Shown: positions 1 through 40,892 of the stretch, piece after piece | How positions within the stretch are numbered: the stretch's first letter is position 1 | How the letters are laid out: each line of letters starts with the position of its first letter | IMG/VR virus record: IMGVR_UViG_3300022748_000009 | Span: 1 to 40,892 of that record | DNA from: a virus | Length of the DNA: 40,892 nucleotides | Strand: one strand, 5' to 3' | Notes under the pieces: model-generated | What the model saw: only the letters and a program-made list of their open reading frames with translations | Database searches by the model: none | What the model was told of the DNA's origin: nothing | Made by a program: the position numbers and the translations under genes

Positions 1-127
1 GAGATCATCAAGCCCATGTCGCGCACCTTCATCCCTTCGCGAATCAGCGACAACCCTTACTTGCTTGGGACTGGCTACATGGCAACACTGCAATCACTAC
101 CAGAGCCACTGCGCTCACAGATGCTCA
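1..127. repeat. Terminal overlap copy 1, identical to 40766-40892; marks closure of a circular or circularly permuted genome
   Basis: The string gagatcatcaagccc...gcgctcacagatgctca at 1-127 recurs exactly at 40766-40892. The terL frame is continuous across the join. An overlap of 127 nt is typical of an assembler k-mer. Confidence 0.95.
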
Positions 128-852
128 ACGGCGACTTCTCAGCGGGTATGGAGGACGACCCTTGGCAAGTCATACCCACAGCATGGGTCGAGGCTGCACA
201 AGCTCGCTGGAAGCGTCCTGACAAGCTCAAGCCAATGGACTCAGTCGGCGTGGACGTGGCGCGCGGCGGCAAGGACAAGACCATCATCGCTCGCCGCCAT
301 GACATGTGGTTCGATGAGTGCCTGACCTACGCTGGCACGGCCACACCTGACGGCCCAACCGTGGCTGGCTTGGTGGTGGCAGCAGCGCGTGACCGCGCAC
401 CGATTCACATTGACGTGATTGGCGTTGGCTCAAGCCCATACGACTTCTTGAACGAGATGGGCCAGCAGGTGCTGGGCGTGAACGTGGCCGAGAGCGCACT
501 GGGCCTCGACAAGTCTGGCCGTCTGCGCTTCAAGAACCAGCGCTCTGAGTTGTGGTGGCGCATGCGTGAGGCGCTTGACCCAGCCAACAACACTGGCATT
601 GCCTTGCCACCGCAGCCTGAGATTCTTGGTGACTTATGTGCGCCAACGTGGAAGCTCGTAGGCAGCACCATCCAAGTGGCCAGCCGCGAGGAAATCTTGG
701 ACAAGATCGGCCGCTCACCAGACTATGGCTCTGCGCTGTGCTTGGCGCTGATGGACACGCCCAAGCGCTCACTGGTTGCCTCGATGAACAAGAGCCACGC
801 CGAAGAAAACTACGACCCCTATGAACGAAAGGCATACAACCCCTATGAATAA
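1..852 (+). CDS. terL: Terminase large subunit, C-terminal part; same gene as 40022-40892
   Basis: ORF 16..852 is open back to base 1. Base 1 equals 40766, which is a codon start of the frame begun at 40022. With the overlap removed, the joined product is about 531 aa. Confidence 0.85.
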   Translation, partial: EIIKPMSRTFIPSRISDNPYLLGTGYMATLQSLPEPLRSQMLNGDFSAGMEDDPWQVIPTAWVEAAQARWKRPDKLKPMDSVGVDVARGGKDKTIIARRHDMWFDECLTYAGTATPDGPTVAGLVVAAARDRAPIHIDVIGVGSSPYDFLNEMGQQVLGVNVAESALGLDKSGRLRFKNQRSELWWRMREALDPANNTGIALPPQPEILGDLCAPTWKLVGSTIQVASREEILDKIGRSPDYGSALCLALMDTPKRSLVASMNKSHAEENYDPYERKAYNPYE

Positions 853-1912
853 TTTCAAACTGATTGGCCAAGGCTTTGATGTGCAGCCGCTGGTTGACGC
901 GATTGATCGCAACCCTGAGTTGTGGGACAAGGTGACCATTCGACAGTCATACGAAGGCTCTGCACATGCTGACACACAGTGCATCTACATCCGTGGGCCT
1001 CGCGCTTTCACACCTGAGATGTACTTCAATGACTTGGGCAGTTTGGACTGCGGCGATGAGATCATGGCGCTTGACCCAGAGCTTGGTGCGTTACTTCGGC
1101 CGATCATCAATGAAACGCTCAAGGTCGAGCAGCTTGGCCGCATCCTCATTGTGAAGCTCAAGGCTGGCGGCAAACTCACGCCACACATTGATGAGGGCGC
1201 GTATGCCGACCACTTCAGCCGATTCCATTTGTGCCTGACTGGAGGCGATGGCAATGCCTTGGTGGCTGGTGATGAATCCGCAACATTTCAGCCAAGCGAG
1301 CTTTGGTGGTTTGACCATAAGACAACGCACTGGGCCATCAATGAGTCAGGCAAAGACCGCATTCACATCATCATCGATGCAGTCAGTCCATTGTTCGACA
1401 CTCCAACGGTGACCGTATCGCAACACCAAACCGATAACGTGGCCAAAAATAGTGGGGTGTCGAAAGTCGAAATCCGCGAGTCCACTGTCGATGAAATGCT
1501 GGCGCACGCTGGTCAACTCTTTGAGGAGCATTGGGACGAGATCGCTTTGAATAAGCGGGTCATGGTTCTCAAGCCTGATGAAGAGCGATACCGCAGGATG
1601 GAGCAGCAAGGCGCTGCTTTGATCTTGGCTGCTTTTGCTGGTGAACAGATGGTTGGGTACTCCGTCAATTTCGTGATGAAGCACCTCCACTATGCTGATT
1701 TGTGTGTTTGCTCGAACGACCTGTTGTTTGTCGCAAAAGAAAAGCGCACAGGTCGATTGGGGTTGCAGCTCATCAAGGCCACCGAGAAGTTCGCAAAAGA
1801 GCGCGGTGCTAAGTTGATGCTGTGGCATGCAAAGGAACAAACTGCTCTCGCCACAATCATCCCGAAAATGGGGTATGGAGTGCAGGACATCATTTTCAGC
1901 AAGGAGATTTGA
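821..1912 (+). CDS. Two-domain protein: aspartyl/asparaginyl beta-hydroxylase-like cupin (2OG-Fe(II) oxygenase type) fused to a GNAT-like N-acetyltransferase
   Basis: The N-terminal half has LTPHIDEG...RFHLCL...WWFDHKTTHWAINESGKDRIHIIIDA, the HxD...H cupin pattern of the AspH/LpxO family. The C-terminal half has LILAAFAGEQMVGYSVNF...FVAKEKRTGRLGLQLIKATEKFAKERGAKLMLWH, which is GNAT-like. The start is uncertain: ATG 821 or ATG 845, neither with a good SD. Confidence 0.7.
   Translation: MNERHTTPMNNFKLIGQGFDVQPLVDAIDRNPELWDKVTIRQSYEGSAHADTQCIYIRGPRAFTPEMYFNDLGSLDCGDEIMALDPELGALLRPIINETLKVEQLGRILIVKLKAGGKLTPHIDEGAYADHFSRFHLCLTGGDGNALVAGDESATFQPSELWWFDHKTTHWAINESGKDRIHIIIDAVSPLFDTPTVTVSQHQTDNVAKNSGVSKVEIRESTVDEMLAHAGQLFEEHWDEIALNKRVMVLKPDEERYRRMEQQGAALILAAFAGEQMVGYSVNFVMKHLHYADLCVCSNDLLFVAKEKRTGRLGLQLIKATEKFAKERGAKLMLWHAKEQTALATIIPKMGYGVQDIIFSKEI
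1408..1440 (+). promoter_or_regulatory. Copy 1 of the GGTGACCGTA-N17-TAnnnT motif, internal to the cupin-GNAT gene
   Basis: GGTGACCGTA at 1408-1417 and TAACGT at 1435-1440. The local core ACGGTgACCGT is a perfect 5+1+5 palindrome. Confidence 0.45.
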
Positions 1913-1913
1913 T

Positions 1914-2237
1914 ATGGGCGTTACAGCAGCAGTCGCGGCAGTTACAGCAACGGCGTACACGATTTACAACGGCGAGCGTTCGGCAGACAAACAGGACGAA
2001 GCGTTGCAGCAGCAACGTCAAGCTCAAACAGAGGCAAAGACAGCAGCTCAACAGCAGCAACAAACGTCTGAGCAAAACATCAACAAGGCACGCCAAAAGG
2101 CTCCCGATGTGTCTGGCATTCAACAAGCTGCCGAACAAGGCTCGCAAGGCGGCTCGGCTGGCACAATGCTCACAGGCCCACAGGGCGTGAAAAAAGAAGA
2201 CCTCTCTCTCGGTAAGTCAACATTGTTGGGCGGTTAA
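1914..2237 (+). CDS. Small Gln-rich protein with a hydrophobic N-terminus; function unknown
   Basis: ATG 1914 lies 7 nt after AAGGAG (1901-1906). Product MGVTAAVAAVTATAYTIY... then a Q-rich stretch, ending LGKSTLLGG. The ORF-track start at 1827 lies inside the upstream gene. Confidence 0.75.
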   Translation: MGVTAAVAAVTATAYTIYNGERSADKQDEALQQQRQAQTEAKTAAQQQQQTSEQNINKARQKAPDVSGIQQAAEQGSQGGSAGTMLTGPQGVKKEDLSLGKSTLLGG

Positions 2238-2240
2238 ACC

Positions 2241-3944
2241 ATGAGCCAATTCACCAGCGATGCAGGTTCGCATCCCCAAGCGCCAGAGCGCGATAAGCTG
2301 TTCACCCGATGGGGTCAGCTAAAGGCCGAGCGTGCATCTTGGTGGGCGCACTGGCAAGAGATCACTACCTACTTGCTGCCGCGCAACGGCCGCTACTTTC
2401 GCCAAGACCGTGACAAGGGCTGGCGCAGACACAACAACATCTATGACAACACTGGCACACGCGCACTGCGTGTTCTAGGCGCTGGCATGATGGCAGGTGC
2501 AACGTCACCAGCTCGCCCTTGGTTTCGCCTTGGCACTGCTGACCCAGACTTGAACAACTACATGCCAGTCAAGCTGTGGCTTGATGACGTGCAAAAACGC
2601 ATGGGCATGGTATTCCAGCGCTCCAACACATACCGCGCACTGCACGGCATCTACGAAGAGCTGGGTGGCTTTGGCACTGCGGCATCGATCATCTTGCCAG
2701 ACTACCAAAACATCATCCATCACTACCCAGTGACAACAGGTGAGTTCTGCGTGGCGCAAGACTATCAAGGCAAGATTTGCACGTTGTACCGCGAGTTTGA
2801 AAAGACCGTGGGCGAGATCGTCAAAGAGTTCGGCTACAAGCAATGCTCCAAGACCGTACAAAACCTGTATGACCGTGGCAGCTTGGATGCTTGGATTCCA
2901 ATCATTCACGCCATCGAGCCACGCGCTGATCGCGACATCAACAAGAGGGACGCGCTCAACATGCCTTGGGCTTCGTACTACTTCGAGATTGGCGGCGAGA
3001 AAGACAAGTACCTGCGCGAGTCTGGCTTCCGCGAGTTCCCTGCTGTCGTGCCTCGTTGGGCTACGGCTGGCGGCGACATCTACGGCAACAGCCCAGCGAT
3101 GGAAGCGCTTGGCGACATCAAGCAGTTGCAACATGAGCAGCTCCGCAAAGCTCAAGCGATTGACTACCAGACCATGCCACCGTTGCAGGTTCCAACCTCG
3201 ATGAAGAACCGTGACGTTGAGCGATTGCCCAACGGCATCACATTCGTTGACGCAAACAGCCCAAGCGGCGGCATCAAGTCCATGTTCGAGGTCAACCTGA
3301 ACCTTGACCATTTGCTCATGGACATCCAAGACTGTCGCGAGCGCGTGCGTGGCGCTTTCTACGCCGACCTGTTCTTGATGCTGGCCAACGCCACCGACAC
3401 TCGCATGACTGCGACAGAGGTTGCCGAGCGCCACGAAGAGAAGCTCTTGATGCTTGGCCCAGTGCTTGAGCGTCTGCACAACGAGCTGCTCGACCCGCTG
3501 ATCGAAACCACGTTCACACGCATGCTTGAAGCTGGCGTGCTGCCTCCACCACCTGAAGAGATGCAGGGCATGGAGCTGAATGTTGAGTTTGTGTCGATGC
3601 TTGCTCAAGCCCAGCGTGCGATTGGCACAAACGGCGTTGACCGATTCGTTGGCAACCTCGGCGCTGTGGCTCAGTACAAGCCTGACGTGCTTGACAAGTT
3701 CAATGCTGACGAGTGGGTTGATGCCTACTCTGACATGCTCGGCGTTGACCCCAAGCTCATCGTGGCAAACGACCAAGTGGCCATCGTGCGCGATGCTCGC
3801 AACAAGGCGCAAGCCGCACAAGCACAGGCAGAAAACATGCGTACTCAGTCAGAGGTCGCACGCAATCTTGCTGGCGCAACCACAACTGAGCCAAGCGCGT
3901 TGACAAACGTGATGGACATGTTCTCTGGCTACAACACACCCTAA
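2241..3944 (+). CDS. Portal (head-to-tail connector) protein
   Basis: A 567-aa ORF after the terminase block. Size, position and the N-terminal WWAHWQEITTYLLPRNGRYF region match my memory of T7/BPP-1-type connector proteins. Confidence 0.8.
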   Translation: MSQFTSDAGSHPQAPERDKLFTRWGQLKAERASWWAHWQEITTYLLPRNGRYFRQDRDKGWRRHNNIYDNTGTRALRVLGAGMMAGATSPARPWFRLGTADPDLNNYMPVKLWLDDVQKRMGMVFQRSNTYRALHGIYEELGGFGTAASIILPDYQNIIHHYPVTTGEFCVAQDYQGKICTLYREFEKTVGEIVKEFGYKQCSKTVQNLYDRGSLDAWIPIIHAIEPRADRDINKRDALNMPWASYYFEIGGEKDKYLRESGFREFPAVVPRWATAGGDIYGNSPAMEALGDIKQLQHEQLRKAQAIDYQTMPPLQVPTSMKNRDVERLPNGITFVDANSPSGGIKSMFEVNLNLDHLLMDIQDCRERVRGAFYADLFLMLANATDTRMTATEVAERHEEKLLMLGPVLERLHNELLDPLIETTFTRMLEAGVLPPPPEEMQGMELNVEFVSMLAQAQRAIGTNGVDRFVGNLGAVAQYKPDVLDKFNADEWVDAYSDMLGVDPKLIVANDQVAIVRDARNKAQAAQAQAENMRTQSEVARNLAGATTTEPSALTNVMDMFSGYNTP

Positions 3945-3955
3945 AGGAAATCATC

Positions 3956-4363
3956 ATGGCGAAAAGCACATTGCTGTATGGCAGCAACGACAAGTACGGC
4001 AACAGCGCCGATGCGACAGCATTCATCGAGAAGCTGCTTGTGGCCGTGGACACGCTGCACAAGGTTCACCTGATGACCACAGGCGCTGGCAGCTTTGCCG
4101 CGCATGAGGCTTTGGGTGACACATACAGCGCGTTGGAAGATGGCCTCGATGGCTTGGCCGAAAGCTGGATGGGCTGCACCAAGCAAGCTGTCGAGTTCAA
4201 GGGTGTTGACGTGAGCAGCTACTCTGCTGAAGCTCGCAAGATTTACGACTACATCGAAGCCAACCGCGCATTGATGGGTGGTGAGTCACACATCCAAAAC
4301 TTGATCGATGACATCCTCGACAAGCTCGCACGCAACCTGTTCAAACTTGACCGCCTCGCATAA
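3956..4363 (+). CDS. Dps/ferritin-like four-helix-bundle protein
   Basis: SD AAAGGAAATC precedes the ATG. VHLMTTGAGSFAAHEALGDTYSALEDGLDGLAE has H38, H50, D65 and E69 at spacings 12/15/4. These are the spacings of the E. coli Dps ferroxidase ligands H51, H63, D78 and E82. Confidence 0.65.
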   Translation: MAKSTLLYGSNDKYGNSADATAFIEKLLVAVDTLHKVHLMTTGAGSFAAHEALGDTYSALEDGLDGLAESWMGCTKQAVEFKGVDVSSYSAEARKIYDYIEANRALMGGESHIQNLIDDILDKLARNLFKLDRLA

Positions 4364-4372
4364 GGAAACACC

Positions 4373-4741
4373 ATGTCACTCGTAAACATGAAAATGTCGC
4401 AAGAAGAGCGCGGCGAATACAACGGCGACAAGATCGCAGAACCAAGCTACCCATACGGCTTGAGCATCGACCTCGATGACGGCTCGATGGAAAAGCTGGG
4501 CATCACCGCATTGCCCAAGGTTGGCACTGAAATGATGATTACCGCCAAAGTGGTGGTGAAGTCTGTCAGCTCAAACCAGTACGAAGGCAGCGATGCTGAG
4601 TCTCGCATGTGCTTGCAAATCACCGACATGGAAATTGGCGGCGAGAGCAAAAAGCAAGACAAGGCCAAGTCGCTTTACGGTGACGACAGCGAAGGCACTC
4701 GCATCGACAACATCTCCAACGCTCTGTACGGCGGCAACTGA
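4373..4741 (+). CDS. Head-module protein of unknown function
   Basis: A 122-aa ORF with SD AAGGAAACACC before the ATG, tightly packed between flanking genes. Motif YPYGLSIDLDDGSMEKLGI. Confidence 0.75.
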   Translation: MSLVNMKMSQEERGEYNGDKIAEPSYPYGLSIDLDDGSMEKLGITALPKVGTEMMITAKVVVKSVSSNQYEGSDAESRMCLQITDMEIGGESKKQDKAKSLYGDDSEGTRIDNISNALYGGN

Positions 4742-5481
4742 TGCGCTTACCAGTCCACTACCCCTCGATGACCGAAAACGGCAAGGTCGAGTCGTGGGCT
4801 TTAAATGTGGCCAGAGGCTTGGTGAAAAATCACACCAGCCTCAACATTGCTGGGTATCAGTCTGCCGTTGGTTCAACCTTCATCCCAATCTGGGAAAACA
4901 ACACGGCATACGTCTACCCATCAAACGGTACGATGCTGCTGTGGAGTTCTAGCGCGTCAGACACCAACGTCTTGATTCAAATCAATGGACTTGATGCTGA
5001 CTACAACATGCTTAGTGAAGACCTGCTGCTGACAAACGGCACAACTGGTGTCACAACAGTCAATGAGTACAAGCGCATCAATGGCATCACTGTCATCGAT
5101 GGCGTGAACCCTGTTGGCGCAATCAGCCTTGGTAACAGCGGCAAGACTGAGGTCTATGCAAAGATTGCCGTTGGCGCTGGCACAAGTGCGATGACGGTCT
5201 ACACCGTACCTGCTGGCCACACGTTCTACTTGGCCAAGGTCAATGCCTACACCAGCCAAGGCAACAACCAGATCACAAACTACAGGTCTTACACCATCAA
5301 TGCGTCTGGCATCATTCGCGCTGTTTTGCAGGTTCCATTCACTGGCTCTTACATCTCAGACAAGACAGTCCAGCGCGGCTACGGCGAGAAGACTGATTGC
5401 CAATGGCAATGCAGCTCAAGCGCCACATCGCAGGTCGGCATTCAGATTGAGGGCATCCTCATCAAGAACGATACCCCTTGA
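4741..5481 (+). CDS. Beta-rich head-module protein of unknown function
   Basis: A 246-aa ORF whose ATG overlaps the upstream stop (TGATG). Its composition suggests a beta-rich, jelly-roll-like fold (YTVPAGHTFYLAKVNAY). Confidence 0.75.
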   Translation: MRLPVHYPSMTENGKVESWALNVARGLVKNHTSLNIAGYQSAVGSTFIPIWENNTAYVYPSNGTMLLWSSSASDTNVLIQINGLDADYNMLSEDLLLTNGTTGVTTVNEYKRINGITVIDGVNPVGAISLGNSGKTEVYAKIAVGAGTSAMTVYTVPAGHTFYLAKVNAYTSQGNNQITNYRSYTINASGIIRAVLQVPFTGSYISDKTVQRGYGEKTDCQWQCSSSATSQVGIQIEGILIKNDTP

Positions 5482-5482
5482 T

Positions 5483-5515
5483 GGTGACCGTAATACAAAG
5501 CACTGTGGATAGATT
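5483..5515 (+). promoter_or_regulatory. Copy 2 of the GGTGACCGTA-N17-TAnnnT motif
   Basis: GGTGACCGTA at 5483-5492, 1 nt after the stop at 5479-5481. TAGATT at 5510-5515. Shares CTTGATGGTGACCGTA with copy 3. Confidence 0.5.
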
Positions 5516-5521
5516 GACAAC

Positions 5522-5869
5522 ATGAGTAACAGCTACGACCCAACTGATGTGCAAGCGCAAGAGCGCAAAGTCTCCGAAAAAGAGATTCGCGAGCGCAACG
5601 CAGCCAAGAACGAAGAAGCTGACCTCAAGTGGCTCATGGGCAGTCGGAGGGGTCGCCGAATCATCGGTCGACTTCTGGAGCAATCAGGCGTGTACAGGCT
5701 ATCGTTCAACACCAACTCGATGCAAATGGCATTCGCAGAAGGTAACAGGAACTTTGGCAACCGCATGTTAGCGATGCTTCACGCTCACTGCCCAGAGCTT
5801 TACATGCAACTACTCAAGGAGCAATCCAATGGAATCGCTGATGACGGACACAGCCGCAACGACCACTGA
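5522..5869 (+). CDS. Bbp19-like conserved phage protein
   Basis: WLMGSRRGRRIIGRLLEQSGVYRLSFNTNSMQMAFAEGNRNFGNRMLAMLHAHCPELY matches my memory of the Bbp19 family of BPP-1-like phages. There is no SD; the ATG lies 6 nt after the TAGATT hexamer. Confidence 0.65.
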   Translation: MSNSYDPTDVQAQERKVSEKEIRERNAAKNEEADLKWLMGSRRGRRIIGRLLEQSGVYRLSFNTNSMQMAFAEGNRNFGNRMLAMLHAHCPELYMQLLKEQSNGIADDGHSRNDH

Positions 5870-6503
5870 AGGTACGGCCTCATCGCAAGACGCTGCCAGC
5901 ACTACGCCGCAAGGTGGAGAGCAGACAGCGAACCAGCAGCAAGCCAATGCTGACCAGAACCAGACTAGCACTCAGGACAGTGCAAAGGATGGGGCTGCTG
6001 ATGGCAACACGGAAGGCAAACCTCAAGGTGCGCCTGAAAAATACGAGTTCAAAGCCCCCGAAGGCAAAGAGTTCGATTCCGAAACGCTGAACGCATTTTC
6101 GGAGGTTGCCAAAGAAGCCAATCTGTCGCAGGAAGCCGCGCAGAAACTGCTCGACAAGATGGGGCCAACATTGGCTCAACGTCAAATGGAGCAGTTTGAG
6201 AGTATCAAGAATGACTGGGCGCAATCAGCGCAAACAGACAAAGAGTTCGGAGGCGAAAAGCTGAACGAAAACTTGGCTGTTGCAAAGAAAGCTCTGGACT
6301 CTTTTGGCACTCCCGAACTACGCACGCTGCTTAATGAGTCTGGCTTGGGAAATAACCCCGAAGTGATTCGGTTTATGTACCGAGCTGGCAAGGCAATCAG
6401 TGAAGACAAGTTTGTTGGTTCAACGACTGGTGCAAACCCTCGCGGTGCGCCCAAATCGTTTAACGATCAAGCCTCGGCACTCTATTCAAATCAGCAATCT
6501 TAA
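5829..6503 (+). CDS. Scaffolding protein (putative)
   Basis: AAGGAG (5817-5822) lies 6 nt before the ATG. Acidic, Q-rich, low-complexity N-terminus followed by a helical region. The gene sits immediately upstream of the major capsid gene. Confidence 0.6.
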   Translation: MESLMTDTAATTTEGTASSQDAASTTPQGGEQTANQQQANADQNQTSTQDSAKDGAADGNTEGKPQGAPEKYEFKAPEGKEFDSETLNAFSEVAKEANLSQEAAQKLLDKMGPTLAQRQMEQFESIKNDWAQSAQTDKEFGGEKLNENLAVAKKALDSFGTPELRTLLNESGLGNNPEVIRFMYRAGKAISEDKFVGSTTGANPRGAPKSFNDQASALYSNQQS

Positions 6504-6515
6504 AAGGAAATCAAA

Positions 6516-7535
6516 ATGGCAACTCTTGCTACTACCTCCCTGACCTTGGCCGATTGGGCCAAACGTACCGACCCCGATGGTCGCATTCCAATCGTTGCAG
6601 AATTGCTCTCGCAATCGAACGAAATTCTCGAAGACTGCGTGTTCAAAGAAGGCAACTTGCCTACTGGTGATCGCGTTGTGATTCGCACTGGCTTGCCCAC
6701 CGTCTACTGGCGTGCATTGAACCAAGGTATCCCAAACAGCAAATCGACCACTGCTCAAGTGGACGAGGCTTGCGGCATCTTGGAAGCTCGCTCTGAAGTC
6801 GACAAAGACTTGGCAATGTTGAACGGCAACACCGCTCAATTCCGTTTGTCTGAAGACACAGCTTTCTTGGAAGCTATGAACCAGACTCAAGCCACGACTT
6901 TGTTCTACGGCAACCCAGCAACTGACCCCAAGCAATTCTTGGGTTTGGCCGCTCGCTACTCTAGCCTGTCTGCTTCTAACGCTCAAAACATCTTGAGCGC
7001 TGGTGGTTCTGGCTCTGACAACACATCCATCTACTTGGTGGTGTGGGGTGACAACACTGTGTACTGCCCTTTCCCTAAAGGTTCTAAGGCTGGTTTGATT
7101 CACGAAGACCTCGGCGAGCAAACCGTGTACAACAGCGATAGCACTCGCTTGCAAGCCTACGCTACTCGCTACCAATGGAAGAACGGTCTTGTTGTGAAAG
7201 ACTGGCGCTATGTGGTTCGCATCGCCAACATCGATGTGAGCGACTTGGTTGGCCAGACTGGCACTCAAGCCTCTACCGCTGCAACCGCTGTCATCAAATT
7301 GATGGCTCGCGCTTTGTATCGCATTCCAAACATGGCAATGGGCCGCGCAGCTTTCTACATGAACCGTACCGTTCACTCTGGTTTGACTGTTGCAGCTATG
7401 GACAAGAGCCAGTACGTTTTGAAGATCAATGAGGGCTTGTCTCAGTTCGGCACACCATATAGCTGGTTGTCGTTCTTGGGCGTTCCTCTGCGCCGTGTTG
7501 ACGCGATCTTGAACACTGAATCTGTTGTCAGCTAA
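6516..7535 (+). CDS. Major capsid protein
   Basis: A 339-aa ORF with SD AAAAGGAAATC, positioned after the scaffold gene. N-terminus TLADWAKRTDPDGRIPIVAELL is of the BPP-1-type capsid family (from memory). Confidence 0.8.
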   Translation: MATLATTSLTLADWAKRTDPDGRIPIVAELLSQSNEILEDCVFKEGNLPTGDRVVIRTGLPTVYWRALNQGIPNSKSTTAQVDEACGILEARSEVDKDLAMLNGNTAQFRLSEDTAFLEAMNQTQATTLFYGNPATDPKQFLGLAARYSSLSASNAQNILSAGGSGSDNTSIYLVVWGDNTVYCPFPKGSKAGLIHEDLGEQTVYNSDSTRLQAYATRYQWKNGLVVKDWRYVVRIANIDVSDLVGQTGTQASTAATAVIKLMARALYRIPNMAMGRAAFYMNRTVHSGLTVAAMDKSQYVLKINEGLSQFGTPYSWLSFLGVPLRRVDAILNTESVVS

Positions 7536-7588
7536 AACTCAGGAGGGGGCTAACGCCTCCTCCATTCAAACCCTGAAAGGAAATTCAA

Positions 7589-8020
7589 ATGATTACCGAT
7601 AAACTCCTCCGTGTCTCCGAAGCACAAGCCATCACTGGTGACGCAGCCTCTACCAACACCATCGACCTGTTGACTGCACAGGACATCGGTGAAGGCAAGC
7701 CTTTGTACGCCGTGTTCACTGTGACTGAAGCATTCAACAACTTGACAAGCATCTTGTTTGAAGTCATCAGCTCTGCCAACGCAGACTTGTCTTCTCCCAC
7801 AATCTTGTCTATGCAGAGCCAGCTTTTGGCTGCTTTGACTGTTGGCGCTCAGTTCGTTGTTGTGGTTCCTCCTCAAGTTGCCTCTTTGGGCAAGCGTTAC
7901 TTGGGTGCGTACTATGATGTGACTGGTACAAACCCATCGACTGGCAAGGTGACTTGCGACTTCGTTGAGACTATCCAAGACGGCAAGAAGTTCTACGCTT
8001 CTGGCTTCACTGTTGCTTAA
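7589..8020 (+). CDS. Capsid cement/decoration-like protein (Bbp16-like, putative)
   Basis: A 143-aa ORF directly after the capsid gene with SD AAAGGAAATTC. It looks beta-rich, and position and size fit a cement protein. Confidence 0.5.
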   Translation: MITDKLLRVSEAQAITGDAASTNTIDLLTAQDIGEGKPLYAVFTVTEAFNNLTSILFEVISSANADLSSPTILSMQSQLLAALTVGAQFVVVVPPQVASLGKRYLGAYYDVTGTNPSTGKVTCDFVETIQDGKKFYASGFTVA

Positions 8021-8038
8021 ATTTAAGGAGACTGCATC

Positions 8039-8233
8039 ATGGCTAAATGTCGCGTGTTAGCAAAGTCCTTCATCAACAACGCCATCCGTGAGGAAGGCGA
8101 CATCGTTGAGTACGAAGGCAAACTGGGTACTAACCTAGAATTGGTCGAAGAGGAAGATGCCCCCGCCAAACCCACTAAGAAGTGGAAAAAAGGCGAAGCG
8201 GCTGAACCGACTGAAACTGCTGACGCAGAATAA
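8039..8233 (+). CDS. Small acidic/lysine-rich protein, unknown
   Basis: A 64-aa ORF with SD TAAGGAGAC 7 nt upstream. It is the last gene before a strong terminator. Confidence 0.65.
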   Translation: MAKCRVLAKSFINNAIREEGDIVEYEGKLGTNLELVEEEDAPAKPTKKWKKGEAAEPTETADAE

Positions 8234-8266
8234 GCTCGGTGTAGTTCTTCTTTTTTGAAGGCATCG

Positions 8267-8301
8267 GGGGTGGCTGTGGGAAACCGTAGTCACCCCTTTT
8301 T
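8267..8301 (+). terminator. Rho-independent terminator after the capsid gene block
   Basis: A 13-bp stem (8267-8279 pairs with 8284-8296, including three G-U pairs), a GAAA loop, then TTTTT at 8297-8301. Confidence 0.8.
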
Positions 8302-8315
8302 CTTAGGAGCCTGAC

Positions 8316-8996
8316 ATGGCCAGCGAAATCGATATTTGTAACCTAGCCCTTGGACACCTTGGCGATACAGCCACAGTGTCGAGTATCAAGCCGCCTGAAG
8401 GCTCGGCACAATCACAGCACTGCGCTCGGTTCTATCCGATTGCGCGTGACACACTTTTTGAGATGCACGCATGGGGCTTTGCCACCAAGCGCGTGTCGCT
8501 CGCTGCATTGACCAGCGCATGGCCTGAGTGGGACTACTGCTATGCATTGCCGTCTGATGTGGCCAACTTGCTGGCTGTCATCCCACCTGACGCGAATGAC
8601 GACTACTCATCGCACTTTGTGCCAACAGACACACCATTCACATCGGCCAACTTCGCGCCTGTGGTGGCTGCTGGCCGCTATGTGCCACAAGACTTTTCGT
8701 CTGAGATTCTGGAAGACGGCACTGAGGTCATCTACACAGACCAGCAAGACGCTGTGCTGCGCTACACGGCCATCATCACAGACCCAACCAAGTTCTCGCC
8801 ACTGTTCACCATGACGCTGTCTTGGCACTTGGCATCGATGCTGGCTGGCCCAATCATCAAGGGCGATGCTGGCGCTGCTGAAGCCAAGCGATGCACAGCC
8901 ATGATGCAGGGCTACTTGGCTCGCGCAACATCGTCTGATGCCAACCAACGCAAAGCCAACCCGCAGCAGATCGTTGGCTGGATGGCTGGGAGATAA
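8316..8996 (+). CDS. Head-tail adaptor (T7 gp11-like, putative)
   Basis: N-terminus ICNLALGHLGDTATVSSI...ARFYPIARDTLFEMHAWGFA resembles the gp11/tail tubular protein A pattern. The gene sits directly upstream of a nozzle-sized gene. Confidence 0.55.
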   Translation: MASEIDICNLALGHLGDTATVSSIKPPEGSAQSQHCARFYPIARDTLFEMHAWGFATKRVSLAALTSAWPEWDYCYALPSDVANLLAVIPPDANDDYSSHFVPTDTPFTSANFAPVVAAGRYVPQDFSSEILEDGTEVIYTDQQDAVLRYTAIITDPTKFSPLFTMTLSWHLASMLAGPIIKGDAGAAEAKRCTAMMQGYLARATSSDANQRKANPQQIVGWMAGR

Positions 8997-8998
8997 GC

Positions 8999-9358
8999 AT
9001 GGCCACATTACCTGTCCTCGATTTGGCTGCGGCCGCATTCACTCAAATCGTCCACAAGCCAAACACAAAGAACGAGTTTGACCCAGAAGGTCAAGACTAC
9101 GACTACGAGGCTGCAATGGCCGCTGGCATGGGGCCAACAGGCACAGGTGAAAACCTTGGCCACTGGGGTTCTGTGCGCGAAGCCACTGACGCTGAAAAGC
9201 ACAAGCATGGTTTGCCTGACGAAAGCTACTTGATGCTCAAAGGCAAAGCCCATGAGTCATGGGACAAAGCTGTGGCTGGCGAAGAAGAGCGCGGCTTCAC
9301 GGTCAAGAAGTTCGGTGACCGCTACTACTCAATCCCAAATGAACAAGGAGCCGATTGA
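8999..9358 (+). CDS. Hypothetical virion-module protein
   Basis: A 119-aa ORF, tightly packed, whose stop overlaps the next start (ATGA). Confidence 0.65.
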   Translation: MATLPVLDLAAAAFTQIVHKPNTKNEFDPEGQDYDYEAAMAAGMGPTGTGENLGHWGSVREATDAEKHKHGLPDESYLMLKGKAHESWDKAVAGEEERGFTVKKFGDRYYSIPNEQGAD

Positions 9359-11685
9359 TGGCTAACTTCCGCACGCTTCAAAAATCATTTGCTGGCGGCG
9401 AGATGTCGCCAGAGATGTTTGGCCGCATCGATGACAACAAGTTCCAATCTGGAGCTGCGCGTCTTCGCAACTTCATTAGCAAACCTCAAGGCCCAGCCGA
9501 GAACCGCGCTGGATTTGCTTTTGTGCGCGAGGTCAAGGACTCCACCAAGAAGGTGCGCCTCATTCCATTCACGTTCAACACAACACAGACGATGGTGATT
9601 GAGCTGAACGCTGGGTACATTCGCTTCCACACAGATGGCGCGACACTGCTGTCTGGCGGCTCACCATACGAGATCACAAACCCATACGCCGAAGCTGACC
9701 TGTTCGACATCCACTATGTGCAGTCGGCTGACGTGCTGACTCTGGTTCATCCAAACTATGCGCCACGCGAATTGAAGCGCCTTGGCCCAACCAACTGGAC
9801 GCTGACATCGATCAGCTTTGCTGCACCGCTGGCTGCTCCAACTGGCGTGACAGCGACAAAGTACGTCCCAGCTTCTGCATCTGTCAACACCGACACCTAC
9901 CAAGACGTGAAGTACGTTGTGACCGCACTCACCGATGACCTGTTTGGCCAGTCGGTTGCATCGTCTGTGGCCACCGTGTCGACCAACATCTATGTGACTG
10001 GCGCGTACAACACCATCTCTTGGACTGCCGTGTCAGGCGCTGCACGCTACTACGTCTACAAGTTGCAAGGCGGCATCTACGGCTACATCGGCAACACCAC
10101 TGGCACGTCAATCGTGGACGACAACATCGCCCCAGACCTTGGCGTGACACCTCCGTTGTACAGCTCAGACCTGCAAAGCTCTGGCAACTACCCAAGTGCG
10201 GTGTCTTACTTCGAGCAGCGCCGCTGCTTTGCTGGCACGACAAACGACCCACAAACGATTTGGATGACCAAGTCAGGCACTGAGTCCAACTTCAGCTATG
10301 GATTGCCTGTGCGCGATGATGACCGCATCAAATTCAAGGTGGCTGCGCGTGAGGCCAACACCATTCGCCACATCGTGCCGCTGACCCAGCTCTTGCTGCT
10401 CACTGGCTCTGCTGAATGGCGCGTGTCATCTGTCAACTCTGACGCGATCACCCCGACATCTATCTCCGTGCGCCCACAGTCCTACGTTGGCGCATCGAAT
10501 GTGCAGCCTGTCATCATCAACAACTCGCTGGTGTACTGCGCTGCGCGTGGTGGCCACATCCGTGAACTTGGCTACTCTTGGCAGTCAAGCGGCTTCGTGA
10601 CTGGTGACCTGTCGTTGCGTGCGGCTCACCTGTTCGACAACTACGACATCACCGACATGGCGTACTCAAAGGCTCCGCAGCCTCTGATTTGGTTTGTGTC
10701 GTCCTCTGGCAACCTTATTGGCCTGACCTATGTGCCAGACCAGCAGATCGGCGCGTGGCACTGGCATGACACCGATGGAGTGTTTGAGTCCTGCGCCGTG
10801 GTGGCCGAGGGTAAAGAGGACGTGCTGTACGTTGTGGTCAAGCGCGTCATCAACGGCAGCACCAAGCGCTACGTTGAGCGCATGAACTCTCGCCAATTTG
10901 CCAGCATCGAAGACGCATTCTTTGTTGACTCTGGCGCAACATACGATGGCACAAACACCACGGCCGTCACAATGACCGTGACTGGCGGCACAACTTGGGG
11001 GCCAAGCGAAAGCCTGACCATCACCGCATCAAGCGCCAAGTTTGCCTACCCTGCCACAACCGATGTGGACGATGCCATCGTCATGACGGCGGCTGACGGC
11101 CAGAAGTACCGCCTCAGAATCACCAGCACGTCCAGCACCACGGTTGCACACGCTAGGGTAGACCGTACCCTACCCGCAGACCTGCGAAGCTCTGCAAAGA
11201 CCGCTTGGTCGTTTGCACGCAACTCGATCAGCGGCCTGACTTGGCTCGAAGGTAAAACCGTCAGCATCTTGGCCGATGGCGCAGTGCATCCACAGCAGGT
11301 CGTCACCAGTGGCGCGATCAGCTTGGAGCGTGCCGCATCAAAGGTTCAAGTTGGTTTGCCATACGACTCAGACCTGCAAACCCTGCCTGTCGCATTGCAG
11401 GTCGATGCTGGCTTTGGCCAAGGTCGATTCAAAAACGTCAACAAGGCGTGGCTGCGCGTGTTCCAATCGTCAGGCATTTTCATTGGCCCAGACGAAGGGA
11501 ACCTCACCGAAGCCAAGCAGCGCACCACCGAGAACTATGGCGAGCCACCTGCGCTCAAGACCCAAGAACTCATGGTCATGCTCACGCCATCATGGGCCGA
11601 CAGCGGCCAAGTCTACGTTCGACAGCAAGACCCATTGCCACTGACTGTGGTCGGCTTGACCATCGAAGTGGCCTTGGGTGCTTGA
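9358..11685 (+). CDS. Tail nozzle (T7 gp12-like tail tubular protein B, putative)
   Basis: ATG 9358 lies 7 nt after AAGGAG (9345-9350). N-terminus FAGGEMSPEMFGRIDDNKFQSGAARLRNFISKPQGPAENRAGF is typical of podovirus nozzle proteins (from memory). Length 775 aa. Confidence 0.6.
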   Translation: MANFRTLQKSFAGGEMSPEMFGRIDDNKFQSGAARLRNFISKPQGPAENRAGFAFVREVKDSTKKVRLIPFTFNTTQTMVIELNAGYIRFHTDGATLLSGGSPYEITNPYAEADLFDIHYVQSADVLTLVHPNYAPRELKRLGPTNWTLTSISFAAPLAAPTGVTATKYVPASASVNTDTYQDVKYVVTALTDDLFGQSVASSVATVSTNIYVTGAYNTISWTAVSGAARYYVYKLQGGIYGYIGNTTGTSIVDDNIAPDLGVTPPLYSSDLQSSGNYPSAVSYFEQRRCFAGTTNDPQTIWMTKSGTESNFSYGLPVRDDDRIKFKVAAREANTIRHIVPLTQLLLLTGSAEWRVSSVNSDAITPTSISVRPQSYVGASNVQPVIINNSLVYCAARGGHIRELGYSWQSSGFVTGDLSLRAAHLFDNYDITDMAYSKAPQPLIWFVSSSGNLIGLTYVPDQQIGAWHWHDTDGVFESCAVVAEGKEDVLYVVVKRVINGSTKRYVERMNSRQFASIEDAFFVDSGATYDGTNTTAVTMTVTGGTTWGPSESLTITASSAKFAYPATTDVDDAIVMTAADGQKYRLRITSTSSTTVAHARVDRTLPADLRSSAKTAWSFARNSISGLTWLEGKTVSILADGAVHPQQVVTSGAISLERAASKVQVGLPYDSDLQTLPVALQVDAGFGQGRFKNVNKAWLRVFQSSGIFIGPDEGNLTEAKQRTTENYGEPPALKTQELMVMLTPSWADSGQVYVRQQDPLPLTVVGLTIEVALGA

Positions 11686-11686
11686 T

Positions 11687-11719
11687 GGTGACCGTATAAA
11701 TCAACCAAAAAGATAACCT
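11687..11719 (+). promoter_or_regulatory. Copy 3 of the GGTGACCGTA-N17-TAnnnT motif
   Basis: GGTGACCGTA at 11687-11696, 1 nt after the stop at 11683-11685. TAACCT at 11714-11719. GGAG (11729-11732) and ATG 11740 follow. Confidence 0.55.
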
Positions 11720-11739
11720 GAACGCACTGGAGAATAGGT

Positions 11740-12414
11740 ATGGCGGGAACCTCAACACCTTCGTGGGCAAACTGGACAAGCAGCCCAGAAACATACGGCG
11801 CTTCAACGCCGAAAGCTGCAAACACTGCCGAAATGTTTCAAACGGTTGGCCCCATCTTGGCTATTGCTGGGATGGCCACCAGTGCCATTGGCGCGTACTA
11901 CGCAGCCAAGACACAGCAATACCAGCTTGAATCTCAGGCTTTGACAAACGACTTCCAAAAGTCAATGTCAGAGCTGAATGCCAAGAATGCTGAGTTCACC
12001 GCGCAAACCATCTTGGAGTCTGGCCAGCGCCAGATCGGAGCCGTCACAATGCGTGCTGGGAATGTCAAAGGTGCGGCTCGCGCATCGATGGCAGCTCGCG
12101 GCATTCAGGCTGGCGTAGGCTCCGCTGCTGACGTTATCGCAACAACCGACCTCATGAAAGAGGTTGACGTGAACACGATCAATGCTCGCTCGGTTCAAGC
12201 AGCCGAAGCCCAGCGCATGGCCGCTGTCAATTCGCAGAACCAAGCCATGATGGCTGGCGTGTCTGCCGACAACGCTCGCATGGGCGCGTCAACGATCAAC
12301 CCATTCATGGCTTCGACTGGCTCGTTGCTTGGCAGCGCAAGCACAGTTGCTTCTGCCTACTACCAAGACAAGCGCATGGCCGCATACGAAAACTGGCTGG
12401 CCAAACAGCAATAA
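11740..12414 (+). CDS. Internal virion (core) protein A-like
   Basis: A 224-aa protein with a hydrophobic segment (VGPILAIAGMATSAIGAYYAA) and an Ala/Gln-rich helical remainder. It is the first of three genes in the position of T7 gp14-16. Confidence 0.55.
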   Translation: MAGTSTPSWANWTSSPETYGASTPKAANTAEMFQTVGPILAIAGMATSAIGAYYAAKTQQYQLESQALTNDFQKSMSELNAKNAEFTAQTILESGQRQIGAVTMRAGNVKGAARASMAARGIQAGVGSAADVIATTDLMKEVDVNTINARSVQAAEAQRMAAVNSQNQAMMAGVSADNARMGASTINPFMASTGSLLGSASTVASAYYQDKRMAAYENWLAKQQ

Positions 12415-12424
12415 AGGGAAACAC

Positions 12425-14590
12425 ATGCCAACCGTACCAATGCTTGACACACCATCTCAGTCGCTCGATGCGGCTCAGATGCCAAACTTCACGGCCGCTG
12501 GCGTGGAGCCAATGAAGAACTTTGCGCCAGAGCAGATGAGCAAAATGGGCGCTGGCATGACCACCGCTGGCACGACCCTCATGAAGATTGGGCAAAGCAT
12601 CCAAAACGACTTAGATGATGCCAACACTAAGGCGATGGTCACATCATTCAGCGCAAACGCTCAAGCCATCTTGATGGACAAGGACGCTGGCTACCTGACC
12701 ACAGCGCAAGGCAAGAGCGCCAAAGATCGCTACGCAGCCACGCAAGAGGCGATGCTCAAAGCTCGCAAAGATGCCGAGGCTGGCCTTGAAAACGAATTTC
12801 AGCGCAAGATGTTTGCTCAGTCTGTGGACAAGCAGATGCTGCAATTCAAAGGCCAGATGGACTTGCACGCCGTCAAAGAGGTGCGCCAATACGAGAAGAA
12901 AGAGTCTGAGGCTTTCGTCAACAACCAAGCCGACTTGGCCATCAAGTCGTATGGCGTGCGCGATCAAAAAGATCAGACTGGCCGTGTGAACAACCTGTAC
13001 ACATCGAGCGTGGCCACAGGCTTGCAGACCATCGTGGACGACTTTGCCAAGGACGGCATCGCCGAAGACTCTGAGCAGGTCAAGCAAGCCAAGCAAAAGT
13101 TCACCAGCTATGTTGCAACTGGCGCAGCCACAGACATGATGCTGAACAACAAGTTCATTGAAGCACGCAAGTTTGTAGATGGCGCGTACAAGAGCGGCGA
13201 CCTCGATAGCAAGACAGCGCAGACCCTGTACAAGCAGATCGATGCTGGCTACAACAAAGAAGTGGCCACAGGTGCTGGCGACAAAATCTTCACATCGCGT
13301 GGCCCGACAGGCACTGACTTTGACAGCATCTCTGGCTGGACTATGTCGAAGGATGTCGAGGGCGGCTATGTGGCCAACGATGCTGGCAAAGGCCCGACCA
13401 ACTACGGCATCAACGGCGCTGCTTACTTTGGCGTGAAAGCCGAAGAGCTGACTGACACGCAAAAGAATTTCATCGCCAACCTGACACCAGAGAAGGCCAA
13501 GGAAATCTACCGCAAGCGCTACTGGGATGCCATCGATGCCGACAAGCTCGACCCGCGCATGCGTGCTGTTGCGTTTGATGCGGCCGTGAACCAAGGCCCA
13601 GAGACTGCCAAGCGATTGCTGGCAGAGGCTGGCAACGACCCAGAGAAGATGATCGAGCTGCGCCGCGCAGAGTACAAGAAGCTCATCAAGAGCAACCCAG
13701 AGAAGTTCGCTCAATACGAGAAGAGCTGGATGGGCCGCCTCGACAAGCTGGAGGCCAGCATCACTGGCACGCGCTCATTGTCAAGCATGCTGACCGAGGC
13801 CGACCAGATCGCAGACCCAGAGGTTCGCGACATGACGCGCCAGCGCATCAAAAACAAGTGGAGCGAAGACGAAGCGGTCAAGCGTGCAGACTATGCAGAG
13901 AAGCTGGGCAGCGCGTATGACATCGCATTCGCAAAGCTGGGTGGCTGGCGCGACATCCCTGCGCCTATGTGGGCCGACATCAAGCCAGAAGACCGCGCTC
14001 GCATGATGAACCCACCAAAGGCTGACGACCCAAGCACATTGTTTGAGCTTGAGATGAACCCAGAGCTGTGGACGAAAGAGTCCATGATGGAACGCCGTGG
14101 GCTGTTGACTGAGTCGACATTCCGCAAGTTCTATGAGCTTGGCAACGCGCCCGATTACAAAGAGAAGGTGCGCTCTGTGACGATTGACAACAAGCGTTTT
14201 TCTACCGTGATGGCTGATGCTGGCCTAAAAGACATCATGGACAGGAAAGACAAAACTGAAGTCAATCGAATCATTGGGACAATGCAAGACATCATCAGCG
14301 CAGAGCAGGTCATCAAGAAGCGACCACTCACGATGGAAGAGAAAGACTCGATCATGAAGTCTGTCGTGAAGCCTGTGAAGATTCGCGCATTGCGCGACTG
14401 GACTCCATCTTTCCTTGGGTTAGATCAAACCACAGACGAAGTCCCATACTACAAAGTCAAAGATACTCGCAACGTCATCATCCCAGACAAAGTGCGAAAT
14501 CAAATCATTGCCGACTTCACGCGCAATGGTGTCAAGTACGATGAGAAGACAATCTTCAACGCCTACATGAAAATGGAAGACCAAAAATGA
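12425..14590 (+). CDS. Internal virion protein with a GH108-type muramidase domain
   Basis: ATG 12425 follows AAAGGGAAACAC. DVEGGYVANDAGKGPTNYGI...RYWDAIDADKLDPRMRAVAFDAAVNQGPETAKRLL (about 13350-13750) matches the glycoside hydrolase 108 signature. Confidence 0.75.
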   Translation: MPTVPMLDTPSQSLDAAQMPNFTAAGVEPMKNFAPEQMSKMGAGMTTAGTTLMKIGQSIQNDLDDANTKAMVTSFSANAQAILMDKDAGYLTTAQGKSAKDRYAATQEAMLKARKDAEAGLENEFQRKMFAQSVDKQMLQFKGQMDLHAVKEVRQYEKKESEAFVNNQADLAIKSYGVRDQKDQTGRVNNLYTSSVATGLQTIVDDFAKDGIAEDSEQVKQAKQKFTSYVATGAATDMMLNNKFIEARKFVDGAYKSGDLDSKTAQTLYKQIDAGYNKEVATGAGDKIFTSRGPTGTDFDSISGWTMSKDVEGGYVANDAGKGPTNYGINGAAYFGVKAEELTDTQKNFIANLTPEKAKEIYRKRYWDAIDADKLDPRMRAVAFDAAVNQGPETAKRLLAEAGNDPEKMIELRRAEYKKLIKSNPEKFAQYEKSWMGRLDKLEASITGTRSLSSMLTEADQIADPEVRDMTRQRIKNKWSEDEAVKRADYAEKLGSAYDIAFAKLGGWRDIPAPMWADIKPEDRARMMNPPKADDPSTLFELEMNPELWTKESMMERRGLLTESTFRKFYELGNAPDYKEKVRSVTIDNKRFSTVMADAGLKDIMDRKDKTEVNRIIGTMQDIISAEQVIKKRPLTMEEKDSIMKSVVKPVKIRALRDWTPSFLGLDQTTDEVPYYKVKDTRNVIIPDKVRNQIIADFTRNGVKYDEKTIFNAYMKMEDQK

Positions 14591-17500
14591 GCGCTTATGA
14601 CGACTACATCTCGCAACTGAAAAAAGAGCAAGACCGCAGCACAGCACTTGCTACTTCTTTGGGTGACGCTGTTGACACAAACCCAAACGACTTTGCCGAG
14701 ATGAAGCGCCTGTCGCGTGCGGCAGACATGAGCATCGAAGCAGTCCCAGAGTTCAAGTCTGAGGCGAAGACAGCAAAGCTGTTACAAGACGTTGGCGGCG
14801 CTGACAAGTTTTGGAAAGAAGCGCCACGCACTTCCAACTTCTTGGTCAATCCAGACAACTCGAAAATCTCGCATGACCAGATGCAGAACATGGGCCAATT
14901 TGAGCGCACGTTCCGCATGTTCGGTGGAAGCATGGAAGAAGGCGCTGGCATGAGTGTGAGCGGCGTTGGCCGCATGCTTGAGATTGCACAGCGCAATACC
15001 ATCGAAGGCTTTGCCAACATGTTTTTGCCAGAGCCACAGAAAGGCCCAACTGGCATCCAGCCATCAAAGCCAACTGCTGATTCGCTCATCGGCCCAATGC
15101 TTGGCGAAGACTGGGTGACAGTCGGTAAAAAACTCAAAGATCAAGCCAAAGATGAAATCATGGTTCCAGCGAGCCAGCAAACATTCATCGACAAAGTAAC
15201 TGGCGGTGTTGGCCAAGTTGCTGGCCAAGCCATCACTCACATTTTGACTGGCGGTTTTGTAAGCGGCCTCAACTTGTGGGCGCAAGGCGTTGACACGGTC
15301 TACGATAAGGTTGAAAAAGACAAAGCAGCCCAAGGGTACAAAGACATTGCCGCGCTCGGTGGCGGTGCTGTTACAGCTTTGACAGAGCGCTGGGCATTGG
15401 ACAAGATGCTTGGCCCATTGGCTGTGCCAGTAAAAAATCAAGTTGCTGCCGTGCTTGCTCGTATTGGTGTTGCAACAGCATCTGAGGGTGGCCAAGAATT
15501 TACGGAGAACATTCTTCATGACACATTACGCAAGGCGCTCACTAACCGCGATGCCGAAATTGATTTTGGACAAGCAGGTGAAGAGGGTACTGTCGGTGCT
15601 GCTGTTGGTGGCACTGTCCGTTCTATCGTTGAAGCAGCCCTTCACATTAAACGCCGCACGTCAAGAGCAGAAGAAGTTGAGCGCAAAACGCAAGTCCTCG
15701 AAACATTAAACAACTTGGCTGCGGCCAATGAGGTTCGCTCGCGTGACGCTGAAACATTTGAGAGCTGGATTGACCAAGTGTCAGAAGACAGCCCAGTGCA
15801 AAACGTCTACTTGAGCAGCGATGTGCTGCGCCAATCTGGCTTGGCTGAGAGCTTGGTGAAAGCTGCGCCAGCGTTTGAGGATGCCATCAAAGAATCGTTG
15901 TCCACTGGCCGCGAGCTGGAGATTCCTGTCGCTGACTACATGAAGGTCATTGCACCAACAGAACTCAGCTCTCAGATCATTGACGACCTCCGCATCGAGG
16001 GCGAAACAATGACTCGCCGCGAAGCTCGCGAGTACATCGAGGTCGAGTCTAAAAAGCTCGAAGCTCAAATTGAAGAGCGCGTCAAAGCCGCACAGCAAGA
16101 CGAAGGCTTCATCAAATCCAGCAAAGAAGTGCAGCAGGTCATGTTTGACCAGATCAAAGCGACTGGCATCTATCCTGCCAACGTGGCTCGCGATCAATCG
16201 TTCTTCCAAGCCAAGGTGTATGAGAACCTCGCCGCTCGCTTGGGCATGACGCCAATGGAAGCGTACAACGCATTCCCGAACGTCATCGCCAAAGACGAAG
16301 GTGGCATGATGGTCGAAGGCGACCAGATGTTCAACCAGCGCGGCGAGATTCAGCCTGAGTCGACAGCATTCAAGGAGTTCTTCAAGGACACCAAGATTGT
16401 TGACAAAGAAGGCAAGCCGCTGAAGATGTACCACGGCACAGCCCAGAACATTCACCAGTTCCGCGCAAAGCAAGCTGGCGCAATCTTCACCACACCAGAC
16501 CCTGAGTTCGCCGATGACTACACGGAGATGAGCAAGGACTGGATGGTCGACCACTACGATGAGATTCTGAGCCGCCAAGAAGTCGAGGCGGCAATGAATG
16601 TTGCGGCACAACGCATTCGCGAAGAGTTTGCAAACGACCCAGACAAGGCTGAAATCCTTGAGCATGAGATGCGTGTTGGCGACAGGTTGACAAACATCAA
16701 GGCACGCAGCATCTTCAACAAGGCGATTGCCGAGCAGATGCCATCTGGCCCGAACATCATGCCTGTGTACGTCAATGCGACCAATCCGTTTGACTACCAA
16801 AACCCAGAGCATGTGGCCGCTGTTGTGGCCGAGATGAACAAGCAGACCGACACTTGGGGCCGTCCTCGCGGTGATGCCGCCAAGAACTTCTTGGCATCTG
16901 GCAACTGGGAAGAGATCGAGAAGACTCGCACGCAAGATGCAATCAAGGCGCTTGGCTTTGATGGCTTCTATGTGAAAGAGGGTAAGCACAAAAACCTTGC
17001 CGTCTACAACTCGAACCAAGTCAAGTCGGTGTTCAACCAGAACCCAACTGAGTCGCCAGAAATTCTTAACCAAAGAGGTAAAGGAAAAGTCGCGACTGAG
17101 GATGCGTTTGACGAAGACGCTTTGAAGTTGGAAGACGAGATCGCTGACGCTGGCGGTGAAGTCAAGGATGTGATGCAAGTCGATCAGTTGCTCGACAGCA
17201 AAGACATCCCGATCATCACGATGCAAGACCTCGTTGGCATGAACATCTTCCCAACGATTGCTGACCGCACTGCCGCTGCTGCGCTGTACACAGGCATCGA
17301 CTCATCGCAAATCAACTTGGCCATCCCATTGCTCGGCGGCCCATTCTTTCCGCTTCGCCTCACCAACGCTCTGTCCAACATCGTGTGGGCAAACCGTGGC
17401 AAGGGAGTGACATCTCAGAAGGCTGCAAAGCTGAAAGAGGGCGCGAACTACATGATGGTGTTGATGGGTGATGCAGACATGCACCAGTCCAACAGCACAG

Positions 17501-20500
17501 TGGCTGCTGCTTTCATCTCCACGCTTGAGGCATGGAATCGTGATGGCCGCATCACCAAGAAAAACGTCAAGGCACTTGGCGAGCTGGTGAAAGAGACTGG
17601 CGCAAAAGCCGTGGCTCTGTCAAAAGAAAAGCTGGCCGTGGCTGAAGCAGAGCTGGCCGCAGCCAAGACAGACAAGGAAATTGAGAAGGCAAGAAAAGCA
17701 GTCGCCAAAGACAAGAAGGCGATTGCCACCAACCAGTACATCGAGAACTTTGTTGGCTTTGAAGACTCGGCCGCGCTGCACCAGTACATGGACGGCATCT
17801 CGTTTGACGCTCGCAAGCGCGTGCTTGAAGTGATGGCCAGCAAGCAAGCTCTTGATCTTGGCGCACCTCCAATGGCACGCATCTTGGAGGCGACACGCGA
17901 GCCAAGTCTGGCTGGCCATCGCTGGGGTGACGGTGTCATCTTGCTTGAGGTCGACCAAGAGTCGCCACAGGTTGACCTTGGCACTGAAGGCACAACGCCT
18001 CACCCAGACTTCCCTGTTGGCATCCGTGGCCGTGTGGTTGGCAAGATGAACGCGCCAATCAACTACGAGCTGCTGTGGCAAGACTGGATGGCAGAAAACT
18101 CAGACAAGGCATCACCACGCCGCGCATTTGAGTTGAGCAAGCCCATCGTCAGCGTCACTCAAGAGCTGGTCGACAGCATCGGGCCAATCGTTCAAAAGAA
18201 CATCAGCTCGGCAAAGCAAGCACGCCTCGCGGCTGACTTTGCTGCCAACAACTGGAAGACATCGGACGATGCCAAGAAGGACGGCGGCGTATCTCCGCAA
18301 GAGTTCTTGGATGCAATCGACAACTCGCCAGCCAAGAATGTGCTGGGCAAGTACACCCTGTCTGAGCTGAAAAAGGGCATCAAAGACAAGACCATGAAGG
18401 TCTTCCAGCTAGGCGATGGCCAAGCGTTTTTCTTGCTCAAGACTGAGGGTGAGCGCGTCATCTTGGACACTTGGGTGGCCAATGAGCAGGGCGCAAACGG
18501 CATCATTGAGCCAGCCATCATGCTCAAGGCAATCAGCGAAGGCGCAACCGAGGTGAGCAGCTACGCCGTCAAGAGCGCCGAGTTCCCACAAGGCTTCTTG
18601 CCCACGCTGTACAGCGCCTTTGGCTTCACAGAAAACGGCAAAACACAGCCACTTTCTAAGCTGAAACTTACAAGCAAACAACTCGCTGACACGGTAAAAT
18701 ACTGGGCAGAGAGCAACACAGGTTTTGATGCAGCCAACGGCATGCCAGAACTTGTCACTATGGAGTGGAAACATGGAAAAGAACAACGAGAAGGCATCAT
18801 CGAGCGCTATCTCCAAAGCGGCTTTGCAAGCCTTTACTCAGGAGGAGTTGACGCAAATGCCGAAGCAGCTTCGTCTGAGTTTGATGACGATAATCAGCAG
18901 CAGGTTGAACAGGCACGACTTGCCAACTCCATCGAAAGAGGAATTGCTGGGTATCAAGAAAATGCTGCTCAACCACTTGACGCAGCCGCAACTCAACGAG
19001 TTGTCCAATCGATTGCCAGCCTAACTGACAATGAACTCAAGAATCTTGGCCTGACTTCAGAAGACAGAGCTTCGGTTCAAAAGGTCATTGGCCAGATGTC
19101 TGGCGTGCTTAACCAACGCGCCACACCGCAAAGCCTCGCAGAGAAATCTCGCACAGAATCATCGGCAAAGACTGGTTTGCTCAACCAGACAAACCGTGGC
19201 GGCTTTGCACCAAGCACATTGACCACCATCCTCACCAAAGAGGCTGACTACTCCACGCTGCACCATGAGACTGTCCACTTCGTTGTGGAGGCGTACACAC
19301 GCATCGCGCAGCAAGAGAACGCGCCAGCTCAGATCGTTGCCGACTTGGAGGCGCTCATCAAGTTTGGTGGCGTTGACAGCATCGAGCAATGGAATACCAT
19401 GAGCTTGGAGGAGCGCCGTCCAGCGCAAGAGGCCATCGCATACGCCTCAGAGATTTACTTCTTTGAGGGCAAGGCTCCAAGCGTTGAGCTTGAGTCTGTG
19501 TTTGACCGTCTGGCTCAGTGGATGCGCGACATCTACACATCAATCGTGGACGAGTTGAACGCCATGTACAAGCAAGAGTTTGGCAAGGATTTGCCGATCT
19601 TGAATGACGAAGTGCGCTCGGTGTTTGACCGCATGCTGGCCAGCGATAAGCAAATCCAGCAAGCGCAGGAAATCCGCGACATGGTTCCAATGTTCCAGAC
19701 TCAAGAAGAGTCAGGCATGGATGACGCGCAATGGCAAGCCTACAAGGCGATGGCCGATGAGGCAGACCAAGCTGGCGTGATGGATTTGACAAAGGCATCG
19801 TTGCGCCAAATCAAGTGGCTCGACAACGCACGCAGCAAGCTGCTCAAAGAGATGCAGAAGAAGACCGCAGCCCAGCGCAAGATCGTGCGCGAGCAGGTCG
19901 AGGAAGAGGTCAACAACGACCCTGTCTACATGGCAATCAACTTTCTCAAGCGCGGCGAGACAAAAGATGCTGACGGCAACCCTATCAAGGTGACGCAGGG
20001 CCACAAGCTCTCGTTGGCCGAAGTCAAAGCCCTCTACCCAGAGAGCGACACTAGCCTTGCCGCAGCACCCGACTTCACCACGCTTGGCTATGGCAAATAC
20101 GGCATGCTTGGTGAGCAGGGCATCTCGCCTGACTTGGTAGCTGGCATGTTCGGCTTCCAGTCTGGTGACGCTCTGGTGCGCTCGCTGGTCGATGCCAAGC
20201 CAATCAAAGAAGAGATCGAGGCTCGCACTGACCAACGCATGCTTGAAGAGCATGGCGAAATGTTTGACCCCAAGAGCGTTGACGCTGAAATCGAAAAGGC
20301 TCTGCACAACGAGGCACGCGCTCGTTTTGTGGCCGTAGAGTTGCGCTTCTTGGCCAAAGCCACGGCTCCTGTGCGCCTGATGCTGCAAGCCGCCAAGAAA
20401 GCAGCAAAGCAGATCATCACCAACAAGAAGGTCGGCGACATCAACCCTCGCGAATACTCCATCGCCGAAGGCCGCGCCGCAAAGCAAACAACTGCCGCCA

Positions 20501-23124
20501 TGAAAAAGGGCGACAGCTTGGCCGCGCAAAAAGCAAAGCAGCAACAACTACTCAACAACCAGTTGGCCGCGCAAGCCATCGAGGCCAAGGCCGAGATCGA
20601 CAAAGCCATCGATGGGTTCCGCAAGCTGTTCCGCTCTGACGAGAAGATCGCCAAGGGTCGCAACATGGACTTGGTCAACGCCGCTCGCGCCATCCTTGGC
20701 TACTACGGCATCGGCCCCAAGGGCAAGTCACCGCTCGACTTTATCGACACGCTGCGCTCATACAACCCAGACTTCTACGCCGACATCGAGCCGTTGATTC
20801 TGGAGGCTGCAAGCGGTTCCAAGCCATACACAGAGATGACCCTCGATGAGTTCCGCAGCTTGAACGATGCGATCAACTCGTTGTGGTTCCAATCAAAGCG
20901 CGACAACGAAGCGATGATTGAGGGCCGCATGGTTTCCATCGAGCAAATTCGCGGAGAGTTGGTTGGCCGTCTTGAAGAGATTGGCATCCCAGAAGTGGTG
21001 GCGGGTGAGCAAGCGCCGTTCACCAAAAAAGAAAAGTTCATGAAGCGCCTGTTGAACATCAAGGCGATTGGTCGCCGTGTTGAATACTGGGCAGACTCGA
21101 TGGACGGCTCCGCAGGTGGCAAGGCATTCACGCAATACATCTGGCGACCAGTGCGCCATGCGTTGGACAACTACCGTATTGACCGCAACAAGTACGTCAG
21201 CCAGTACGTTGACATGGTTGCAAAGCTCACGCTTGGCAAAGGCAAGATCGATGCAAGCGAAGAGATCGGCTACACGTTTGGCGATGAAAACGGCGGCAGC
21301 GGCAAAGCTGAATTGCTGGGCGCGATGCTGCACATGGGCAACGAATCCAACTTTAAGAAGCTGCTGGTCGGCCGTGGCTGGGGTTCAATCAACCAGAACG
21401 GCGTGCTGGACGCATCACGTTGGAATGCTCTCATCAACCGCATGATCGCTGAAGGCCATCTCACCAAGGCTGACTTCGACTTCTTGCAGTCGGTGTGGGA
21501 CTTGAACGAGGAAATCAAGCCTCTAGCCCAGAAGGCTCACCACGACATGTTTGGCTACTACTTCAAAGAAGTTGAGGCCACACCGCTGGTTACTCCGTTT
21601 GGCACTTACCGTGGTGGCTACGTCCCAGCGAAGACCGACCCAGACATGGTGCGTGACGCGCAAAAGAATGCCAAGATGGAGGCGCTGGAAAGCGACTTCC
21701 GTCAGTCCATGCCAAGCACTGGCCTTGGCTTCACCAAAGGCCGTGTCGAATACAACAAGCCGCTGTCGCTTGACCTGCGCGTGATGACCAAGCACATAGA
21801 TGACGTGATTCGTTTTGCTCATGTGCAACCAGCCATCAAGGACGTGCTGAAGATCATTCGCAGCCGCGACTTTGCAGACAACCTGTCTCGCATCGACTCA
21901 GAGGTTGTGGAGGGTATGTTGCTGCCGTGGCTCAACCGCGCAGCTCGCCAGATCACCAGCGAGGTTGGCCTGAACTCATCCATCGACAACTTCTGGCGCA
22001 CCGTGCGTCAGCGCACTGGCGTGGCCATCATGTTCGGCAACTTGAGCAACGCGCTGCAACAGTTCACTGGCCACTTCTTGACTGGCGTGAAGGTTGACAA
22101 GAGCAACATGAAAGCTGCGTTGGCCATGTACATGAAGAGTCCAAACTCTGTGACTCAGGGCGTTGTTGAGGCTTCCAAGTTCATGGAAGATCGCTTGAAG
22201 AATCAAATCTTTGACATTCAAGACAACCTCAACCAGTTGCTGCTGAACCCCACAAAGTTTGAAAAAGTGCAAGCATGGACAAACCAGCACGGCTACTTCT
22301 TGCAGACTGCATTTCAAAACCAAGTGGACATCGTTGCATGGGTTGGCGCGTACAACCAAGCGCTTGAGCAGCTCGGCTCTGGATATGACAATGCAGAGGC
22401 TCACGCCGAAGCAGTCCATCGCGCTGACGCTGTGGTGCGTATGACGCAGTCAAGCCTGACCGCAGAAGACAAATCTGCCTTCGAGGTTGGCACGCCGTTC
22501 ATGGCCACACTGCTTCAGTTCTCTGGCTACTTCAACATGATCGCCAACTTGAACGCCACGGAGTTCACAAAGATTTTCCGTGATTTAGGTTGGCGCGGCC
22601 ACAAGGGCATGCTGTTCCAGAAGTACCTGCTTGGCTTTGCCTTGCCGATGATCGTGGCCGATGCCATCGTTCGCACGCTTGGCGGTGGCTGGGATGACGA
22701 AGACGATGACGGCTACCTTGACGAGTTCATGGAGTGGTTCTTTGGCTCTCAGATCAAGGGCGCTGTGGCTATGGTTCCAGTGCTTGGCCCAGCCGTGTGG
22801 TCGCTCACCAACGTGGCCAACGACAAACCATACGATGACAAAATGTCATCAAGCCCAGCCGTGTCTACGCTCGAAGGTTCGACATTTGGCGTGGCCAAGG
22901 CAGCAATCAACCTTGTTGACAAAGACAAGGAAGTCACAGGAAAGAACGTAAGGGACGTTCTGACTGCAATCAGCTTGGCCACTGGCGTGCCAGTCGCAGT
23001 GCTTGGCCGACCAGTTGGCTACGCTGTTGACGTGAACCGTGGCAAAGTAAATCCAACCAGCAAAGCTGACTACGCTCGCGGCCTAATCACAGGCAAGGCA
23101 AGCGAAGAGTCAGTGAAGAAGTAA
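14587..23124 (+). CDS. Giant (2845 aa) polyvalent internal virion/ejection protein
   Basis: One uninterrupted ORF whose ATG overlaps the upstream stop (ATGA). It contains an ART-PolyVal-like region (MYHGT...AIFTTPDPEFADDY...MPVYVNATNPFDY...NLAVYNSNQVKSVF) and an HExxH region (ADYSTLHHETVHFVVE). The C-terminus has an acidic patch and hydrophobic segments. Confidence 0.9.
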   Translation: MSAYDDYISQLKKEQDRSTALATSLGDAVDTNPNDFAEMKRLSRAADMSIEAVPEFKSEAKTAKLLQDVGGADKFWKEAPRTSNFLVNPDNSKISHDQMQNMGQFERTFRMFGGSMEEGAGMSVSGVGRMLEIAQRNTIEGFANMFLPEPQKGPTGIQPSKPTADSLIGPMLGEDWVTVGKKLKDQAKDEIMVPASQQTFIDKVTGGVGQVAGQAITHILTGGFVSGLNLWAQGVDTVYDKVEKDKAAQGYKDIAALGGGAVTALTERWALDKMLGPLAVPVKNQVAAVLARIGVATASEGGQEFTENILHDTLRKALTNRDAEIDFGQAGEEGTVGAAVGGTVRSIVEAALHIKRRTSRAEEVERKTQVLETLNNLAAANEVRSRDAETFESWIDQVSEDSPVQNVYLSSDVLRQSGLAESLVKAAPAFEDAIKESLSTGRELEIPVADYMKVIAPTELSSQIIDDLRIEGETMTRREAREYIEVESKKLEAQIEERVKAAQQDEGFIKSSKEVQQVMFDQIKATGIYPANVARDQSFFQAKVYENLAARLGMTPMEAYNAFPNVIAKDEGGMMVEGDQMFNQRGEIQPESTAFKEFFKDTKIVDKEGKPLKMYHGTAQNIHQFRAKQAGAIFTTPDPEFADDYTEMSKDWMVDHYDEILSRQEVEAAMNVAAQRIREEFANDPDKAEILEHEMRVGDRLTNIKARSIFNKAIAEQMPSGPNIMPVYVNATNPFDYQNPEHVAAVVAEMNKQTDTWGRPRGDAAKNFLASGNWEEIEKTRTQDAIKALGFDGFYVKEGKHKNLAVYNSNQVKSVFNQNPTESPEILNQRGKGKVATEDAFDEDALKLEDEIADAGGEVKDVMQVDQLLDSKDIPIITMQDLVGMNIFPTIADRTAAAALYTGIDSSQINLAIPLLGGPFFPLRLTNALSNIVWANRGKGVTSQKAAKLKEGANYMMVLMGDADMHQSNSTVAAAFISTLEAWNRDGRITKKNVKALGELVKETGAKAVALSKEKLAVAEAELAAAKTDKEIEKARKAVAKDKKAIATNQYIENFVGFEDSAALHQYMDGISFDARKRVLEVMASKQALDLGAPPMARILEATREPSLAGHRWGDGVILLEVDQESPQVDLGTEGTTPHPDFPVGIRGRVVGKMNAPINYELLWQDWMAENSDKASPRRAFELSKPIVSVTQELVDSIGPIVQKNISSAKQARLAADFAANNWKTSDDAKKDGGVSPQEFLDAIDNSPAKNVLGKYTLSELKKGIKDKTMKVFQLGDGQAFFLLKTEGERVILDTWVANEQGANGIIEPAIMLKAISEGATEVSSYAVKSAEFPQGFLPTLYSAFGFTENGKTQPLSKLKLTSKQLADTVKYWAESNTGFDAANGMPELVTMEWKHGKEQREGIIERYLQSGFASLYSGGVDANAEAASSEFDDDNQQQVEQARLANSIERGIAGYQENAAQPLDAAATQRVVQSIASLTDNELKNLGLTSEDRASVQKVIGQMSGVLNQRATPQSLAEKSRTESSAKTGLLNQTNRGGFAPSTLTTILTKEADYSTLHHETVHFVVEAYTRIAQQENAPAQIVADLEALIKFGGVDSIEQWNTMSLEERRPAQEAIAYASEIYFFEGKAPSVELESVFDRLAQWMRDIYTSIVDELNAMYKQEFGKDLPILNDEVRSVFDRMLASDKQIQQAQEIRDMVPMFQTQEESGMDDAQWQAYKAMADEADQAGVMDLTKASLRQIKWLDNARSKLLKEMQKKTAAQRKIVREQVEEEVNNDPVYMAINFLKRGETKDADGNPIKVTQGHKLSLAEVKALYPESDTSLAAAPDFTTLGYGKYGMLGEQGISPDLVAGMFGFQSGDALVRSLVDAKPIKEEIEARTDQRMLEEHGEMFDPKSVDAEIEKALHNEARARFVAVELRFLAKATAPVRLMLQAAKKAAKQIITNKKVGDINPREYSIAEGRAAKQTTAAMKKGDSLAAQKAKQQQLLNNQLAAQAIEAKAEIDKAIDGFRKLFRSDEKIAKGRNMDLVNAARAILGYYGIGPKGKSPLDFIDTLRSYNPDFYADIEPLILEAASGSKPYTEMTLDEFRSLNDAINSLWFQSKRDNEAMIEGRMVSIEQIRGELVGRLEEIGIPEVVAGEQAPFTKKEKFMKRLLNIKAIGRRVEYWADSMDGSAGGKAFTQYIWRPVRHALDNYRIDRNKYVSQYVDMVAKLTLGKGKIDASEEIGYTFGDENGGSGKAELLGAMLHMGNESNFKKLLVGRGWGSINQNGVLDASRWNALINRMIAEGHLTKADFDFLQSVWDLNEEIKPLAQKAHHDMFGYYFKEVEATPLVTPFGTYRGGYVPAKTDPDMVRDAQKNAKMEALESDFRQSMPSTGLGFTKGRVEYNKPLSLDLRVMTKHIDDVIRFAHVQPAIKDVLKIIRSRDFADNLSRIDSEVVEGMLLPWLNRAARQITSEVGLNSSIDNFWRTVRQRTGVAIMFGNLSNALQQFTGHFLTGVKVDKSNMKAALAMYMKSPNSVTQGVVEASKFMEDRLKNQIFDIQDNLNQLLLNPTKFEKVQAWTNQHGYFLQTAFQNQVDIVAWVGAYNQALEQLGSGYDNAEAHAEAVHRADAVVRMTQSSLTAEDKSAFEVGTPFMATLLQFSGYFNMIANLNATEFTKIFRDLGWRGHKGMLFQKYLLGFALPMIVADAIVRTLGGGWDDEDDDGYLDEFMEWFFGSQIKGAVAMVPVLGPAVWSLTNVANDKPYDDKMSSSPAVSTLEGSTFGVAKAAINLVDKDKEVTGKNVRDVLTAISLATGVPVAVLGRPVGYAVDVNRGKVNPTSKADYARGLITGKASEESVKK

Positions 23125-23157
23125 GGTGACCGTAACTATGCAGCCAATGTTTAGCCT
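23125..23157 (+). promoter_or_regulatory. Copy 4 of the GGTGACCGTA-N17-TAnnnT motif
   Basis: GGTGACCGTA at 23125-23134, immediately after the stop at 23122-23124. TAGCCT at 23152-23157. AGGAG and ATG 23185 follow. Confidence 0.5.
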
Positions 23158-23184
23158 ATTCAAAATCCAGCAGGAGCCACGTCC

Positions 23185-25527
23185 ATGACGATCAGTTCAA
23201 CAAACCGCAGGGCTGGCCCATATTCGGGCAACAGCTCTCAGACGGCCTTTCCGTTTTCGTTCAAAGTCTTTGAAGCAGCCGACATGCTTGTCGTCAAGGT
23301 GGAGGTTGCGACCAACATCGAAACGACTTTGACGTTGACCACAGACTACACAGTCGCATTGAATGCCGACCAGAACTCAAACGCTGGCGGCACGATCAAT
23401 CTGGTCACGGCTCTGCCTACTGGCTACAACATGGTCATCAGCTCCAAGGTTGCGTACCTTCAAGAGACTGACCTGACCAACCAAGGCGGCTTCTATCCAG
23501 AGGTCATCACTGACGCACTTGACCGCCTGACGATTGAAGCTCAACAGCTCAAAGAAGGTCTTGATCGCGCAGCTCAGTTGCCGATCACAAGCTCTGCCGA
23601 TGCTGCCGCCTTGGTGGCAGACATCGAGCGCATCGCATCGAGCGCAGACAACCTTGACACAGTTGCAACCAACATCACTTCGGTGAACACGGTTGCTGGA
23701 AGCATTTCCAATGTCAACTCAGTCGCGGCAAACATCAGCAATGTGAACGCTGTTGCTGCCAACGAGACAAACATCAACGCCGTCAAGAATAATGCGACAA
23801 ACATTAACGCTGTCAACGCAAACAAAACAAATATTGACACTGTGGCTGGCAACAACACGAATGTGACGACTGTTGCTGGTATCAGTGCAAACGTCACAAC
23901 TGTGGCTGGCATCTCTTCTAACGTCACAAGCGTAGCTGGCAACGCAACCAACATCAATGCCGTGGCTGGAAATTCCACGAACATCAATGCTGTGAATGCA
24001 AACAAAACCAACATTGATGCTGTTGCTGGAAACGCCACAAACATCAACACGGTTGCATCAAATAACACAAACATCAATACAACAGTGGCCAACATGGCCG
24101 CGATTATTGATGCGCCTACGCAAGCCGCAAACGCAGCCAACTCTGCCGCAGCGGCCGCAGCTTCTGCCGCCTCTGGGATGTACTCAGCAGTGCAAGATAA
24201 GAGCGCCAACTACACAGTTGTGGCCGCTGATGCTGGTGACCTGATTCGTGTGACTACAACCAGTGGCGCTATAACAATCACGCTGCCTTTGATTGGTAGC
24301 ACAGGCATCACTGACGGCTTCAAAATTGCGGTTGTCAAATGGACATCTGACGCAAACCCAGTCAACATTGCACGCTCTGGCAGTAACACCATCAACGGCG
24401 CAACGAGCGCTCAGATTGGCTCGCAGTACAGTCAGATCATCTTTGTTGCCGATGCTGAGACAAGCACATGGTTTGCATCACAGTCTGGCCTTGGAGCCAC
24501 AAACGTCAACGTGGATGTATTTAGCGGCAACGCCAGCACAACAGCTTTCACGCTGTCGTCAGACCCAAGCTCAAAGAACAACACCTATGTTTCAATCAGC
24601 GGTGTCTATCAAGCCAAGTCGACTTACTCTGTGTCTGGCACAACGCTGACATTTAGCACTGCGCCACCAACTGGCACAAGCAACATTGAAGTGGTGTACG
24701 GCACACCTTTGGCTATCGGCACGCCAAGCGATGGCACTGTCACAACTGCTAAGTTGGTTGACGCTAACGTGACCTACGCAAAGATTCAGAACGTCACCGC
24801 AGGCAAGGTGCTTGGCCGCGACACCTCTGGCGCTGGCACGGTGCAGGAGTTGCCGATTTCCGTTGATAGCAGCGGCAACGTCACCATCCCTGCCACCTTC
24901 CAAACTTATGCTGCTTCCGCAGGAATAAACGCAACAAAGTTCGGCGCAGGTCGTGCAGGGGATTGGGTTTATCTGGATGGCAAGGCAAGTCCGTCAGCAT
25001 CTGATGGATACACCATATTTGGTATGCGTGCATATTCATCACTTGTGTCTTCTGATGTGCTGGTCGGAGCCACTGAATTTTTCAAAGAAGGTTCATCTAC
25101 AGACAATAAAGCCACTTATGTCGTGAATTTGCACAACGGTACATCTGTTGTTCAGCAATTAAGAGTGGCATCAAACGGTGATTTGCGTTTCAACAGCGGC
25201 TACGGCTCTGCTGCCACTGCCTACGGTTGCCGAGCTTGGGTGAACTTCAACGGCACTGGCACTGTGGCGATTCGTGCAAGTGGAAACGTATCGAGCCTGA
25301 CTGACAACGGTGTTGGGCTGTATGTTGTCAACCTAACAAGCGCACTGCCAGATACAAACGGAGTAGTAATGAATGGCGGTTGCTTTTCAAACGCTCAGTC
25401 AACAACAGAAAACTCGGCCTTGCTTACAAACATTAGCACAACGTCTGCCATTCAAATTTCTGCGTATAACACCGCAACTGGCGGTAGACACGATGCAACC
25501 TATGTAATGGTCGGCGCAGTACGTTAA
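23185..25527 (+). CDS. Tail fibre protein
   Basis: The N-terminus (YSGNSSQTAFPFSFKVF...DYTV...EVITDALDRLTIEAQQLKE) is the common fibre anchor pattern. The centre has a decapeptide repeat array. The C-terminus (AYGCRAWVNFNGTGTVAIRASGNVSSLTDNGVGLYVVNLTSALPD) is a recurring fibre tip domain (from memory). Confidence 0.85.
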   Translation: MTISSTNRRAGPYSGNSSQTAFPFSFKVFEAADMLVVKVEVATNIETTLTLTTDYTVALNADQNSNAGGTINLVTALPTGYNMVISSKVAYLQETDLTNQGGFYPEVITDALDRLTIEAQQLKEGLDRAAQLPITSSADAAALVADIERIASSADNLDTVATNITSVNTVAGSISNVNSVAANISNVNAVAANETNINAVKNNATNINAVNANKTNIDTVAGNNTNVTTVAGISANVTTVAGISSNVTSVAGNATNINAVAGNSTNINAVNANKTNIDAVAGNATNINTVASNNTNINTTVANMAAIIDAPTQAANAANSAAAAAASAASGMYSAVQDKSANYTVVAADAGDLIRVTTTSGAITITLPLIGSTGITDGFKIAVVKWTSDANPVNIARSGSNTINGATSAQIGSQYSQIIFVADAETSTWFASQSGLGATNVNVDVFSGNASTTAFTLSSDPSSKNNTYVSISGVYQAKSTYSVSGTTLTFSTAPPTGTSNIEVVYGTPLAIGTPSDGTVTTAKLVDANVTYAKIQNVTAGKVLGRDTSGAGTVQELPISVDSSGNVTIPATFQTYAASAGINATKFGAGRAGDWVYLDGKASPSASDGYTIFGMRAYSSLVSSDVLVGATEFFKEGSSTDNKATYVVNLHNGTSVVQQLRVASNGDLRFNSGYGSAATAYGCRAWVNFNGTGTVAIRASGNVSSLTDNGVGLYVVNLTSALPDTNGVVMNGGCFSNAQSTTENSALLTNISTTSAIQISAYNTATGGRHDATYVMVGAVR
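23650..24099 (+). repeat. About 15 imperfect tandem 30-bp units encoding the decapeptide N-x-T-N-I-N-A-V-A-G inside the fibre gene
   Basis: Translation reads NLDTVATNIT SVNTVAGSIS NVNSVAANIS NVNAVAANET NINAVKNNAT NINAVNANKT NIDTVAGNNT ... NINTTVANMA. NAVNANKTNID recurs 180 bp apart. Confidence 0.85.
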
Positions 25528-25539
25528 TAAGGAGCAACC

Positions 25540-25953
25540 ATGCCACAACGCATCATCTACCAAACAAACGAAGGCGGTGTCGCCATCCTCATCCCAAGCG
25601 GCGAGCTGCCCATCGAGGAAGTCGCACGCAAGGACGTACCCGCTGGCGCACGCTACGCCATCGTCAACACTGACACTGTGCCGACAGACCGCACCTTCCG
25701 CAGCGCGTGGGAAGTCGAACACGGCGACCTGAATGACGGCATTGGCATCGGTCAGCAAGCGTGGTTCATCGAGCAGTACGAAGCTGAGATTGCAACAATC
25801 AACGCAGAGCAAATGCCAGCGCGTTTGCCTGACAATCAGCAGACAGTCGAAGAGTATGCCGATGTCGTGGCTCAGTGGGAAGCAAGCAAAGCCGCACGCA
25901 TTGCCCAGCTCAACACTCAAATCGCAACACAGCAAGCGGAGATGCAAGCATGA
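25540..25953 (+). CDS. Conserved fibre-associated protein, unknown function
   Basis: A 137-aa ORF with SD AAGGAGCAACC before the ATG. GVAILIP...KDVPAGARYAIVNTDTVPTDRTFRSAW is a pattern seen next to fibre genes (from memory). Confidence 0.65.
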   Translation: MPQRIIYQTNEGGVAILIPSGELPIEEVARKDVPAGARYAIVNTDTVPTDRTFRSAWEVEHGDLNDGIGIGQQAWFIEQYEAEIATINAEQMPARLPDNQQTVEEYADVVAQWEASKAARIAQLNTQIATQQAEMQA

Positions 25954-26192
25954 TTACCATCAACATCGACAAGGCCAAAGCCATCGCGCATGACGTGCGC
26001 CGTGCTGCACGCGCCGAAGAGTTTAAGCCTCTTGATGAAGTCATCATGAAGCAAATCCCAAACACTGACGTTGCTGCTGTTGAGGTGGAGCGTCAAGCCA
26101 TTCGCGACAAGTACGCAGCAATGCAAGCAGCCATTGATGCTGCCGTTGCCGTGGATGAAATCAAAGCGGCCATGCCGCAGCAAGGAGCCTAA
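25950..26192 (+). CDS. Tail-fibre assembly chaperone-like small protein (DUF4376-like, putative)
   Basis: ATG 25950 overlaps the upstream stop (ATGA). KAKAIAHDVRRAARAEEFKPLDEV...VERQAIRDKY fits that family pattern (from memory). The ORF-track start at 25875 lies inside the upstream gene. Confidence 0.5.
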   Translation: MITINIDKAKAIAHDVRRAARAEEFKPLDEVIMKQIPNTDVAAVEVERQAIRDKYAAMQAAIDAAVAVDEIKAAMPQQGA

Positions 26193-26194
26193 TC

Positions 26195-26695
26195 ATGGCA
26201 TTGACACAAGTCGAAACAGGCATGATTAAAGATGCCGCAGTCACTCAAGCAAAGATGGCTGCAAACGTGGCTGGTAATGGGCCAGCGTTCAGCGCGTATC
26301 CAAGCGTTGGCCTATCTCTTTCGGCTAACACAGCAACAAAAGTGGTTCTTCCAAATGAGCGCTTTGACACAGCAAGCTGCTTTGATGCGACAAACTCTTT
26401 GTTCAGGCCGTCAGTTGCTGGCTATTACTGGGTTATGGGATTGATCTCAACGGGGGCTAGTTCATGGGGAACAAACCCGCAGCTTATTGTTATGGTGAGA
26501 AAGAATGGTTCAGACATTGCAGTGAATCAGGTTGTTCCCAATCCGCAATGGATAAGTGCAACAGCATCTCAGCTTGTTTACATGAATGGCACAACAGATT
26601 ATTTGGAGCTTTACGCACAAGCAAGCAGCGCTAATAGTATTGTGCAGTATGGTGGGTTCACCGAATTTTCAGCGTTTTTGGCGAGGGCAGCATAA
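26195..26695 (+). CDS. Small second fibre/receptor-binding candidate with a C1q/TNF-like jelly-roll pattern
   Basis: GPAFSAY...VVLPNERFDTASCFDATNSLFRPSVAGYYWV...VRKNGSDIAVN...LVYMNGTTDYLELYAQ. The N-terminus (MIKDAAVTQAKMAANV) echoes TVTTAKLVDANVTYAKIQNV in the large fibre. Confidence 0.55.
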   Translation: MALTQVETGMIKDAAVTQAKMAANVAGNGPAFSAYPSVGLSLSANTATKVVLPNERFDTASCFDATNSLFRPSVAGYYWVMGLISTGASSWGTNPQLIVMVRKNGSDIAVNQVVPNPQWISATASQLVYMNGTTDYLELYAQASSANSIVQYGGFTEFSAFLARAA

Positions 26696-26859
26696 TGACA
26701 TTATTTGACAAAATTATGGCGCTGTATCCAGAGTTGACACAGCAAGACTTCATGGACACCATTCGTTTGCAAAACGACAGCGATGGGAAAGGCGACTACA
26801 TCGCCAAGTGGGAACACCCAACATTGCCGCGACCAACTGAGGAACAGTTGAATGGATAA
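26695..26859 (+). CDS. XkdW-like small conserved phage protein (54 aa)
   Basis: Not in the ORF track because it is under 60 aa. The ATG overlaps the upstream TAA and the stop overlaps the next gene. Product MTLFDKIMALYPELTQQDFMDTIRLQNDSDGKGDYIAKWEHPTLPRPTEEQLNG. Confidence 0.55.
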   Translation: MTLFDKIMALYPELTQQDFMDTIRLQNDSDGKGDYIAKWEHPTLPRPTEEQLNG

Positions 26860-27112
26860 CCAAGCCCTATTCAACATTGCAGTTGCCTGTGCTGGTGGCC
26901 TTGCGCTGTGGGTGTTGAACTCAATGACGAGACAAATCCAAAAGCAGGATGACAAGATCACTCTGCTTGAGGAGCGACTGTCAACGCTTAAAGATACGCT
27001 GCCTCACGACTATGTGCAGAAGCAGGATTACCGCGAAGACATCAAAGAGGTGAAGGAAATTCTTCGCCAGATTTTTGACAAGCTAGACAACAAGCAAGAC
27101 AAGGCTGCGTGA
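26852..27112 (+). CDS. Single-pass membrane protein with a coiled-coil tail, unknown
   Basis: The N-terminal hydrophobic helix FNIAVACAGGLALWVLN is followed by charged helical sequence. The region is A/T-richer. Confidence 0.65.
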   Translation: MDNQALFNIAVACAGGLALWVLNSMTRQIQKQDDKITLLEERLSTLKDTLPHDYVQKQDYREDIKEVKEILRQIFDKLDNKQDKAA

Positions 27113-27113
27113 T

Positions 27114-27878
27114 GTGGGGCCAGAGATTGTCATCGCTCTTCAAGCTATGCGTGGCGCGTGGGCTGGCATTCAGTTCTGTTGTGATTGCCTTCGCGAAGGG
27201 TCTGTTGAAATCCAGAAAGTCAAAAAGACTGTCGAGGGCGGAGTCACTGACGCAAAGAAAATCTACGCCGAAGTCACTGGCATCTGGGGTTGGCTCAAGG
27301 GTTTATTTGGTGCGGCTCCTAAACATCATGGAGGCTCTGGCTCCAAGCAATCCGAAGCCACCGCAGAAGCCCAGCCTGTGGCGAAAAAGAAAGCCGTTGC
27401 CAAAGAAGAATATGTCGACCACATCCCAAGTCAGGATGAGATTGTTCAACAGTTCATTGGCCATGTCGGCGAATGGTTTGACAACTATCACACGCTGAAA
27501 ACGTACACCGAGAAACGGTATGCGGAAGTTTTTGGAAAGGACGAAATCGACCAGAAAGAAGTTCTAGAGCTGACGCAGTTGCAGGTTGAGGTGGACTCAG
27601 CCTACCCAGCGTTGATGAGCTTGATGACCACCAACGCGCCTTGGCAGCTTGGCCCGATATGGTCACAGTTCAAAGAGATGCAGGACAAGGTCAAGGTTGG
27701 CCAAGCAGCGCGTCAGATGAAGCAAAAGCGCGAGAAGGCCAAGCGAGAAGCTGAAGCAGCGCAAAGACGCAGCGATCAGATTGACCGCAACATGACTTGG
27801 TTTTGGGCGTTGACGCTGGTCTGGTACTTCTGGACGTTGATGGGTGTTGTATGGCTAAACACGACAACAATGCAATAA
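27114..27878 (+). CDS. C-terminally membrane-anchored protein, unknown
   Basis: A 254-aa frame of normal composition ending in a Trp-rich hydrophobic segment (MTWFWALTLVWYFWTLMGVVWL). The start is uncertain: GTG 27114 or ATG 27147. Confidence 0.6.
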   Translation: MGPEIVIALQAMRGAWAGIQFCCDCLREGSVEIQKVKKTVEGGVTDAKKIYAEVTGIWGWLKGLFGAAPKHHGGSGSKQSEATAEAQPVAKKKAVAKEEYVDHIPSQDEIVQQFIGHVGEWFDNYHTLKTYTEKRYAEVFGKDEIDQKEVLELTQLQVEVDSAYPALMSLMTTNAPWQLGPIWSQFKEMQDKVKVGQAARQMKQKREKAKREAEAAQRRSDQIDRNMTWFWALTLVWYFWTLMGVVWLNTTTMQ

Positions 27879-28075
27879 TTTTTTTGTTGTGCTTGGTCAT
27901 TGGCATATTGTTTGTGTTGATGTTTTTTTTCTTGCTTCGCATGACAACGCTTGACGCATCATTGGTTCGCAACAAGAGAGAAGCCGAAAGGGCTGCTCTT
28001 GTTTTGAGAGATGAGCGCGAGAAGTTGGAGAGGCTATTGAAGTCGGTGAAACCAACCGAGAAAGGTGAAGAGTGA
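27851..28075 (+). CDS. Single-pass membrane protein (74 aa), unknown
   Basis: ATG 27851. Hydrophobic segment AIIFLLCLVIGILFVLMFFFLL, then a charged helix. The ORF-track start at 27797 is a TTG inside the upstream gene. Confidence 0.55.
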   Translation: MAKHDNNAIIFLLCLVIGILFVLMFFFLLRMTTLDASLVRNKREAERAALVLRDEREKLERLLKSVKPTEKGEE

Positions 28076-28263
28076 GATATGTACTTTTGATGATCGCGTT
28101 GGTCGCATCGGTTTTCATTTTTGGTGAAGACCGTTATCGCTACCCATGCCAGAACCCACGAAACTGGGAAAACACAGAATGCAAACCACCAATTTGCACA
28201 GTCGAAGGCACATGCCCAGACAAACTACTTCCACCTGAAATGCTCTTAAAGGACGACAAATGA
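28072..28263 (+). CDS. Small secreted or membrane Cys-rich protein (63 aa), unknown
   Basis: Hydrophobic N-terminus MRYVLLMIALVASVFIF, then four Cys (PCQNPRNWENTECKPPICTVEGTCP). The start overlaps the upstream stop. Confidence 0.55.
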   Translation: MRYVLLMIALVASVFIFGEDRYRYPCQNPRNWENTECKPPICTVEGTCPDKLLPPEMLLKDDK

Positions 28264-28640
28264 CATTCGCTGAAAAATTCAAAAAGATCATGTGCATCAT
28301 GCTTGGCATTGATGGCCAGCCCTTCATCCCTGAAGAGCGCATGACCGTTGAACAAATCCAAGTGCGCGTGTGGGCTGTTGTGATTTTGACCATCGCGTTT
28401 GTGTTTGCGTCCACTGTGTTGATCGCCATCACATCGTTGATCTTCACAATCCAACCAATGCTGCGTATGGCCCCCATCGATGCCATCTTTGCCAAGCAAG
28501 TGAACGATGCCATGTTGCTGTCTGGTGGCGTGCTTGGTGGTGTGGCTGGTATGACGTTTGTGAATGCTGGCGTGAACTACGTCTACAAGAAATTGACTGA
28601 CGAGCAAGAAGCTCCAAAGGCTGAAGACGATGCTGCGTAA
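28260..28640 (+). CDS. Holin (putative)
   Basis: A 126-aa protein with at least two hydrophobic segments (VWAVVILTIAFVFASTVLIAITSLIFTI; LLSGGVLGGVAGMTFVNAGV) and a charged C-terminus. It sits immediately upstream of the spanin and endolysin genes. Confidence 0.6.
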   Translation: MTFAEKFKKIMCIMLGIDGQPFIPEERMTVEQIQVRVWAVVILTIAFVFASTVLIAITSLIFTIQPMLRMAPIDAIFAKQVNDAMLLSGGVLGGVAGMTFVNAGVNYVYKKLTDEQEAPKAEDDAA

Positions 28641-29025
28641 TCTAGGCATTTTCATTGGCTGCTTGCTGATCGCATTCTTTGCTGGCAAGTACGATGAGCG
28701 TCAGGCAATCAAGGCAGAGGTCGAGCGCATTGAGTCATCGATGCGTGACGAGGCTGCTGCCACCACTGCAAAACTTGAAAAGGAAAAACGAGATGCTCAA
28801 ACCAAAGTTGACCAGCTTCGCGCTGATGTCGCTGCTGGCGCTGTCAGGCTGTCAGTCCGTGCCAGTTGCTCTGCCTCCACTGCCGCAGGAGATTCAGAAG
28901 CGCGAGCCGAACTTGACCCAAAGACTGCTGACGACCTTATCGCCATCACCGCAGACGGCGACCAAGCCATCATCGAACTGAACGCCTGTATTGATTTTTA
29001 CAACAAACTGAGGGAAATTAAATGA
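28630..29025 (+). CDS. Rz: i-spanin (Rz-like)
   Basis: N-terminal TM helix (LGIFIGCLLIAFFAG), coiled coil, and C-terminal LSVRASCSAS...ADGDQAIIELNACIDFYN typical of Rz. An embedded lipoprotein ORF lies in the +1 frame. Confidence 0.8.
   Translation: MLRNLGIFIGCLLIAFFAGKYDERQAIKAEVERIESSMRDEAAATTAKLEKEKRDAQTKVDQLRADVAAGAVRLSVRASCSASTAAGDSEARAELDPKTADDLIAITADGDQAIIELNACIDFYNKLREIK
28793..28981 (+). CDS. Rz1: o-spanin (Rz1-like), fully embedded in Rz
   Basis: ATG 28793 in the alternate frame. Product MLKPKLTSFALMSLLALSGCQS has a lipobox (LSGC) followed by a Pro-rich mature part. Confidence 0.75.
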   Translation: MLKPKLTSFALMSLLALSGCQSVPVALPPLPQEIQKREPNLTQRLLTTLSPSPQTATKPSSN

Positions 29026-29492
29026 CTCAACTCACCGCGCACTTCAGCCTCGAAGAGCTGACACACACCGACCACCGCGAGCTGGACAACACGCCAACCA
29101 CGGCCGAGCATTGCATCATCGATGGCAAGGAAGTCATCGTGAACGCATACGAGAATCTGCCGCGCTTGGCTGCATTCTTGGAGCAGGTCAAGGTTGTGTT
29201 GGGTGGCAAAGCAATCTTTGTCAACAGCGGCTTTCGCTCGCACGCTGTGAACACGGCAGTTGGCTCAAAGGACACCAGCGACCATCGCCGTGGCTGCGCT
29301 GCTGACATCCGTGTTGACGGCATGACACCAGACCAAGTGACCCGCGCCATCATCGCAAGCGACCTGCCATACCAGCAAGTCATTCGCGAGTTTGACCGCT
29401 GGACTCATGTGGCCATCACAACAAACGAGGGCGACACCCCCAAGAAATCGAAGCTCATCATTGACAAGGCTGGCACACGACCCTTTGCCTGA
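29022..29492 (+). CDS. Endolysin, peptidase M15 family (zinc D-Ala-D-Ala carboxypeptidase / L-Ala-D-Glu peptidase type)
   Basis: FSLEEL...VNSGFRSHAVNTAVGSKDTSDHRRGCAADI...FDRWTHVA matches the H...D...H metal ligand pattern of M15 peptidases. Confidence 0.8.
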   Translation: MTQLTAHFSLEELTHTDHRELDNTPTTAEHCIIDGKEVIVNAYENLPRLAAFLEQVKVVLGGKAIFVNSGFRSHAVNTAVGSKDTSDHRRGCAADIRVDGMTPDQVTRAIIASDLPYQQVIREFDRWTHVAITTNEGDTPKKSKLIIDKAGTRPFA

Positions 29493-29542
29493 TATACTGG
29501 CATCGGTTCTTACATGCAGTTGCTCTCTCCATGTAGGTTGTG

Positions 29543-29578
29543 AAAGCCCCAGCCGTAAAAAGCTGGGGCTTTTCTTTT
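29543..29578. terminator. Hairpin terminator between the convergent arms
   Basis: AAAGCCCCAGC (29543-29553), an 8-nt loop, then GCTGGGGCTTT (29562-29572) followed by TCTTTT. The T tract overlaps the stop of the minus-strand lipoprotein gene. Confidence 0.8.
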
Positions 29579-29828
29579 ACCACTTAGGGGCGCAGGTGAC
29601 CTCGGCCACAATCTCTGTGGTGTACCCATTGATCTTGCGCTTTGCGTAGAGCATGACGGCTCTCAGGCCGTTTGTTTCACACTCGCGCACGGCGACAATG
29701 ATCTCGTTGCGTGACATGGGCTGCACTTTGTTGTCCAGCACCAGCTCCTGCTCTGTCAGTTTTGGTTGGCTTGAGCAGCCAGCCATCACCAGCGCGGCCA
29801 TGATGAAAAATAATTTTTTCATGCTCAC
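29577..29828 (-). CDS. Lipoprotein, unknown function (moron-like; last gene of the leftward arm)
   Basis: MSMKKLFFIMAALVMAGCSS has a signal peptide with a lipobox (MAGC). The mature part is about 65 aa with two further Cys. Confidence 0.75.
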   Translation of the reverse strand: MSMKKLFFIMAALVMAGCSSQPKLTEQELVLDNKVQPMSRNEIIVAVRECETNGLRAVMLYAKRKINGYTTEIVAEVTCAPKW

Positions 29829-30022
29829 CCCTTATCGGTCACAAATCGGTTTGACTTCTCGAACGCCTCAACGTCCTCGATGCGGTAGCGCACCTCGGAG
29901 TTGCGGCCTTCACCCAGCTTGATGTAGTCGGGGCCGACATTGGCCACACGCCATTTGCGTATGGTGCTGTCGGACACTCCCCAACGCTCGCACAGGTCTT
30001 TAGGCTTGAGCAGCTTGGGCAT
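29825..30022 (-). CDS. AlpA/excisionase-family HTH protein
   Basis: LLKPKDLCERWGVSDSTIRKWRVANVGPDYIKLGEGRNSEVRYRIEDVEAFE fits the HTH_17/AlpA pattern. Confidence 0.65.
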   Translation of the reverse strand: MPKLLKPKDLCERWGVSDSTIRKWRVANVGPDYIKLGEGRNSEVRYRIEDVEAFEKSNRFVTDKG

Positions 30023-30830
30023 CTTGTGCCTCCTCTGCTGGCAGCACTTCGCCAGTGTCTGCGTCCACGGTTCCCATAGAACGCTTCAGGCGGCTCAAAG
30101 GCGCAGCTTGGGCCTCTGGTTCGGGCGTGATGTTTACAGGCGCTCTGCGCTCGATCTGGTCAAATCCTGAAGCATCGTTGTCTGACTCGAATACTTGGTC
30201 GACATCGGCGCTGGATGGCAGACGTTTGGCCATGCGGCGAATGACCGTCTTCTTGGCCATCTCATCCCACCAGTCAGCCCAAGGGCCAAACTTGCCAGCG
30301 CGGCTGGCTGCACGCACCTTCTCGACATCGGCCACGCTCATGACCTCGCGGTAGATCGCGCCGTCCTTGGTCTTGGCCACAGCGTACACAGCAAGCTGCT
30401 GGCCACGGTCTGCGCCCAAGAATGGCTTGTGAACGATGCGCTCATCATCGCCCAGCTCATACTCGAAGAAGTCTTTGTCGTACACCACGTTGGCGCTGAT
30501 GCTGGCCAGCTCGCCTGAGTTGCGAATCTTTTTCAAGATGCCGCCAACCATTGGCATGTACTGCACCTTCTTGCCGTCCTTGGTGTTGAAGATGACAGGC
30601 GCAGCTTCGCGGCCATCAAGCAGCAAGCCATCTTGTGCGGCCTTCATGCACGCGCCCAACAGGCTGCGGCGGTCAGCGCTCAACAGCTCTGGGTTCATCT
30701 GCACCGCTGTCAGTGTGGTGCGAATGAATTTCTCGACTGGGATTTGTGGCGGCAATGCAGAGGCGAACTCTGGTTGCATCTTCACAAGCGTGCCGCGCAT
30801 CGCTTCCATAGGGGTCAATTCTGTACTCAT
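30000..30830 (-). CDS. recT: RecT-family single-strand annealing recombinase
   Basis: KFIRTTLTAVQMNPELL...LLGACMKAAQDGLLLDGREA...QYMPMVGGILKKIRNSGE...KTVIRRMAKRLP is a typical RecT signature. The gene is paired with a YqaJ-type exonuclease. Confidence 0.85.
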   Translation of the reverse strand: MSTELTPMEAMRGTLVKMQPEFASALPPQIPVEKFIRTTLTAVQMNPELLSADRRSLLGACMKAAQDGLLLDGREAAPVIFNTKDGKKVQYMPMVGGILKKIRNSGELASISANVVYDKDFFEYELGDDERIVHKPFLGADRGQQLAVYAVAKTKDGAIYREVMSVADVEKVRAASRAGKFGPWADWWDEMAKKTVIRRMAKRLPSSADVDQVFESDNDASGFDQIERRAPVNITPEPEAQAAPLSRLKRSMGTVDADTGEVLPAEEAQDAQAAQA

Positions 30831-31060
30831 GCTGTTGCTCCTTCAATCAAATCAGTTTGCTCTGCGATTGTTGATGATACCTCAACAGTGGCTCCGTGTT
30901 TGCTCATAAGCATTGCCACATCGACAGCCTTTGCAACTTCGATGGTGTACTGTTTGCCAGCGATGTGGCGCAGGGCTTGCGCTTGGCTGGATGCTTGGAC
31001 TAGGTACACGTTGTTGTTGCCTGTCACTTTGTAGATGCGTTGTTCTGCTGCCATTTTCAT
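30827..31060 (-). CDS. Hypothetical protein in the recombination module
   Basis: A 77-aa ORF with translationally coupled overlaps on both sides. RIYKVTGNNNVYLVQASSQAQALRHIAG is a pattern I recall near phage annealase genes. Confidence 0.6.
   Translation of the reverse strand: MKMAAEQRIYKVTGNNNVYLVQASSQAQALRHIAGKQYTIEVAKAVDVAMLMSKHGATVEVSSTIAEQTDLIEGATA
30866..30886 (-). promoter_or_regulatory. Operator-like site GATTGTTGATGATnnnTCAAC, copy a
   Basis: Matches 32250-32270 at 18 of 21 positions. Contains the inverted repeat GTTGA-N7-TCAAC. It lies 36-56 nt upstream of the recT start, inside the upstream CDS. Confidence 0.4.
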
Positions 31061-32007
31061 TTCTCCTTTTTTGCTGTGAAGCGGAAGTTGCGGAAACCCT
31101 TGCGAGCGCCGTAGTAAGTGCCGACCATGTCGGCGGTGATCTGCGTACCCAAACTGTCTTTTGTTGTACCGCAGGAAATCGTGCCAAGCGAGCTGACCAC
31201 TTTGCTGGCGCTGCCGATGGCCATGAGAATCTCAGCCTTGGTGGCTTCGCGAATGTCGGTCTGCTCTTTGATGGCTTGGCCAAGGTAGTGGTAGCGCTCG
31301 ATGAGCATGTCCAGCTCTGGTGTTGACTCGGCCACCAAGCCATCGATGGAGTCGCCGCGCAACTGCTTGATGATGAACTCAGCGTCAGCCGAATAGTCTG
31401 GGTTTGGCGCAGCGTTGGCCTCAATCATTGCCCAGAACGCTTTGATCTTGGCGCGAATGTCTGCGCCAATTTTGTGGTCACGGCTACGCAGCACAATCTT
31501 CAGGGTGTTGCCACCAACCAGCAGACACAGAGCCGTCCACTCATAGCCTGTCAGCTCCATCTGGTGCTGGATTTGCAGCTCGATGTGTTCGGGCGCTTCA
31601 ATGTTGCCAGCGCCGTCATCGAGCCAGTTGCGTGCGTACTGCAATCCGTCCACGTTCTTGACTTCCAAGATGCCTTTGCCTTTGACGCTGTCGAGAATCT
31701 CGAAGTCAAAGCTCGACCCCATACGCAGGTCTGGGTCACGCATGTACACCTTGAGCGGCGCAATGCTCCAACCCATCTCTTCGGCCGCGCCGTGGGCGAT
31801 TGCAGCCTCAAGACGGTTGCCCCACTTCATGCGCTCGTTGGCCTCAAATTTGACCGACACGCCATCACGCTTTTCGTGGAACAGCTCGAACTCTGTCTTG
31901 TATGGTGACAGGCCGTACAGAGCTGGTATCTCTGTGCTGGTAATGTCTTTCTTGCGCTCACCCAGCCATTGGGCCTCGCTGGTGATTTGGATAATCTCTA
32001 CTGTCAT
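31057..32007 (-). CDS. YqaJ-type (lambda Exo-like, PD-(D/E)XK) recombination exonuclease
   Basis: ITSTEIPALYGLSPYKTEFELFHEK...RMKWGNRLE...MGSSFDFEI...GILEVKNV has the typical YqaJ motifs. Confidence 0.8.
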   Translation of the reverse strand: MTVEIIQITSEAQWLGERKKDITSTEIPALYGLSPYKTEFELFHEKRDGVSVKFEANERMKWGNRLEAAIAHGAAEEMGWSIAPLKVYMRDPDLRMGSSFDFEILDSVKGKGILEVKNVDGLQYARNWLDDGAGNIEAPEHIELQIQHQMELTGYEWTALCLLVGGNTLKIVLRSRDHKIGADIRAKIKAFWAMIEANAAPNPDYSADAEFIIKQLRGDSIDGLVAESTPELDMLIERYHYLGQAIKEQTDIREATKAEILMAIGSASKVVSSLGTISCGTTKDSLGTQITADMVGTYYGARKGFRNFRFTAKKEK

Positions 32008-32021
32008 TGCTCTCTCCTTGG

Positions 32022-32210
32022 TTAAATTGAAAAACGCAGCTTGTCTTTTCCAGACTCGCCTTGCTCATCGTCATCGGCGTACAAGCTCAACTCAAGCTGC
32101 TCGCCAGACTCGGTGGTAATGGTGATGGTGCGGGTCGCACGGTCGCTGTGATTTAAGACGCTACCGAACTCAACCGACTTCACCTTCATGATGTCTAAAC
32201 TCATTCCCAT
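32022..32210 (-). CDS. Small hypothetical protein (62 aa)
   Basis: The ATG at 32210 is preceded by AAGGAGAAGCAA. The ORF-track N-terminal extension to 32357 crosses a promoter-like intergenic region and is unlikely to be coding. Confidence 0.6.
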   Translation of the reverse strand: MGMSLDIMKVKSVEFGSVLNHSDRATRTITITTESGEQLELSLYADDDEQGESGKDKLRFSI

Positions 32211-32238
32211 TTGCTTCTCCTTGTGGTTGTATGTGCTA

Positions 32239-32269
32239 ATTCTAGCATGGATTGTTGATGATGCGTCAA
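32239..32269 (-). promoter_or_regulatory. Candidate sigma70-type promoter with an extended -10
   Basis: The minus strand reads TTGACG (32269-32264), a 19-nt spacer, then TGcTAGAAT (-10 at 32244-32239), 28 nt upstream of the ATG at 32210. The spacer is longer than optimal. The site overlaps operator-like copy b (32250-32270). Confidence 0.5.
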
Positions 32270-32335
32270 CTCTTTTTGTTGGGGCAGTTGGGGCATTTGC
32301 GTGACTGGCAGACCCCCAACTCTTCGCATGTGCGC

Positions 32336-32716
32336 TTAACCACGGCTGTGGCCCCACGATGGCATGACCCAGTCGTTCATCTTGTTGACGAGGTCTGAGT
32401 GCAGCTCCTTCTTTTGAATGTTCCCTCGCAGGTAAGCATCCCAGTCGGCCATCATCTGCTGCCAGTGGACATGCAGATATTTGTGGGCGCGAGCCTGTGA
32501 CTCGAGCTTGAAGCTCTCAGGTGCGTACTGGTTGATGCGCTCCTGAATCCACTCAGTGATGCCTTGCTGTTGCTTGGCCAACGCAGCCTGTGCGGCCGAC
32601 TTGAGTGGGCTGTCCTTGAGGCTGTCCAACCAGCATGACAGTGTGGCCCACTGCATGAAGCCGTCTTGAGTGACGCGACCTTGGATGCCATCGAATGTGA
32701 AAGTTGCTGTTGTCAT
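32336..32716 (-). CDS. Hypothetical early protein (126 aa)
   Basis: The ATG at 32716 is preceded by AAGGAGAACACC. No recognisable motifs. Confidence 0.7.
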   Translation of the reverse strand: MTTATFTFDGIQGRVTQDGFMQWATLSCWLDSLKDSPLKSAAQAALAKQQQGITEWIQERINQYAPESFKLESQARAHKYLHVHWQQMMADWDAYLRGNIQKKELHSDLVNKMNDWVMPSWGHSRG

Positions 32717-32726
32717 GGTGTTCTCC

Positions 32727-32939
32727 TTAACCGATGTGAACGATTTGCAATTTGCCCACTGCTTGAGCGGCTTGAATCAGGTTGGCGTTTCCTTTGTTGG
32801 TAATTTTTGCAATCACCGCAACATTATTTTTTGGTCGGCAATCAATCGCAGAGCATTTCACTTCACGCATGTAGCGAAAGTCGCAACCTTGGCAACCGCT
32901 GGTTGGTGCTGGAATCATTTTGTAGTCTGGGATTTGCAT
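32727..32939 (-). CDS. Cys-rich small early protein (70 aa)
   Basis: The ATG at 32939 is preceded by AGGAGTTTCAA. SGCQGCDFRYMREVKCSAIDC suggests a metal-binding knuckle. It is the first gene of the leftward arm. Confidence 0.65.
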   Translation of the reverse strand: MQIPDYKMIPAPTSGCQGCDFRYMREVKCSAIDCRPKNNVAVIAKITNKGNANLIQAAQAVGKLQIVHIG

Positions 32940-33087
32940 TTGAAACTCCTGTTTGTTTTGCCGATGTGTTGATTCTAGATCATCATTTGCTGTATTTTTA
33001 CGTTCCCTTAAAAATAAATTTGTAGATTAAACCTTTGTTTTCAAAATCAGTTGTGAATGCGCGTTGATTTTGTGTCATCATCGAGGA
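32940..33087. promoter_or_regulatory. Divergent early control region
   Basis: A 148-nt A/T-rich gap between divergent genes. It has a leftward TAGAAT (32977-32972 on the minus strand) 32 nt before the ATG at 32939. Two direct copies of GTTGATT-N5-TCATCAT lie at 32968-32986 and 33063-33081. Confidence 0.6.
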
Positions 33088-33306
33088 ATGACCACTCAAA
33101 ACCTCACACCAGTCGACTTGGTGATTCACTCGTTTGGCGGCGTGCGAAAGCTCGCTCGCGCAATAGACCGCGACCCTGCGGCCATCTCACGCTGGCGCAA
33201 GTCAGGCACTGTGCCAACACCTGTGCAACGCAAGCTGCTTGAGCTGGCATGGGCGCGTGGCATCAACATCAGCGCACACGACTTGATCTTTGGCCGCGAG
33301 GCATGA
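33088..33306 (+). CDS. Cro/YdaS-like HTH regulator
   Basis: ATG 33088 follows GAGGA. LVIHSFGGVRKLARAIDRDPAAISRWRKSGTVPTPVQRKLLELA fits the Cro/YdaS-type pattern. The ORF-track start at 33064 is a TTG. Confidence 0.65.
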   Translation: MTTQNLTPVDLVIHSFGGVRKLARAIDRDPAAISRWRKSGTVPTPVQRKLLELAWARGINISAHDLIFGREA

Positions 33307-33650
33307 TTCAGCACACGCTGCCTTGGCCACCAACGGTCAACACATACTGGCGCAACATCAAAGGGCGCACCATCATCAGCGAGCGTGGCCGCTTGTACCG
33401 TCTTGCGGTGCAGCAGCAGCTAACTGGTGCGGAGCCAATGATGGGGCGCTTGGCCATCAAGATTGCAGCCTACCCGCCTGACAGGCGAAGGCGTGACCTT
33501 GACAACATCCTGAAGGCTTTGCTCGATTCGTTGACGTTTGCTCATGCAATCGAAGATGACTCGCAGTTTGACTTCATCTCAATCGCACGGCGCGATGTCG
33601 TCAAAGACGGCGCGGTGCAAATCACAATCACTCAACTGGAGCAACTATGA
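33303..33650 (+). CDS. rusA: RusA Holliday junction resolvase
   Basis: LPWPPTVNTYWRN...YPPDRRRRDLDNILKALLDSL...IEDDSQ has the characteristic RusA motifs. The ATG overlaps the upstream stop. Confidence 0.85.
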   Translation: MIQHTLPWPPTVNTYWRNIKGRTIISERGRLYRLAVQQQLTGAEPMMGRLAIKIAAYPPDRRRRDLDNILKALLDSLTFAHAIEDDSQFDFISIARRDVVKDGAVQITITQLEQL

Positions 33651-34063
33651 ACCTCGGCGTTTTAACTGGCAACCTTGGGCGCGACCCTGAGATGCGCCAC
33701 CACAATGGCGATGCCATCCTGAACTTTGCAATCGGCGTGCAGACTGGCACACGCGACAAGCCAAACACGATGTGGGTTGACTGCACGATGTGGGGCAAGC
33801 GTGCCGAAGCTGTGCAGCCTTACTTGGCCAAGGGCATGCGCGTCACCGTGCAAGGCCCACTCAGCATGGAAGAATACAAAGCCAAAGACGGCACGCCTCG
33901 CACCAAGCTCAAGCTCAAGGTGGACAACCTCGACCTGCCACCAAAGAACGACAGCAGCGCAGTGCCAGCACCACGTCAGGCAGCGCCAGCACAATCACAG
34001 GCTCCTGCTTCAACGCCAGCAAAAGGCGGCTTTGAAGACATGGACGATGACATCCCCTTCTAG
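33647..34063 (+). CDS. ssb: Single-stranded DNA-binding protein
   Basis: OB-fold N-terminus (NLGVLTGNLGRDPEMR...WVDCTMWGKRAE), a Pro/Gln/Ala linker, and the acidic tail DMDDDIPF. Confidence 0.9.
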   Translation: MNLGVLTGNLGRDPEMRHHNGDAILNFAIGVQTGTRDKPNTMWVDCTMWGKRAEAVQPYLAKGMRVTVQGPLSMEEYKAKDGTPRTKLKLKVDNLDLPPKNDSSAVPAPRQAAPAQSQAPASTPAKGGFEDMDDDIPF

Positions 34064-34072
34064 GACTTAAAC

Positions 34073-34384
34073 ATGGAACACTTTCGCAACATTCGCGGCT
34101 GGGCAGAAGCTCGCAACCTAGTCAACGGCAGCACGCCTGAGAAGCAATTCGTCAAGCTGGTGGAGGAGGTCGGCGAGCTGGCCGCTGGCATCGCACGAAA
34201 GAACCGTGGCGCAATCATGGACGGCATCGGTGACGCATTCGTGGTGCTGACCATCTTGGCCGCGCAGTACGGTGTCACTGCTGAAGAGTGCATCGATGCA
34301 GCGTGGGATGAAATCAAAGATCGCAAGGGTCGCATGATTGACGGCGTGTTTGTCAAAGAGGCAGACCTGCCACCACAGCAGTAA
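34073..34384 (+). CDS. MazG-like all-alpha nucleoside triphosphate pyrophosphohydrolase
   Basis: KLVEEVGELAAGI (EExxE) and DGIGDAFVVL are typical of small phage MazG proteins. Confidence 0.75.
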   Translation: MEHFRNIRGWAEARNLVNGSTPEKQFVKLVEEVGELAAGIARKNRGAIMDGIGDAFVVLTILAAQYGVTAEECIDAAWDEIKDRKGRMIDGVFVKEADLPPQQ

Positions 34385-34469
34385 GTTAAGGGGGAAAGCT
34401 GGGGCAATCCTGCCCAGCACATTTGGCGATGGAGCAACAAGGCGAGTACCCCACCATTTGGAGAGCAAC

Positions 34470-34676
34470 ATGGCATTAGGAACCGAAGCAAGAGTCTGTG
34501 AAGACATCACACGCCGACAAGCATTTGGCCTGAACAAGTACGGCATGCAGGTGGCCAACAACCCATTGGAGCTGCGTGCATGGCTACAGCACCAGTACGA
34601 AGAGCTGCTCGATGCAGCCATCTACTGCCGCCGCGCCATCGAGGAAATTGACCGCAAAGCAGACGATCACAAATAG
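34470..34676 (+). CDS. Small helical protein, possibly a second MazG-fold protein
   Basis: ATG 34470 follows GGAGAG. RRQAFGLNKYG...WLQHQYEELLDAAIY has an EExxD motif. The ORF-track start at 34338 lies inside the MazG gene. Confidence 0.5.
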   Translation: MALGTEARVCEDITRRQAFGLNKYGMQVANNPLELRAWLQHQYEELLDAAIYCRRAIEEIDRKADDHK

Positions 34677-34690
34677 TTTGCAGACGCTCT

Positions 34691-34728
34691 TTGTAGTGTG
34701 TTACACTCACTGCACATTCACACTACAA
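34691..34728 (+). promoter_or_regulatory. Perfect 10-bp inverted repeat overlapping the SD of the next gene
   Basis: TTGTAGTGTG (34691-34700), an 18-nt loop, then CACACTACAA (34719-34728). AAGGAG lies at 34727-34732 and the ATG at 34739. Confidence 0.5.
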
Positions 34729-34738
34729 GGAGAGTCAA

Positions 34739-34921
34739 ATGGATGAAAAACGAATGCAAGCTGCACGCTTGGGTGAGCGCCGATACAAAGGCAATCCATG
34801 CAAGAAGTGCGGCGAGCGGCTTCGCTACACCGTGAACGGCAACTGTGTTGCATGCTCACAGGAACATGCGACAAAGTACCGCAAGCGCATCTCTGATCTC
34901 ATCAAAGTCGGTGGCGACTGA
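34739..34921 (+). CDS. Zinc-ribbon protein (CxxC...CxxC), unknown
   Basis: YKGNPCKKCGERLRYTVNGNCVACSQEH. Strong SD. Confidence 0.7.
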   Translation: MDEKRMQAARLGERRYKGNPCKKCGERLRYTVNGNCVACSQEHATKYRKRISDLIKVGGD

Positions 34922-35637
34922 TGTTCTACTTCTCGTTTCACATCACTGACTACCGAGCTGCCACCGCGCATCTCAGCAACGAAGAGGACTTGGCCTACCG
35001 CCGCCTCATCGAGATGTACTACGACACCGAGCAACCTATCCCAGCCGATACCCAGTGGGTTTCCAAACGGTTACGAGTGGGTTCCGAAGTGATCGACACA
35101 GTGTTGGCTGACATGTTTGAGCTGACCGAAGAGGGGTGGAGACACGCCCGATGCGACAAGGAAATAGCCCACTATCACCAGCTCGCAGAGCGCAATCGTG
35201 CCAATGGCAAGCGTGGTGGAAGGCCGAAAACACAGGGAGAAAACCCAGTCGGTTCCCAGTCGCAACCCACTGGAAAGCCAACCAAGAACCATAGAACCAT
35301 AGAACCATTAAACCAAGAACCATTGGTGAAGGCCAAGCGTGCAACACGCATGACCGAGGACTTTGAGCTGCCAGTTGAATGGGTTAACTGGGTTGCAGAC
35401 AACAGGCCAGAGGTAAACGCACGTCAAACCTTTGAGCAGTTCAAGGACTACTGGATTGCAAAAGCTGGCTCAGATGCAGCCAAGCTGGATTGGTTCAGCA
35501 CATGGAGAAACTGGGTTCGCCGTGACACCGCACGCAAGCCAGCCTACCAACCAGTCAACAAACAAGCAGCACTCGAAGAGCGAAACCGCGCAGCCGTGGC
35601 TGAGTTCTTGAGCCAACCAGAGGAGCCGTTCGTATGA
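34921..35637 (+). CDS. Replication initiation protein: DUF1376 (YdaU-like) N-terminus with a DnaT-like C-terminus
   Basis: FYFSFHITDYRAATAHLSNEEDLAYRRLIEMYYDTEQPIP is the DUF1376 signature. C-terminal VEWVNWVADNRPEVN...FEQFKDYWIAKAG...DWFSTWRNWVRR is DnaT-domain-like. Confidence 0.7.
   Translation: MFYFSFHITDYRAATAHLSNEEDLAYRRLIEMYYDTEQPIPADTQWVSKRLRVGSEVIDTVLADMFELTEEGWRHARCDKEIAHYHQLAERNRANGKRGGRPKTQGENPVGSQSQPTGKPTKNHRTIEPLNQEPLVKAKRATRMTEDFELPVEWVNWVADNRPEVNARQTFEQFKDYWIAKAGSDAAKLDWFSTWRNWVRRDTARKPAYQPVNKQAALEERNRAAVAEFLSQPEEPFV
35286..35323. repeat. Tandem AGAACCAT iteron-like repeats within the initiator gene
   Basis: GAACCAT occurs at 35286-35292, 35294-35300, 35302-35308 and 35317-35323, in the linker-coding part of the gene. 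Confidence 0.7.
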
Positions 35638-36269
35638 CACCAGCAGACAAACCACGCTTGGCCCAAGTGGTCACCGATGTCATGGCCTACTACCGCCAAG
35701 ACGCAACAGCTTTCACGCTGGGCATTTGGTGGGAAGCCTTCAAAGGGTTTGAGCTTGAGCAGGTGAGCCATGCACTCACACGCCACGCAACCGACCCAGA
35801 GCGCGGCCAATTCCCCCCAAAGGTGGCAGACATAGTCCGATTGCTTCAAGGCACGCCCACAGACCGCGCACAGCTTGCATGGGGCAAATGCCTCGATGCC
35901 ATGCAGCGCATCGGTGCGTACAGCGACATCGTGTTCGATGACCCAGCAATCCACGCTGTGGTCGAAGACCTTGGTGGCTGGTCAAAGATTTGCCGCAGCA
36001 CCTACGAGGAGTTGAGTTATCTGCAACACCGCTTCTGCGAGGCCCACAAAGCCTACACACGGCAAGAGCGATTCGAGTACCCGCGCATGCTGTCTGGCGA
36101 CAGGTCATCTGATGACATGTACCGCATGAAGGGATTGAAGCCACCAGCGCCAGCAGTCGTTGGTGACAAAGAAGTGGCACGGCTGGTTTACAAGGGTGGC
36201 AAGACTGGCGGCAAGACCGTGATGTCACTCGCTGATTTTTCAACCAAACAACTGGAGAGAGCAAAATGA
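35634..36269 (+). CDS. Replication-associated protein (possible helicase loader)
   Basis: A 211-aa ORF translationally coupled to the initiator gene (ATGA). The call rests on position and a weak memory of G39P-like N-terminal patterns. Confidence 0.4.
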   Translation: MTPADKPRLAQVVTDVMAYYRQDATAFTLGIWWEAFKGFELEQVSHALTRHATDPERGQFPPKVADIVRLLQGTPTDRAQLAWGKCLDAMQRIGAYSDIVFDDPAIHAVVEDLGGWSKICRSTYEELSYLQHRFCEAHKAYTRQERFEYPRMLSGDRSSDDMYRMKGLKPPAPAVVGDKEVARLVYKGGKTGGKTVMSLADFSTKQLERAK

Positions 36270-36433
36270 AAACAACCTACGTCATTGCAATCGTCTTGGC
36301 CATGCTTGGCATCGCTGGCACGATTGACTACGAAGAGCAACTGCGAGAAGAGCAGCACTACTGCGAGATGGTCAAGGCTGGCAACTGGCCAGCGTACAAA
36401 CCAGAGGTGGACTGCAAGGAGGCTGCAAAATGA
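36266..36433 (+). CDS. Small membrane protein (55 aa)
   Basis: Not in the ORF track. ATGA overlaps at both ends. Product MKTTYVIAIVLAMLGIAGTIDYEEQLREEQHYCEMVKAGNWPAYKPEVDCKEAAK. Confidence 0.55.
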   Translation: MKTTYVIAIVLAMLGIAGTIDYEEQLREEQHYCEMVKAGNWPAYKPEVDCKEAAK

Positions 36434-36747
36434 ACGGCCAAGCAATCGGACACTTTCGCGCAGAACAAGCCGCACAAAATGCTGGCCTTACATGGCAGAT
36501 GATTGCCTACGGCAACTTTGTTGAGTTTGCTGAGACTCATGACTGCTTCACCACCGAGCAAGTGCGTGCAGCATTCAAAGACATGCCAGCACCACCTGAC
36601 TCACGCGCATGGGGTGCAATCGCACTCAAGGCACGCCGCAGTGGTGTTGTCGATTCCATCGGATGGGTTCGCGCAGAAAGCGCAAGTGTTCACGGCATGG
36701 TGGTCACACAATGGAAGTCAAAAATTTTTAGAGGAGCGCAAGCATGA
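36430..36747 (+). CDS. Hypothetical protein
   Basis: A 105-aa ORF with coupled overlaps. Confidence 0.65.
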   Translation: MNGQAIGHFRAEQAAQNAGLTWQMIAYGNFVEFAETHDCFTTEQVRAAFKDMPAPPDSRAWGAIALKARRSGVVDSIGWVRAESASVHGMVVTQWKSKIFRGAQA

Positions 36748-37409
36748 GTAAAGAAGCAATGAAACAGGCGCTTGAGGCGTTGGAGTCATATCACAGCTAC
36801 ATGGAACCGCTGACAACGGTTTTTGGTGGCCCAAGAGTGCCAGCAGAGCAAAGTGCAACCAGTAAGGTTGAGAGAGCCGTTTCATTTCTACGCCAAGCCA
36901 TCGCAGAGGCAGATAAGCAAGAGCAGGGTGAGCCTGTGGCGTGGGCGTGTTGGCTTGATTCTCAAAACCCAGAAACGGACAAACCTGTTGTTGTTCAATA
37001 TGAACCATTGGCCTATTCAAAACGCAGACCACTTATTTACACCACACTACAACATCCAAAGCAAGAGCAAGAGCAAGAGCCTGTAGCGTGGGCTGGATAC
37101 AACCTCGACGATATGTGCGAAGCATTTGACCGAGTAATTGAGGAACATTACGGCAGAAAGACCCCATTTCACGACCCTGTAAACAGGGACGCAATGCTTG
37201 CACTTCGTATTTTGCGTGGGTTTGTACCGTACATGAAACGCTACACCACACCACAACAACGCAAGCCGCTGACGGATGCAGATTGGATATGGGCTTGGCT
37301 TATGGACTGGTGCAAGCAAAACAAAACAAGCCCTGCAAATCACGATAGTTTGTTCAAAATGGTGTCAGACGCCAGAGCAATCGAAGCCGCCCACGGCATT
37401 AAGGAGTAA
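36744..37409 (+). CDS. Hypothetical protein with a duplicated KQEQ..EPVAWA motif
   Basis: A 221-aa ORF. KQEQGEPVAWA and KQEQEQEPVAWA; the second is encoded by a (GCAAGA)x3 run at 37061-37078. Confidence 0.7.
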   Translation: MSKEAMKQALEALESYHSYMEPLTTVFGGPRVPAEQSATSKVERAVSFLRQAIAEADKQEQGEPVAWACWLDSQNPETDKPVVVQYEPLAYSKRRPLIYTTLQHPKQEQEQEPVAWAGYNLDDMCEAFDRVIEEHYGRKTPFHDPVNRDAMLALRILRGFVPYMKRYTTPQQRKPLTDADWIWAWLMDWCKQNKTSPANHDSLFKMVSDARAIEAAHGIKE

Positions 37410-37412
37410 GAC

Positions 37413-37862
37413 ATGACCGCAAAGAATCAACTATCACAAAAGCTGCGCGACTTTATGCGCCAAGACTCACACGGCATGACCATCGCAGGTTTGGCTGAGT
37501 CAGTAAAGGCATCGCCCGACAGCGTTCGCAGGTCACTCAAGTTGATGCCTGACACCTACATTGCAGAGTGGGTTTTGAATGTTGGCAATGGTCGCTTCAC
37601 ATCGGTTTGGAAAATCATCACGCCACCTGCTGATGCGCCAGAGCCTGATGAAAATCACCCGCGCTTCAAACCGTGCAACCCAAACTGGATGACAGACCTG
37701 CGCCGTCAACCTCGCAAAGTTTTGCAGCGAGCAATCACGCCGCCAAAGAAAAAGATCGACACAAGCACGCCAGTCGAGCGTAAGCAGCATCACCCAAACT
37801 ACACGCCACAGAAAACCGTTTGGGTTCCAGTTAAACCTTGGCCAAAAGGAGAGCGGCCATGA
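37413..37862 (+). CDS. Hypothetical protein, possibly a winged-helix N-terminus with a basic Pro-rich tail
   Basis: A 149-aa ORF with SD AAGGAGTAAGAC before the ATG. Confidence 0.65.
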   Translation: MTAKNQLSQKLRDFMRQDSHGMTIAGLAESVKASPDSVRRSLKLMPDTYIAEWVLNVGNGRFTSVWKIITPPADAPEPDENHPRFKPCNPNWMTDLRRQPRKVLQRAITPPKKKIDTSTPVERKQHHPNYTPQKTVWVPVKPWPKGERP

Positions 37863-38056
37863 CTGATATGAGAAAAGTTTGGTTTGATGGCGAAAATTTT
37901 TTAAGTGAAACCGTGCCAACAGAAGACATTTACATTGAAGAGTGGAACGGTTTAACAGACAAGCACAAAGTCCTACTTATCAGGAATGCACCGAACTGGA
38001 CAACGCTGCAACTAATCGAAGAGGTTGAAACTATGTTGAAAGGATTGAACAAATGA
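37859..38056 (+). CDS. Hypothetical protein (65 aa)
   Basis: ATG 37859 overlaps the upstream stop (ATGA). Confidence 0.55.
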   Translation: MTDMRKVWFDGENFLSETVPTEDIYIEEWNGLTDKHKVLLIRNAPNWTTLQLIEEVETMLKGLNK

Positions 38057-38352
38057 AAAACGCACCAGAAAAAATTTACCTGCAAGTCTGTGAAGAGAAT
38101 GAATGCGATGCTGATTTTTATGACCACGAAGGCGTGACATGGTGTCATGAAAAAATTCACGACAGCGACATTGAGTACAACAGAGCAGATATTGCTCAGA
38201 CAAATCGTGAGCCGTTAAACCATCATGAGTTTGGTTTTTGGTGGTTTGAAATTGGGTCTGGGCTTCATCCATTAGAAGGTGAAGACCAAGAGCAACACGC
38301 ATACAGAATTGCTTCTGCTGCATGGGCTGCTGCACACGCAGTGAAGGAGTGA
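38053..38352 (+). CDS. Hypothetical protein (99 aa)
   Basis: ATGA overlap with the upstream gene. Cys/His-containing N-terminus (CEENECDADFYDHEGVTWCHEKIH). Confidence 0.6.
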   Translation: MKNAPEKIYLQVCEENECDADFYDHEGVTWCHEKIHDSDIEYNRADIAQTNREPLNHHEFGFWWFEIGSGLHPLEGEDQEQHAYRIASAAWAAAHAVKE

Positions 38353-38355
38353 AAA

Positions 38356-38439
38356 ATGATTGTGTACATTGACGTTGGTCTGTTCATGATTTGGGCAGGG
38401 CTTTTTTTGTTTGCCGTTGCGGCATGGTTCTGGGAGTAA
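38356..38439 (+). CDS. Possible 27-aa hydrophobic microprotein
   Basis: GAAGGAG (38344-38349) lies 6 nt before ATG 38356. Product MIVYIDVGLFMIWAGLFLFAVAAWFWE. It exactly fills an otherwise empty gap. Confidence 0.4.
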   Translation: MIVYIDVGLFMIWAGLFLFAVAAWFWE

Positions 38440-38442
38440 GAG

Positions 38443-38709
38443 ATGAAGTTTGTAAAAGTATTCGAGGTGAAGCGATTTACACAAGTGGCGATGATTCGAG
38501 CGCAAGATGAAGCTGGCGCACCGTGCATTAAGTTTTTCTTTCAGCCTGATGGATATGGCGTTTGCAACTTCAGCATTGGCTGGGAAACAGACGGCAACGC
38601 AGACAACAAAGCAGACCGCGCATTCGCTGAGTTGACTCTTGGCGAGATCATCAAGATCATCGATGGCTGGCTAACACACACTCAGGCTGCAAGCCAGAAA
38701 GCACATTGA
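38443..38709 (+). CDS. Hypothetical protein (88 aa)
   Basis: ORF with GGGAG upstream. Confidence 0.6.
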   Translation: MKFVKVFEVKRFTQVAMIRAQDEAGAPCIKFFFQPDGYGVCNFSIGWETDGNADNKADRAFAELTLGEIIKIIDGWLTHTQAASQKAH

Positions 38710-38939
38710 TGCGATGCGCCGATTGTTCAAAAGAAGAGTCGGTCACGCTTATCAGTGGCCGAAAAGTTTGCAGCTACTGTCCCGCATGGCGCGAAGAATG
38801 CGAAGCAAGGCATCTGCTCGCATTGCCATTGCACAAGCGGAGAGAGCAGTTGTTCGCAAGATTGAAGCCGCGAGGCGAAGCCAGTGTGGCCAAGCTCAAA
38901 GAGGTGATGCGTGAGATTCACGCAAGAAACCGAAAGTGA
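38706..38939 (+). CDS. Zinc-ribbon-like hypothetical protein (77 aa)
   Basis: CADCSKEE...VCSYCPAW. Overlaps the upstream stop. Confidence 0.6.
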   Translation: MMRCADCSKEESVTLISGRKVCSYCPAWREECEARHLLALPLHKRREQLFARLKPRGEASVAKLKEVMREIHARNRK

Positions 38940-39144
38940 CGCAACCCGCATCCTTGACCTGACCCGCGAGGGTTGGGCCATTGATCGGGCCTCAGTCGAC
39001 TGGGCATTGCAGCAGACAGGTGACCTGCGTTGCAGCCACATCAACACTGTGGCAGAATGTCGCGAGCATATCAACCACGATGGAGAACAGCATGGCCAAT
39101 TCAAAAAGCAAGAAACCACCAAAGCCACCGAAGTATTGAGGTGA
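38911..39144 (+). CDS. Hypothetical protein (GTG start)
   Basis: GTG 38911 lies 5 nt after GAGGTG. Protein-like composition. Overlaps the upstream gene by 29 nt. Confidence 0.45.
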   Translation: MRFTQETESDATRILDLTREGWAIDRASVDWALQQTGDLRCSHINTVAECREHINHDGEQHGQFKKQETTKATEVLR

Positions 39145-39147
39145 CAC

Positions 39148-39306
39148 ATGCCCTACTCAGCCAAAGCACACAGGCTCTTTGAAGCCGCAGCTCACAACCC
39201 AAAGGTGGCCAAGGCTCACCACATGAGCCAGTCAGAAGCCAAGAAGCTGGCGAGCGAGGGCGTGAAGAAAACACCTTGGCACAAAATGTTCAAAAAGAAA
39301 AAATGA
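39148..39306 (+). CDS. Small basic conserved protein (52 aa, DUF3008-like from memory)
   Basis: Not in the ORF track. Product MPYSAKAHRLFEAAAHNPKVAKAHHMSQSEAKKLASEGVKKTPWHKMFKKKK. The stop overlaps the next ATG. Confidence 0.5.
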   Translation: MPYSAKAHRLFEAAAHNPKVAKAHHMSQSEAKKLASEGVKKTPWHKMFKKKK

Positions 39307-39566
39307 GCGAGGCCAAGAAGTTTGTCGCAATCAACGAAGATGGGCGGCGCATCGGTTCTTCCCATCACAACTCGACCATCTCCGATGAGACAGTCGACCT
39401 GATTCGAGAGATGCACGAAGATAGGCACATGGGCTACCGCAAGATTGCCCAAGAGTTGAACATTTGCCGACACTTTGTGGCCAAGGTTTGCCGATACGAG
39501 CGCCGCGCTCAAACCCCAGCAGGATGGAAAAAAGTCAATGACAAAAAAAATGGGCCGACCACCTGA
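39303..39566 (+). CDS. HTH DNA-binding protein upstream of terS
   Basis: HHNSTISDETVDLIREMHEDRHMGYRKIAQELNICRHFVAKVCRYERR is a pattern common just upstream of terminase genes. ATG 39303 (ATGA overlap) is preferred over the track start at 39276. Confidence 0.65.
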   Translation: MSEAKKFVAINEDGRRIGSSHHNSTISDETVDLIREMHEDRHMGYRKIAQELNICRHFVAKVCRYERRAQTPAGWKKVNDKKNGPTT

Positions 39567-40038
39567 AGCCGTACCACAAGACAAAGCTCAAGCCATTTGC
39601 GAGTGGATTGCTTTGGGTAATACCTTGCGCCAATGGTGCAGGGACAACGACATTCACTACTCCACCGTGTACCTTTGGATGGAGAAAGACAAGGACTTTG
39701 CTCAACGCTTCGCGCACGCACGCGATGTTGGCCACGATGCCATTGCAGATGAGTGCCTTGAAATCATCGACACTGAGCCTGAGATTGCCAAGACTTGGTC
39801 GCAGTTTGGCGGCAGCAAACACCGCGACAGCGCCCACGTTGGCTGGCTCAAGAACCGCGCAGAGATGCGTCTGAAGCTCTTGGCCAAGTGGAACCCTAAG
39901 AAGTACGGCGACAAGACCACGACAGAGGTCACAGGCGCTGATGGCGGCGCAATCATGATCGATGACACCGAGCGTGCAGCCAAGCTCCAGTCCATTCTGG
40001 CCGCTGCCGCAGCACGCAAAAATGGCACAGGTGTTTGA
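39538..40038 (+). CDS. terS: Terminase small subunit
   Basis: MGRPPEAVPQDKAQAICEWIALGNTLRQWCRDNDIHYSTVYLWMEKDKDFAQRFAHARDVGHDAIADECLEIID matches the HTH-type small terminase pattern. The start is ATG 39538 or 39550; the track start at 39475 is a TTG. Confidence 0.75.
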   Translation: MTKKMGRPPEAVPQDKAQAICEWIALGNTLRQWCRDNDIHYSTVYLWMEKDKDFAQRFAHARDVGHDAIADECLEIIDTEPEIAKTWSQFGGSKHRDSAHVGWLKNRAEMRLKLLAKWNPKKYGDKTTTEVTGADGGAIMIDDTERAAKLQSILAAAAARKNGTGV

Positions 40039-40892
40039 CCCAACGCTGCTGCAATACCTCACACCAGAGGAGCTTGCGGAGCTTGACTCACTGCTGACCA
40101 GCGACAAGACCATCTGGCGACCATTGGAAGGGCCGCAGACGATGGCCTATGAGTCCGAGGCTGACATCATTGGCTACGGTGGTGCTGCGGGTGGTGGCAA
40201 GACCGACTTGGCCTGTGGAAAGAGCCTGACGCGCCACCGCAAGATCGGCATCTTTCGCCAGAACGGCACTGAGCTGACTGGTGTGATTGACCGATTCACA
40301 GACCTGCTCAAAACCCGCAACGGCTACAACGGCCAGCAAAACATCTGGCGCACCTCACGCGCTGATGGCGTGCGAATCCAGATCGAGTTTGGCTCGTTCC
40401 CAAACCTCGGTGACGAAAAGAAGTACCAAGGTCGGCCGCACGACCTGCTGGTGTTTGACGAAGCTGCCAACATGCGCGAGGAGCAAGTGCGCTTCTTGCT
40501 GGGCTGGCTGCGTACAACCGTGCCAAACCAGCCATGCCAAGCGCTGATGACGTTCAACCCACCGACCACAGCCGAAGGGCGCTGGATTATCAAATACTTT
40601 GGGCCGTGGCTCGACAAGAAGCACCCCAACCCCGCCAAGGCTGGCGAGCTGCGCTGGTTTGCCACGGTGGCTGGCAAAGACTTTGAGGTGGCCGATGGCC
40701 GCGAGTTCGTCATCGTCAAGGGTGAGAACATCTACGACTTTGACCGCGACAAGTTCGAGAAGGCTGAGATCATCAAGCCCATGTCGCGCACCTTCATCCC
40801 TTCGCGAATCAGCGACAACCCTTACTTGCTTGGGACTGGCTACATGGCAACACTGCAATCACTACCAGAGCCACTGCGCTCACAGATGCTCA
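40022..40892 (+). CDS. terL: Terminase large subunit, N-terminal ATPase part; runs off the window end and continues at base 128
   Basis: The ATG at 40022 overlaps the terS stop (40036-40038). The frame is open to the window end, so it is absent from the ORF track. Walker A-like GGAAGGGKT lies near 40175-40203 and Walker B-like LLVFDEA near 40444-40464. Confidence 0.85.
   Translation, partial: MAQVFDPTLLQYLTPEELAELDSLLTSDKTIWRPLEGPQTMAYESEADIIGYGGAAGGGKTDLACGKSLTRHRKIGIFRQNGTELTGVIDRFTDLLKTRNGYNGQQNIWRTSRADGVRIQIEFGSFPNLGDEKKYQGRPHDLLVFDEAANMREEQVRFLLGWLRTTVPNQPCQALMTFNPPTTAEGRWIIKYFGPWLDKKHPNPAKAGELRWFATVAGKDFEVADGREFVIVKGENIYDFDRDKFEKAEIIKPMSRTFIPSRISDNPYLLGTGYMATLQSLPEPLRSQML
40766..40892. 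repeat. Terminal overlap copy 2, identical to 1-127
   Basis: Same comparison as for 1-127. Confidence 0.95.

Follow-up and report, generated by a model that had tools for sequence, protein, structure and literature searches.

A Dps-like protein of the DUF5856/T4 RI.-1 family encoded behind the portal gene in a phage head operon

The gene that follows the portal gene in the window, by which we mean the whole stretch of 40,892 nucleotides analyzed here (IMG/VR virus record IMGVR_UViG_3300022748_000009), encodes a protein whose homology to Dps, distant but genuine, is shown by profile comparisons over helices A and B, with the full set of ferroxidase ligands aligned. With moderate confidence, and arguing from sequence, we take this protein to be a Dps-like metal protein of the ferroxidase type, expressed late, presumably dimeric, and probably associated with the head. 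The gene lies on the forward strand at positions 3956..4363, begins with ATG, and specifies 135 residues (14.65 kDa, pI 4.9). A Shine-Dalgarno sequence, AGGA (3945..3948, +), can be read 7 nt 5' of the ATG and directly 3' of the portal stop codon (3942..3944), so that translational coupling of the portal and the Dps-like gene is likely. The next gene begins at 4373, leaving intergenic gaps of 11 and 9 nt on the two sides, and the GC3 of the gene matches that of its neighbors.

The sequence-only reading had noticed in this product the motif H38-x11-H50-x14-D65-x3-E69 and had equated its spacing with that of the E. coli Dps ferroxidase residues H51, H63, D78, and E82; both statements hold, the first after residue numbering and codons were checked and the second by alignment with the E. 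coli Dps sequence. The four codons, all on the forward strand, are cac for H38 (4067..4069, equivalent to H51), cat for H50 (4103..4105, equivalent to H63), gat for D65 (4148..4150, equivalent to D78), and gaa for E69 (4160..4162, equivalent to E82), and the same spacing is found by alignment in Listeria Dps (H31/H43/D58/E62). Shuffling the query protein reproduces the motif in 69 of 200,000 trials (3.5e-4), but the stronger evidence, at the level of sequence, is the invariance of the four ligands across the family. In a 141-sequence family alignment spanning 23-96% identity, H38, H50, D65, and E69 are the only invariant columns, and each of them is present in 155 of 156 divergent family representatives; they are kept, for example, in T4 RI.-1, JSE, LIMEstone1 ORF78, and VMC03 gp108. 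The family-wide core pattern is HxxH...H...Y...D...E...G plus QN..D...YKL, with Tyr at position 129 in most members, and the query carries this core as H35, H38, H50, Y57, D65, E69, G73, Q114, N115, D118, F129, K130, and L131. H35 (codon cac, 4058..4060, +), conserved at ≥90%, is an extra near-invariant histidine relative to E. coli Dps, where its position is occupied by K48. The conserved Trp that stands behind the first ligand His in bacterial Dps was not found in the query, which has Leu there (L39), as do 127 of the 156 representatives (F in 19, W in 6).

Homology to Dps emerges from profiles. Searched alone against the PDB, the query gave marginal Dps matches (E 0.13), so profiles were needed: a close-clade profile placed Dps at the top of the list (best E 3e-5), and hmmsearch with the 141-sequence profile returned 38 matches at E<=0.01, all of them from the Dps family (best 6e-7). 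In hhalign, the family profile compared with a single E. coli Dps sequence reached 36% probability only, a value raised to 95.7% (E 1e-8) by an alignment of eight Dps sequences, with family columns 19-76 matched to E. coli Dps 32-89. Significant similarity is confined to helices A and B; global mode against the same Dps alignment gave 95.3% and was collinear through the C-terminus, and only in such low-confidence global alignments is the helix D region collinear with Dps helix D (T-x-D-I-L ... K-x-x-W). The Pfam Dps/ferritin model PF00210 did not match the query at E<=1 and was matched weakly by 9 of 48 family members (best E 0.0018), and one canonical Dps from a Streptomyces phage matched both PF00210 and DUF5856.

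AlphaFold was run twice on the monomer, with alignments of 60 and 141 sequences, and structural relatives were sought in three Foldseek searches. Both models are confident (pLDDT 91-92, pTM 0.77-0.78) and show four helices at positions collinear with those of Dps. The Dps-homologous hairpin (4004..4180, +), delimited from the predicted secondary structure and hhalign, consists of helices A (residues 17-40) and B (residues 46-75). It is followed by a 15-residue loop (residues 76-90, 4181..4225, +) in place of the Dps B-C loop, and then by helices C (residues 91-107) and D (residues 111-134), which together span 4226..4357 (+). No BC helix is predicted, residues 76-90 being non-helical by DSSP in both models at pLDDT 92-95, and helix C falls some 10 residues short of its Dps counterpart. 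Helix D bears the near-invariant Q114/N115/D118 and Y129-K130-L131 positions, residue 129 being F in the query. In Foldseek, Dps chains rank top, yet with E >= 0.065, TM 0.27-0.44, and rmsd 16-20 Å, and the query model disagrees, too, with the one in BFVD for a 40%-identical homologue (TM 0.49). The earlier proposal of a Dps/ferritin-like protein is thus supported in part: profiles bear out distant homology, whereas neither predicted model aligns acceptably with a Dps monomer. Mean-field coevolution analysis of 274-278 sequences (Neff ~170-180) was dominated first by gap artefacts and then by noise; B-C and B-D couplings were compatible with both parallel and antiparallel packing, and among the A-B couplings a few (31-72, 37-64) agreed with a two-fold interface of the Dps kind, but the analysis is noisy and is not relied on.

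The N-terminal tail (residues 1-16, 3956..4003, +) is predicted to be disordered: its first ten residues have pLDDT ~45-53, and in the first AlphaFold model residues 1-5 and 7-11 fall below 50. A K-(G/S)-T-L-L-Y-G motif, specific to the clade, lies in this tail and aligns with "NLLYT" of E. coli Dps. Within the close clade, L6, L7, Y8, and G9 are ≥90% conserved, and they are missing from most distant family members. One might infer that the tail is a capsid-targeting peptide; the LLYG motif was not found in other proteins of the window, which therefore offer no evidence for a shared targeting peptide.

The sequence-only reading could assign the placement of this gene to no described role, a point that gives way to the finding that the family is already catalogued as DUF5856/PHROG 858, the family of T4 RI.-1. 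The query scores 40.0 bits against Pfam DUF5856 (PF19174; cut-off 34.6), with residues 38-131 covering the full 94-position model, and matches PHROG 858 at E 3e-17 over residues 15-134. PF19174 is matched by all members of a 48-sequence family alignment, and T4 RI.-1, LIMEstone1 ORF78, and VMC03 gp108 match DUF5856 at E 1e-29 to 1e-34. The family occurs in >1,400 phage genomes, forming ~1,400 clusters at 50% identity, and when 185,579 species genomes were scanned, matches came from no more than two short MAG contigs, which add nothing on host or prophage context. When the family HMM was run against the six-frame translation of the window, its sole match was the 3956..4363 product (E 2e-41). 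A literature search under "DUF5856" found nothing. Query and T4 RI.-1 (MobD.6) family share size (117-140 aa), a four-helix layout, acidic pI, and the HxxH...H...D...E set, at ~29-33% identity between the query and myovirus members. The A-B turn of the query is 3 residues longer than in T4 and Ackermannviridae (H-x8-H) through a GxG insert, which gives it the exact Dps H-x11-H spacing, and its clade has the specific K-G-T-L-L-Y-G tail.

Existing pipeline labels for the family are "DNA-binding ferritin-like protein" and "starvation-inducible transcriptional regulator", the latter being the PHROG and RefSeq name, and it is highly improbable that the protein is either a regulator or DNA-binding protein of this kind or, as has been suggested of T4 RI.-1, a protein that controls the timing of lysis. 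The "regulator" name was most likely inherited from the naming of Dps and not given on the strength of any test. A domain search of the query detected no DNA-binding domain, and no Lys-rich DNA-binding tail of the E. coli Dps type was found, the N-terminal 16 residues holding 2 Lys and 1 Asp in an acidic protein (pI 4.9; family median 5.0); on these grounds the transcriptional regulator and DNA-binding readings were rejected. With respect to lysis, T4 rI.-1 shares a transcript with the antiholin gene rI, and when RI.-1 is overexpressed, lysis inhibition lasts slightly longer and the toxicity of RIII is relieved (PMC2962797; reviewed in PMC6832632). However, these are mild overexpression phenotypes, the window gene sits in a head operon and not beside lysis genes, and Ackermannviridae, RaK2, and the podophage lineage of the window carry the family in other contexts, RaK2 having no rI, rIII, or t according to its authors (PMC3622015). 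Lysis inhibition as a general function of the family was therefore judged unlikely.

The genomic position points to the head. The gene directly upstream, already read as a portal gene, is indeed a T7-type portal (2241..3944, +; PF12236, E 5.5e-182), and downstream, all on the forward strand, follow a Gp10-like gene (4373..4741), a gene for a 246-aa unknown protein (4741..5481), a Bbp19-like gene (5522..5869), a scaffold/Bbp18-like gene (5829..6503), the major capsid gene GP7 (6516..7535), and a Bbp16 cement gene (7589..8020), an order of head genes that matches bbp21-bbp16 of BPP-1. Because consensus scans found no sigma-70-like promoter between 1800 and 8400 and placed the first strong intrinsic-terminator-like hairpin downstream at 8266..8297 (+), the Dps-like gene is read as part of this head operon. 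The order portal to DUF5856 is common to MW202640, L005, and L008, the DUF5856 gene of L017 still lies between portal and capsid, and the head-operon position is kept in relatives down to ~43% identity. T4-like phages and Ackermannviridae carry the gene elsewhere than in the head module: T4-like phages have it beside rI, and LIMEstone1 has it in a cluster of small virion proteins (ORF78-85).

A location between portal and scaffold/capsid would also suit a non-catalytic helical head accessory, scaffold-like or portal-/core-associated, in which the conserved His, Asp, and Glu residues would hold a metal, Zn(II) for instance, whose part is purely structural, namely to staple a dimer. This alternative, in line with the failure of the AlphaFold models to match the Dps monomer arrangement, with the fusion of homologues to scaffold-like proteins (see below), and with zinc binding by Dps-type sites (zinc-soaked Dps entries are among the PDB matches), appears quite unlikely to us. 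The family gene was not found in BPP-1, which builds the same type of head, nor in the part of epsilon15 that was searched (the first 12 kb, holding the head module), so that it is not needed for head assembly, and in T4-like phages it is far from the head genes. Moreover, across ~1,400 clusters it is exactly the Dps ferroxidase set, and nothing else, that is invariant, which points to the chemistry of the site rather than to packing contacts.

The suggestion that the protein could be packaged with the genome has gained indirect support from homologues, through virion proteomes and through fusions to a capsid-interior scaffold domain. LIMEstone1 ORF78 was detected in the virion proteome (13.15 kDa, 28% coverage, 3 peptides), and a late promoter lies directly upstream of its gene (PMC3296691). 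In the Klebsiella Jiaodaviruses VMC03 and VMC04, gp108 and gp100 gave 26 and 27 PSM in CsCl-purified virions (PMC13119998). The levels in these two unrelated virion proteomes are comparable to those of minor structural proteins; the same proteomes (153 proteins in total) also held clear non-structural proteins, e.g. DNA ligase and PhoH, and carry-over of an abundant late protein is therefore possible. Some homologues are fusions, in which DUF5856 is C-terminal or central, with scaffold-like Ala/Lys-rich regions and an N-terminus that matches PF09979 (Pa193-gp24-like)/PHROG 760/head maturation protease, and the fusion genes are located in head modules, between putative head genes. Pa193 gp24 itself binds the capsid interior and remains in the virion (PMC11456595).

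The same observations bear on the possibility that the protein is a soluble auxiliary Dps-like ferroxidase, acting late in the cytoplasm of the infected cell to lower free Fe(II) and H2O2 during replication and packaging without being a virion component, which we consider rather unlikely. Canonical PF00210 Dps genes occur in non-structural neighborhoods in 131 phage records and have been interpreted as encoding soluble late-infection ferroxidases (PMC8008677); the DUF5856 gene of T4-like phages and Ackermannviridae has early/middle or accessory genes as neighbors, the T4 rI operon can be transcribed from an early as well as a late promoter (PMC2962797), and the homologue-positive virion proteomes include obvious contaminants. 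On the other hand, the head-operon position is conserved in the podophage lineage of the window, homologues are covalently fused to a capsid-interior scaffold-like domain, two unrelated virion proteomes contain homologues at the level of minor structural proteins, and the promoter right upstream of LIMEstone1 ORF78 is a late one.

For the head-associated metal protein that we favor, the following mechanism can be proposed. By analogy with Dps, two subunits would pair about a two-fold axis, placing H35/H38/H50 of one subunit opposite D65/E69 of the other, with Q114/N115/D118 of helix D probably joining them. The resulting intersubunit di-metal site would bind Fe(II) and use H2O2 or O2 to oxidize it, which would clear the reactants of Fenton chemistry from the vicinity of phage DNA. 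The protein would be made late, alongside portal, scaffold, and capsid, would probably be incorporated into or associated with the head, and could act during packaging, in the virion, or upon entry into the next cell. A broader and more tentative proposal, possible though on balance doubtful, is that DUF5856/RI.-1 proteins are capsid-packaged mini-Dps ferroxidases of HK97-fold heads, stand-alone or fused to scaffold, which may protect the packaged or ejected genome against damage by iron and peroxide or carry iron.

Comparison with known systems sets the query apart in several respects. Relative to bacterial Dps (E. coli Dps, Listeria Fri, H. pylori NAP, and S. aureus Dps 2D5K), helices A and B are homologous, the ligand positions and spacing are identical, and both are acidic overall, but the query is compact (135 aa versus 144-167 aa), with the shorter helix C, no predicted BC helix, no Lys-rich DNA-binding tail, and a predicted monomer at TM < 0.45, and its gene belongs to a viral head operon and not to a stress regulon. 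The canonical phage Dps proteins compared (Lactobacillus Harbinvirus/LP65-type, Streptomyces ~130-kb phages, gut "Gratiaviridae", Kuravirus SU10 CDS67, and Proteus phage Privateer) share the ligand motif but are longer (132-187 aa), score on PF00210 and not on DUF5856, and are encoded among replication, metabolism, tRNA, or lysogeny genes, not in a head operon; SU10 CDS67 and the Privateer Dps protein were detected in purified virions (PMC4281155, PMC7881722). In contrast to Pa193 gp24-type scaffold proteins, the query is stand-alone and without a PF09979 domain. Encapsulin cargo ferritins (encapsulated ferritin/Flp) have an intersubunit ferroxidase site and reside in the interior of HK97-fold shells. 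The likeness to them is one of analogy only, the virion and fusion evidence hinting at a similar arrangement, whereas no encapsulin-type C-terminal targeting peptide was identified in the query and the shell would be a DNA-filled capsid.

The gene is thus one more member of a catalogued, uncharacterized phage family. Compared with the literature searched, what is new is that this family, T4 RI.-1 included, is a compact Dps offshoot in which only the ferroxidase ligands are invariant, that it is repeatedly tied to the head by operon position, scaffold fusions, and detection in purified virions of two unrelated myovirus groups, and that canonical Dps proteins of other phages have likewise been detected in virions. 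Confirmation would mean that a widespread "hypothetical" gene has a biochemical function, and would point to iron/peroxide chemistry as a general concern of phage particles. Should the capsid-packaged proposal prove true, these proteins would be the viral equivalent of encapsulin-ferritin compartments, and a role would be found for a conserved T4 gene that has gone without one for decades; T4 genetics makes that function directly testable.

The podophage genome in the window is complete and was assembled as a circle of 40,765 bp; positions 1..127 recur exactly at 40766..40892, and this 127-nt terminal duplication is the assembly overlap of the circular contig. The large terminase gene crosses the contig junction, and no tRNA genes were found in the window. 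The ORF at 3956..4363 (+), first called in the sequence-only reading, is real: it starts 11 nt past the stop of the T7-type portal gene (2241..3944; PF12236, E 5.5e-182), has an AGGA at 3945..3948 upstream, and stops 9 nt short of the gene that follows. Its 135-aa product carries the segment H35-K-V-H38-L-M-T-T-G-A-G-S-F-A-A-H50-E-A-L-G-D-T-Y-S-A-L-E-D-G-L-D65-G-L-A-E69, whose H-x11-H-x14-D-x3-E spacing, when aligned with the real sequence, was confirmed to equal that of E. coli Dps H51/H63/D78/E82 and also equals that of Listeria Dps H31/H43/D58/E62; the motif arose by chance in 69 of 200,000 shuffles of the protein.

The proposal in that reading of a Dps-like protein was borne out for homology and ligands by profile matches and the aligned ligand set. 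Against the PDB, the single sequence barely reached Dps (E 0.13), a close-clade profile put Dps at the top of the list (best E 3e-5), and the profile of A3, our alignment of 141 family sequences with 23-96% identity to the query, gave 38 matches at E ≤ 0.01, all Dps-family, with S. aureus Dps 2D5K the best (6e-7). When aligned by hhalign with eight real Dps sequences (E. coli, Listeria, Enterococcus, Staphylococcus, and four phage Dps; 95.7%, E 1e-8), A3 columns 19-76 paired with E. coli Dps 32-89, that is, helices A and B, with the four ligands in register; global mode (95.3%) was collinear to the C-terminus and, at low confidence, set the S-x-I-Q-N-x-I-D-E-I...Y-K-L of the family on the D-x-x-T-x-D-I-L...K-x-x-W-M of Dps. 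A canonical Streptomyces-phage Dps matches both PF00210 (2e-11) and DUF5856 (6e-4). Homology of the N-terminal half to Dps is therefore well supported at the sequence level, and that of the C-terminal half is plausible.

Two AlphaFold2 runs (mean pLDDT 91.4 and 92.5; pTM 0.78 and 0.77) both gave helices at 17-40, 46-75, 91-107, and 111-134, with the N-terminal tail disordered and the B-C loop, of 15 residues, non-helical. In Foldseek searches of the PDB, Dps chains took 48 of the top 50 places with the first model (the other two being CopM) and all 50 with the second, at E values of at least 0.065, TM 0.27-0.44, and rmsd 16-20 A; only about half of the model superposes on Dps, presumably the A-B hairpin. 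As modeled, the helices of the protein would follow one another as in Dps, except that helix C is short and the BC helix is missing. The model of a 23%-identical homologue agrees with ours (TM 0.74-0.83), the BFVD model of a 40%-identical one is unlike it (TM 0.49), and coevolution analysis of the family gave too noisy a signal.

Rather than being an orphan, the protein adds a new member to an already known, uncharacterised family, DUF5856 (PF19174; 40 bits versus a gathering threshold of 34.6), and also matches PHROG 858, labeled "starvation-inducible transcriptional regulator" (E 3e-17). It is matched at E ≤ 1e-3 by 135 clusters (90% identity), the best 120 of which, down to ~49% identity, all carry PF19174; several of those listed bear the JGI label "DNA-binding ferritin-like protein." Searching 1.84 billion representatives with a profile gave 1,426 clusters at 50% identity (E ≤ 1e-3), and tblastn detected family members in 510 phage records when queried with the protein from the window and in 1,423 when queried with the phage JSE copy. 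Carriers include T4-like phages, Ackermannviridae, and others, with T4 RI.-1, LIMEstone1 ORF78, and Klebsiella phage VMC03 gp108 matching DUF5856 at E 1e-29 to 1e-34. The clade is essentially viral, because matches among 185,579 species genomes were limited to two short MAG contigs. These contigs (Burkholderiales, L030, and Saccharibacteria, L031; 2-3 kb, 64% and 59% identity) are probably phage fragments, and the binning with Burkholderiales hints weakly at the host of the freshwater phage group of the window.

Of all the evidence, invariance of the ligands argues most strongly for the Dps-type metal site as the function under selection. H38, H50, D65, and E69 are the only invariant columns of A3, and an independent hmmalign of 156 sequences retained each ligand in 155; H35, A52, L53, Y57, G73, N115, D118, K130, L131, and L134 are at least 90% conserved in A3. 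Whereas Dps has Trp after the first His, the family has Leu or Phe, and its additional conserved His (H35) stands where E. coli Dps has K48.

The gene order in the window is terminase, hydroxylase-GNAT fusion, small ORF, portal, DUF5856, Gp10-like, 246-aa protein, Bbp19-like, scaffold-like, GP7 capsid, and Bbp16 cement, an order shared with bbp25 to bbp16 of Bordetella phage BPP-1 except that the window has extra genes inserted after the portal. Because no sigma-70-like promoter was found in 1800-8400, the first strong + strand terminator lies at 8266..8297, and GC3 of the gene matches that of the portal (0.71 versus 0.68), we place the gene in the late head operon. Portal followed by DUF5856 is kept in the related MW202640 (73% identity), L005 (49%), and L008 (52%), with varying genes 3'; the gene still lies between portal and capsid in L017 (43%) and follows Bbp19 in L018. 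No homologue was found in BPP-1, nor in the part of epsilon15 that was searched, the 12 kb at its start that make up the head module; the gene is thus a head-operon accessory, not a core assembly gene. The slot just 3' holds the Gp10-like and 246-aa (PHROG 8198) proteins in the window (4373..5481, +) and, in L005, L008, and L017, a 95-aa protein, a 310-aa plus a collagen-repeat protein, or a Peptidase_S74 (intramolecular chaperone) protein; it looks like a hot spot for accessory head/fibre genes. The Bbp19-like (5522..5869) and scaffold-like (5829..6503, +; PHROG 458, "protease") genes overlap by 41 nt, as bbp19 and bbp18 of BPP-1 also do.

Between terminase and portal, and overlapping the terminase end, 821..1912 (+) encodes a 363-aa protein in which an aspartyl/asparaginyl beta-hydroxylase-like cupin (PF05118, E 8e-11) is joined to a GNAT acetyltransferase; GNAT stands alone at this place in MW202640, L005, L008, and BPP-1 (bbp24). 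PF05118 is an Fe(II)/2-oxoglutarate enzyme family, and the presence of an iron-dependent enzyme and a Dps-like protein in one operon may or may not be coincidence. Elsewhere in the window, a T7 gp14-like gene (11740..12414) and a gene for a 753-aa protein with a GH108 lysozyme domain (12329..14590) precede that for a 2,845-aa polyvalent protein with LPD22 and ADP-ribosyltransferase (ART-PolyVal) domains (14587..23124, +), probably an ejected internal-core or effector protein.

Ties to the virion recur among relatives. LIMEstone1 ORF78 (117 aa, DUF5856) is a "confirmed structural protein" (28% coverage, 3 peptides) with a predicted late promoter upstream, within a cluster of small virion proteins (PMC3296691). 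That cluster (ORF78-85; L011 3137..7001), which it heads, comprises five small or medium "unknown structural proteins," MS-confirmed, each with late promoters and without predicted function. In the Klebsiella Jiaodaviruses VMC03/04, purified on CsCl, 26/27 spectra came from gp108/100, the homologue of rI.-1, within the range of neck and baseplate proteins (PMC13119998). Canonical PF00210 Dps was found in purified virions of Kuravirus SU10 (35.8% coverage, 6 peptides) and likewise of Proteus phage Privateer. These two C3-morphotype podophages (SU10 CDS67, L029 16271..16834; Privateer QIN94861) have independent published proteomes, whose authors gave no explanation. Six of the best 150 representatives fuse DUF5856 to an N-terminal domain matching PF09979/PHROG 760/"head maturation protease," some with long Ala/Lys-rich scaffold-like regions, and they are encoded within head modules, 5' of capsid-like genes; a non-catalytic assembly factor binding structural metal would be a rival reading here, to be set beside the invariant ligands. 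A purely cytoplasmic auxiliary ferroxidase is another. As a caveat on the virion detections, these proteomes also include evident non-structural proteins. Other fusions join DUF5856 to a cytidyltransferase-like domain (P0242, 270 aa) or a histidine-phosphatase domain (P0191, 361 aa), so the domain accompanies metabolic enzymes too, not only head proteins.

In the literature searched, the term "DUF5856" occurs in no paper and experimental studies of family members are limited to T4, whose work bears on a third rival, a lysis or transcription regulator. In T4-like phages the gene is rI.-1 (= MobD.6), adjoining the antiholin gene rI; its overexpression in T4 slightly lengthened lysis inhibition and relieved RIII toxicity, and the rI operon has one early and one late promoter (PMC2962797; review PMC6832632). 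The RaK2 authors had noted a family gene in a phage without any lysis-inhibition gene.

For a ferroxidase, we propose that a two-fold dimer would bring H35/H38/H50 of one chain to D65/E69 of the other, the latter side possibly joined by Q114/N115/D118, and that the resulting di-metal site would use H2O2 or O2 to oxidise Fe(II), which would limit the harm that Fenton chemistry does to phage DNA while it is packaged, inside the particle, or at entry. The basis for this mechanism is the A-B homology to Dps, the invariant ligands, and late head-operon expression, together with the virion detection and scaffold fusions of relatives. Being acidic (pI 4.9) and without a Lys-rich tail, the protein is not expected to condense DNA directly as E. 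coli Dps does. The gene matters moderately: its family is very large, includes T4, and is repeatedly linked to the phage head in a way so far unexplained.

Follow-up and report, generated by a model that had tools for sequence, protein, structure and literature searches.

Mu Mor and C, P2 Ogr/P4 Delta, P1 Lpa and lambda cII are late-gene activators of temperate phages. Their sites are dyad-symmetric or repeated and are located at -22, around -43 or -55. The middle promoters of phage T4 consist of a MotA box and a sigma-70 -10 element and are served by MotA and AsiA in a process termed 'sigma appropriation' (PMC2988021). The MotA box, (a/t)(a/t)(a/t)TGCTTtA, is separated from the -10 element by 12 +/- 1 bp (PMC2988021).

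The DNA analysed here, referred to as the window, comprises 40,892 nucleotides from a freshwater phage (IMGVR_UViG_3300022748_000009); the genome is complete and circular, and its ends overlap by 127 bp. The window contains four exact copies of the 10-mer GGTGACCGTA, all on the + strand, and none on the - strand; both the number and the coordinates claimed in the initial annotation were found again. The TAnnnT hexamer reported to begin exactly 17 nt after each copy is present in 4/4 cases. Judged from sequence comparisons, the four repeats are very probably late-gene promoters of this phage. They are listed below as P1 to P4, together with two hairpins.

1408..1440, + strand: putative promoter P1; box 1408-1417, 17-nt spacer, -10-like TAACGT 1435-1440
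5483..5515, + strand: putative promoter P2; box 5483-5492, -10-like TAGATT 5510-5515
11687..11719, + strand: putative promoter P3; box 11687-11696, -10-like TAACCT 11714-11719
23125..23157, + strand: putative promoter P4; box 23125-23134, -10-like TAGCCT 23152-23157
8266..8304, + strand: strong intrinsic terminator with a 14-bp stem and a T run, 3' of the capsid genes
29546..29578, + strand: hairpin GCCCCAGC-N8-GCTGGGGC with a downstream T run, 3' of the endolysin gene, read directly from the sequence

The number of copies is unusual. Dinucleotide-preserving shuffles contained on average 0.02 copies of GGTGACCGTA, and the observed four were reached in 0/100 shuffles. A scan of the window for weaker copies (up to 3 mismatches, TAnnnT at 16-18 nt) yielded 8 extra matches, which is at chance level given a shuffle mean of 12, and none of these had only 1-2 mismatches. 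The element is all-or-none in the window, with no degenerate copies. Three copies had been described as starting 0-1 nt after stop codons, in agreement with ORF ends at 5481, 11685 and 23124, and the longer element said to be common to two copies is CTTGATGGTGACCGTA. The proposed near-palindrome A[C/T]GGTnACCGT fits copies 1-3, but copy 4 reads AAGGT.

P1 is followed by the GNAT, portal and head-accessory genes. This copy is not intergenic, a point absent from the initial annotation: it is embedded in the coding sequence of ORF 821-1912, where a linker joins an Asp/Arg-hydroxylase domain to a GNAT domain, and the GTG at 1457 is likely a separate GNAT start. P2 heads the genes for a PHROG 528 protein, the scaffold/protease and the major capsid protein, then further genes. 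An ATG lies at 5522, 6 nt past the hexamer, and lacks a Shine-Dalgarno sequence; a leaderless mRNA is therefore predicted. The terminator at 8266..8304, whose hairpin is also present in the cultured relative DC33, a phage grown on Limnohabitans sp. DCL3, closes the P2 unit. Downstream of it, no promoter of the GGTGACCGTA class precedes the adaptor and nozzle genes. P3 heads the genes of the internal virion proteins, including a 2845-aa polyvalent protein, and P4 those for tail fibre and lysis; their leaders carry GGAG and AGGAG, respectively, ahead of ATG codons at 11740 and 23185. The hairpin at 29546..29578, which is absent from the terminator scan listing, likely marks the end of the P4 late unit.

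Motif and spacing are kept in related genomes. GGT[A/G][A/C/T]CC[G/A]TA-N17-TAnnnT recurs at syntenic positions on the gene strand (145/148 sites) in about 100 loci of related phages and prophages. Even in divergent relatives, the arrangement is found at the same four junctions, i.e. after the terminase block, before PHROG 528/scaffold, after the nozzle and after the giant protein, and the box is then GGTACCCGTA, GGTGCCCGTA or GGTATCCGTA. TAnnnT begins at exactly +17 in 112 of 122 distinct 10-mer contexts, while every other offset occurs at most twice. The 16-nt spacing accounts for 2 contexts with TAnnnT, and four further contexts (L083/L084) have a -10-like hexamer at this distance. The 17-nt spacer is low in information and the flank upstream of the box is unconserved. 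This flank and the variants GGTGCCCGTA and GGTATCCGTA, which are common and not palindromic, speak against a palindromic site for a dimeric reader, as had been suggested, and this idea is not supported. Unlike the sites of the Mu, P2, P1 and lambda activators, the box is a single asymmetric 10-mer placed exactly at the -35 position. The comparative evidence strongly supports the original reading, in which the repeats are phage-specific late promoters at the heads of the blocks for virion and lysis. The only paper on DC33 does not mention promoters.

Within a genome, all sites share one 10-mer variant; between genomes the variant differs, and the variants are interspersed on the portal tree. 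On this distribution, the specificity factor is probably phage-encoded. The reading that a host factor alone, an alternative sigma factor or an activator of the betaproteobacterial host, serves the promoters is very unlikely. In its favour, a phage sigma factor is not detectable, and a bipartite layout with a 17-bp spacer is typical of the sigma-70 family in general. However, a box that is uniform within a genome and differs between closely related phages argues against it, and one clade has lost the motif together with a particular phage gene, that of HTH87 introduced below. Nor is the box known to match a consensus of sigma-32, sigma-28, sigma-E or sigma-54. Furthermore, exact-pattern matches in IMG/VR outside the phage group are single sites, consistent with chance; at least two sites were found in 0/59 unrelated loci.

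The position of the hexamer relative to gene starts is consistent with initiation by a sigma-70-type enzyme. Among 118 distinct sites, 63 have the ATG or GTG of a long ORF 5-8 nt past the hexamer, in 51 cases at exactly 6 nt, and position +7 is an A in 91. As 5-8 nt past TAnnnT is where sigma-70-type transcription starts, the mRNAs of these 63 ORFs would be leaderless. Two properties of sigma-70-family promoters are present, the TAnnnT core of the -10 element (4/4 window sites) and an upstream element at 17 +/- 1 bp. A TTGACA-like -35 hexamer is not: the six nucleotides located 17 bp upstream of the -10 element read (A/C/T)CCGTA and bear no resemblance to it. The hexamers of the window agree with TATAAT in only 3-4 of 6 positions, and a simple sigma-70 scan of the window detected 0/4 sites. 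An extended -10 (TGn before the hexamer) is lacking as well, with T at the required position in only 8/118 sites, and host holoenzyme alone should for this reason not fire. Taken as promoters, which they very probably are, the elements would thus need an additional factor.

A strand-specific gene-end signal of another kind, such as a nick of the T5/phiKMV type, an RNA processing site or a terminator, could also lie on one strand in few copies per genome, and three copies do abut stop codons. For nick or cleavage sites, however, neither a fixed, unconserved 17-nt spacer nor ORF starts 6 nt beyond TAnnnT would be expected. The four copies have no common RNA structure (z-scores -2.4, +1.7, -0.8 and +2.0), no Rfam match was obtained, and a hairpin with T run is absent at all four sites. 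This reading is consequently extremely improbable.

The organization has counterparts and differences in several systems. As in T7-type promoters of podoviruses with the same T7-like virion module, identical phage-specific copies head the virion blocks and the variant differs among relatives. T7-type promoters are, however, continuous and conserved over about 23 bp through the start site, whereas here two blocks are separated by 17 unconserved bp. Nor does this complete genome contain a gene for a single-subunit RNA polymerase. More broadly, none of its ORFs was recognised as an RNA polymerase, a sigma factor or a homologue of MotA, AsiA, Ogr or Mor in scans with Pfam, PHROG and NCBIfam, in agreement with the earlier statement that no phage polymerase or sigma factor is recognisable. 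Likewise, Mor, Ogr_Delta and related Pfam families gave no match. For about half of the small ORFs, no family is detectable.

The protein reading the motif had been called unknown; a candidate can now be named, whose gene immediately precedes that of the small terminase:

39303..39566, + strand: gene for HTH87, an 87-aa helix-turn-helix protein and candidate reader of the box

HTH87 is the sole early-region gene of the window that matches the presence of the motif across long loci. The corresponding protein of DC33 is XLZ15489.1. Motif and gene occur together in 34 of the loci that cover this region adequately and are both missing from 4, with no discordant locus. The four loci without motif and gene fall within one clade and therefore represent one evolutionary event.

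The recognition-helix residues of HTH87 also follow the motif variant. All genomes whose motif has G at position 4 and CC at positions 6-7 encode Arg at residue 64, where those with A at position 4 encode K, N, T, Q or L; residues 57 and 60 vary with the motif as well. No perfectly partitioning column exists in the alignments of portal (565 columns), capsid, scaffold, PHROG 528 or DUF7696. A few such columns, deduced from smaller samples, are present in neighbouring genes, namely 38443-38709, 36266-36433 and the N-terminal half of TerL, and the covariation of HTH87 and motif is confounded by shared ancestry and linkage. Residues 50-64 of HTH87 vary even within one motif, the divergence being about 0.5 for same-motif pairs versus about 0.65 for different-motif pairs. 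In variants with a GCGC centre, the Arg64-G4 rule breaks: L280 has Gln and L283 has Ser.

As an out-of-sample test, prophages of bacterial genomes were considered. Distant HTH87 homologues in these prophages are accompanied by their own repeated variants, which were found de novo: AGTGCGCGTA in Polynucleobacter, GGTGCCCGTG in Gallionella, GGTATACGTA in Massilia and GGTGCGCTTA in Hydrogenophaga. A Dechloromonas prophage with another gene order has the same helix, AKICRYERR, and two exact copies of GGTGCCCGTA on the gene strand. Downstream of these copies lie a primase gene and unknown genes rather than genes of the virion.

It is unlikely, though less so than the two readings above, that the elements are late promoters whose 10-mer is read by another phage protein, or by a complex containing HTH87 in another role. 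HTH87 could for example be a packaging-site or terminase accessory protein, its co-occurrence with the motif reflecting linkage to the terminase genes. Its gene indeed adjoins and overlaps the small terminase gene, and the partitioning columns of neighbouring genes, the two prophages breaking the simple rule and the many small ORFs without a family would all fit. Against this, no early-region gene of the window except HTH87 tracks the motif: DUF7696, 38443-38709 and 34739-34921 are absent from the motif-bearing loci L058 and L078. The HTH_17 protein at 29825-30022 keeps an essentially invariant recognition helix whether the genome is of the GGTA or the GGTG type. For the small terminase subunit, a DNA-binding region of its own is located at the N-terminus. 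Finally, the rearranged Dechloromonas prophage still pairs an HTH87 homologue with the motif predicted from its helix. On balance, HTH87 is rather probably the phage-encoded specificity factor, which would bind the 10-mer and act as an activator.

An AlphaFold2 model of HTH87 (mean pLDDT 82, core 95-97) displays a three-helix helix-turn-helix, with predicted helices at residues 28-40, 45-52 and 56-63 that would be clipped by N- and C-terminal strands. The domain resembles sigma region 4, HTH_23 and the helix-turn-helix domains of resolvases, and also the tails with which homing endonucleases and transposases bind DNA. Pfam Sigma70_r4_2 is matched by 11 of 42 family members at E <= 0.01. With hhalign, a probability of 91% was obtained for E. 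coli sigma-E region 4 (sequence entered by hand) versus 3% for sigma-70 region 4. Foldseek values for sigma region 4 (E 0.2-0.55) are on par with those for other helix-turn-helix domains, and a structural search of the PDB gave no significant match. The automatic JGI name of HTH87, Pin-like recombinase, could be taken to favour a gene-end signal that is not a promoter; however, HTH87 has no recombinase catalytic domain.

In its relation to sigma factors, the system resembles the promoters of SPO1 gp28 and gp33/34, phiEco32 gp36 and ECF sigma factors, which are likewise bipartite with phage-specific upstream and downstream elements and sigma-like spacing, and the helix-turn-helix of HTH87 may be alignable with region 4 of ECF sigma factors. 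In contrast to these systems, none of the ORFs of the genome matches Sigma70_r2, so that a sigma region 2 is lacking and there is only a stand-alone region-4-like helix-turn-helix, and the -10 element keeps the TAnnnT pattern of the host. At 87 aa, HTH87 is too short for a complete sigma factor.

Altogether, we regard it as probable that the elements are late promoters at which the host RNA polymerase depends on an activator, with HTH87 as the candidate reader. In this mechanism, TAnnnT would be a weak sigma-70-type -10 element, and the 10-mer would occupy -39 to -30, the place of the -35 hexamer and its upstream flank at a 17-bp spacer. A phage-encoded monomeric DNA-binding protein would read the 10-mer and provide the missing upstream contact. 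The most probable reader is HTH87 with its sigma-region-4-like helix-turn-helix, whose gene is the far one in the early rightward operon; expression of the late genes would accordingly have to wait until this operon has been transcribed. Transcription would start about 7 nt past the hexamer, at P2 with the A of the ATG, yielding a leaderless mRNA. The use of host sigma-70 and the start position are inferred from the promoter layout.

The proposed mechanism shares with the Mu, P2, P1 and lambda activators a small phage DNA-binding protein from an earlier operon and late promoters that are deficient in the -35 element and served by host sigma-70 holoenzyme. With T4 middle promoters it shares a phage-specific box in place of the -35 element, combined with a host-type -10 TAnnnT, an asymmetric box proposed to be read by a monomer, and retargeting of the host enzyme by a phage without its own polymerase. 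Here, however, the box is GGTRNCCGTA. Owing to the rigid 17-bp spacing, it lies at -39 to -30, whereas the T4 box with 12 +/- 1 bp is centred at -30. It is invariant within a genome, whereas MotA tolerates deviations. This phage has no homologue of MotA or AsiA, and the candidate reader is a helix-turn-helix protein whereas MotA has a double-wing domain. The genes concerned are late (virion and lysis) instead of middle genes.

It is possible, though doubtful, that HTH87 is a free-standing surrogate of sigma region 4 on host RNA polymerase, which reads a private 10-bp -35 box. It would then dock where region 4 of the primary host sigma factor normally sits, or next to that region, and host region 2 would still read the -10 element. 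If true, this would be a one-protein form of sigma appropriation, with a sigma factor divided between host and phage. With HTH87 and its box co-evolving, every lineage of these phages would have a promoter code orthogonal to those of the others. HTH87 belongs to a large, uncharacterised family (2194 representatives at 50% identity, E <= 1e-3), and the mechanism could therefore be widespread among phages and prophages, in Betaproteobacteria as well as outside this class.

The first 127 bases of the window (1-127) are identical to bases 40766-40892, which is the overlap left by the assembly of a circular contig. The window thus represents a complete circular genome of ~40.8 kb, and the large terminase gene (start 40022) crosses the circular junction. 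The virion module is T7-like and consists of portal, scaffold/protease, capsid, adaptor, nozzle and internal protein genes; lysis genes are present as well. One internal protein is a polyvalent virion protein of 2845 aa (14587-23124) with ART-PolyVal (ADP-ribosyltransferase) and LPD22 domains, which is presumably ejected into the host. Over most of its length no domains were detectable; the versions of relatives comprise about 2800-3200 aa. The RecE/RecT recombination genes form a leftward operon, which is continued by an HTH_17 protein (29825-30022, - strand) and by a lipoprotein-like ORF of 83 aa with a signal peptide followed by a Cys (29577-29828, - strand). The + strand ORFs listed at 29392-29922 are probably spurious. 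A rightward early operon codes for a Cro-like protein, RusA, SSB, MazG and replication proteins. No integrase is encoded, and scans of the window with Pfam, PHROG and NCBIfam yielded no RNA polymerase, sigma factor, MotA, AsiA, Ogr or Mor.

The 10-mer GGTGACCGTA occurs at 1408, 5483, 11687 and 23125, exclusively on the + strand, and is followed in each case after exactly 17 nt by a TAnnnT hexamer (TAACGT, TAGATT, TAACCT and TAGCCT, respectively). Dinucleotide-preserving shuffles contained 0.02 copies on average and none of 100 reached four. The repeat and its fixed spacing, as described in the initial annotation, are confirmed. Relaxed scans of the window revealed no weaker copies beyond chance level. 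The sites (P1-P4) and the putative ends of the units are as follows.

Box sites and hairpins of the window
P1: 1408, + strand; ahead of the GNAT, portal and head-accessory genes
P2: 5483, + strand; ahead of the PHROG 528 protein, scaffold and capsid genes
Strong hairpin: 8266-8297; end of the P2 unit
P3: 11687, + strand; ahead of the internal virion protein genes
P4: 23125, + strand; ahead of the fibre and lysis genes
Hairpin with T run: 29546-29578; end of the P4 unit

The adaptor and nozzle genes lack a promoter of their own and must depend on read-through. The small and large terminase genes, which are the last genes of the early rightward operon, do not stand behind a promoter of the box class either. 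Three of the copies begin 0-1 nt past stop codons (ORF ends 5481, 11685 and 23124). The copy at 1408 is located inside ORF 821-1912, whose product has an Asp/Arg-hydroxylase domain (aa 86-190) and a GNAT domain (aa 219-362); the box falls in the linker that connects them. This ORF is uninterrupted and codes for a single protein of 363 aa, in which the linker at P1 reads TVTVS. In Limnohabitans phage DC33, hydroxylase and GNAT are two genes; the hydroxylase frame runs through the box (KVPVS) and ends at the ATG of the GNAT gene. The residue encoded at this position, Thr or Pro, differs with the box variant, and the P1 promoter therefore evolves under coding constraint.

The nearest records are those of phage DC33, phage zth2-2 and two Manatee Spring podoviruses; parts of the virion module are ~74-78% identical to theirs at the nucleotide level. 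The DC33 paper describes a novel, unclassified group and does not mention promoters; a literature search for the motif strings returned unrelated primer sequences only. In GenBank (PQ492659.1), the taxonomy line of DC33 reads Inoviridae, which are filamentous ssDNA phages. With its 39-kb genome and its genes for portal, capsid and terminase, DC33 is a tailed podovirus, and this placement looks like a record error. The exact GGTGACCGTA is absent from all four GenBank relatives. However, reading of the syntenic intergenic regions showed that DC33 and MW202722 contain GGTACCCGTA, and MW202640 contains GGTGCCCGTA, at the same junctions, each followed by 17 nt and TAnnnT. The four GGTACCCGTA sites of DC33, whose host is Limnohabitans sp. 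DCL3, lie at about 964, 4585, 22241 and 34056 (GenBank coordinates, - strand). For a broader comparison, 80 IMG/VR loci around portal homologues, 80 around RecT homologues and 11 loci from bacterial genomes were fetched. A pattern scan of IMG/VR with GGTNNCCGTA-N17-TAGATT added little, as about half of its new matches were single chance sites on unrelated contigs. Two of the loci from bacterial genomes, L276 (a 'Flavobacterium' MAG contig of 40.2 kb) and L282 (a 'Pirellulaceae' MAG contig), code for portals that are 78% and 70% identical to that of the window, and both contain the gene of an 87-aa protein that is dealt with below. L276 further carries the PHROG 528 gene and two GGTGCCCGTA promoters. 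L276 and L282 look like phage contigs that were binned into unrelated genomes.

In the fetched loci, the pattern GGT[AG][ACT]CC[AG]TA was found in 122 distinct contexts, and TAnnnT follows exactly at +17 in 112 of these; any other offset accounts for at most two. The box lies on the gene strand at 145 of 148 sites. Information is confined to the two blocks, as the 17-nt spacer is not conserved, and no TGn extended -10 was found at the box sites. The persistence of motif and spacing, albeit as sequence variants, at the same junctions of relatives supports the initial proposal of late, phage-specific promoters. From the sequence comparison, the sites are thus very probably promoters with an architecture of the sigma-70 class, in which the phage-specific 10-mer at -39 to -30 would replace the -35 element. 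The hexamers of the window match TATAAT at only three to four of six positions; due to these weak -10 elements and the lack of both a -35 and an extended -10 element, the promoters should depend on an activator.

Other types of signals agree less well with these data. The sites are not terminator-like; the four copies share no RNA fold (z-scores of -2.4, +1.7, -0.8 and +2.0) and have no Rfam match. The element is not a T7-type promoter, as it consists of two blocks and a polymerase gene is lacking, nor a promoter of a complete phage sigma factor, since no region 2 is encoded. It is not a site of the Mor, C, Ogr or Lpa type either, as the box occurs singly, is asymmetric and occupies the -35 position. 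The dimeric reader that had been considered plausible on account of a near-palindromic core is not supported, since conservation does not extend into the flanks and most variants lack a palindrome.

The distance to the start codon is a marker that is independent of the motif itself. A long ORF starts 5-8 nt past the hexamer at 63 of 118 distinct sites, and exactly 6 nt past it at 51; the other sites have leaders with ribosome-binding sites of the GGAG type. The spacing of 5-8 nt corresponds to the position of a sigma-70-type transcription start, and the respective mRNAs would therefore be leaderless. The PHROG 528 gene at 5522 and all its orthologues show the arrangement TAGATT-N6-ATG and lack a Shine-Dalgarno sequence. 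A leaderless late mRNA is thus predicted for this gene (window 5510-5524 and the orthologous sites of loci L001-L084). The layout is kept in nearly all relatives, and approximately half of the box-class promoters are of the leaderless type.

Within each genome, one box variant occupies every site, and variants differ between genomes.

Box variants and number of loci among the first loci fetched
GGTACCCGTA: 36 loci
GGTGCCCGTA: 24 loci
GGTATCCGTA: 6 loci
GGTGACCGTA: 5 loci
GGGACCCATA: 4 loci
GGTGCCCATG: 2 loci
GGTACCCATA: 2 loci

On a neighbour-joining tree of the portal proteins, which has short deep branches and no support values, the variants are interspersed. Uniformity within genomes, differences between genomes and interspersion constitute the pattern expected from a phage-encoded, co-evolving reader; we therefore regard it as probable that the reader is encoded by the phage. 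A GC-rich clade (L068, L070, L071, L073, L075 and L079) has the same portal and virion module and contains neither the box nor the 87-aa gene. In this clade, the PHROG 528 gene adjoins or overlaps the upstream gene, and a search for repeated 10-mers as a substitute motif gave GC-rich low-complexity repeats only.

The initial annotation had left the identity of the reader blank. The lack of a phage RNA polymerase or sigma factor in the window still holds, but there is now a specific candidate, namely the 87-aa protein (39303-39566, + strand), whose ORF lies directly upstream of the small terminase gene and overlaps it; the DC33 counterpart is XLZ15489.1. In the long loci, it is the only early gene of the window whose presence pattern matches that of the motif. 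Motif and gene occur together in 34 of the loci covering the region and are both missing from four, with no discordant locus; the four loci without both belong to one clade and therefore count as one event. In all genomes with a box that has G at position 4 and CC at positions 6-7, residue 64 is an Arg; it is K, N, T, Q or L where position 4 is A. Pairing of Arg with G, and of Asn or Gln with A, represents classic base contacts. At residue 57, the G4 group has H, N, Y or G and the A4 group S, A or Q; residue 60 also follows the box variant. No perfectly partitioning column was found in the alignments of portal (565 columns), capsid, scaffold, PHROG 528 and DUF7696 proteins; genes neighbouring the 87-aa gene have a few such columns too, in smaller samples. 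The covariation is confounded by ancestry and linkage. Residues 50-64 vary even among genomes with the same box, and at matched background divergence their divergence is ~0.5 for same-box and ~0.65 for different-box pairs, a weak difference in the expected direction. Taken together, these sequence patterns make the 87-aa protein, for which DNA binding and polymerase contact are predicted, a reasonably likely reader of the box. Other candidates were rejected. The recognition helix of the HTH_17/PrtN-like protein of the RecET operon is invariant across box variants. The DUF7696 zinc-ribbon protein is missing from some motif-bearing loci and has no partitioning column, and the proteins encoded at 38443-38709 and 34739-34921 are likewise missing from some of these loci.

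An AlphaFold2 model based on 63 sequences (mean pLDDT 82, core 95-97) predicts a three-helix helix-turn-helix (28-40, 45-52 and 56-63) held by N-terminal and C-terminal strands; a model based on 17 sequences was poor (mean pLDDT 61). The protein has no significant match to a Pfam, PHROG or NCBIfam family. A profile search identified 2194 cluster representatives at E <= 1e-3, of which 617 reach E <= 1e-10; almost all of the representatives are stand-alone proteins of 74-190 aa. The long members P0041 (1257 aa), P0069 (602 aa), P0136 and P0162 consist of 4-14 tandem helix-turn-helix units. Family members match HTH_23, HTH_38 and HTH_7, and 11 of 42 match Sigma70_r4_2. With hhalign, the probability was 91% for region 4 of E. 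coli sigma-E versus 3% for that of sigma-70. Foldseek against the PDB gave no significant match, only generic cores; the helix-turn-helix core is about equally similar to IstA, DeoR, ArdK, KorA, resolvase and ECF sigma region 4. In BFVD, two unnamed or uncharacterised viral proteins matched over the full length and the C-terminal helix-turn-helix of homing endonucleases matched partially.

Homologues with 40-52% identity occur in betaproteobacterial prophage regions. When the loci with homologues were screened de novo for any repeated 10-mer with TAnnnT at +17, new box variants were recovered beside them.

Box variants beside homologues of the 87-aa protein
L284, Gallionella: box GGTGCCCGTG; residues 63-65 CRY
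L285, Massilia: box GGTATACGTA; residues 63-65 CTY
L280, Polynucleobacter: box AGTGCGCGTA; residues 63-65 CQY
L283, Hydrogenophaga: box GGTGCGCTTA; residues 63-65 CSY

The correspondence of Arg64 to G4 did not extend to GCGC-centred boxes. The prophage L277 (chromosome of Dechloromonas sp. ARDL1) has an integrase and differs in gene order; its helix AKICRYERR is that of the GGTGCCCGTA phages, and two exact copies of GGTGCCCGTA lie on the gene strand. The new variants and the pairing in L277 show that the 87-aa protein and a box of the family travel together beyond the original phage group. L277, L280, L284 and L285 are relatives of the phage group, or at least of the 87-aa protein and the box, in bacterial chromosomes. 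Given these relatives and the adjoining integrase in L277, part of the group is therefore temperate.

At the middle promoters of T4, the -10 element is that of the host, and a phage box, which is read by a monomer, takes the place of the -35 element (PMC2988021). In logic, these promoters are the closest system. However, the box sequence differs, the spacing is a rigid 17 bp here and 12 +/- 1 bp in T4, MotA and AsiA are absent, and a different class of genes is controlled.

The phages belong to an abundant, unclassified group of freshwater podoviruses with a T7-like virion module and no phage RNA polymerase, of which DC33 is the one cultured member. To our knowledge, it has not been described previously how such polymerase-less T7-like podoviruses time late gene expression. 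The finding supplies a precise model of the promoters, including predictions of transcription starts and of leaderless late mRNAs, names a candidate regulator with predicted specificity residues, and offers a natural series of at least 10 matched box/protein variants. If true, the 10-bp box and the 87-aa protein would constitute a compact, apparently orthogonal promoter-activator set for synthetic biology, the annotation of gene starts and operons in metagenomic phage genomes would improve, and a function would be assigned to a protein family of more than 2000 sequence clusters.

Follow-up and report, generated by a model that had tools for sequence, protein, structure and literature searches.

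A giant predicted ejection protein with a variable cargo slot in a BPP-1/epsilon15-like podovirus

Described systems and genomic setting

Polyvalent proteins (Iyer, Burroughs, Anand, de Souza and Aravind 2017, PMC5512222) resemble the protein considered here: several enzymes are joined in one polypeptide whose gene lies among virion genes, and the domains ART-PolyVal and LPD22 occur in both. In the same source, T4 Alt and the virion RNA polymerase of N4 (vRNAP) are precedents for delivery into the host, an HExxH domain is proposed to autoprocess polyvalent proteins, and a GNAT beside an ART is described for one phage GNAT family. N4 vRNAP, which also contains an HExxH domain, is reported to be packaged and ejected uncleaved (PMC5512222). 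Hardies et al. (2016, PMC4819975) state that internal virion proteins (IVPs) host cytoplasm-destined domains; in their Table 2, Bbp10 of Bordetella phage BPP-1 appears among the IVP-D homologs, in the epsilon15 subgroup.

Among described ejection systems, T7 gp16 (IVP-D) and N4 gp50 resemble the present, predicted internal protein in being the largest one encoded after the gp14/gp15 equivalents, helical and free of cysteine. In N4 gp50, too, cytoplasm-destined cargo and an HExxH domain precede a C-terminal part that is IVP-D-like (PMC4819975; PMC5512222). In contrast, T7 gp16 carries a transglycosylase instead of cytoplasmic enzymes, while the cargo of N4 is an RNA polymerase. Protein gp47 of phi24B (2811 aa) is polyvalent; virion proteomics detected it, and a role as an ejection protein was proposed (bioRxiv 10.64898/2026.04.10.717836). 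As judged from its description, it is likewise a giant podovirus polyvalent protein that combines LPD domains with a metallopeptidase domain, but it belongs to a different podovirus group and its domains are LPD5, LPD1, LPD38 and a MuF-C type peptidase.

The gene considered here occupies 20.9 % of the 40,892-base stretch of viral DNA that was analysed (the window) and is preceded by two smaller genes of the same strand:

11740..12414, + strand: gp14-like predicted internal virion protein of 224 aa, free of cysteine; PHROG 418, E 8e-9
12329..14590, + strand: cysteine-free protein at the gp15 position, carrying a GH108 muramidase domain; the stop codon overlaps the start of the giant gene
14587..23124, + strand: whole ORF of the giant predicted internal virion (ejection) protein, 2845 aa, 313.8 kDa, no cysteine

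The ORF begins with an ATG that shares nucleotides with the preceding gene's stop codon (ATGA) and contains zero internal stops. The original prediction, a single uninterrupted ORF filling about a fifth of the genome, was confirmed. An identical 2845-aa protein was encoded on seven contigs, three of them of ~40.9 kb each, from several independent sample records (ENA, JGI and Logan; four places listed), and an 89 %-identical relative (P0004) was also 2845 aa long; a frameshift or an assembly artefact could therefore be excluded.

The gene order portal, GP7 capsid, tail tube A, tail tube B, gp14-like, gp15-like with lytic domain, giant gene and tail fibre was shared with Limnohabitans phage DC33, Manatee Spring phages ctQRb9 and ctEw122, and BPP-1. 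BPP-1 has an SLT transglycosylase as its upstream lytic domain in place of the GH108 present here. PHROG 418 bears the label 'internal virion protein', while the match of the gp14-like protein to Pfam T7_gp14 (E 5e-4) was below threshold. The phage encodes a capsid protein of the epsilon15 GP7 family, and no ORF in the window was large enough for a single-subunit RNA polymerase. Together with the BPP-1-like relatives, these two features ruled out a T7-like (Autographiviridae) genome: the phage is a BPP-1/epsilon15-like short-tailed phage (podovirus). The predicted T7 gp16 position was correct as far as the succession to gp14-like and gp15-like genes is concerned, although the phage is not strictly T7-like.

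The closest cultured or assembled relatives of the giant protein were DC33 ORF45 (3125 aa) and the products of ctQRb9 (3209 aa) and ctEw122 (2792 aa). They shared the synteny, LPD22 and ART-PolyVal, and their C-terminal cores were 35-63 % identical, whereas the region following the ART was unrelated to the cargo described below. In GenBank, the giant gene is labelled 'hypothetical protein' in DC33 and 'crystallin beta/gamma motif-containing protein' in ctQRb9 and ctEw122.

The giant protein contained no cysteine in 2845 aa against ~18.6 expected, its two upstream neighbours contained none, and 16 homologues carried zero to two each; T7 gp15, T7 gp16 and N4 gp50 are likewise devoid of this residue.

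Conserved flanks and cargo modules

Comparison of the giant protein with its relatives revealed a three-part anatomy, in which a conserved N region and a helical C core form a carrier with a cargo slot between them:

14587..16329, + strand: conserved N region, aa 1-581, delimited by blastp maps and ending at the first NQ motif
14653..14931, + strand: LPD22 domain, aa 23-115 (Pfam PF18834, E 6e-14, 52.5 bits)
16330..19191, + strand: variable cargo slot, aa 582-1535, framed by the N region and the C core
19183..23121, + strand: conserved C core, aa 1533-2845, almost all helical, corresponding to phrog_9880
22615..23004, + strand: membrane-like C-terminal region with hydrophobic segments at aa 2677-2700, 2723-2745 and 2788-2806, conserved in alignment A4

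The N region was common to DC33, ctQRb9, ctEw122, BPP-1 Bbp10 and 13 metagenomic relatives (blastp). N and C regions were encountered together in 17 proteins, 16 of which are distinct from the giant (P0004 being its 89 % variant), and relatives with matching layout spanned 2052 to 4060 aa. The slot ranged from ~163 aa in BPP-1 to ~2076 aa in relative P0034 and differed in content, an ART being present in eight of the 16 relatives and PBECR5 in two. LPD22 was found in 14 of 16 family members and scored 45.7 bits (whole protein) or 52.5 bits (segment) here, against a Pfam cutoff of 28.6. Rather than being simply strung together, as in the original prediction, the modules occupy one variable slot between two conserved regions.

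Bbp10 (2052 aa) occupies the same gene position and was similar in both flanks (N region, 28 % identity, E 2e-43; C core, 30 %, E 2e-131; blastp). It also displayed the HExxH motif (HESGH) and a hydrophobic-x-Q motif at both slot edges (FDQ and FYQ), while its slot was devoid of the ART, of modules A and B and of the GNAT. The link to IVP-D rests on this strong homology and on the listing of Bbp10 in PMC4819975. Profile comparisons by hhalign, in which the C core was set against T7 gp16 (E 0.23-0.44), epsilon15 gp16 and gp17, and the C-terminal part of N4 gp50, were all non-significant; the epsilon15 gp17 family profile gave weak matches only, three of them collinear (E 0.009, 0.17 and 0.021).

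The very long helical region that had been predicted was seen in the AF2 model of the C-terminal part. Foldseek comparison of the C-core model (1200 residues) with the PDB returned generic helical or membrane proteins only (probability <=0.09) and so established no structural connection with either T7 gp16 or a zincin. The fold recurred at the C-terminal end of 93 viral proteins in BFVD, with names as varied as LPD, ART-PolyVal, NAT_SF, nuclease or MuF-C. The C-terminal acidic patch and hydrophobic segments announced in the original prediction were confirmed: the patch (WDDEDDDGYLDEF, aa 2702-2714) is flanked by hydrophobic segments, three in number. PDB sequence searches yielded nothing meaningful, whether run with the entire protein or with profiles of the C core and of the middle region, and an NCBIfam search gave no match; most of the protein length had no family assignment. 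Homologue searches with short queries retrieved metagenomic protein fragments only.

Five cargo elements succeeded one another in the slot:

16372..17049, + strand: ART-PolyVal module (predicted ADP-ribosyltransferase), aa ~596-821 (Pfam PF18760, E 9e-19, two stretches)
17185..17556, + strand: module A, aa ~867-990, alpha/beta domain (AF2 pLDDT >90)
17557..17745, + strand: long helical hairpin, aa ~991-1053 (AF2/DSSP helices 165-199 and 203-227 of the model)
17767..18384, + strand: module B, aa ~1061-1266, with conserved R1076 and H1139
18394..18819, + strand: predicted GNAT-fold module, aa ~1270-1411 (AF2 pLDDT >90; Foldseek PDB; conservation)

The ART-like region proposed from the sequence was borne out by Pfam, ART-PolyVal scoring 69 bits (segment) or 49.9 bits (whole protein) against a cutoff of 31.2. 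It displayed H616 (YHGT), D792 (GFDG) and a helical insert of ~65 aa. The active site of ART-PolyVal is described as H-Y-D, with His on strand 1, Tyr on strand 2 and Asp on strand 5 (PMC5512222). As assigned by alignment only, the strand-2 position is F634 here; Phe was also encountered in the aligned relatives P0003, P0006, P0008, P0011 and P0009, and Tyr in DC33, ctQRb9 and ctEw122. With LPD22 and ART-PolyVal, two families defined on polyvalent proteins, both above their Pfam cutoffs, the proposed polyvalent design was well founded: the polypeptide combines several domains of disparate predicted activity and its gene lies among virion structural genes. Unlike described polyvalent proteins, its HExxH region was not recognised by Pfam MPTase-PolyVal, and modules A and B fell outside the Pfam LPD models.

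Module A displayed five conserved residues (D893, D905, H966, N969 and R988) as well as the stretches IPLLGGPFF (aa 913) and GDADMHQSN, and had no Pfam, NCBIfam or PDB sequence match. Module B and the GNAT module formed one travelling unit of ~450 aa in most relatives. A GNAT fold is predicted for aa ~1270-1411 by a confident model with weak matches: four of the five best PDB matches found by Foldseek were GNATs (3fix, 3ey5, 4my3 and 4nf1; probability 0.63-0.94, E 0.09-0.3), and the Foldseek E-values were weak overall (0.09-0.5). Its conserved residues were N1299, G1302, G1305 and Y1342-x3-G1346-F1347, the YxxxGF signature being kept in 43-44 of 44 sequences. In the putative pyrophosphate loop N1299-E-Q-G1302-A-N-G1305, the glycines were conserved and the spacing was non-canonical compared with the Q/R-x-x-G-x-G/A of GNAT acyltransferases, which also carry a Tyr in motif B. 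Pfam GNAT models gave no match to the module; the low-confidence GNAT-like segment of the original prediction nevertheless gained from the AF2 model, Foldseek and the conserved YxxxGF. The possibility that the module was a captured IVP-A was rejected after comparison with epsilon15 gp13 (annotated GNAT-like), which showed no similarity.

No part of aa 827-1510 matched GenBank phage records (tblastn), and the middle region had no match in PLSDB plasmids (tblastn) or GTDB genomes (pattern scan). Modules A and B were also without match among Pfam LPD models, the remainder of Pfam, NCBIfam, PDB sequences, GenBank phages and PLSDB plasmids, and neither had an evident neighbour among solved structures. 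They recurred in 282 metagenomic protein clusters. Each module showed strong conservation of polar residues, and the cargo as modelled by AF2 reached a pLDDT of 89.5.

Linker motifs and the HExxH domain

The motif [FL]NQ[RT] was encountered exactly four times (aa 582, 827, 1508 and 1532), against 0.076 expected from composition, and an HExxH domain follows the last copy:

16330..16341, + strand: linker motif 1, FNQR, aa 582-585, boundary of N region and ART
17065..17076, + strand: linker motif 2, LNQR, aa 827-830, boundary of ART and module A (AF2 pLDDT <50 for aa 827-838)
19108..19119, + strand: linker motif 3, LNQR, aa 1508-1511, where the B-GNAT unit ends (AF2 pLDDT <50)
19180..19191, + strand: linker motif 4, LNQT, aa 1532-1535, directly ahead of the C core, with HExxH 28 aa further downstream
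19192..19536, + strand: HExxH domain, aa ~1536-1650 (alignment A3), with HETVH at aa 1560

Both the count and the location at module boundaries, which proved to be homology breakpoints, agreed with the original prediction; its first coordinate (16327) was off by 3 nt from the actual 16330. The three modelled sites (aa 827, 1508 and 1532) all lay in AF2 linkers of low pLDDT. Homologues displayed FNQ, FDQ, YDQ or FEQ at the place of motif 1, BPP-1 included, and a degenerate hydrophobic-x-Q motif was kept at the same boundaries in homologues, again including BPP-1. Of 3074 homology breakpoints, whose endpoints are non-independent, 631 were found near hydrophobic-x-Q-type motifs against 363 +/- 43. 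The exact motif was ruled out as a family-wide feature, being present only here and in the 89 % relative; [LFMIV]NQ was barely enriched across the family (56 vs 40.7 expected), and the generic hydrophobic-x-Q background amounted to 45 % of 45-aa windows. An origin as DNA repeats or recombination scars was also ruled out, since codons differed and flanking DNA showed no similarity, which points to selection on the motifs at the protein level. In several relatives the last motif was located ~28-34 aa from the invariant HExxH. Neither the slot-between-conserved-flanks layout nor the linker motif was found in the passages of PMC5512222 consulted. Modules A and B and the recurring linker motif are undescribed.

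The HExxH region had also been predicted. Alignment A3 (25 sequences at 23-42 % identity plus one 94 % variant) revealed H1560, E1561, H1564, E1615, E1622, G1628, P1631 and Y1650 to be invariant in 25 sequences, and thereby an HExxH...E...E signature. In the AF2 model (pLDDT ~90), two short strands were followed by a helix carrying HExxH (23-42) and then by a helix carrying the glutamates (75-95), an arrangement typical of gluzincins, with HExxH on one helix and a conserved downstream Glu on a later one. MPTase-PolyVal, suggested earlier as a candidate family, found no support: neither this nor any other Pfam peptidase model matched, the only hit at E <=10 being Tox-MPTase4 (E 0.046, 14.1 bits, cutoff 25). 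There was no NCBIfam and no PDB sequence match, and hhalign comparison with the HExxH region of N4 gp50 was weak (E 0.025). Judged by its invariant signature, the domain that opens the C core most probably represents a zinc metallopeptidase.

Interpretation of the locus

The observations are best accounted for if the giant is the largest of the internal virion proteins that this BPP-1/epsilon15-like podovirus ejects, a positional counterpart of T7 gp16 (IVP-D) equipped with a cargo slot; this reading was given a probability of about 0.8, its release step being less certain. In its favour count the shared gene order, the homology to Bbp10, the two polyvalent families, the slot architecture, the recurrence of the C-core fold, the lack of cysteine, the invariant HExxH residues, the GNAT model, the linker motifs and the virion-borne gp47 of phi24B. 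Against it stand the non-significant comparison with T7 gp16 and the weak ones with epsilon15 gp17, an HExxH region that no Pfam peptidase model recognises, F634 in the ART, the weak GNAT matches, the narrow distribution of the exact NQ motif and the reportedly uncleaved N4 vRNAP. The carrier would be packed in the capsid alongside its gp14-like and gp15-like neighbours, would exit via the tail at infection and would help to form a trans-envelope conduit, its C-terminal hydrophobic segments possibly engaging the inner membrane. GNAT enzymes use acyl-CoA. As the predicted cargo enzymes would need NAD+ and acyl-CoA, we infer that they act in the cytoplasm, presumably that of the newly infected cell and before phage gene expression. 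Their targets there might be host proteins or nucleic acids, modified in the service of takeover or anti-defence, in the manner of T4 Alt and N4 vRNAP. In the less certain step, the HExxH metallopeptidase would free the cargo by cutting the hydrophobic-N-Q linkers.

Self-cleavage at the NQ sites is a hypothesis derived from the sequence. Its full form, an injected polyprotein in which a gluzincin cuts hydrophobic-N-Q sites and releases the ART, a GNAT-based enzyme and modules A and B ahead of the DNA, appears rather unlikely. Considerably more weight, just short of even odds, was given to an ejection protein that is never cut, in which the NQ motifs are flexible linkers or module-exchange junctions and the cargo acts tethered to the inner-membrane conduit. 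HExxH would then serve structural zinc binding, cleavage of peptidoglycan or of host protein, or a role in encapsidation. The precedent of N4 vRNAP, reportedly unprocessed in spite of its HExxH (PMC5512222), speaks for such a protein, as do the restriction of the exact NQ motif to the giant and its closest relative, the frequency of the loose hydrophobic-x-Q pattern by chance and the peptidoglycan role suggested for the metallopeptidase domain of gp47 by the phi24B authors. Mere linkers are less readily reconciled with four like motifs where 0.076 were expected, with the protein-level selection suggested by differing codons and dissimilar flanking DNA, with a hydrophobic-x-Q position retained across relatives despite differing flanking modules, or with the roughly fixed distance of the last motif from HExxH in several relatives; a muramidase, moreover, is already provided by the upstream GH108 protein.

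Two further explanations concern the cargo itself. That it works in the producer cell or the assembling head, for instance in late modification of phage or host components, with only the carrier mattering at entry, is improbable. A late structural gene would indeed place the protein in the producer cell, but free-standing late enzymes need no insertion in an ejection protein, whereas these modules are covalently inside one whose flanks match a published IVP-D homolog and are as cysteine-free as the carrier and known ejected proteins; the T4 Alt and N4 vRNAP precedents (PMC5512222) also favour delivery. Hardly any credence was left for a purely structural protein or an artefactual gene fusion with decayed domain relics. 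The unassigned majority of its length and the Phe at the place of the family's Tyr in the ART would fit such relics; they are opposed by the identical ORF on seven contigs from several sample records, by the 2052-4060-aa relatives of the same layout, by Pfam scores well over their cutoffs and by polar residues conserved in each module of a confidently modelled cargo.

The general concept has already been published, both for polyvalent proteins and for IVP-D homologs hosting cytoplasmic domains, and the value of the present case therefore lies in its details and not in a new principle. The giant protein is a clean and bounded example, in which carrier and slot are separable by comparison with BPP-1, and it offers targets for mutation in four exactly placed candidate cleavage sites and in the invariant HExxH...E...E residues. 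Were the slot rules to hold, engineered versions of such carriers could bring proteins of choice into bacteria. Should the self-processing reading be true, the punctuation motif would represent a general rule for cargo swap and release in this phage family. Effectors codelivered with the DNA would act before phage gene expression, which makes them prime candidates for takeover or anti-defence functions.

Integrity and genomic setting of the giant ORF

The giant ORF occupied window positions 14587..23124 (+), started with an ATG overlapping the upstream gene's TGA stop (ATGA) and, according to ORF listing and translation, encoded 2845 aa without internal stops. Covering 20.9% of the window and encoding a product of 313.8 kDa (predicted mass), it was indeed the single uninterrupted frame of about a fifth of the genome announced by the original prediction. 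The identical protein was encoded on seven contigs from ENA, JGI and Logan sample records (four places listed); among the places listed, at least three contigs were about 40.9 kb long, the length of the window. Since a metagenomic relative (P0004) was moreover 89% identical and of exactly equal length, sequencing error or artefactual fusion was excluded, which settled the frameshift check proposed with the prediction. All sequence landmarks named there were recovered by a translation scan, and the [FL]NQ[RT] motif occurred exactly four times as claimed, except that the first lay at nucleotide 16330 rather than 16327.

Features of the giant protein (window 14587..23124, + strand)
aa 23-115: LPD22 domain (Pfam, 52.5 bits against a cutoff of 28.6)
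aa 582, 827, 1508 and 1532: [FL]NQ[RT] motifs
Slot, in two stretches: ART-PolyVal domain (Pfam E 9e-19, 69 bits against a cutoff of 31.2)
aa 913: IPLLGGPFF
aa 1560: HETVH (HExxH)
aa 2677-2700, 2723-2745 and 2788-2806: hydrophobic segments
aa 2702: acidic patch WDDEDDDGYLDEF

The window represented a podovirus genome, with the following structural module.

Order of the structural module
1: portal (PF12236)
2: capsid protein (epsilon15 GP7 family, PF20911)
3: tail tube A, then tail tube B
4: gp14-like protein, 224 aa (PHROG 418 'internal virion protein', E 8e-9; Pfam T7_gp14 E 5e-4, below threshold)
5: protein with a GH108 muramidase
6: giant ORF, then tail fibre

A strictly T7-like phage was ruled out because no window ORF was large enough for a single-subunit RNA polymerase. 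The nearest records were Limnohabitans phage DC33 and the Manatee Spring phages ctQRb9 and ctEw122, with Bordetella phage BPP-1 further off, followed by podoviruses of Caulobacter, Xanthomonas, Pseudomonas, Acinetobacter and Vibrio. Gene order was the same in all four inspected relatives, whose giant genes encoded 3125, 3209, 2792 and 2052 aa. For the cultured podovirus DC33, the describing paper gives a tail of 32 nm and a head of 74.5 nm but is silent on the giant gene (PMC12195039). Its GenBank taxonomy line reads Monodnaviria ... Inoviridae, which looks like a classification error for a podovirus with 39 kb of dsDNA and an icosahedral head (PMC12195039). By our own estimate the head seemed large for such a genome and, speculatively, might offer room for several copies of a protein of more than 300 kDa.

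The window began within the large terminase gene (16-852, only the C-terminal 278 aa listed), and contigs carrying the same giant protein measured 40,892-40,921 bases among the places listed, so that it is probably a complete, circularly permuted genome. Between terminase fragment and portal, a 363-aa ORF (821-1912), unusual for this position, displayed an Asp/Asn beta-hydroxylase domain (PF05118, E 8e-11) and, below threshold, weak similarity to GNAT (Acetyltransf_10, E 6e-4). On the minus strand (30000-32007), an annealing protein resembling RecT (30000-30830) and an exonuclease resembling RecE (31057-32007) made up a recombination pair. The gp15-position protein (window 12329-14590; L004 4654-6816, L003 3629-6001 and L002 2482-4671 in the relatives' loci) differed among relatives in its lytic domain: the window had a GH108 muramidase, BPP-1 (Bbp11) a soluble lytic transglycosylase, ctEw122 a 'peptidase family M23' and ctQRb9 a 'lysozyme'. 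Swapping of an enzymatic module therefore extends to this upstream ejection protein.

Conserved flanks and variable slot

Pairwise blastp with four phage homologs aligned an N region (aa 1 to about 625) and a C region (aa about 1510-2845), while the middle, ART excepted, remained unaligned. Both flanks were found in 17 proteins, 16 of them distinct from the giant protein (P0004 being its 89% variant), and the middle sections ranged from about 163 aa in BPP-1 up to about 2076 aa. Because the flanks are conserved and the middle is variable in sequence and length, the giant protein is, at sequence level, a carrier with a cargo slot; the idea of modules simply strung together was abandoned. LPD22 was present in 14 of 16 family members and is therefore part of the carrier. 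Pfam additionally detected ART-PolyVal in eight of these 16, the predicted RNase PBECR5 in two and Phage_L5_gp82 in one.

The C core (aa 1533-2845) matched phrog_9880, of unknown function. Its alignment of 25 sequences, 23-42% identical to the query with a 94% variant besides, displayed invariant H1560, E1561, H1564, E1615, E1622, G1628, P1631 and Y1650, as well as an invariant GGYxP motif (aa 2343-2347). The AlphaFold2 model (pLDDT 77.5, pTM 0.63) was almost all helical, in agreement with the very long helical region predicted. In the model, two short strands led into the helix that holds HExxH, with both glutamates on a later helix, resembling the gluzincin arrangement described for polyvalent-protein metallopeptidases (PMC5512222). 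In the domain-by-domain Pfam check, ART-PolyVal and LPD22 exceeded their cutoffs, and no Pfam peptidase model matched at the HExxH domain. A second HExxH, added to the invariant one, lay inside the cargo slot of some family members (P0008 aa 1055, P0077 aa 703, P0056 aa 985).

Foldseek returned nothing meaningful for the C-core model in PDB. In BFVD it retrieved 93 viral proteins (E <= 1e-3), all C-terminal pieces of giant proteins, under names such as 'large polyvalent protein associated domain', 'ART-PolyVal-like', 'NAT_SF', 'nuclease', 'MuF C-terminal' and 'crystallin beta/gamma motif'. Given these variously named proteins, the C core is a widespread carrier for diverse cargo.

Cargo and punctuation of the slot

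The predicted ART-like region was recovered as ART-PolyVal, well above its cutoff. The alignment placed H616 in YHGT and D792 in GFDG, and revealed a helical insert of about 65 aa common to two metagenomic relatives. Position F634 was Tyr in three phage relatives and Phe also in five others. The family was described as an H-Y-D clade (PMC5512222), and given this Y-to-F change the ADP-ribosyltransferase activity is a putative one.

The middle region (aa 827-1510) had no sequence match in Pfam, NCBIfam or PDB. Neither tblastn against 72,556 plasmids and 50,697 phage records from GenBank nor a pattern scan of GTDB genomes produced a match. Exhaustive phmmer against 1.84 billion cluster representatives gathered 282 proteins (E <= 1e-3), mostly 2000-6000 aa long, in which module A (aa about 840-1046) was found independently of a second unit, some 450 aa long (aa about 1050-1503), and vice versa. 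An AlphaFold2 model from a 50-sequence alignment (mean pLDDT 89.5, pTM 0.87) began with alpha/beta module A, continued with a long helical hairpin and module B, and ended in a final alpha/beta domain. Four of its five best Foldseek matches in PDB were GNAT acetyltransferases (3fix, 3ey5, 4my3 and 4nf1; probability 0.63-0.94, E 0.09-0.3), the remaining listed ones being helical proteins of low probability. Y1342-x3-G1346-F1347 was conserved in 43-44 of 44 sequences, as were the glycines of the strand-4/helix-3 loop, at a spacing that was not canonical. Together, these model-based matches and motifs backed a GNAT fold for the final domain, and with it the tentative GNAT-like segment of the original prediction. 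The layout fits the remark of Iyer et al. that one phage GNAT family typically adjoins ART in polyvalent proteins (PMC5512222). Judged from their conserved polar residues, modules A (D893, D905, H966, N969, R988) and B (R1076, H1139) resemble enzymes or specific binders, of no recognised class.

Four [FL]NQ[RT] motifs contrasted with 0.076 expected from composition. They used different codons and shared no flanking DNA similarity, so that the recurrence is at protein level. As predicted, they marked module boundaries, coinciding with independently found homology breakpoints; those at aa 827, 1508 and 1532 lay in terminal segments of the two models, where pLDDT was below 50. Relatives displayed FNQ, FDQ, YDQ, FEQ, LNQ, MNQ, LEQ, LRQ, LAQ or FAQ at the aligned positions, several with [LF]NQ about 28-34 aa upstream of HExxH. 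In BPP-1, whose slot is almost empty, QFDQE ended the N region and KFYQG just preceded the C core. Among 28 family proteins, 631 of 3074 blastp HSP ends lay within 15 aa of a hydrophobic-hydrophobic-x-Q pattern against 363 +/- 43 after randomising motif positions (a count of 631 was never reached in 500 randomisations), HSP ends not being independent and the conserved C-core boundary supplying many. The loose hydrophobic-x-Q pattern occurred in 45% of random 45-aa windows, and the exact motif only in the window phage and its 89% relative. On these grounds the NQ motif is a real, position-conserved punctuation of the slot, with its copies as putative cleavage sites.

Proposed ejection and mode of action

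The order gp14-like protein, GH108 protein, giant ORF placed the latter at the T7 gp16 position, after two smaller core proteins as originally predicted. The protein was strongly similar to Bbp10 of BPP-1, listed as an IVP-D (T7 gp16 class) homolog of the epsilon15 subgroup (Hardies et al.), and polyvalent gp47 of phi24B (2811 aa) was detected in virions by proteomics. Cysteine was absent from the giant protein, its cargo part included (about 18.6 expected; other window ORFs averaged 0.66%), from the gp14-like and gp15-position proteins (224 and 753 aa), and from T7 gp15, T7 gp16 and the 3500-aa N4 gp50; 16 homologs of 2052-4060 aa contained 0-2 cysteines each. Position, Bbp10 homology, the phi24B precedent and cysteine absence support an internal, ejected protein. 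Three consecutive window proteins (11740-23124) thus comprised 3822 residues without cysteine. Such loss would be expected if the whole chain and its cargo must unfold and cross the oxidising periplasm, and ejected proteins might be recognisable simply by their cysteine depletion.

Direct comparison of the C core with T7 gp16 was not significant (E 0.23-0.44), and a seven-sequence epsilon15 gp17 family profile gave three collinear weak matches (E 0.009, 0.17 and 0.021), which is why IVP-D homology relies on the published Bbp10 assignment. The invariant RGGYxPxxxDP (window 21610-21642, aa 2342-2352) was aligned with T7 gp16 HKGTYVPHVYDR, and the following KGRVE with T7 KARVD, in a non-significant hhalign match (E 0.23), which could be either a remnant of shared ancestry or a chance resemblance.

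We favour, with a probability of about 0.8, an ejection protein of IVP-D type, with N and C parts that would serve packaging and conduit formation. Right at the onset of infection, the slot would bring its cargo into the cytoplasm: the ADP-ribosyltransferase, module A, and the GNAT-type acyltransferase together with module B, its partner. GNAT acyltransferases need acyl-CoA, and the requirement for NAD+ and acyl-CoA points to a cytoplasmic site of action. Release of this cargo at the NQ linkers by the cis-encoded HExxH domain, along the lines of the autoproteolysis by HExxH domains proposed by Iyer et al., appears rather unlikely. The main rival on this point, a chain that stays intact with NQ motifs as plain linkers, comes somewhat short of an even chance; uncleaved packaging of the N4 vRNAP was noted by the same authors (PMC5512222).

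Polyvalent proteins and IVP-D homologs hosting cytoplasmic domains were already known, and both Pfam matches were already precomputed for the exact giant protein in a public collection. New are the explicit slot between conserved flanks, its punctuation motif, a cysteine-free cargo, two confidently folded modules without described relatives, and an invariant HExxH...E...E domain that heads the carrier in every member of the family, BPP-1 included.
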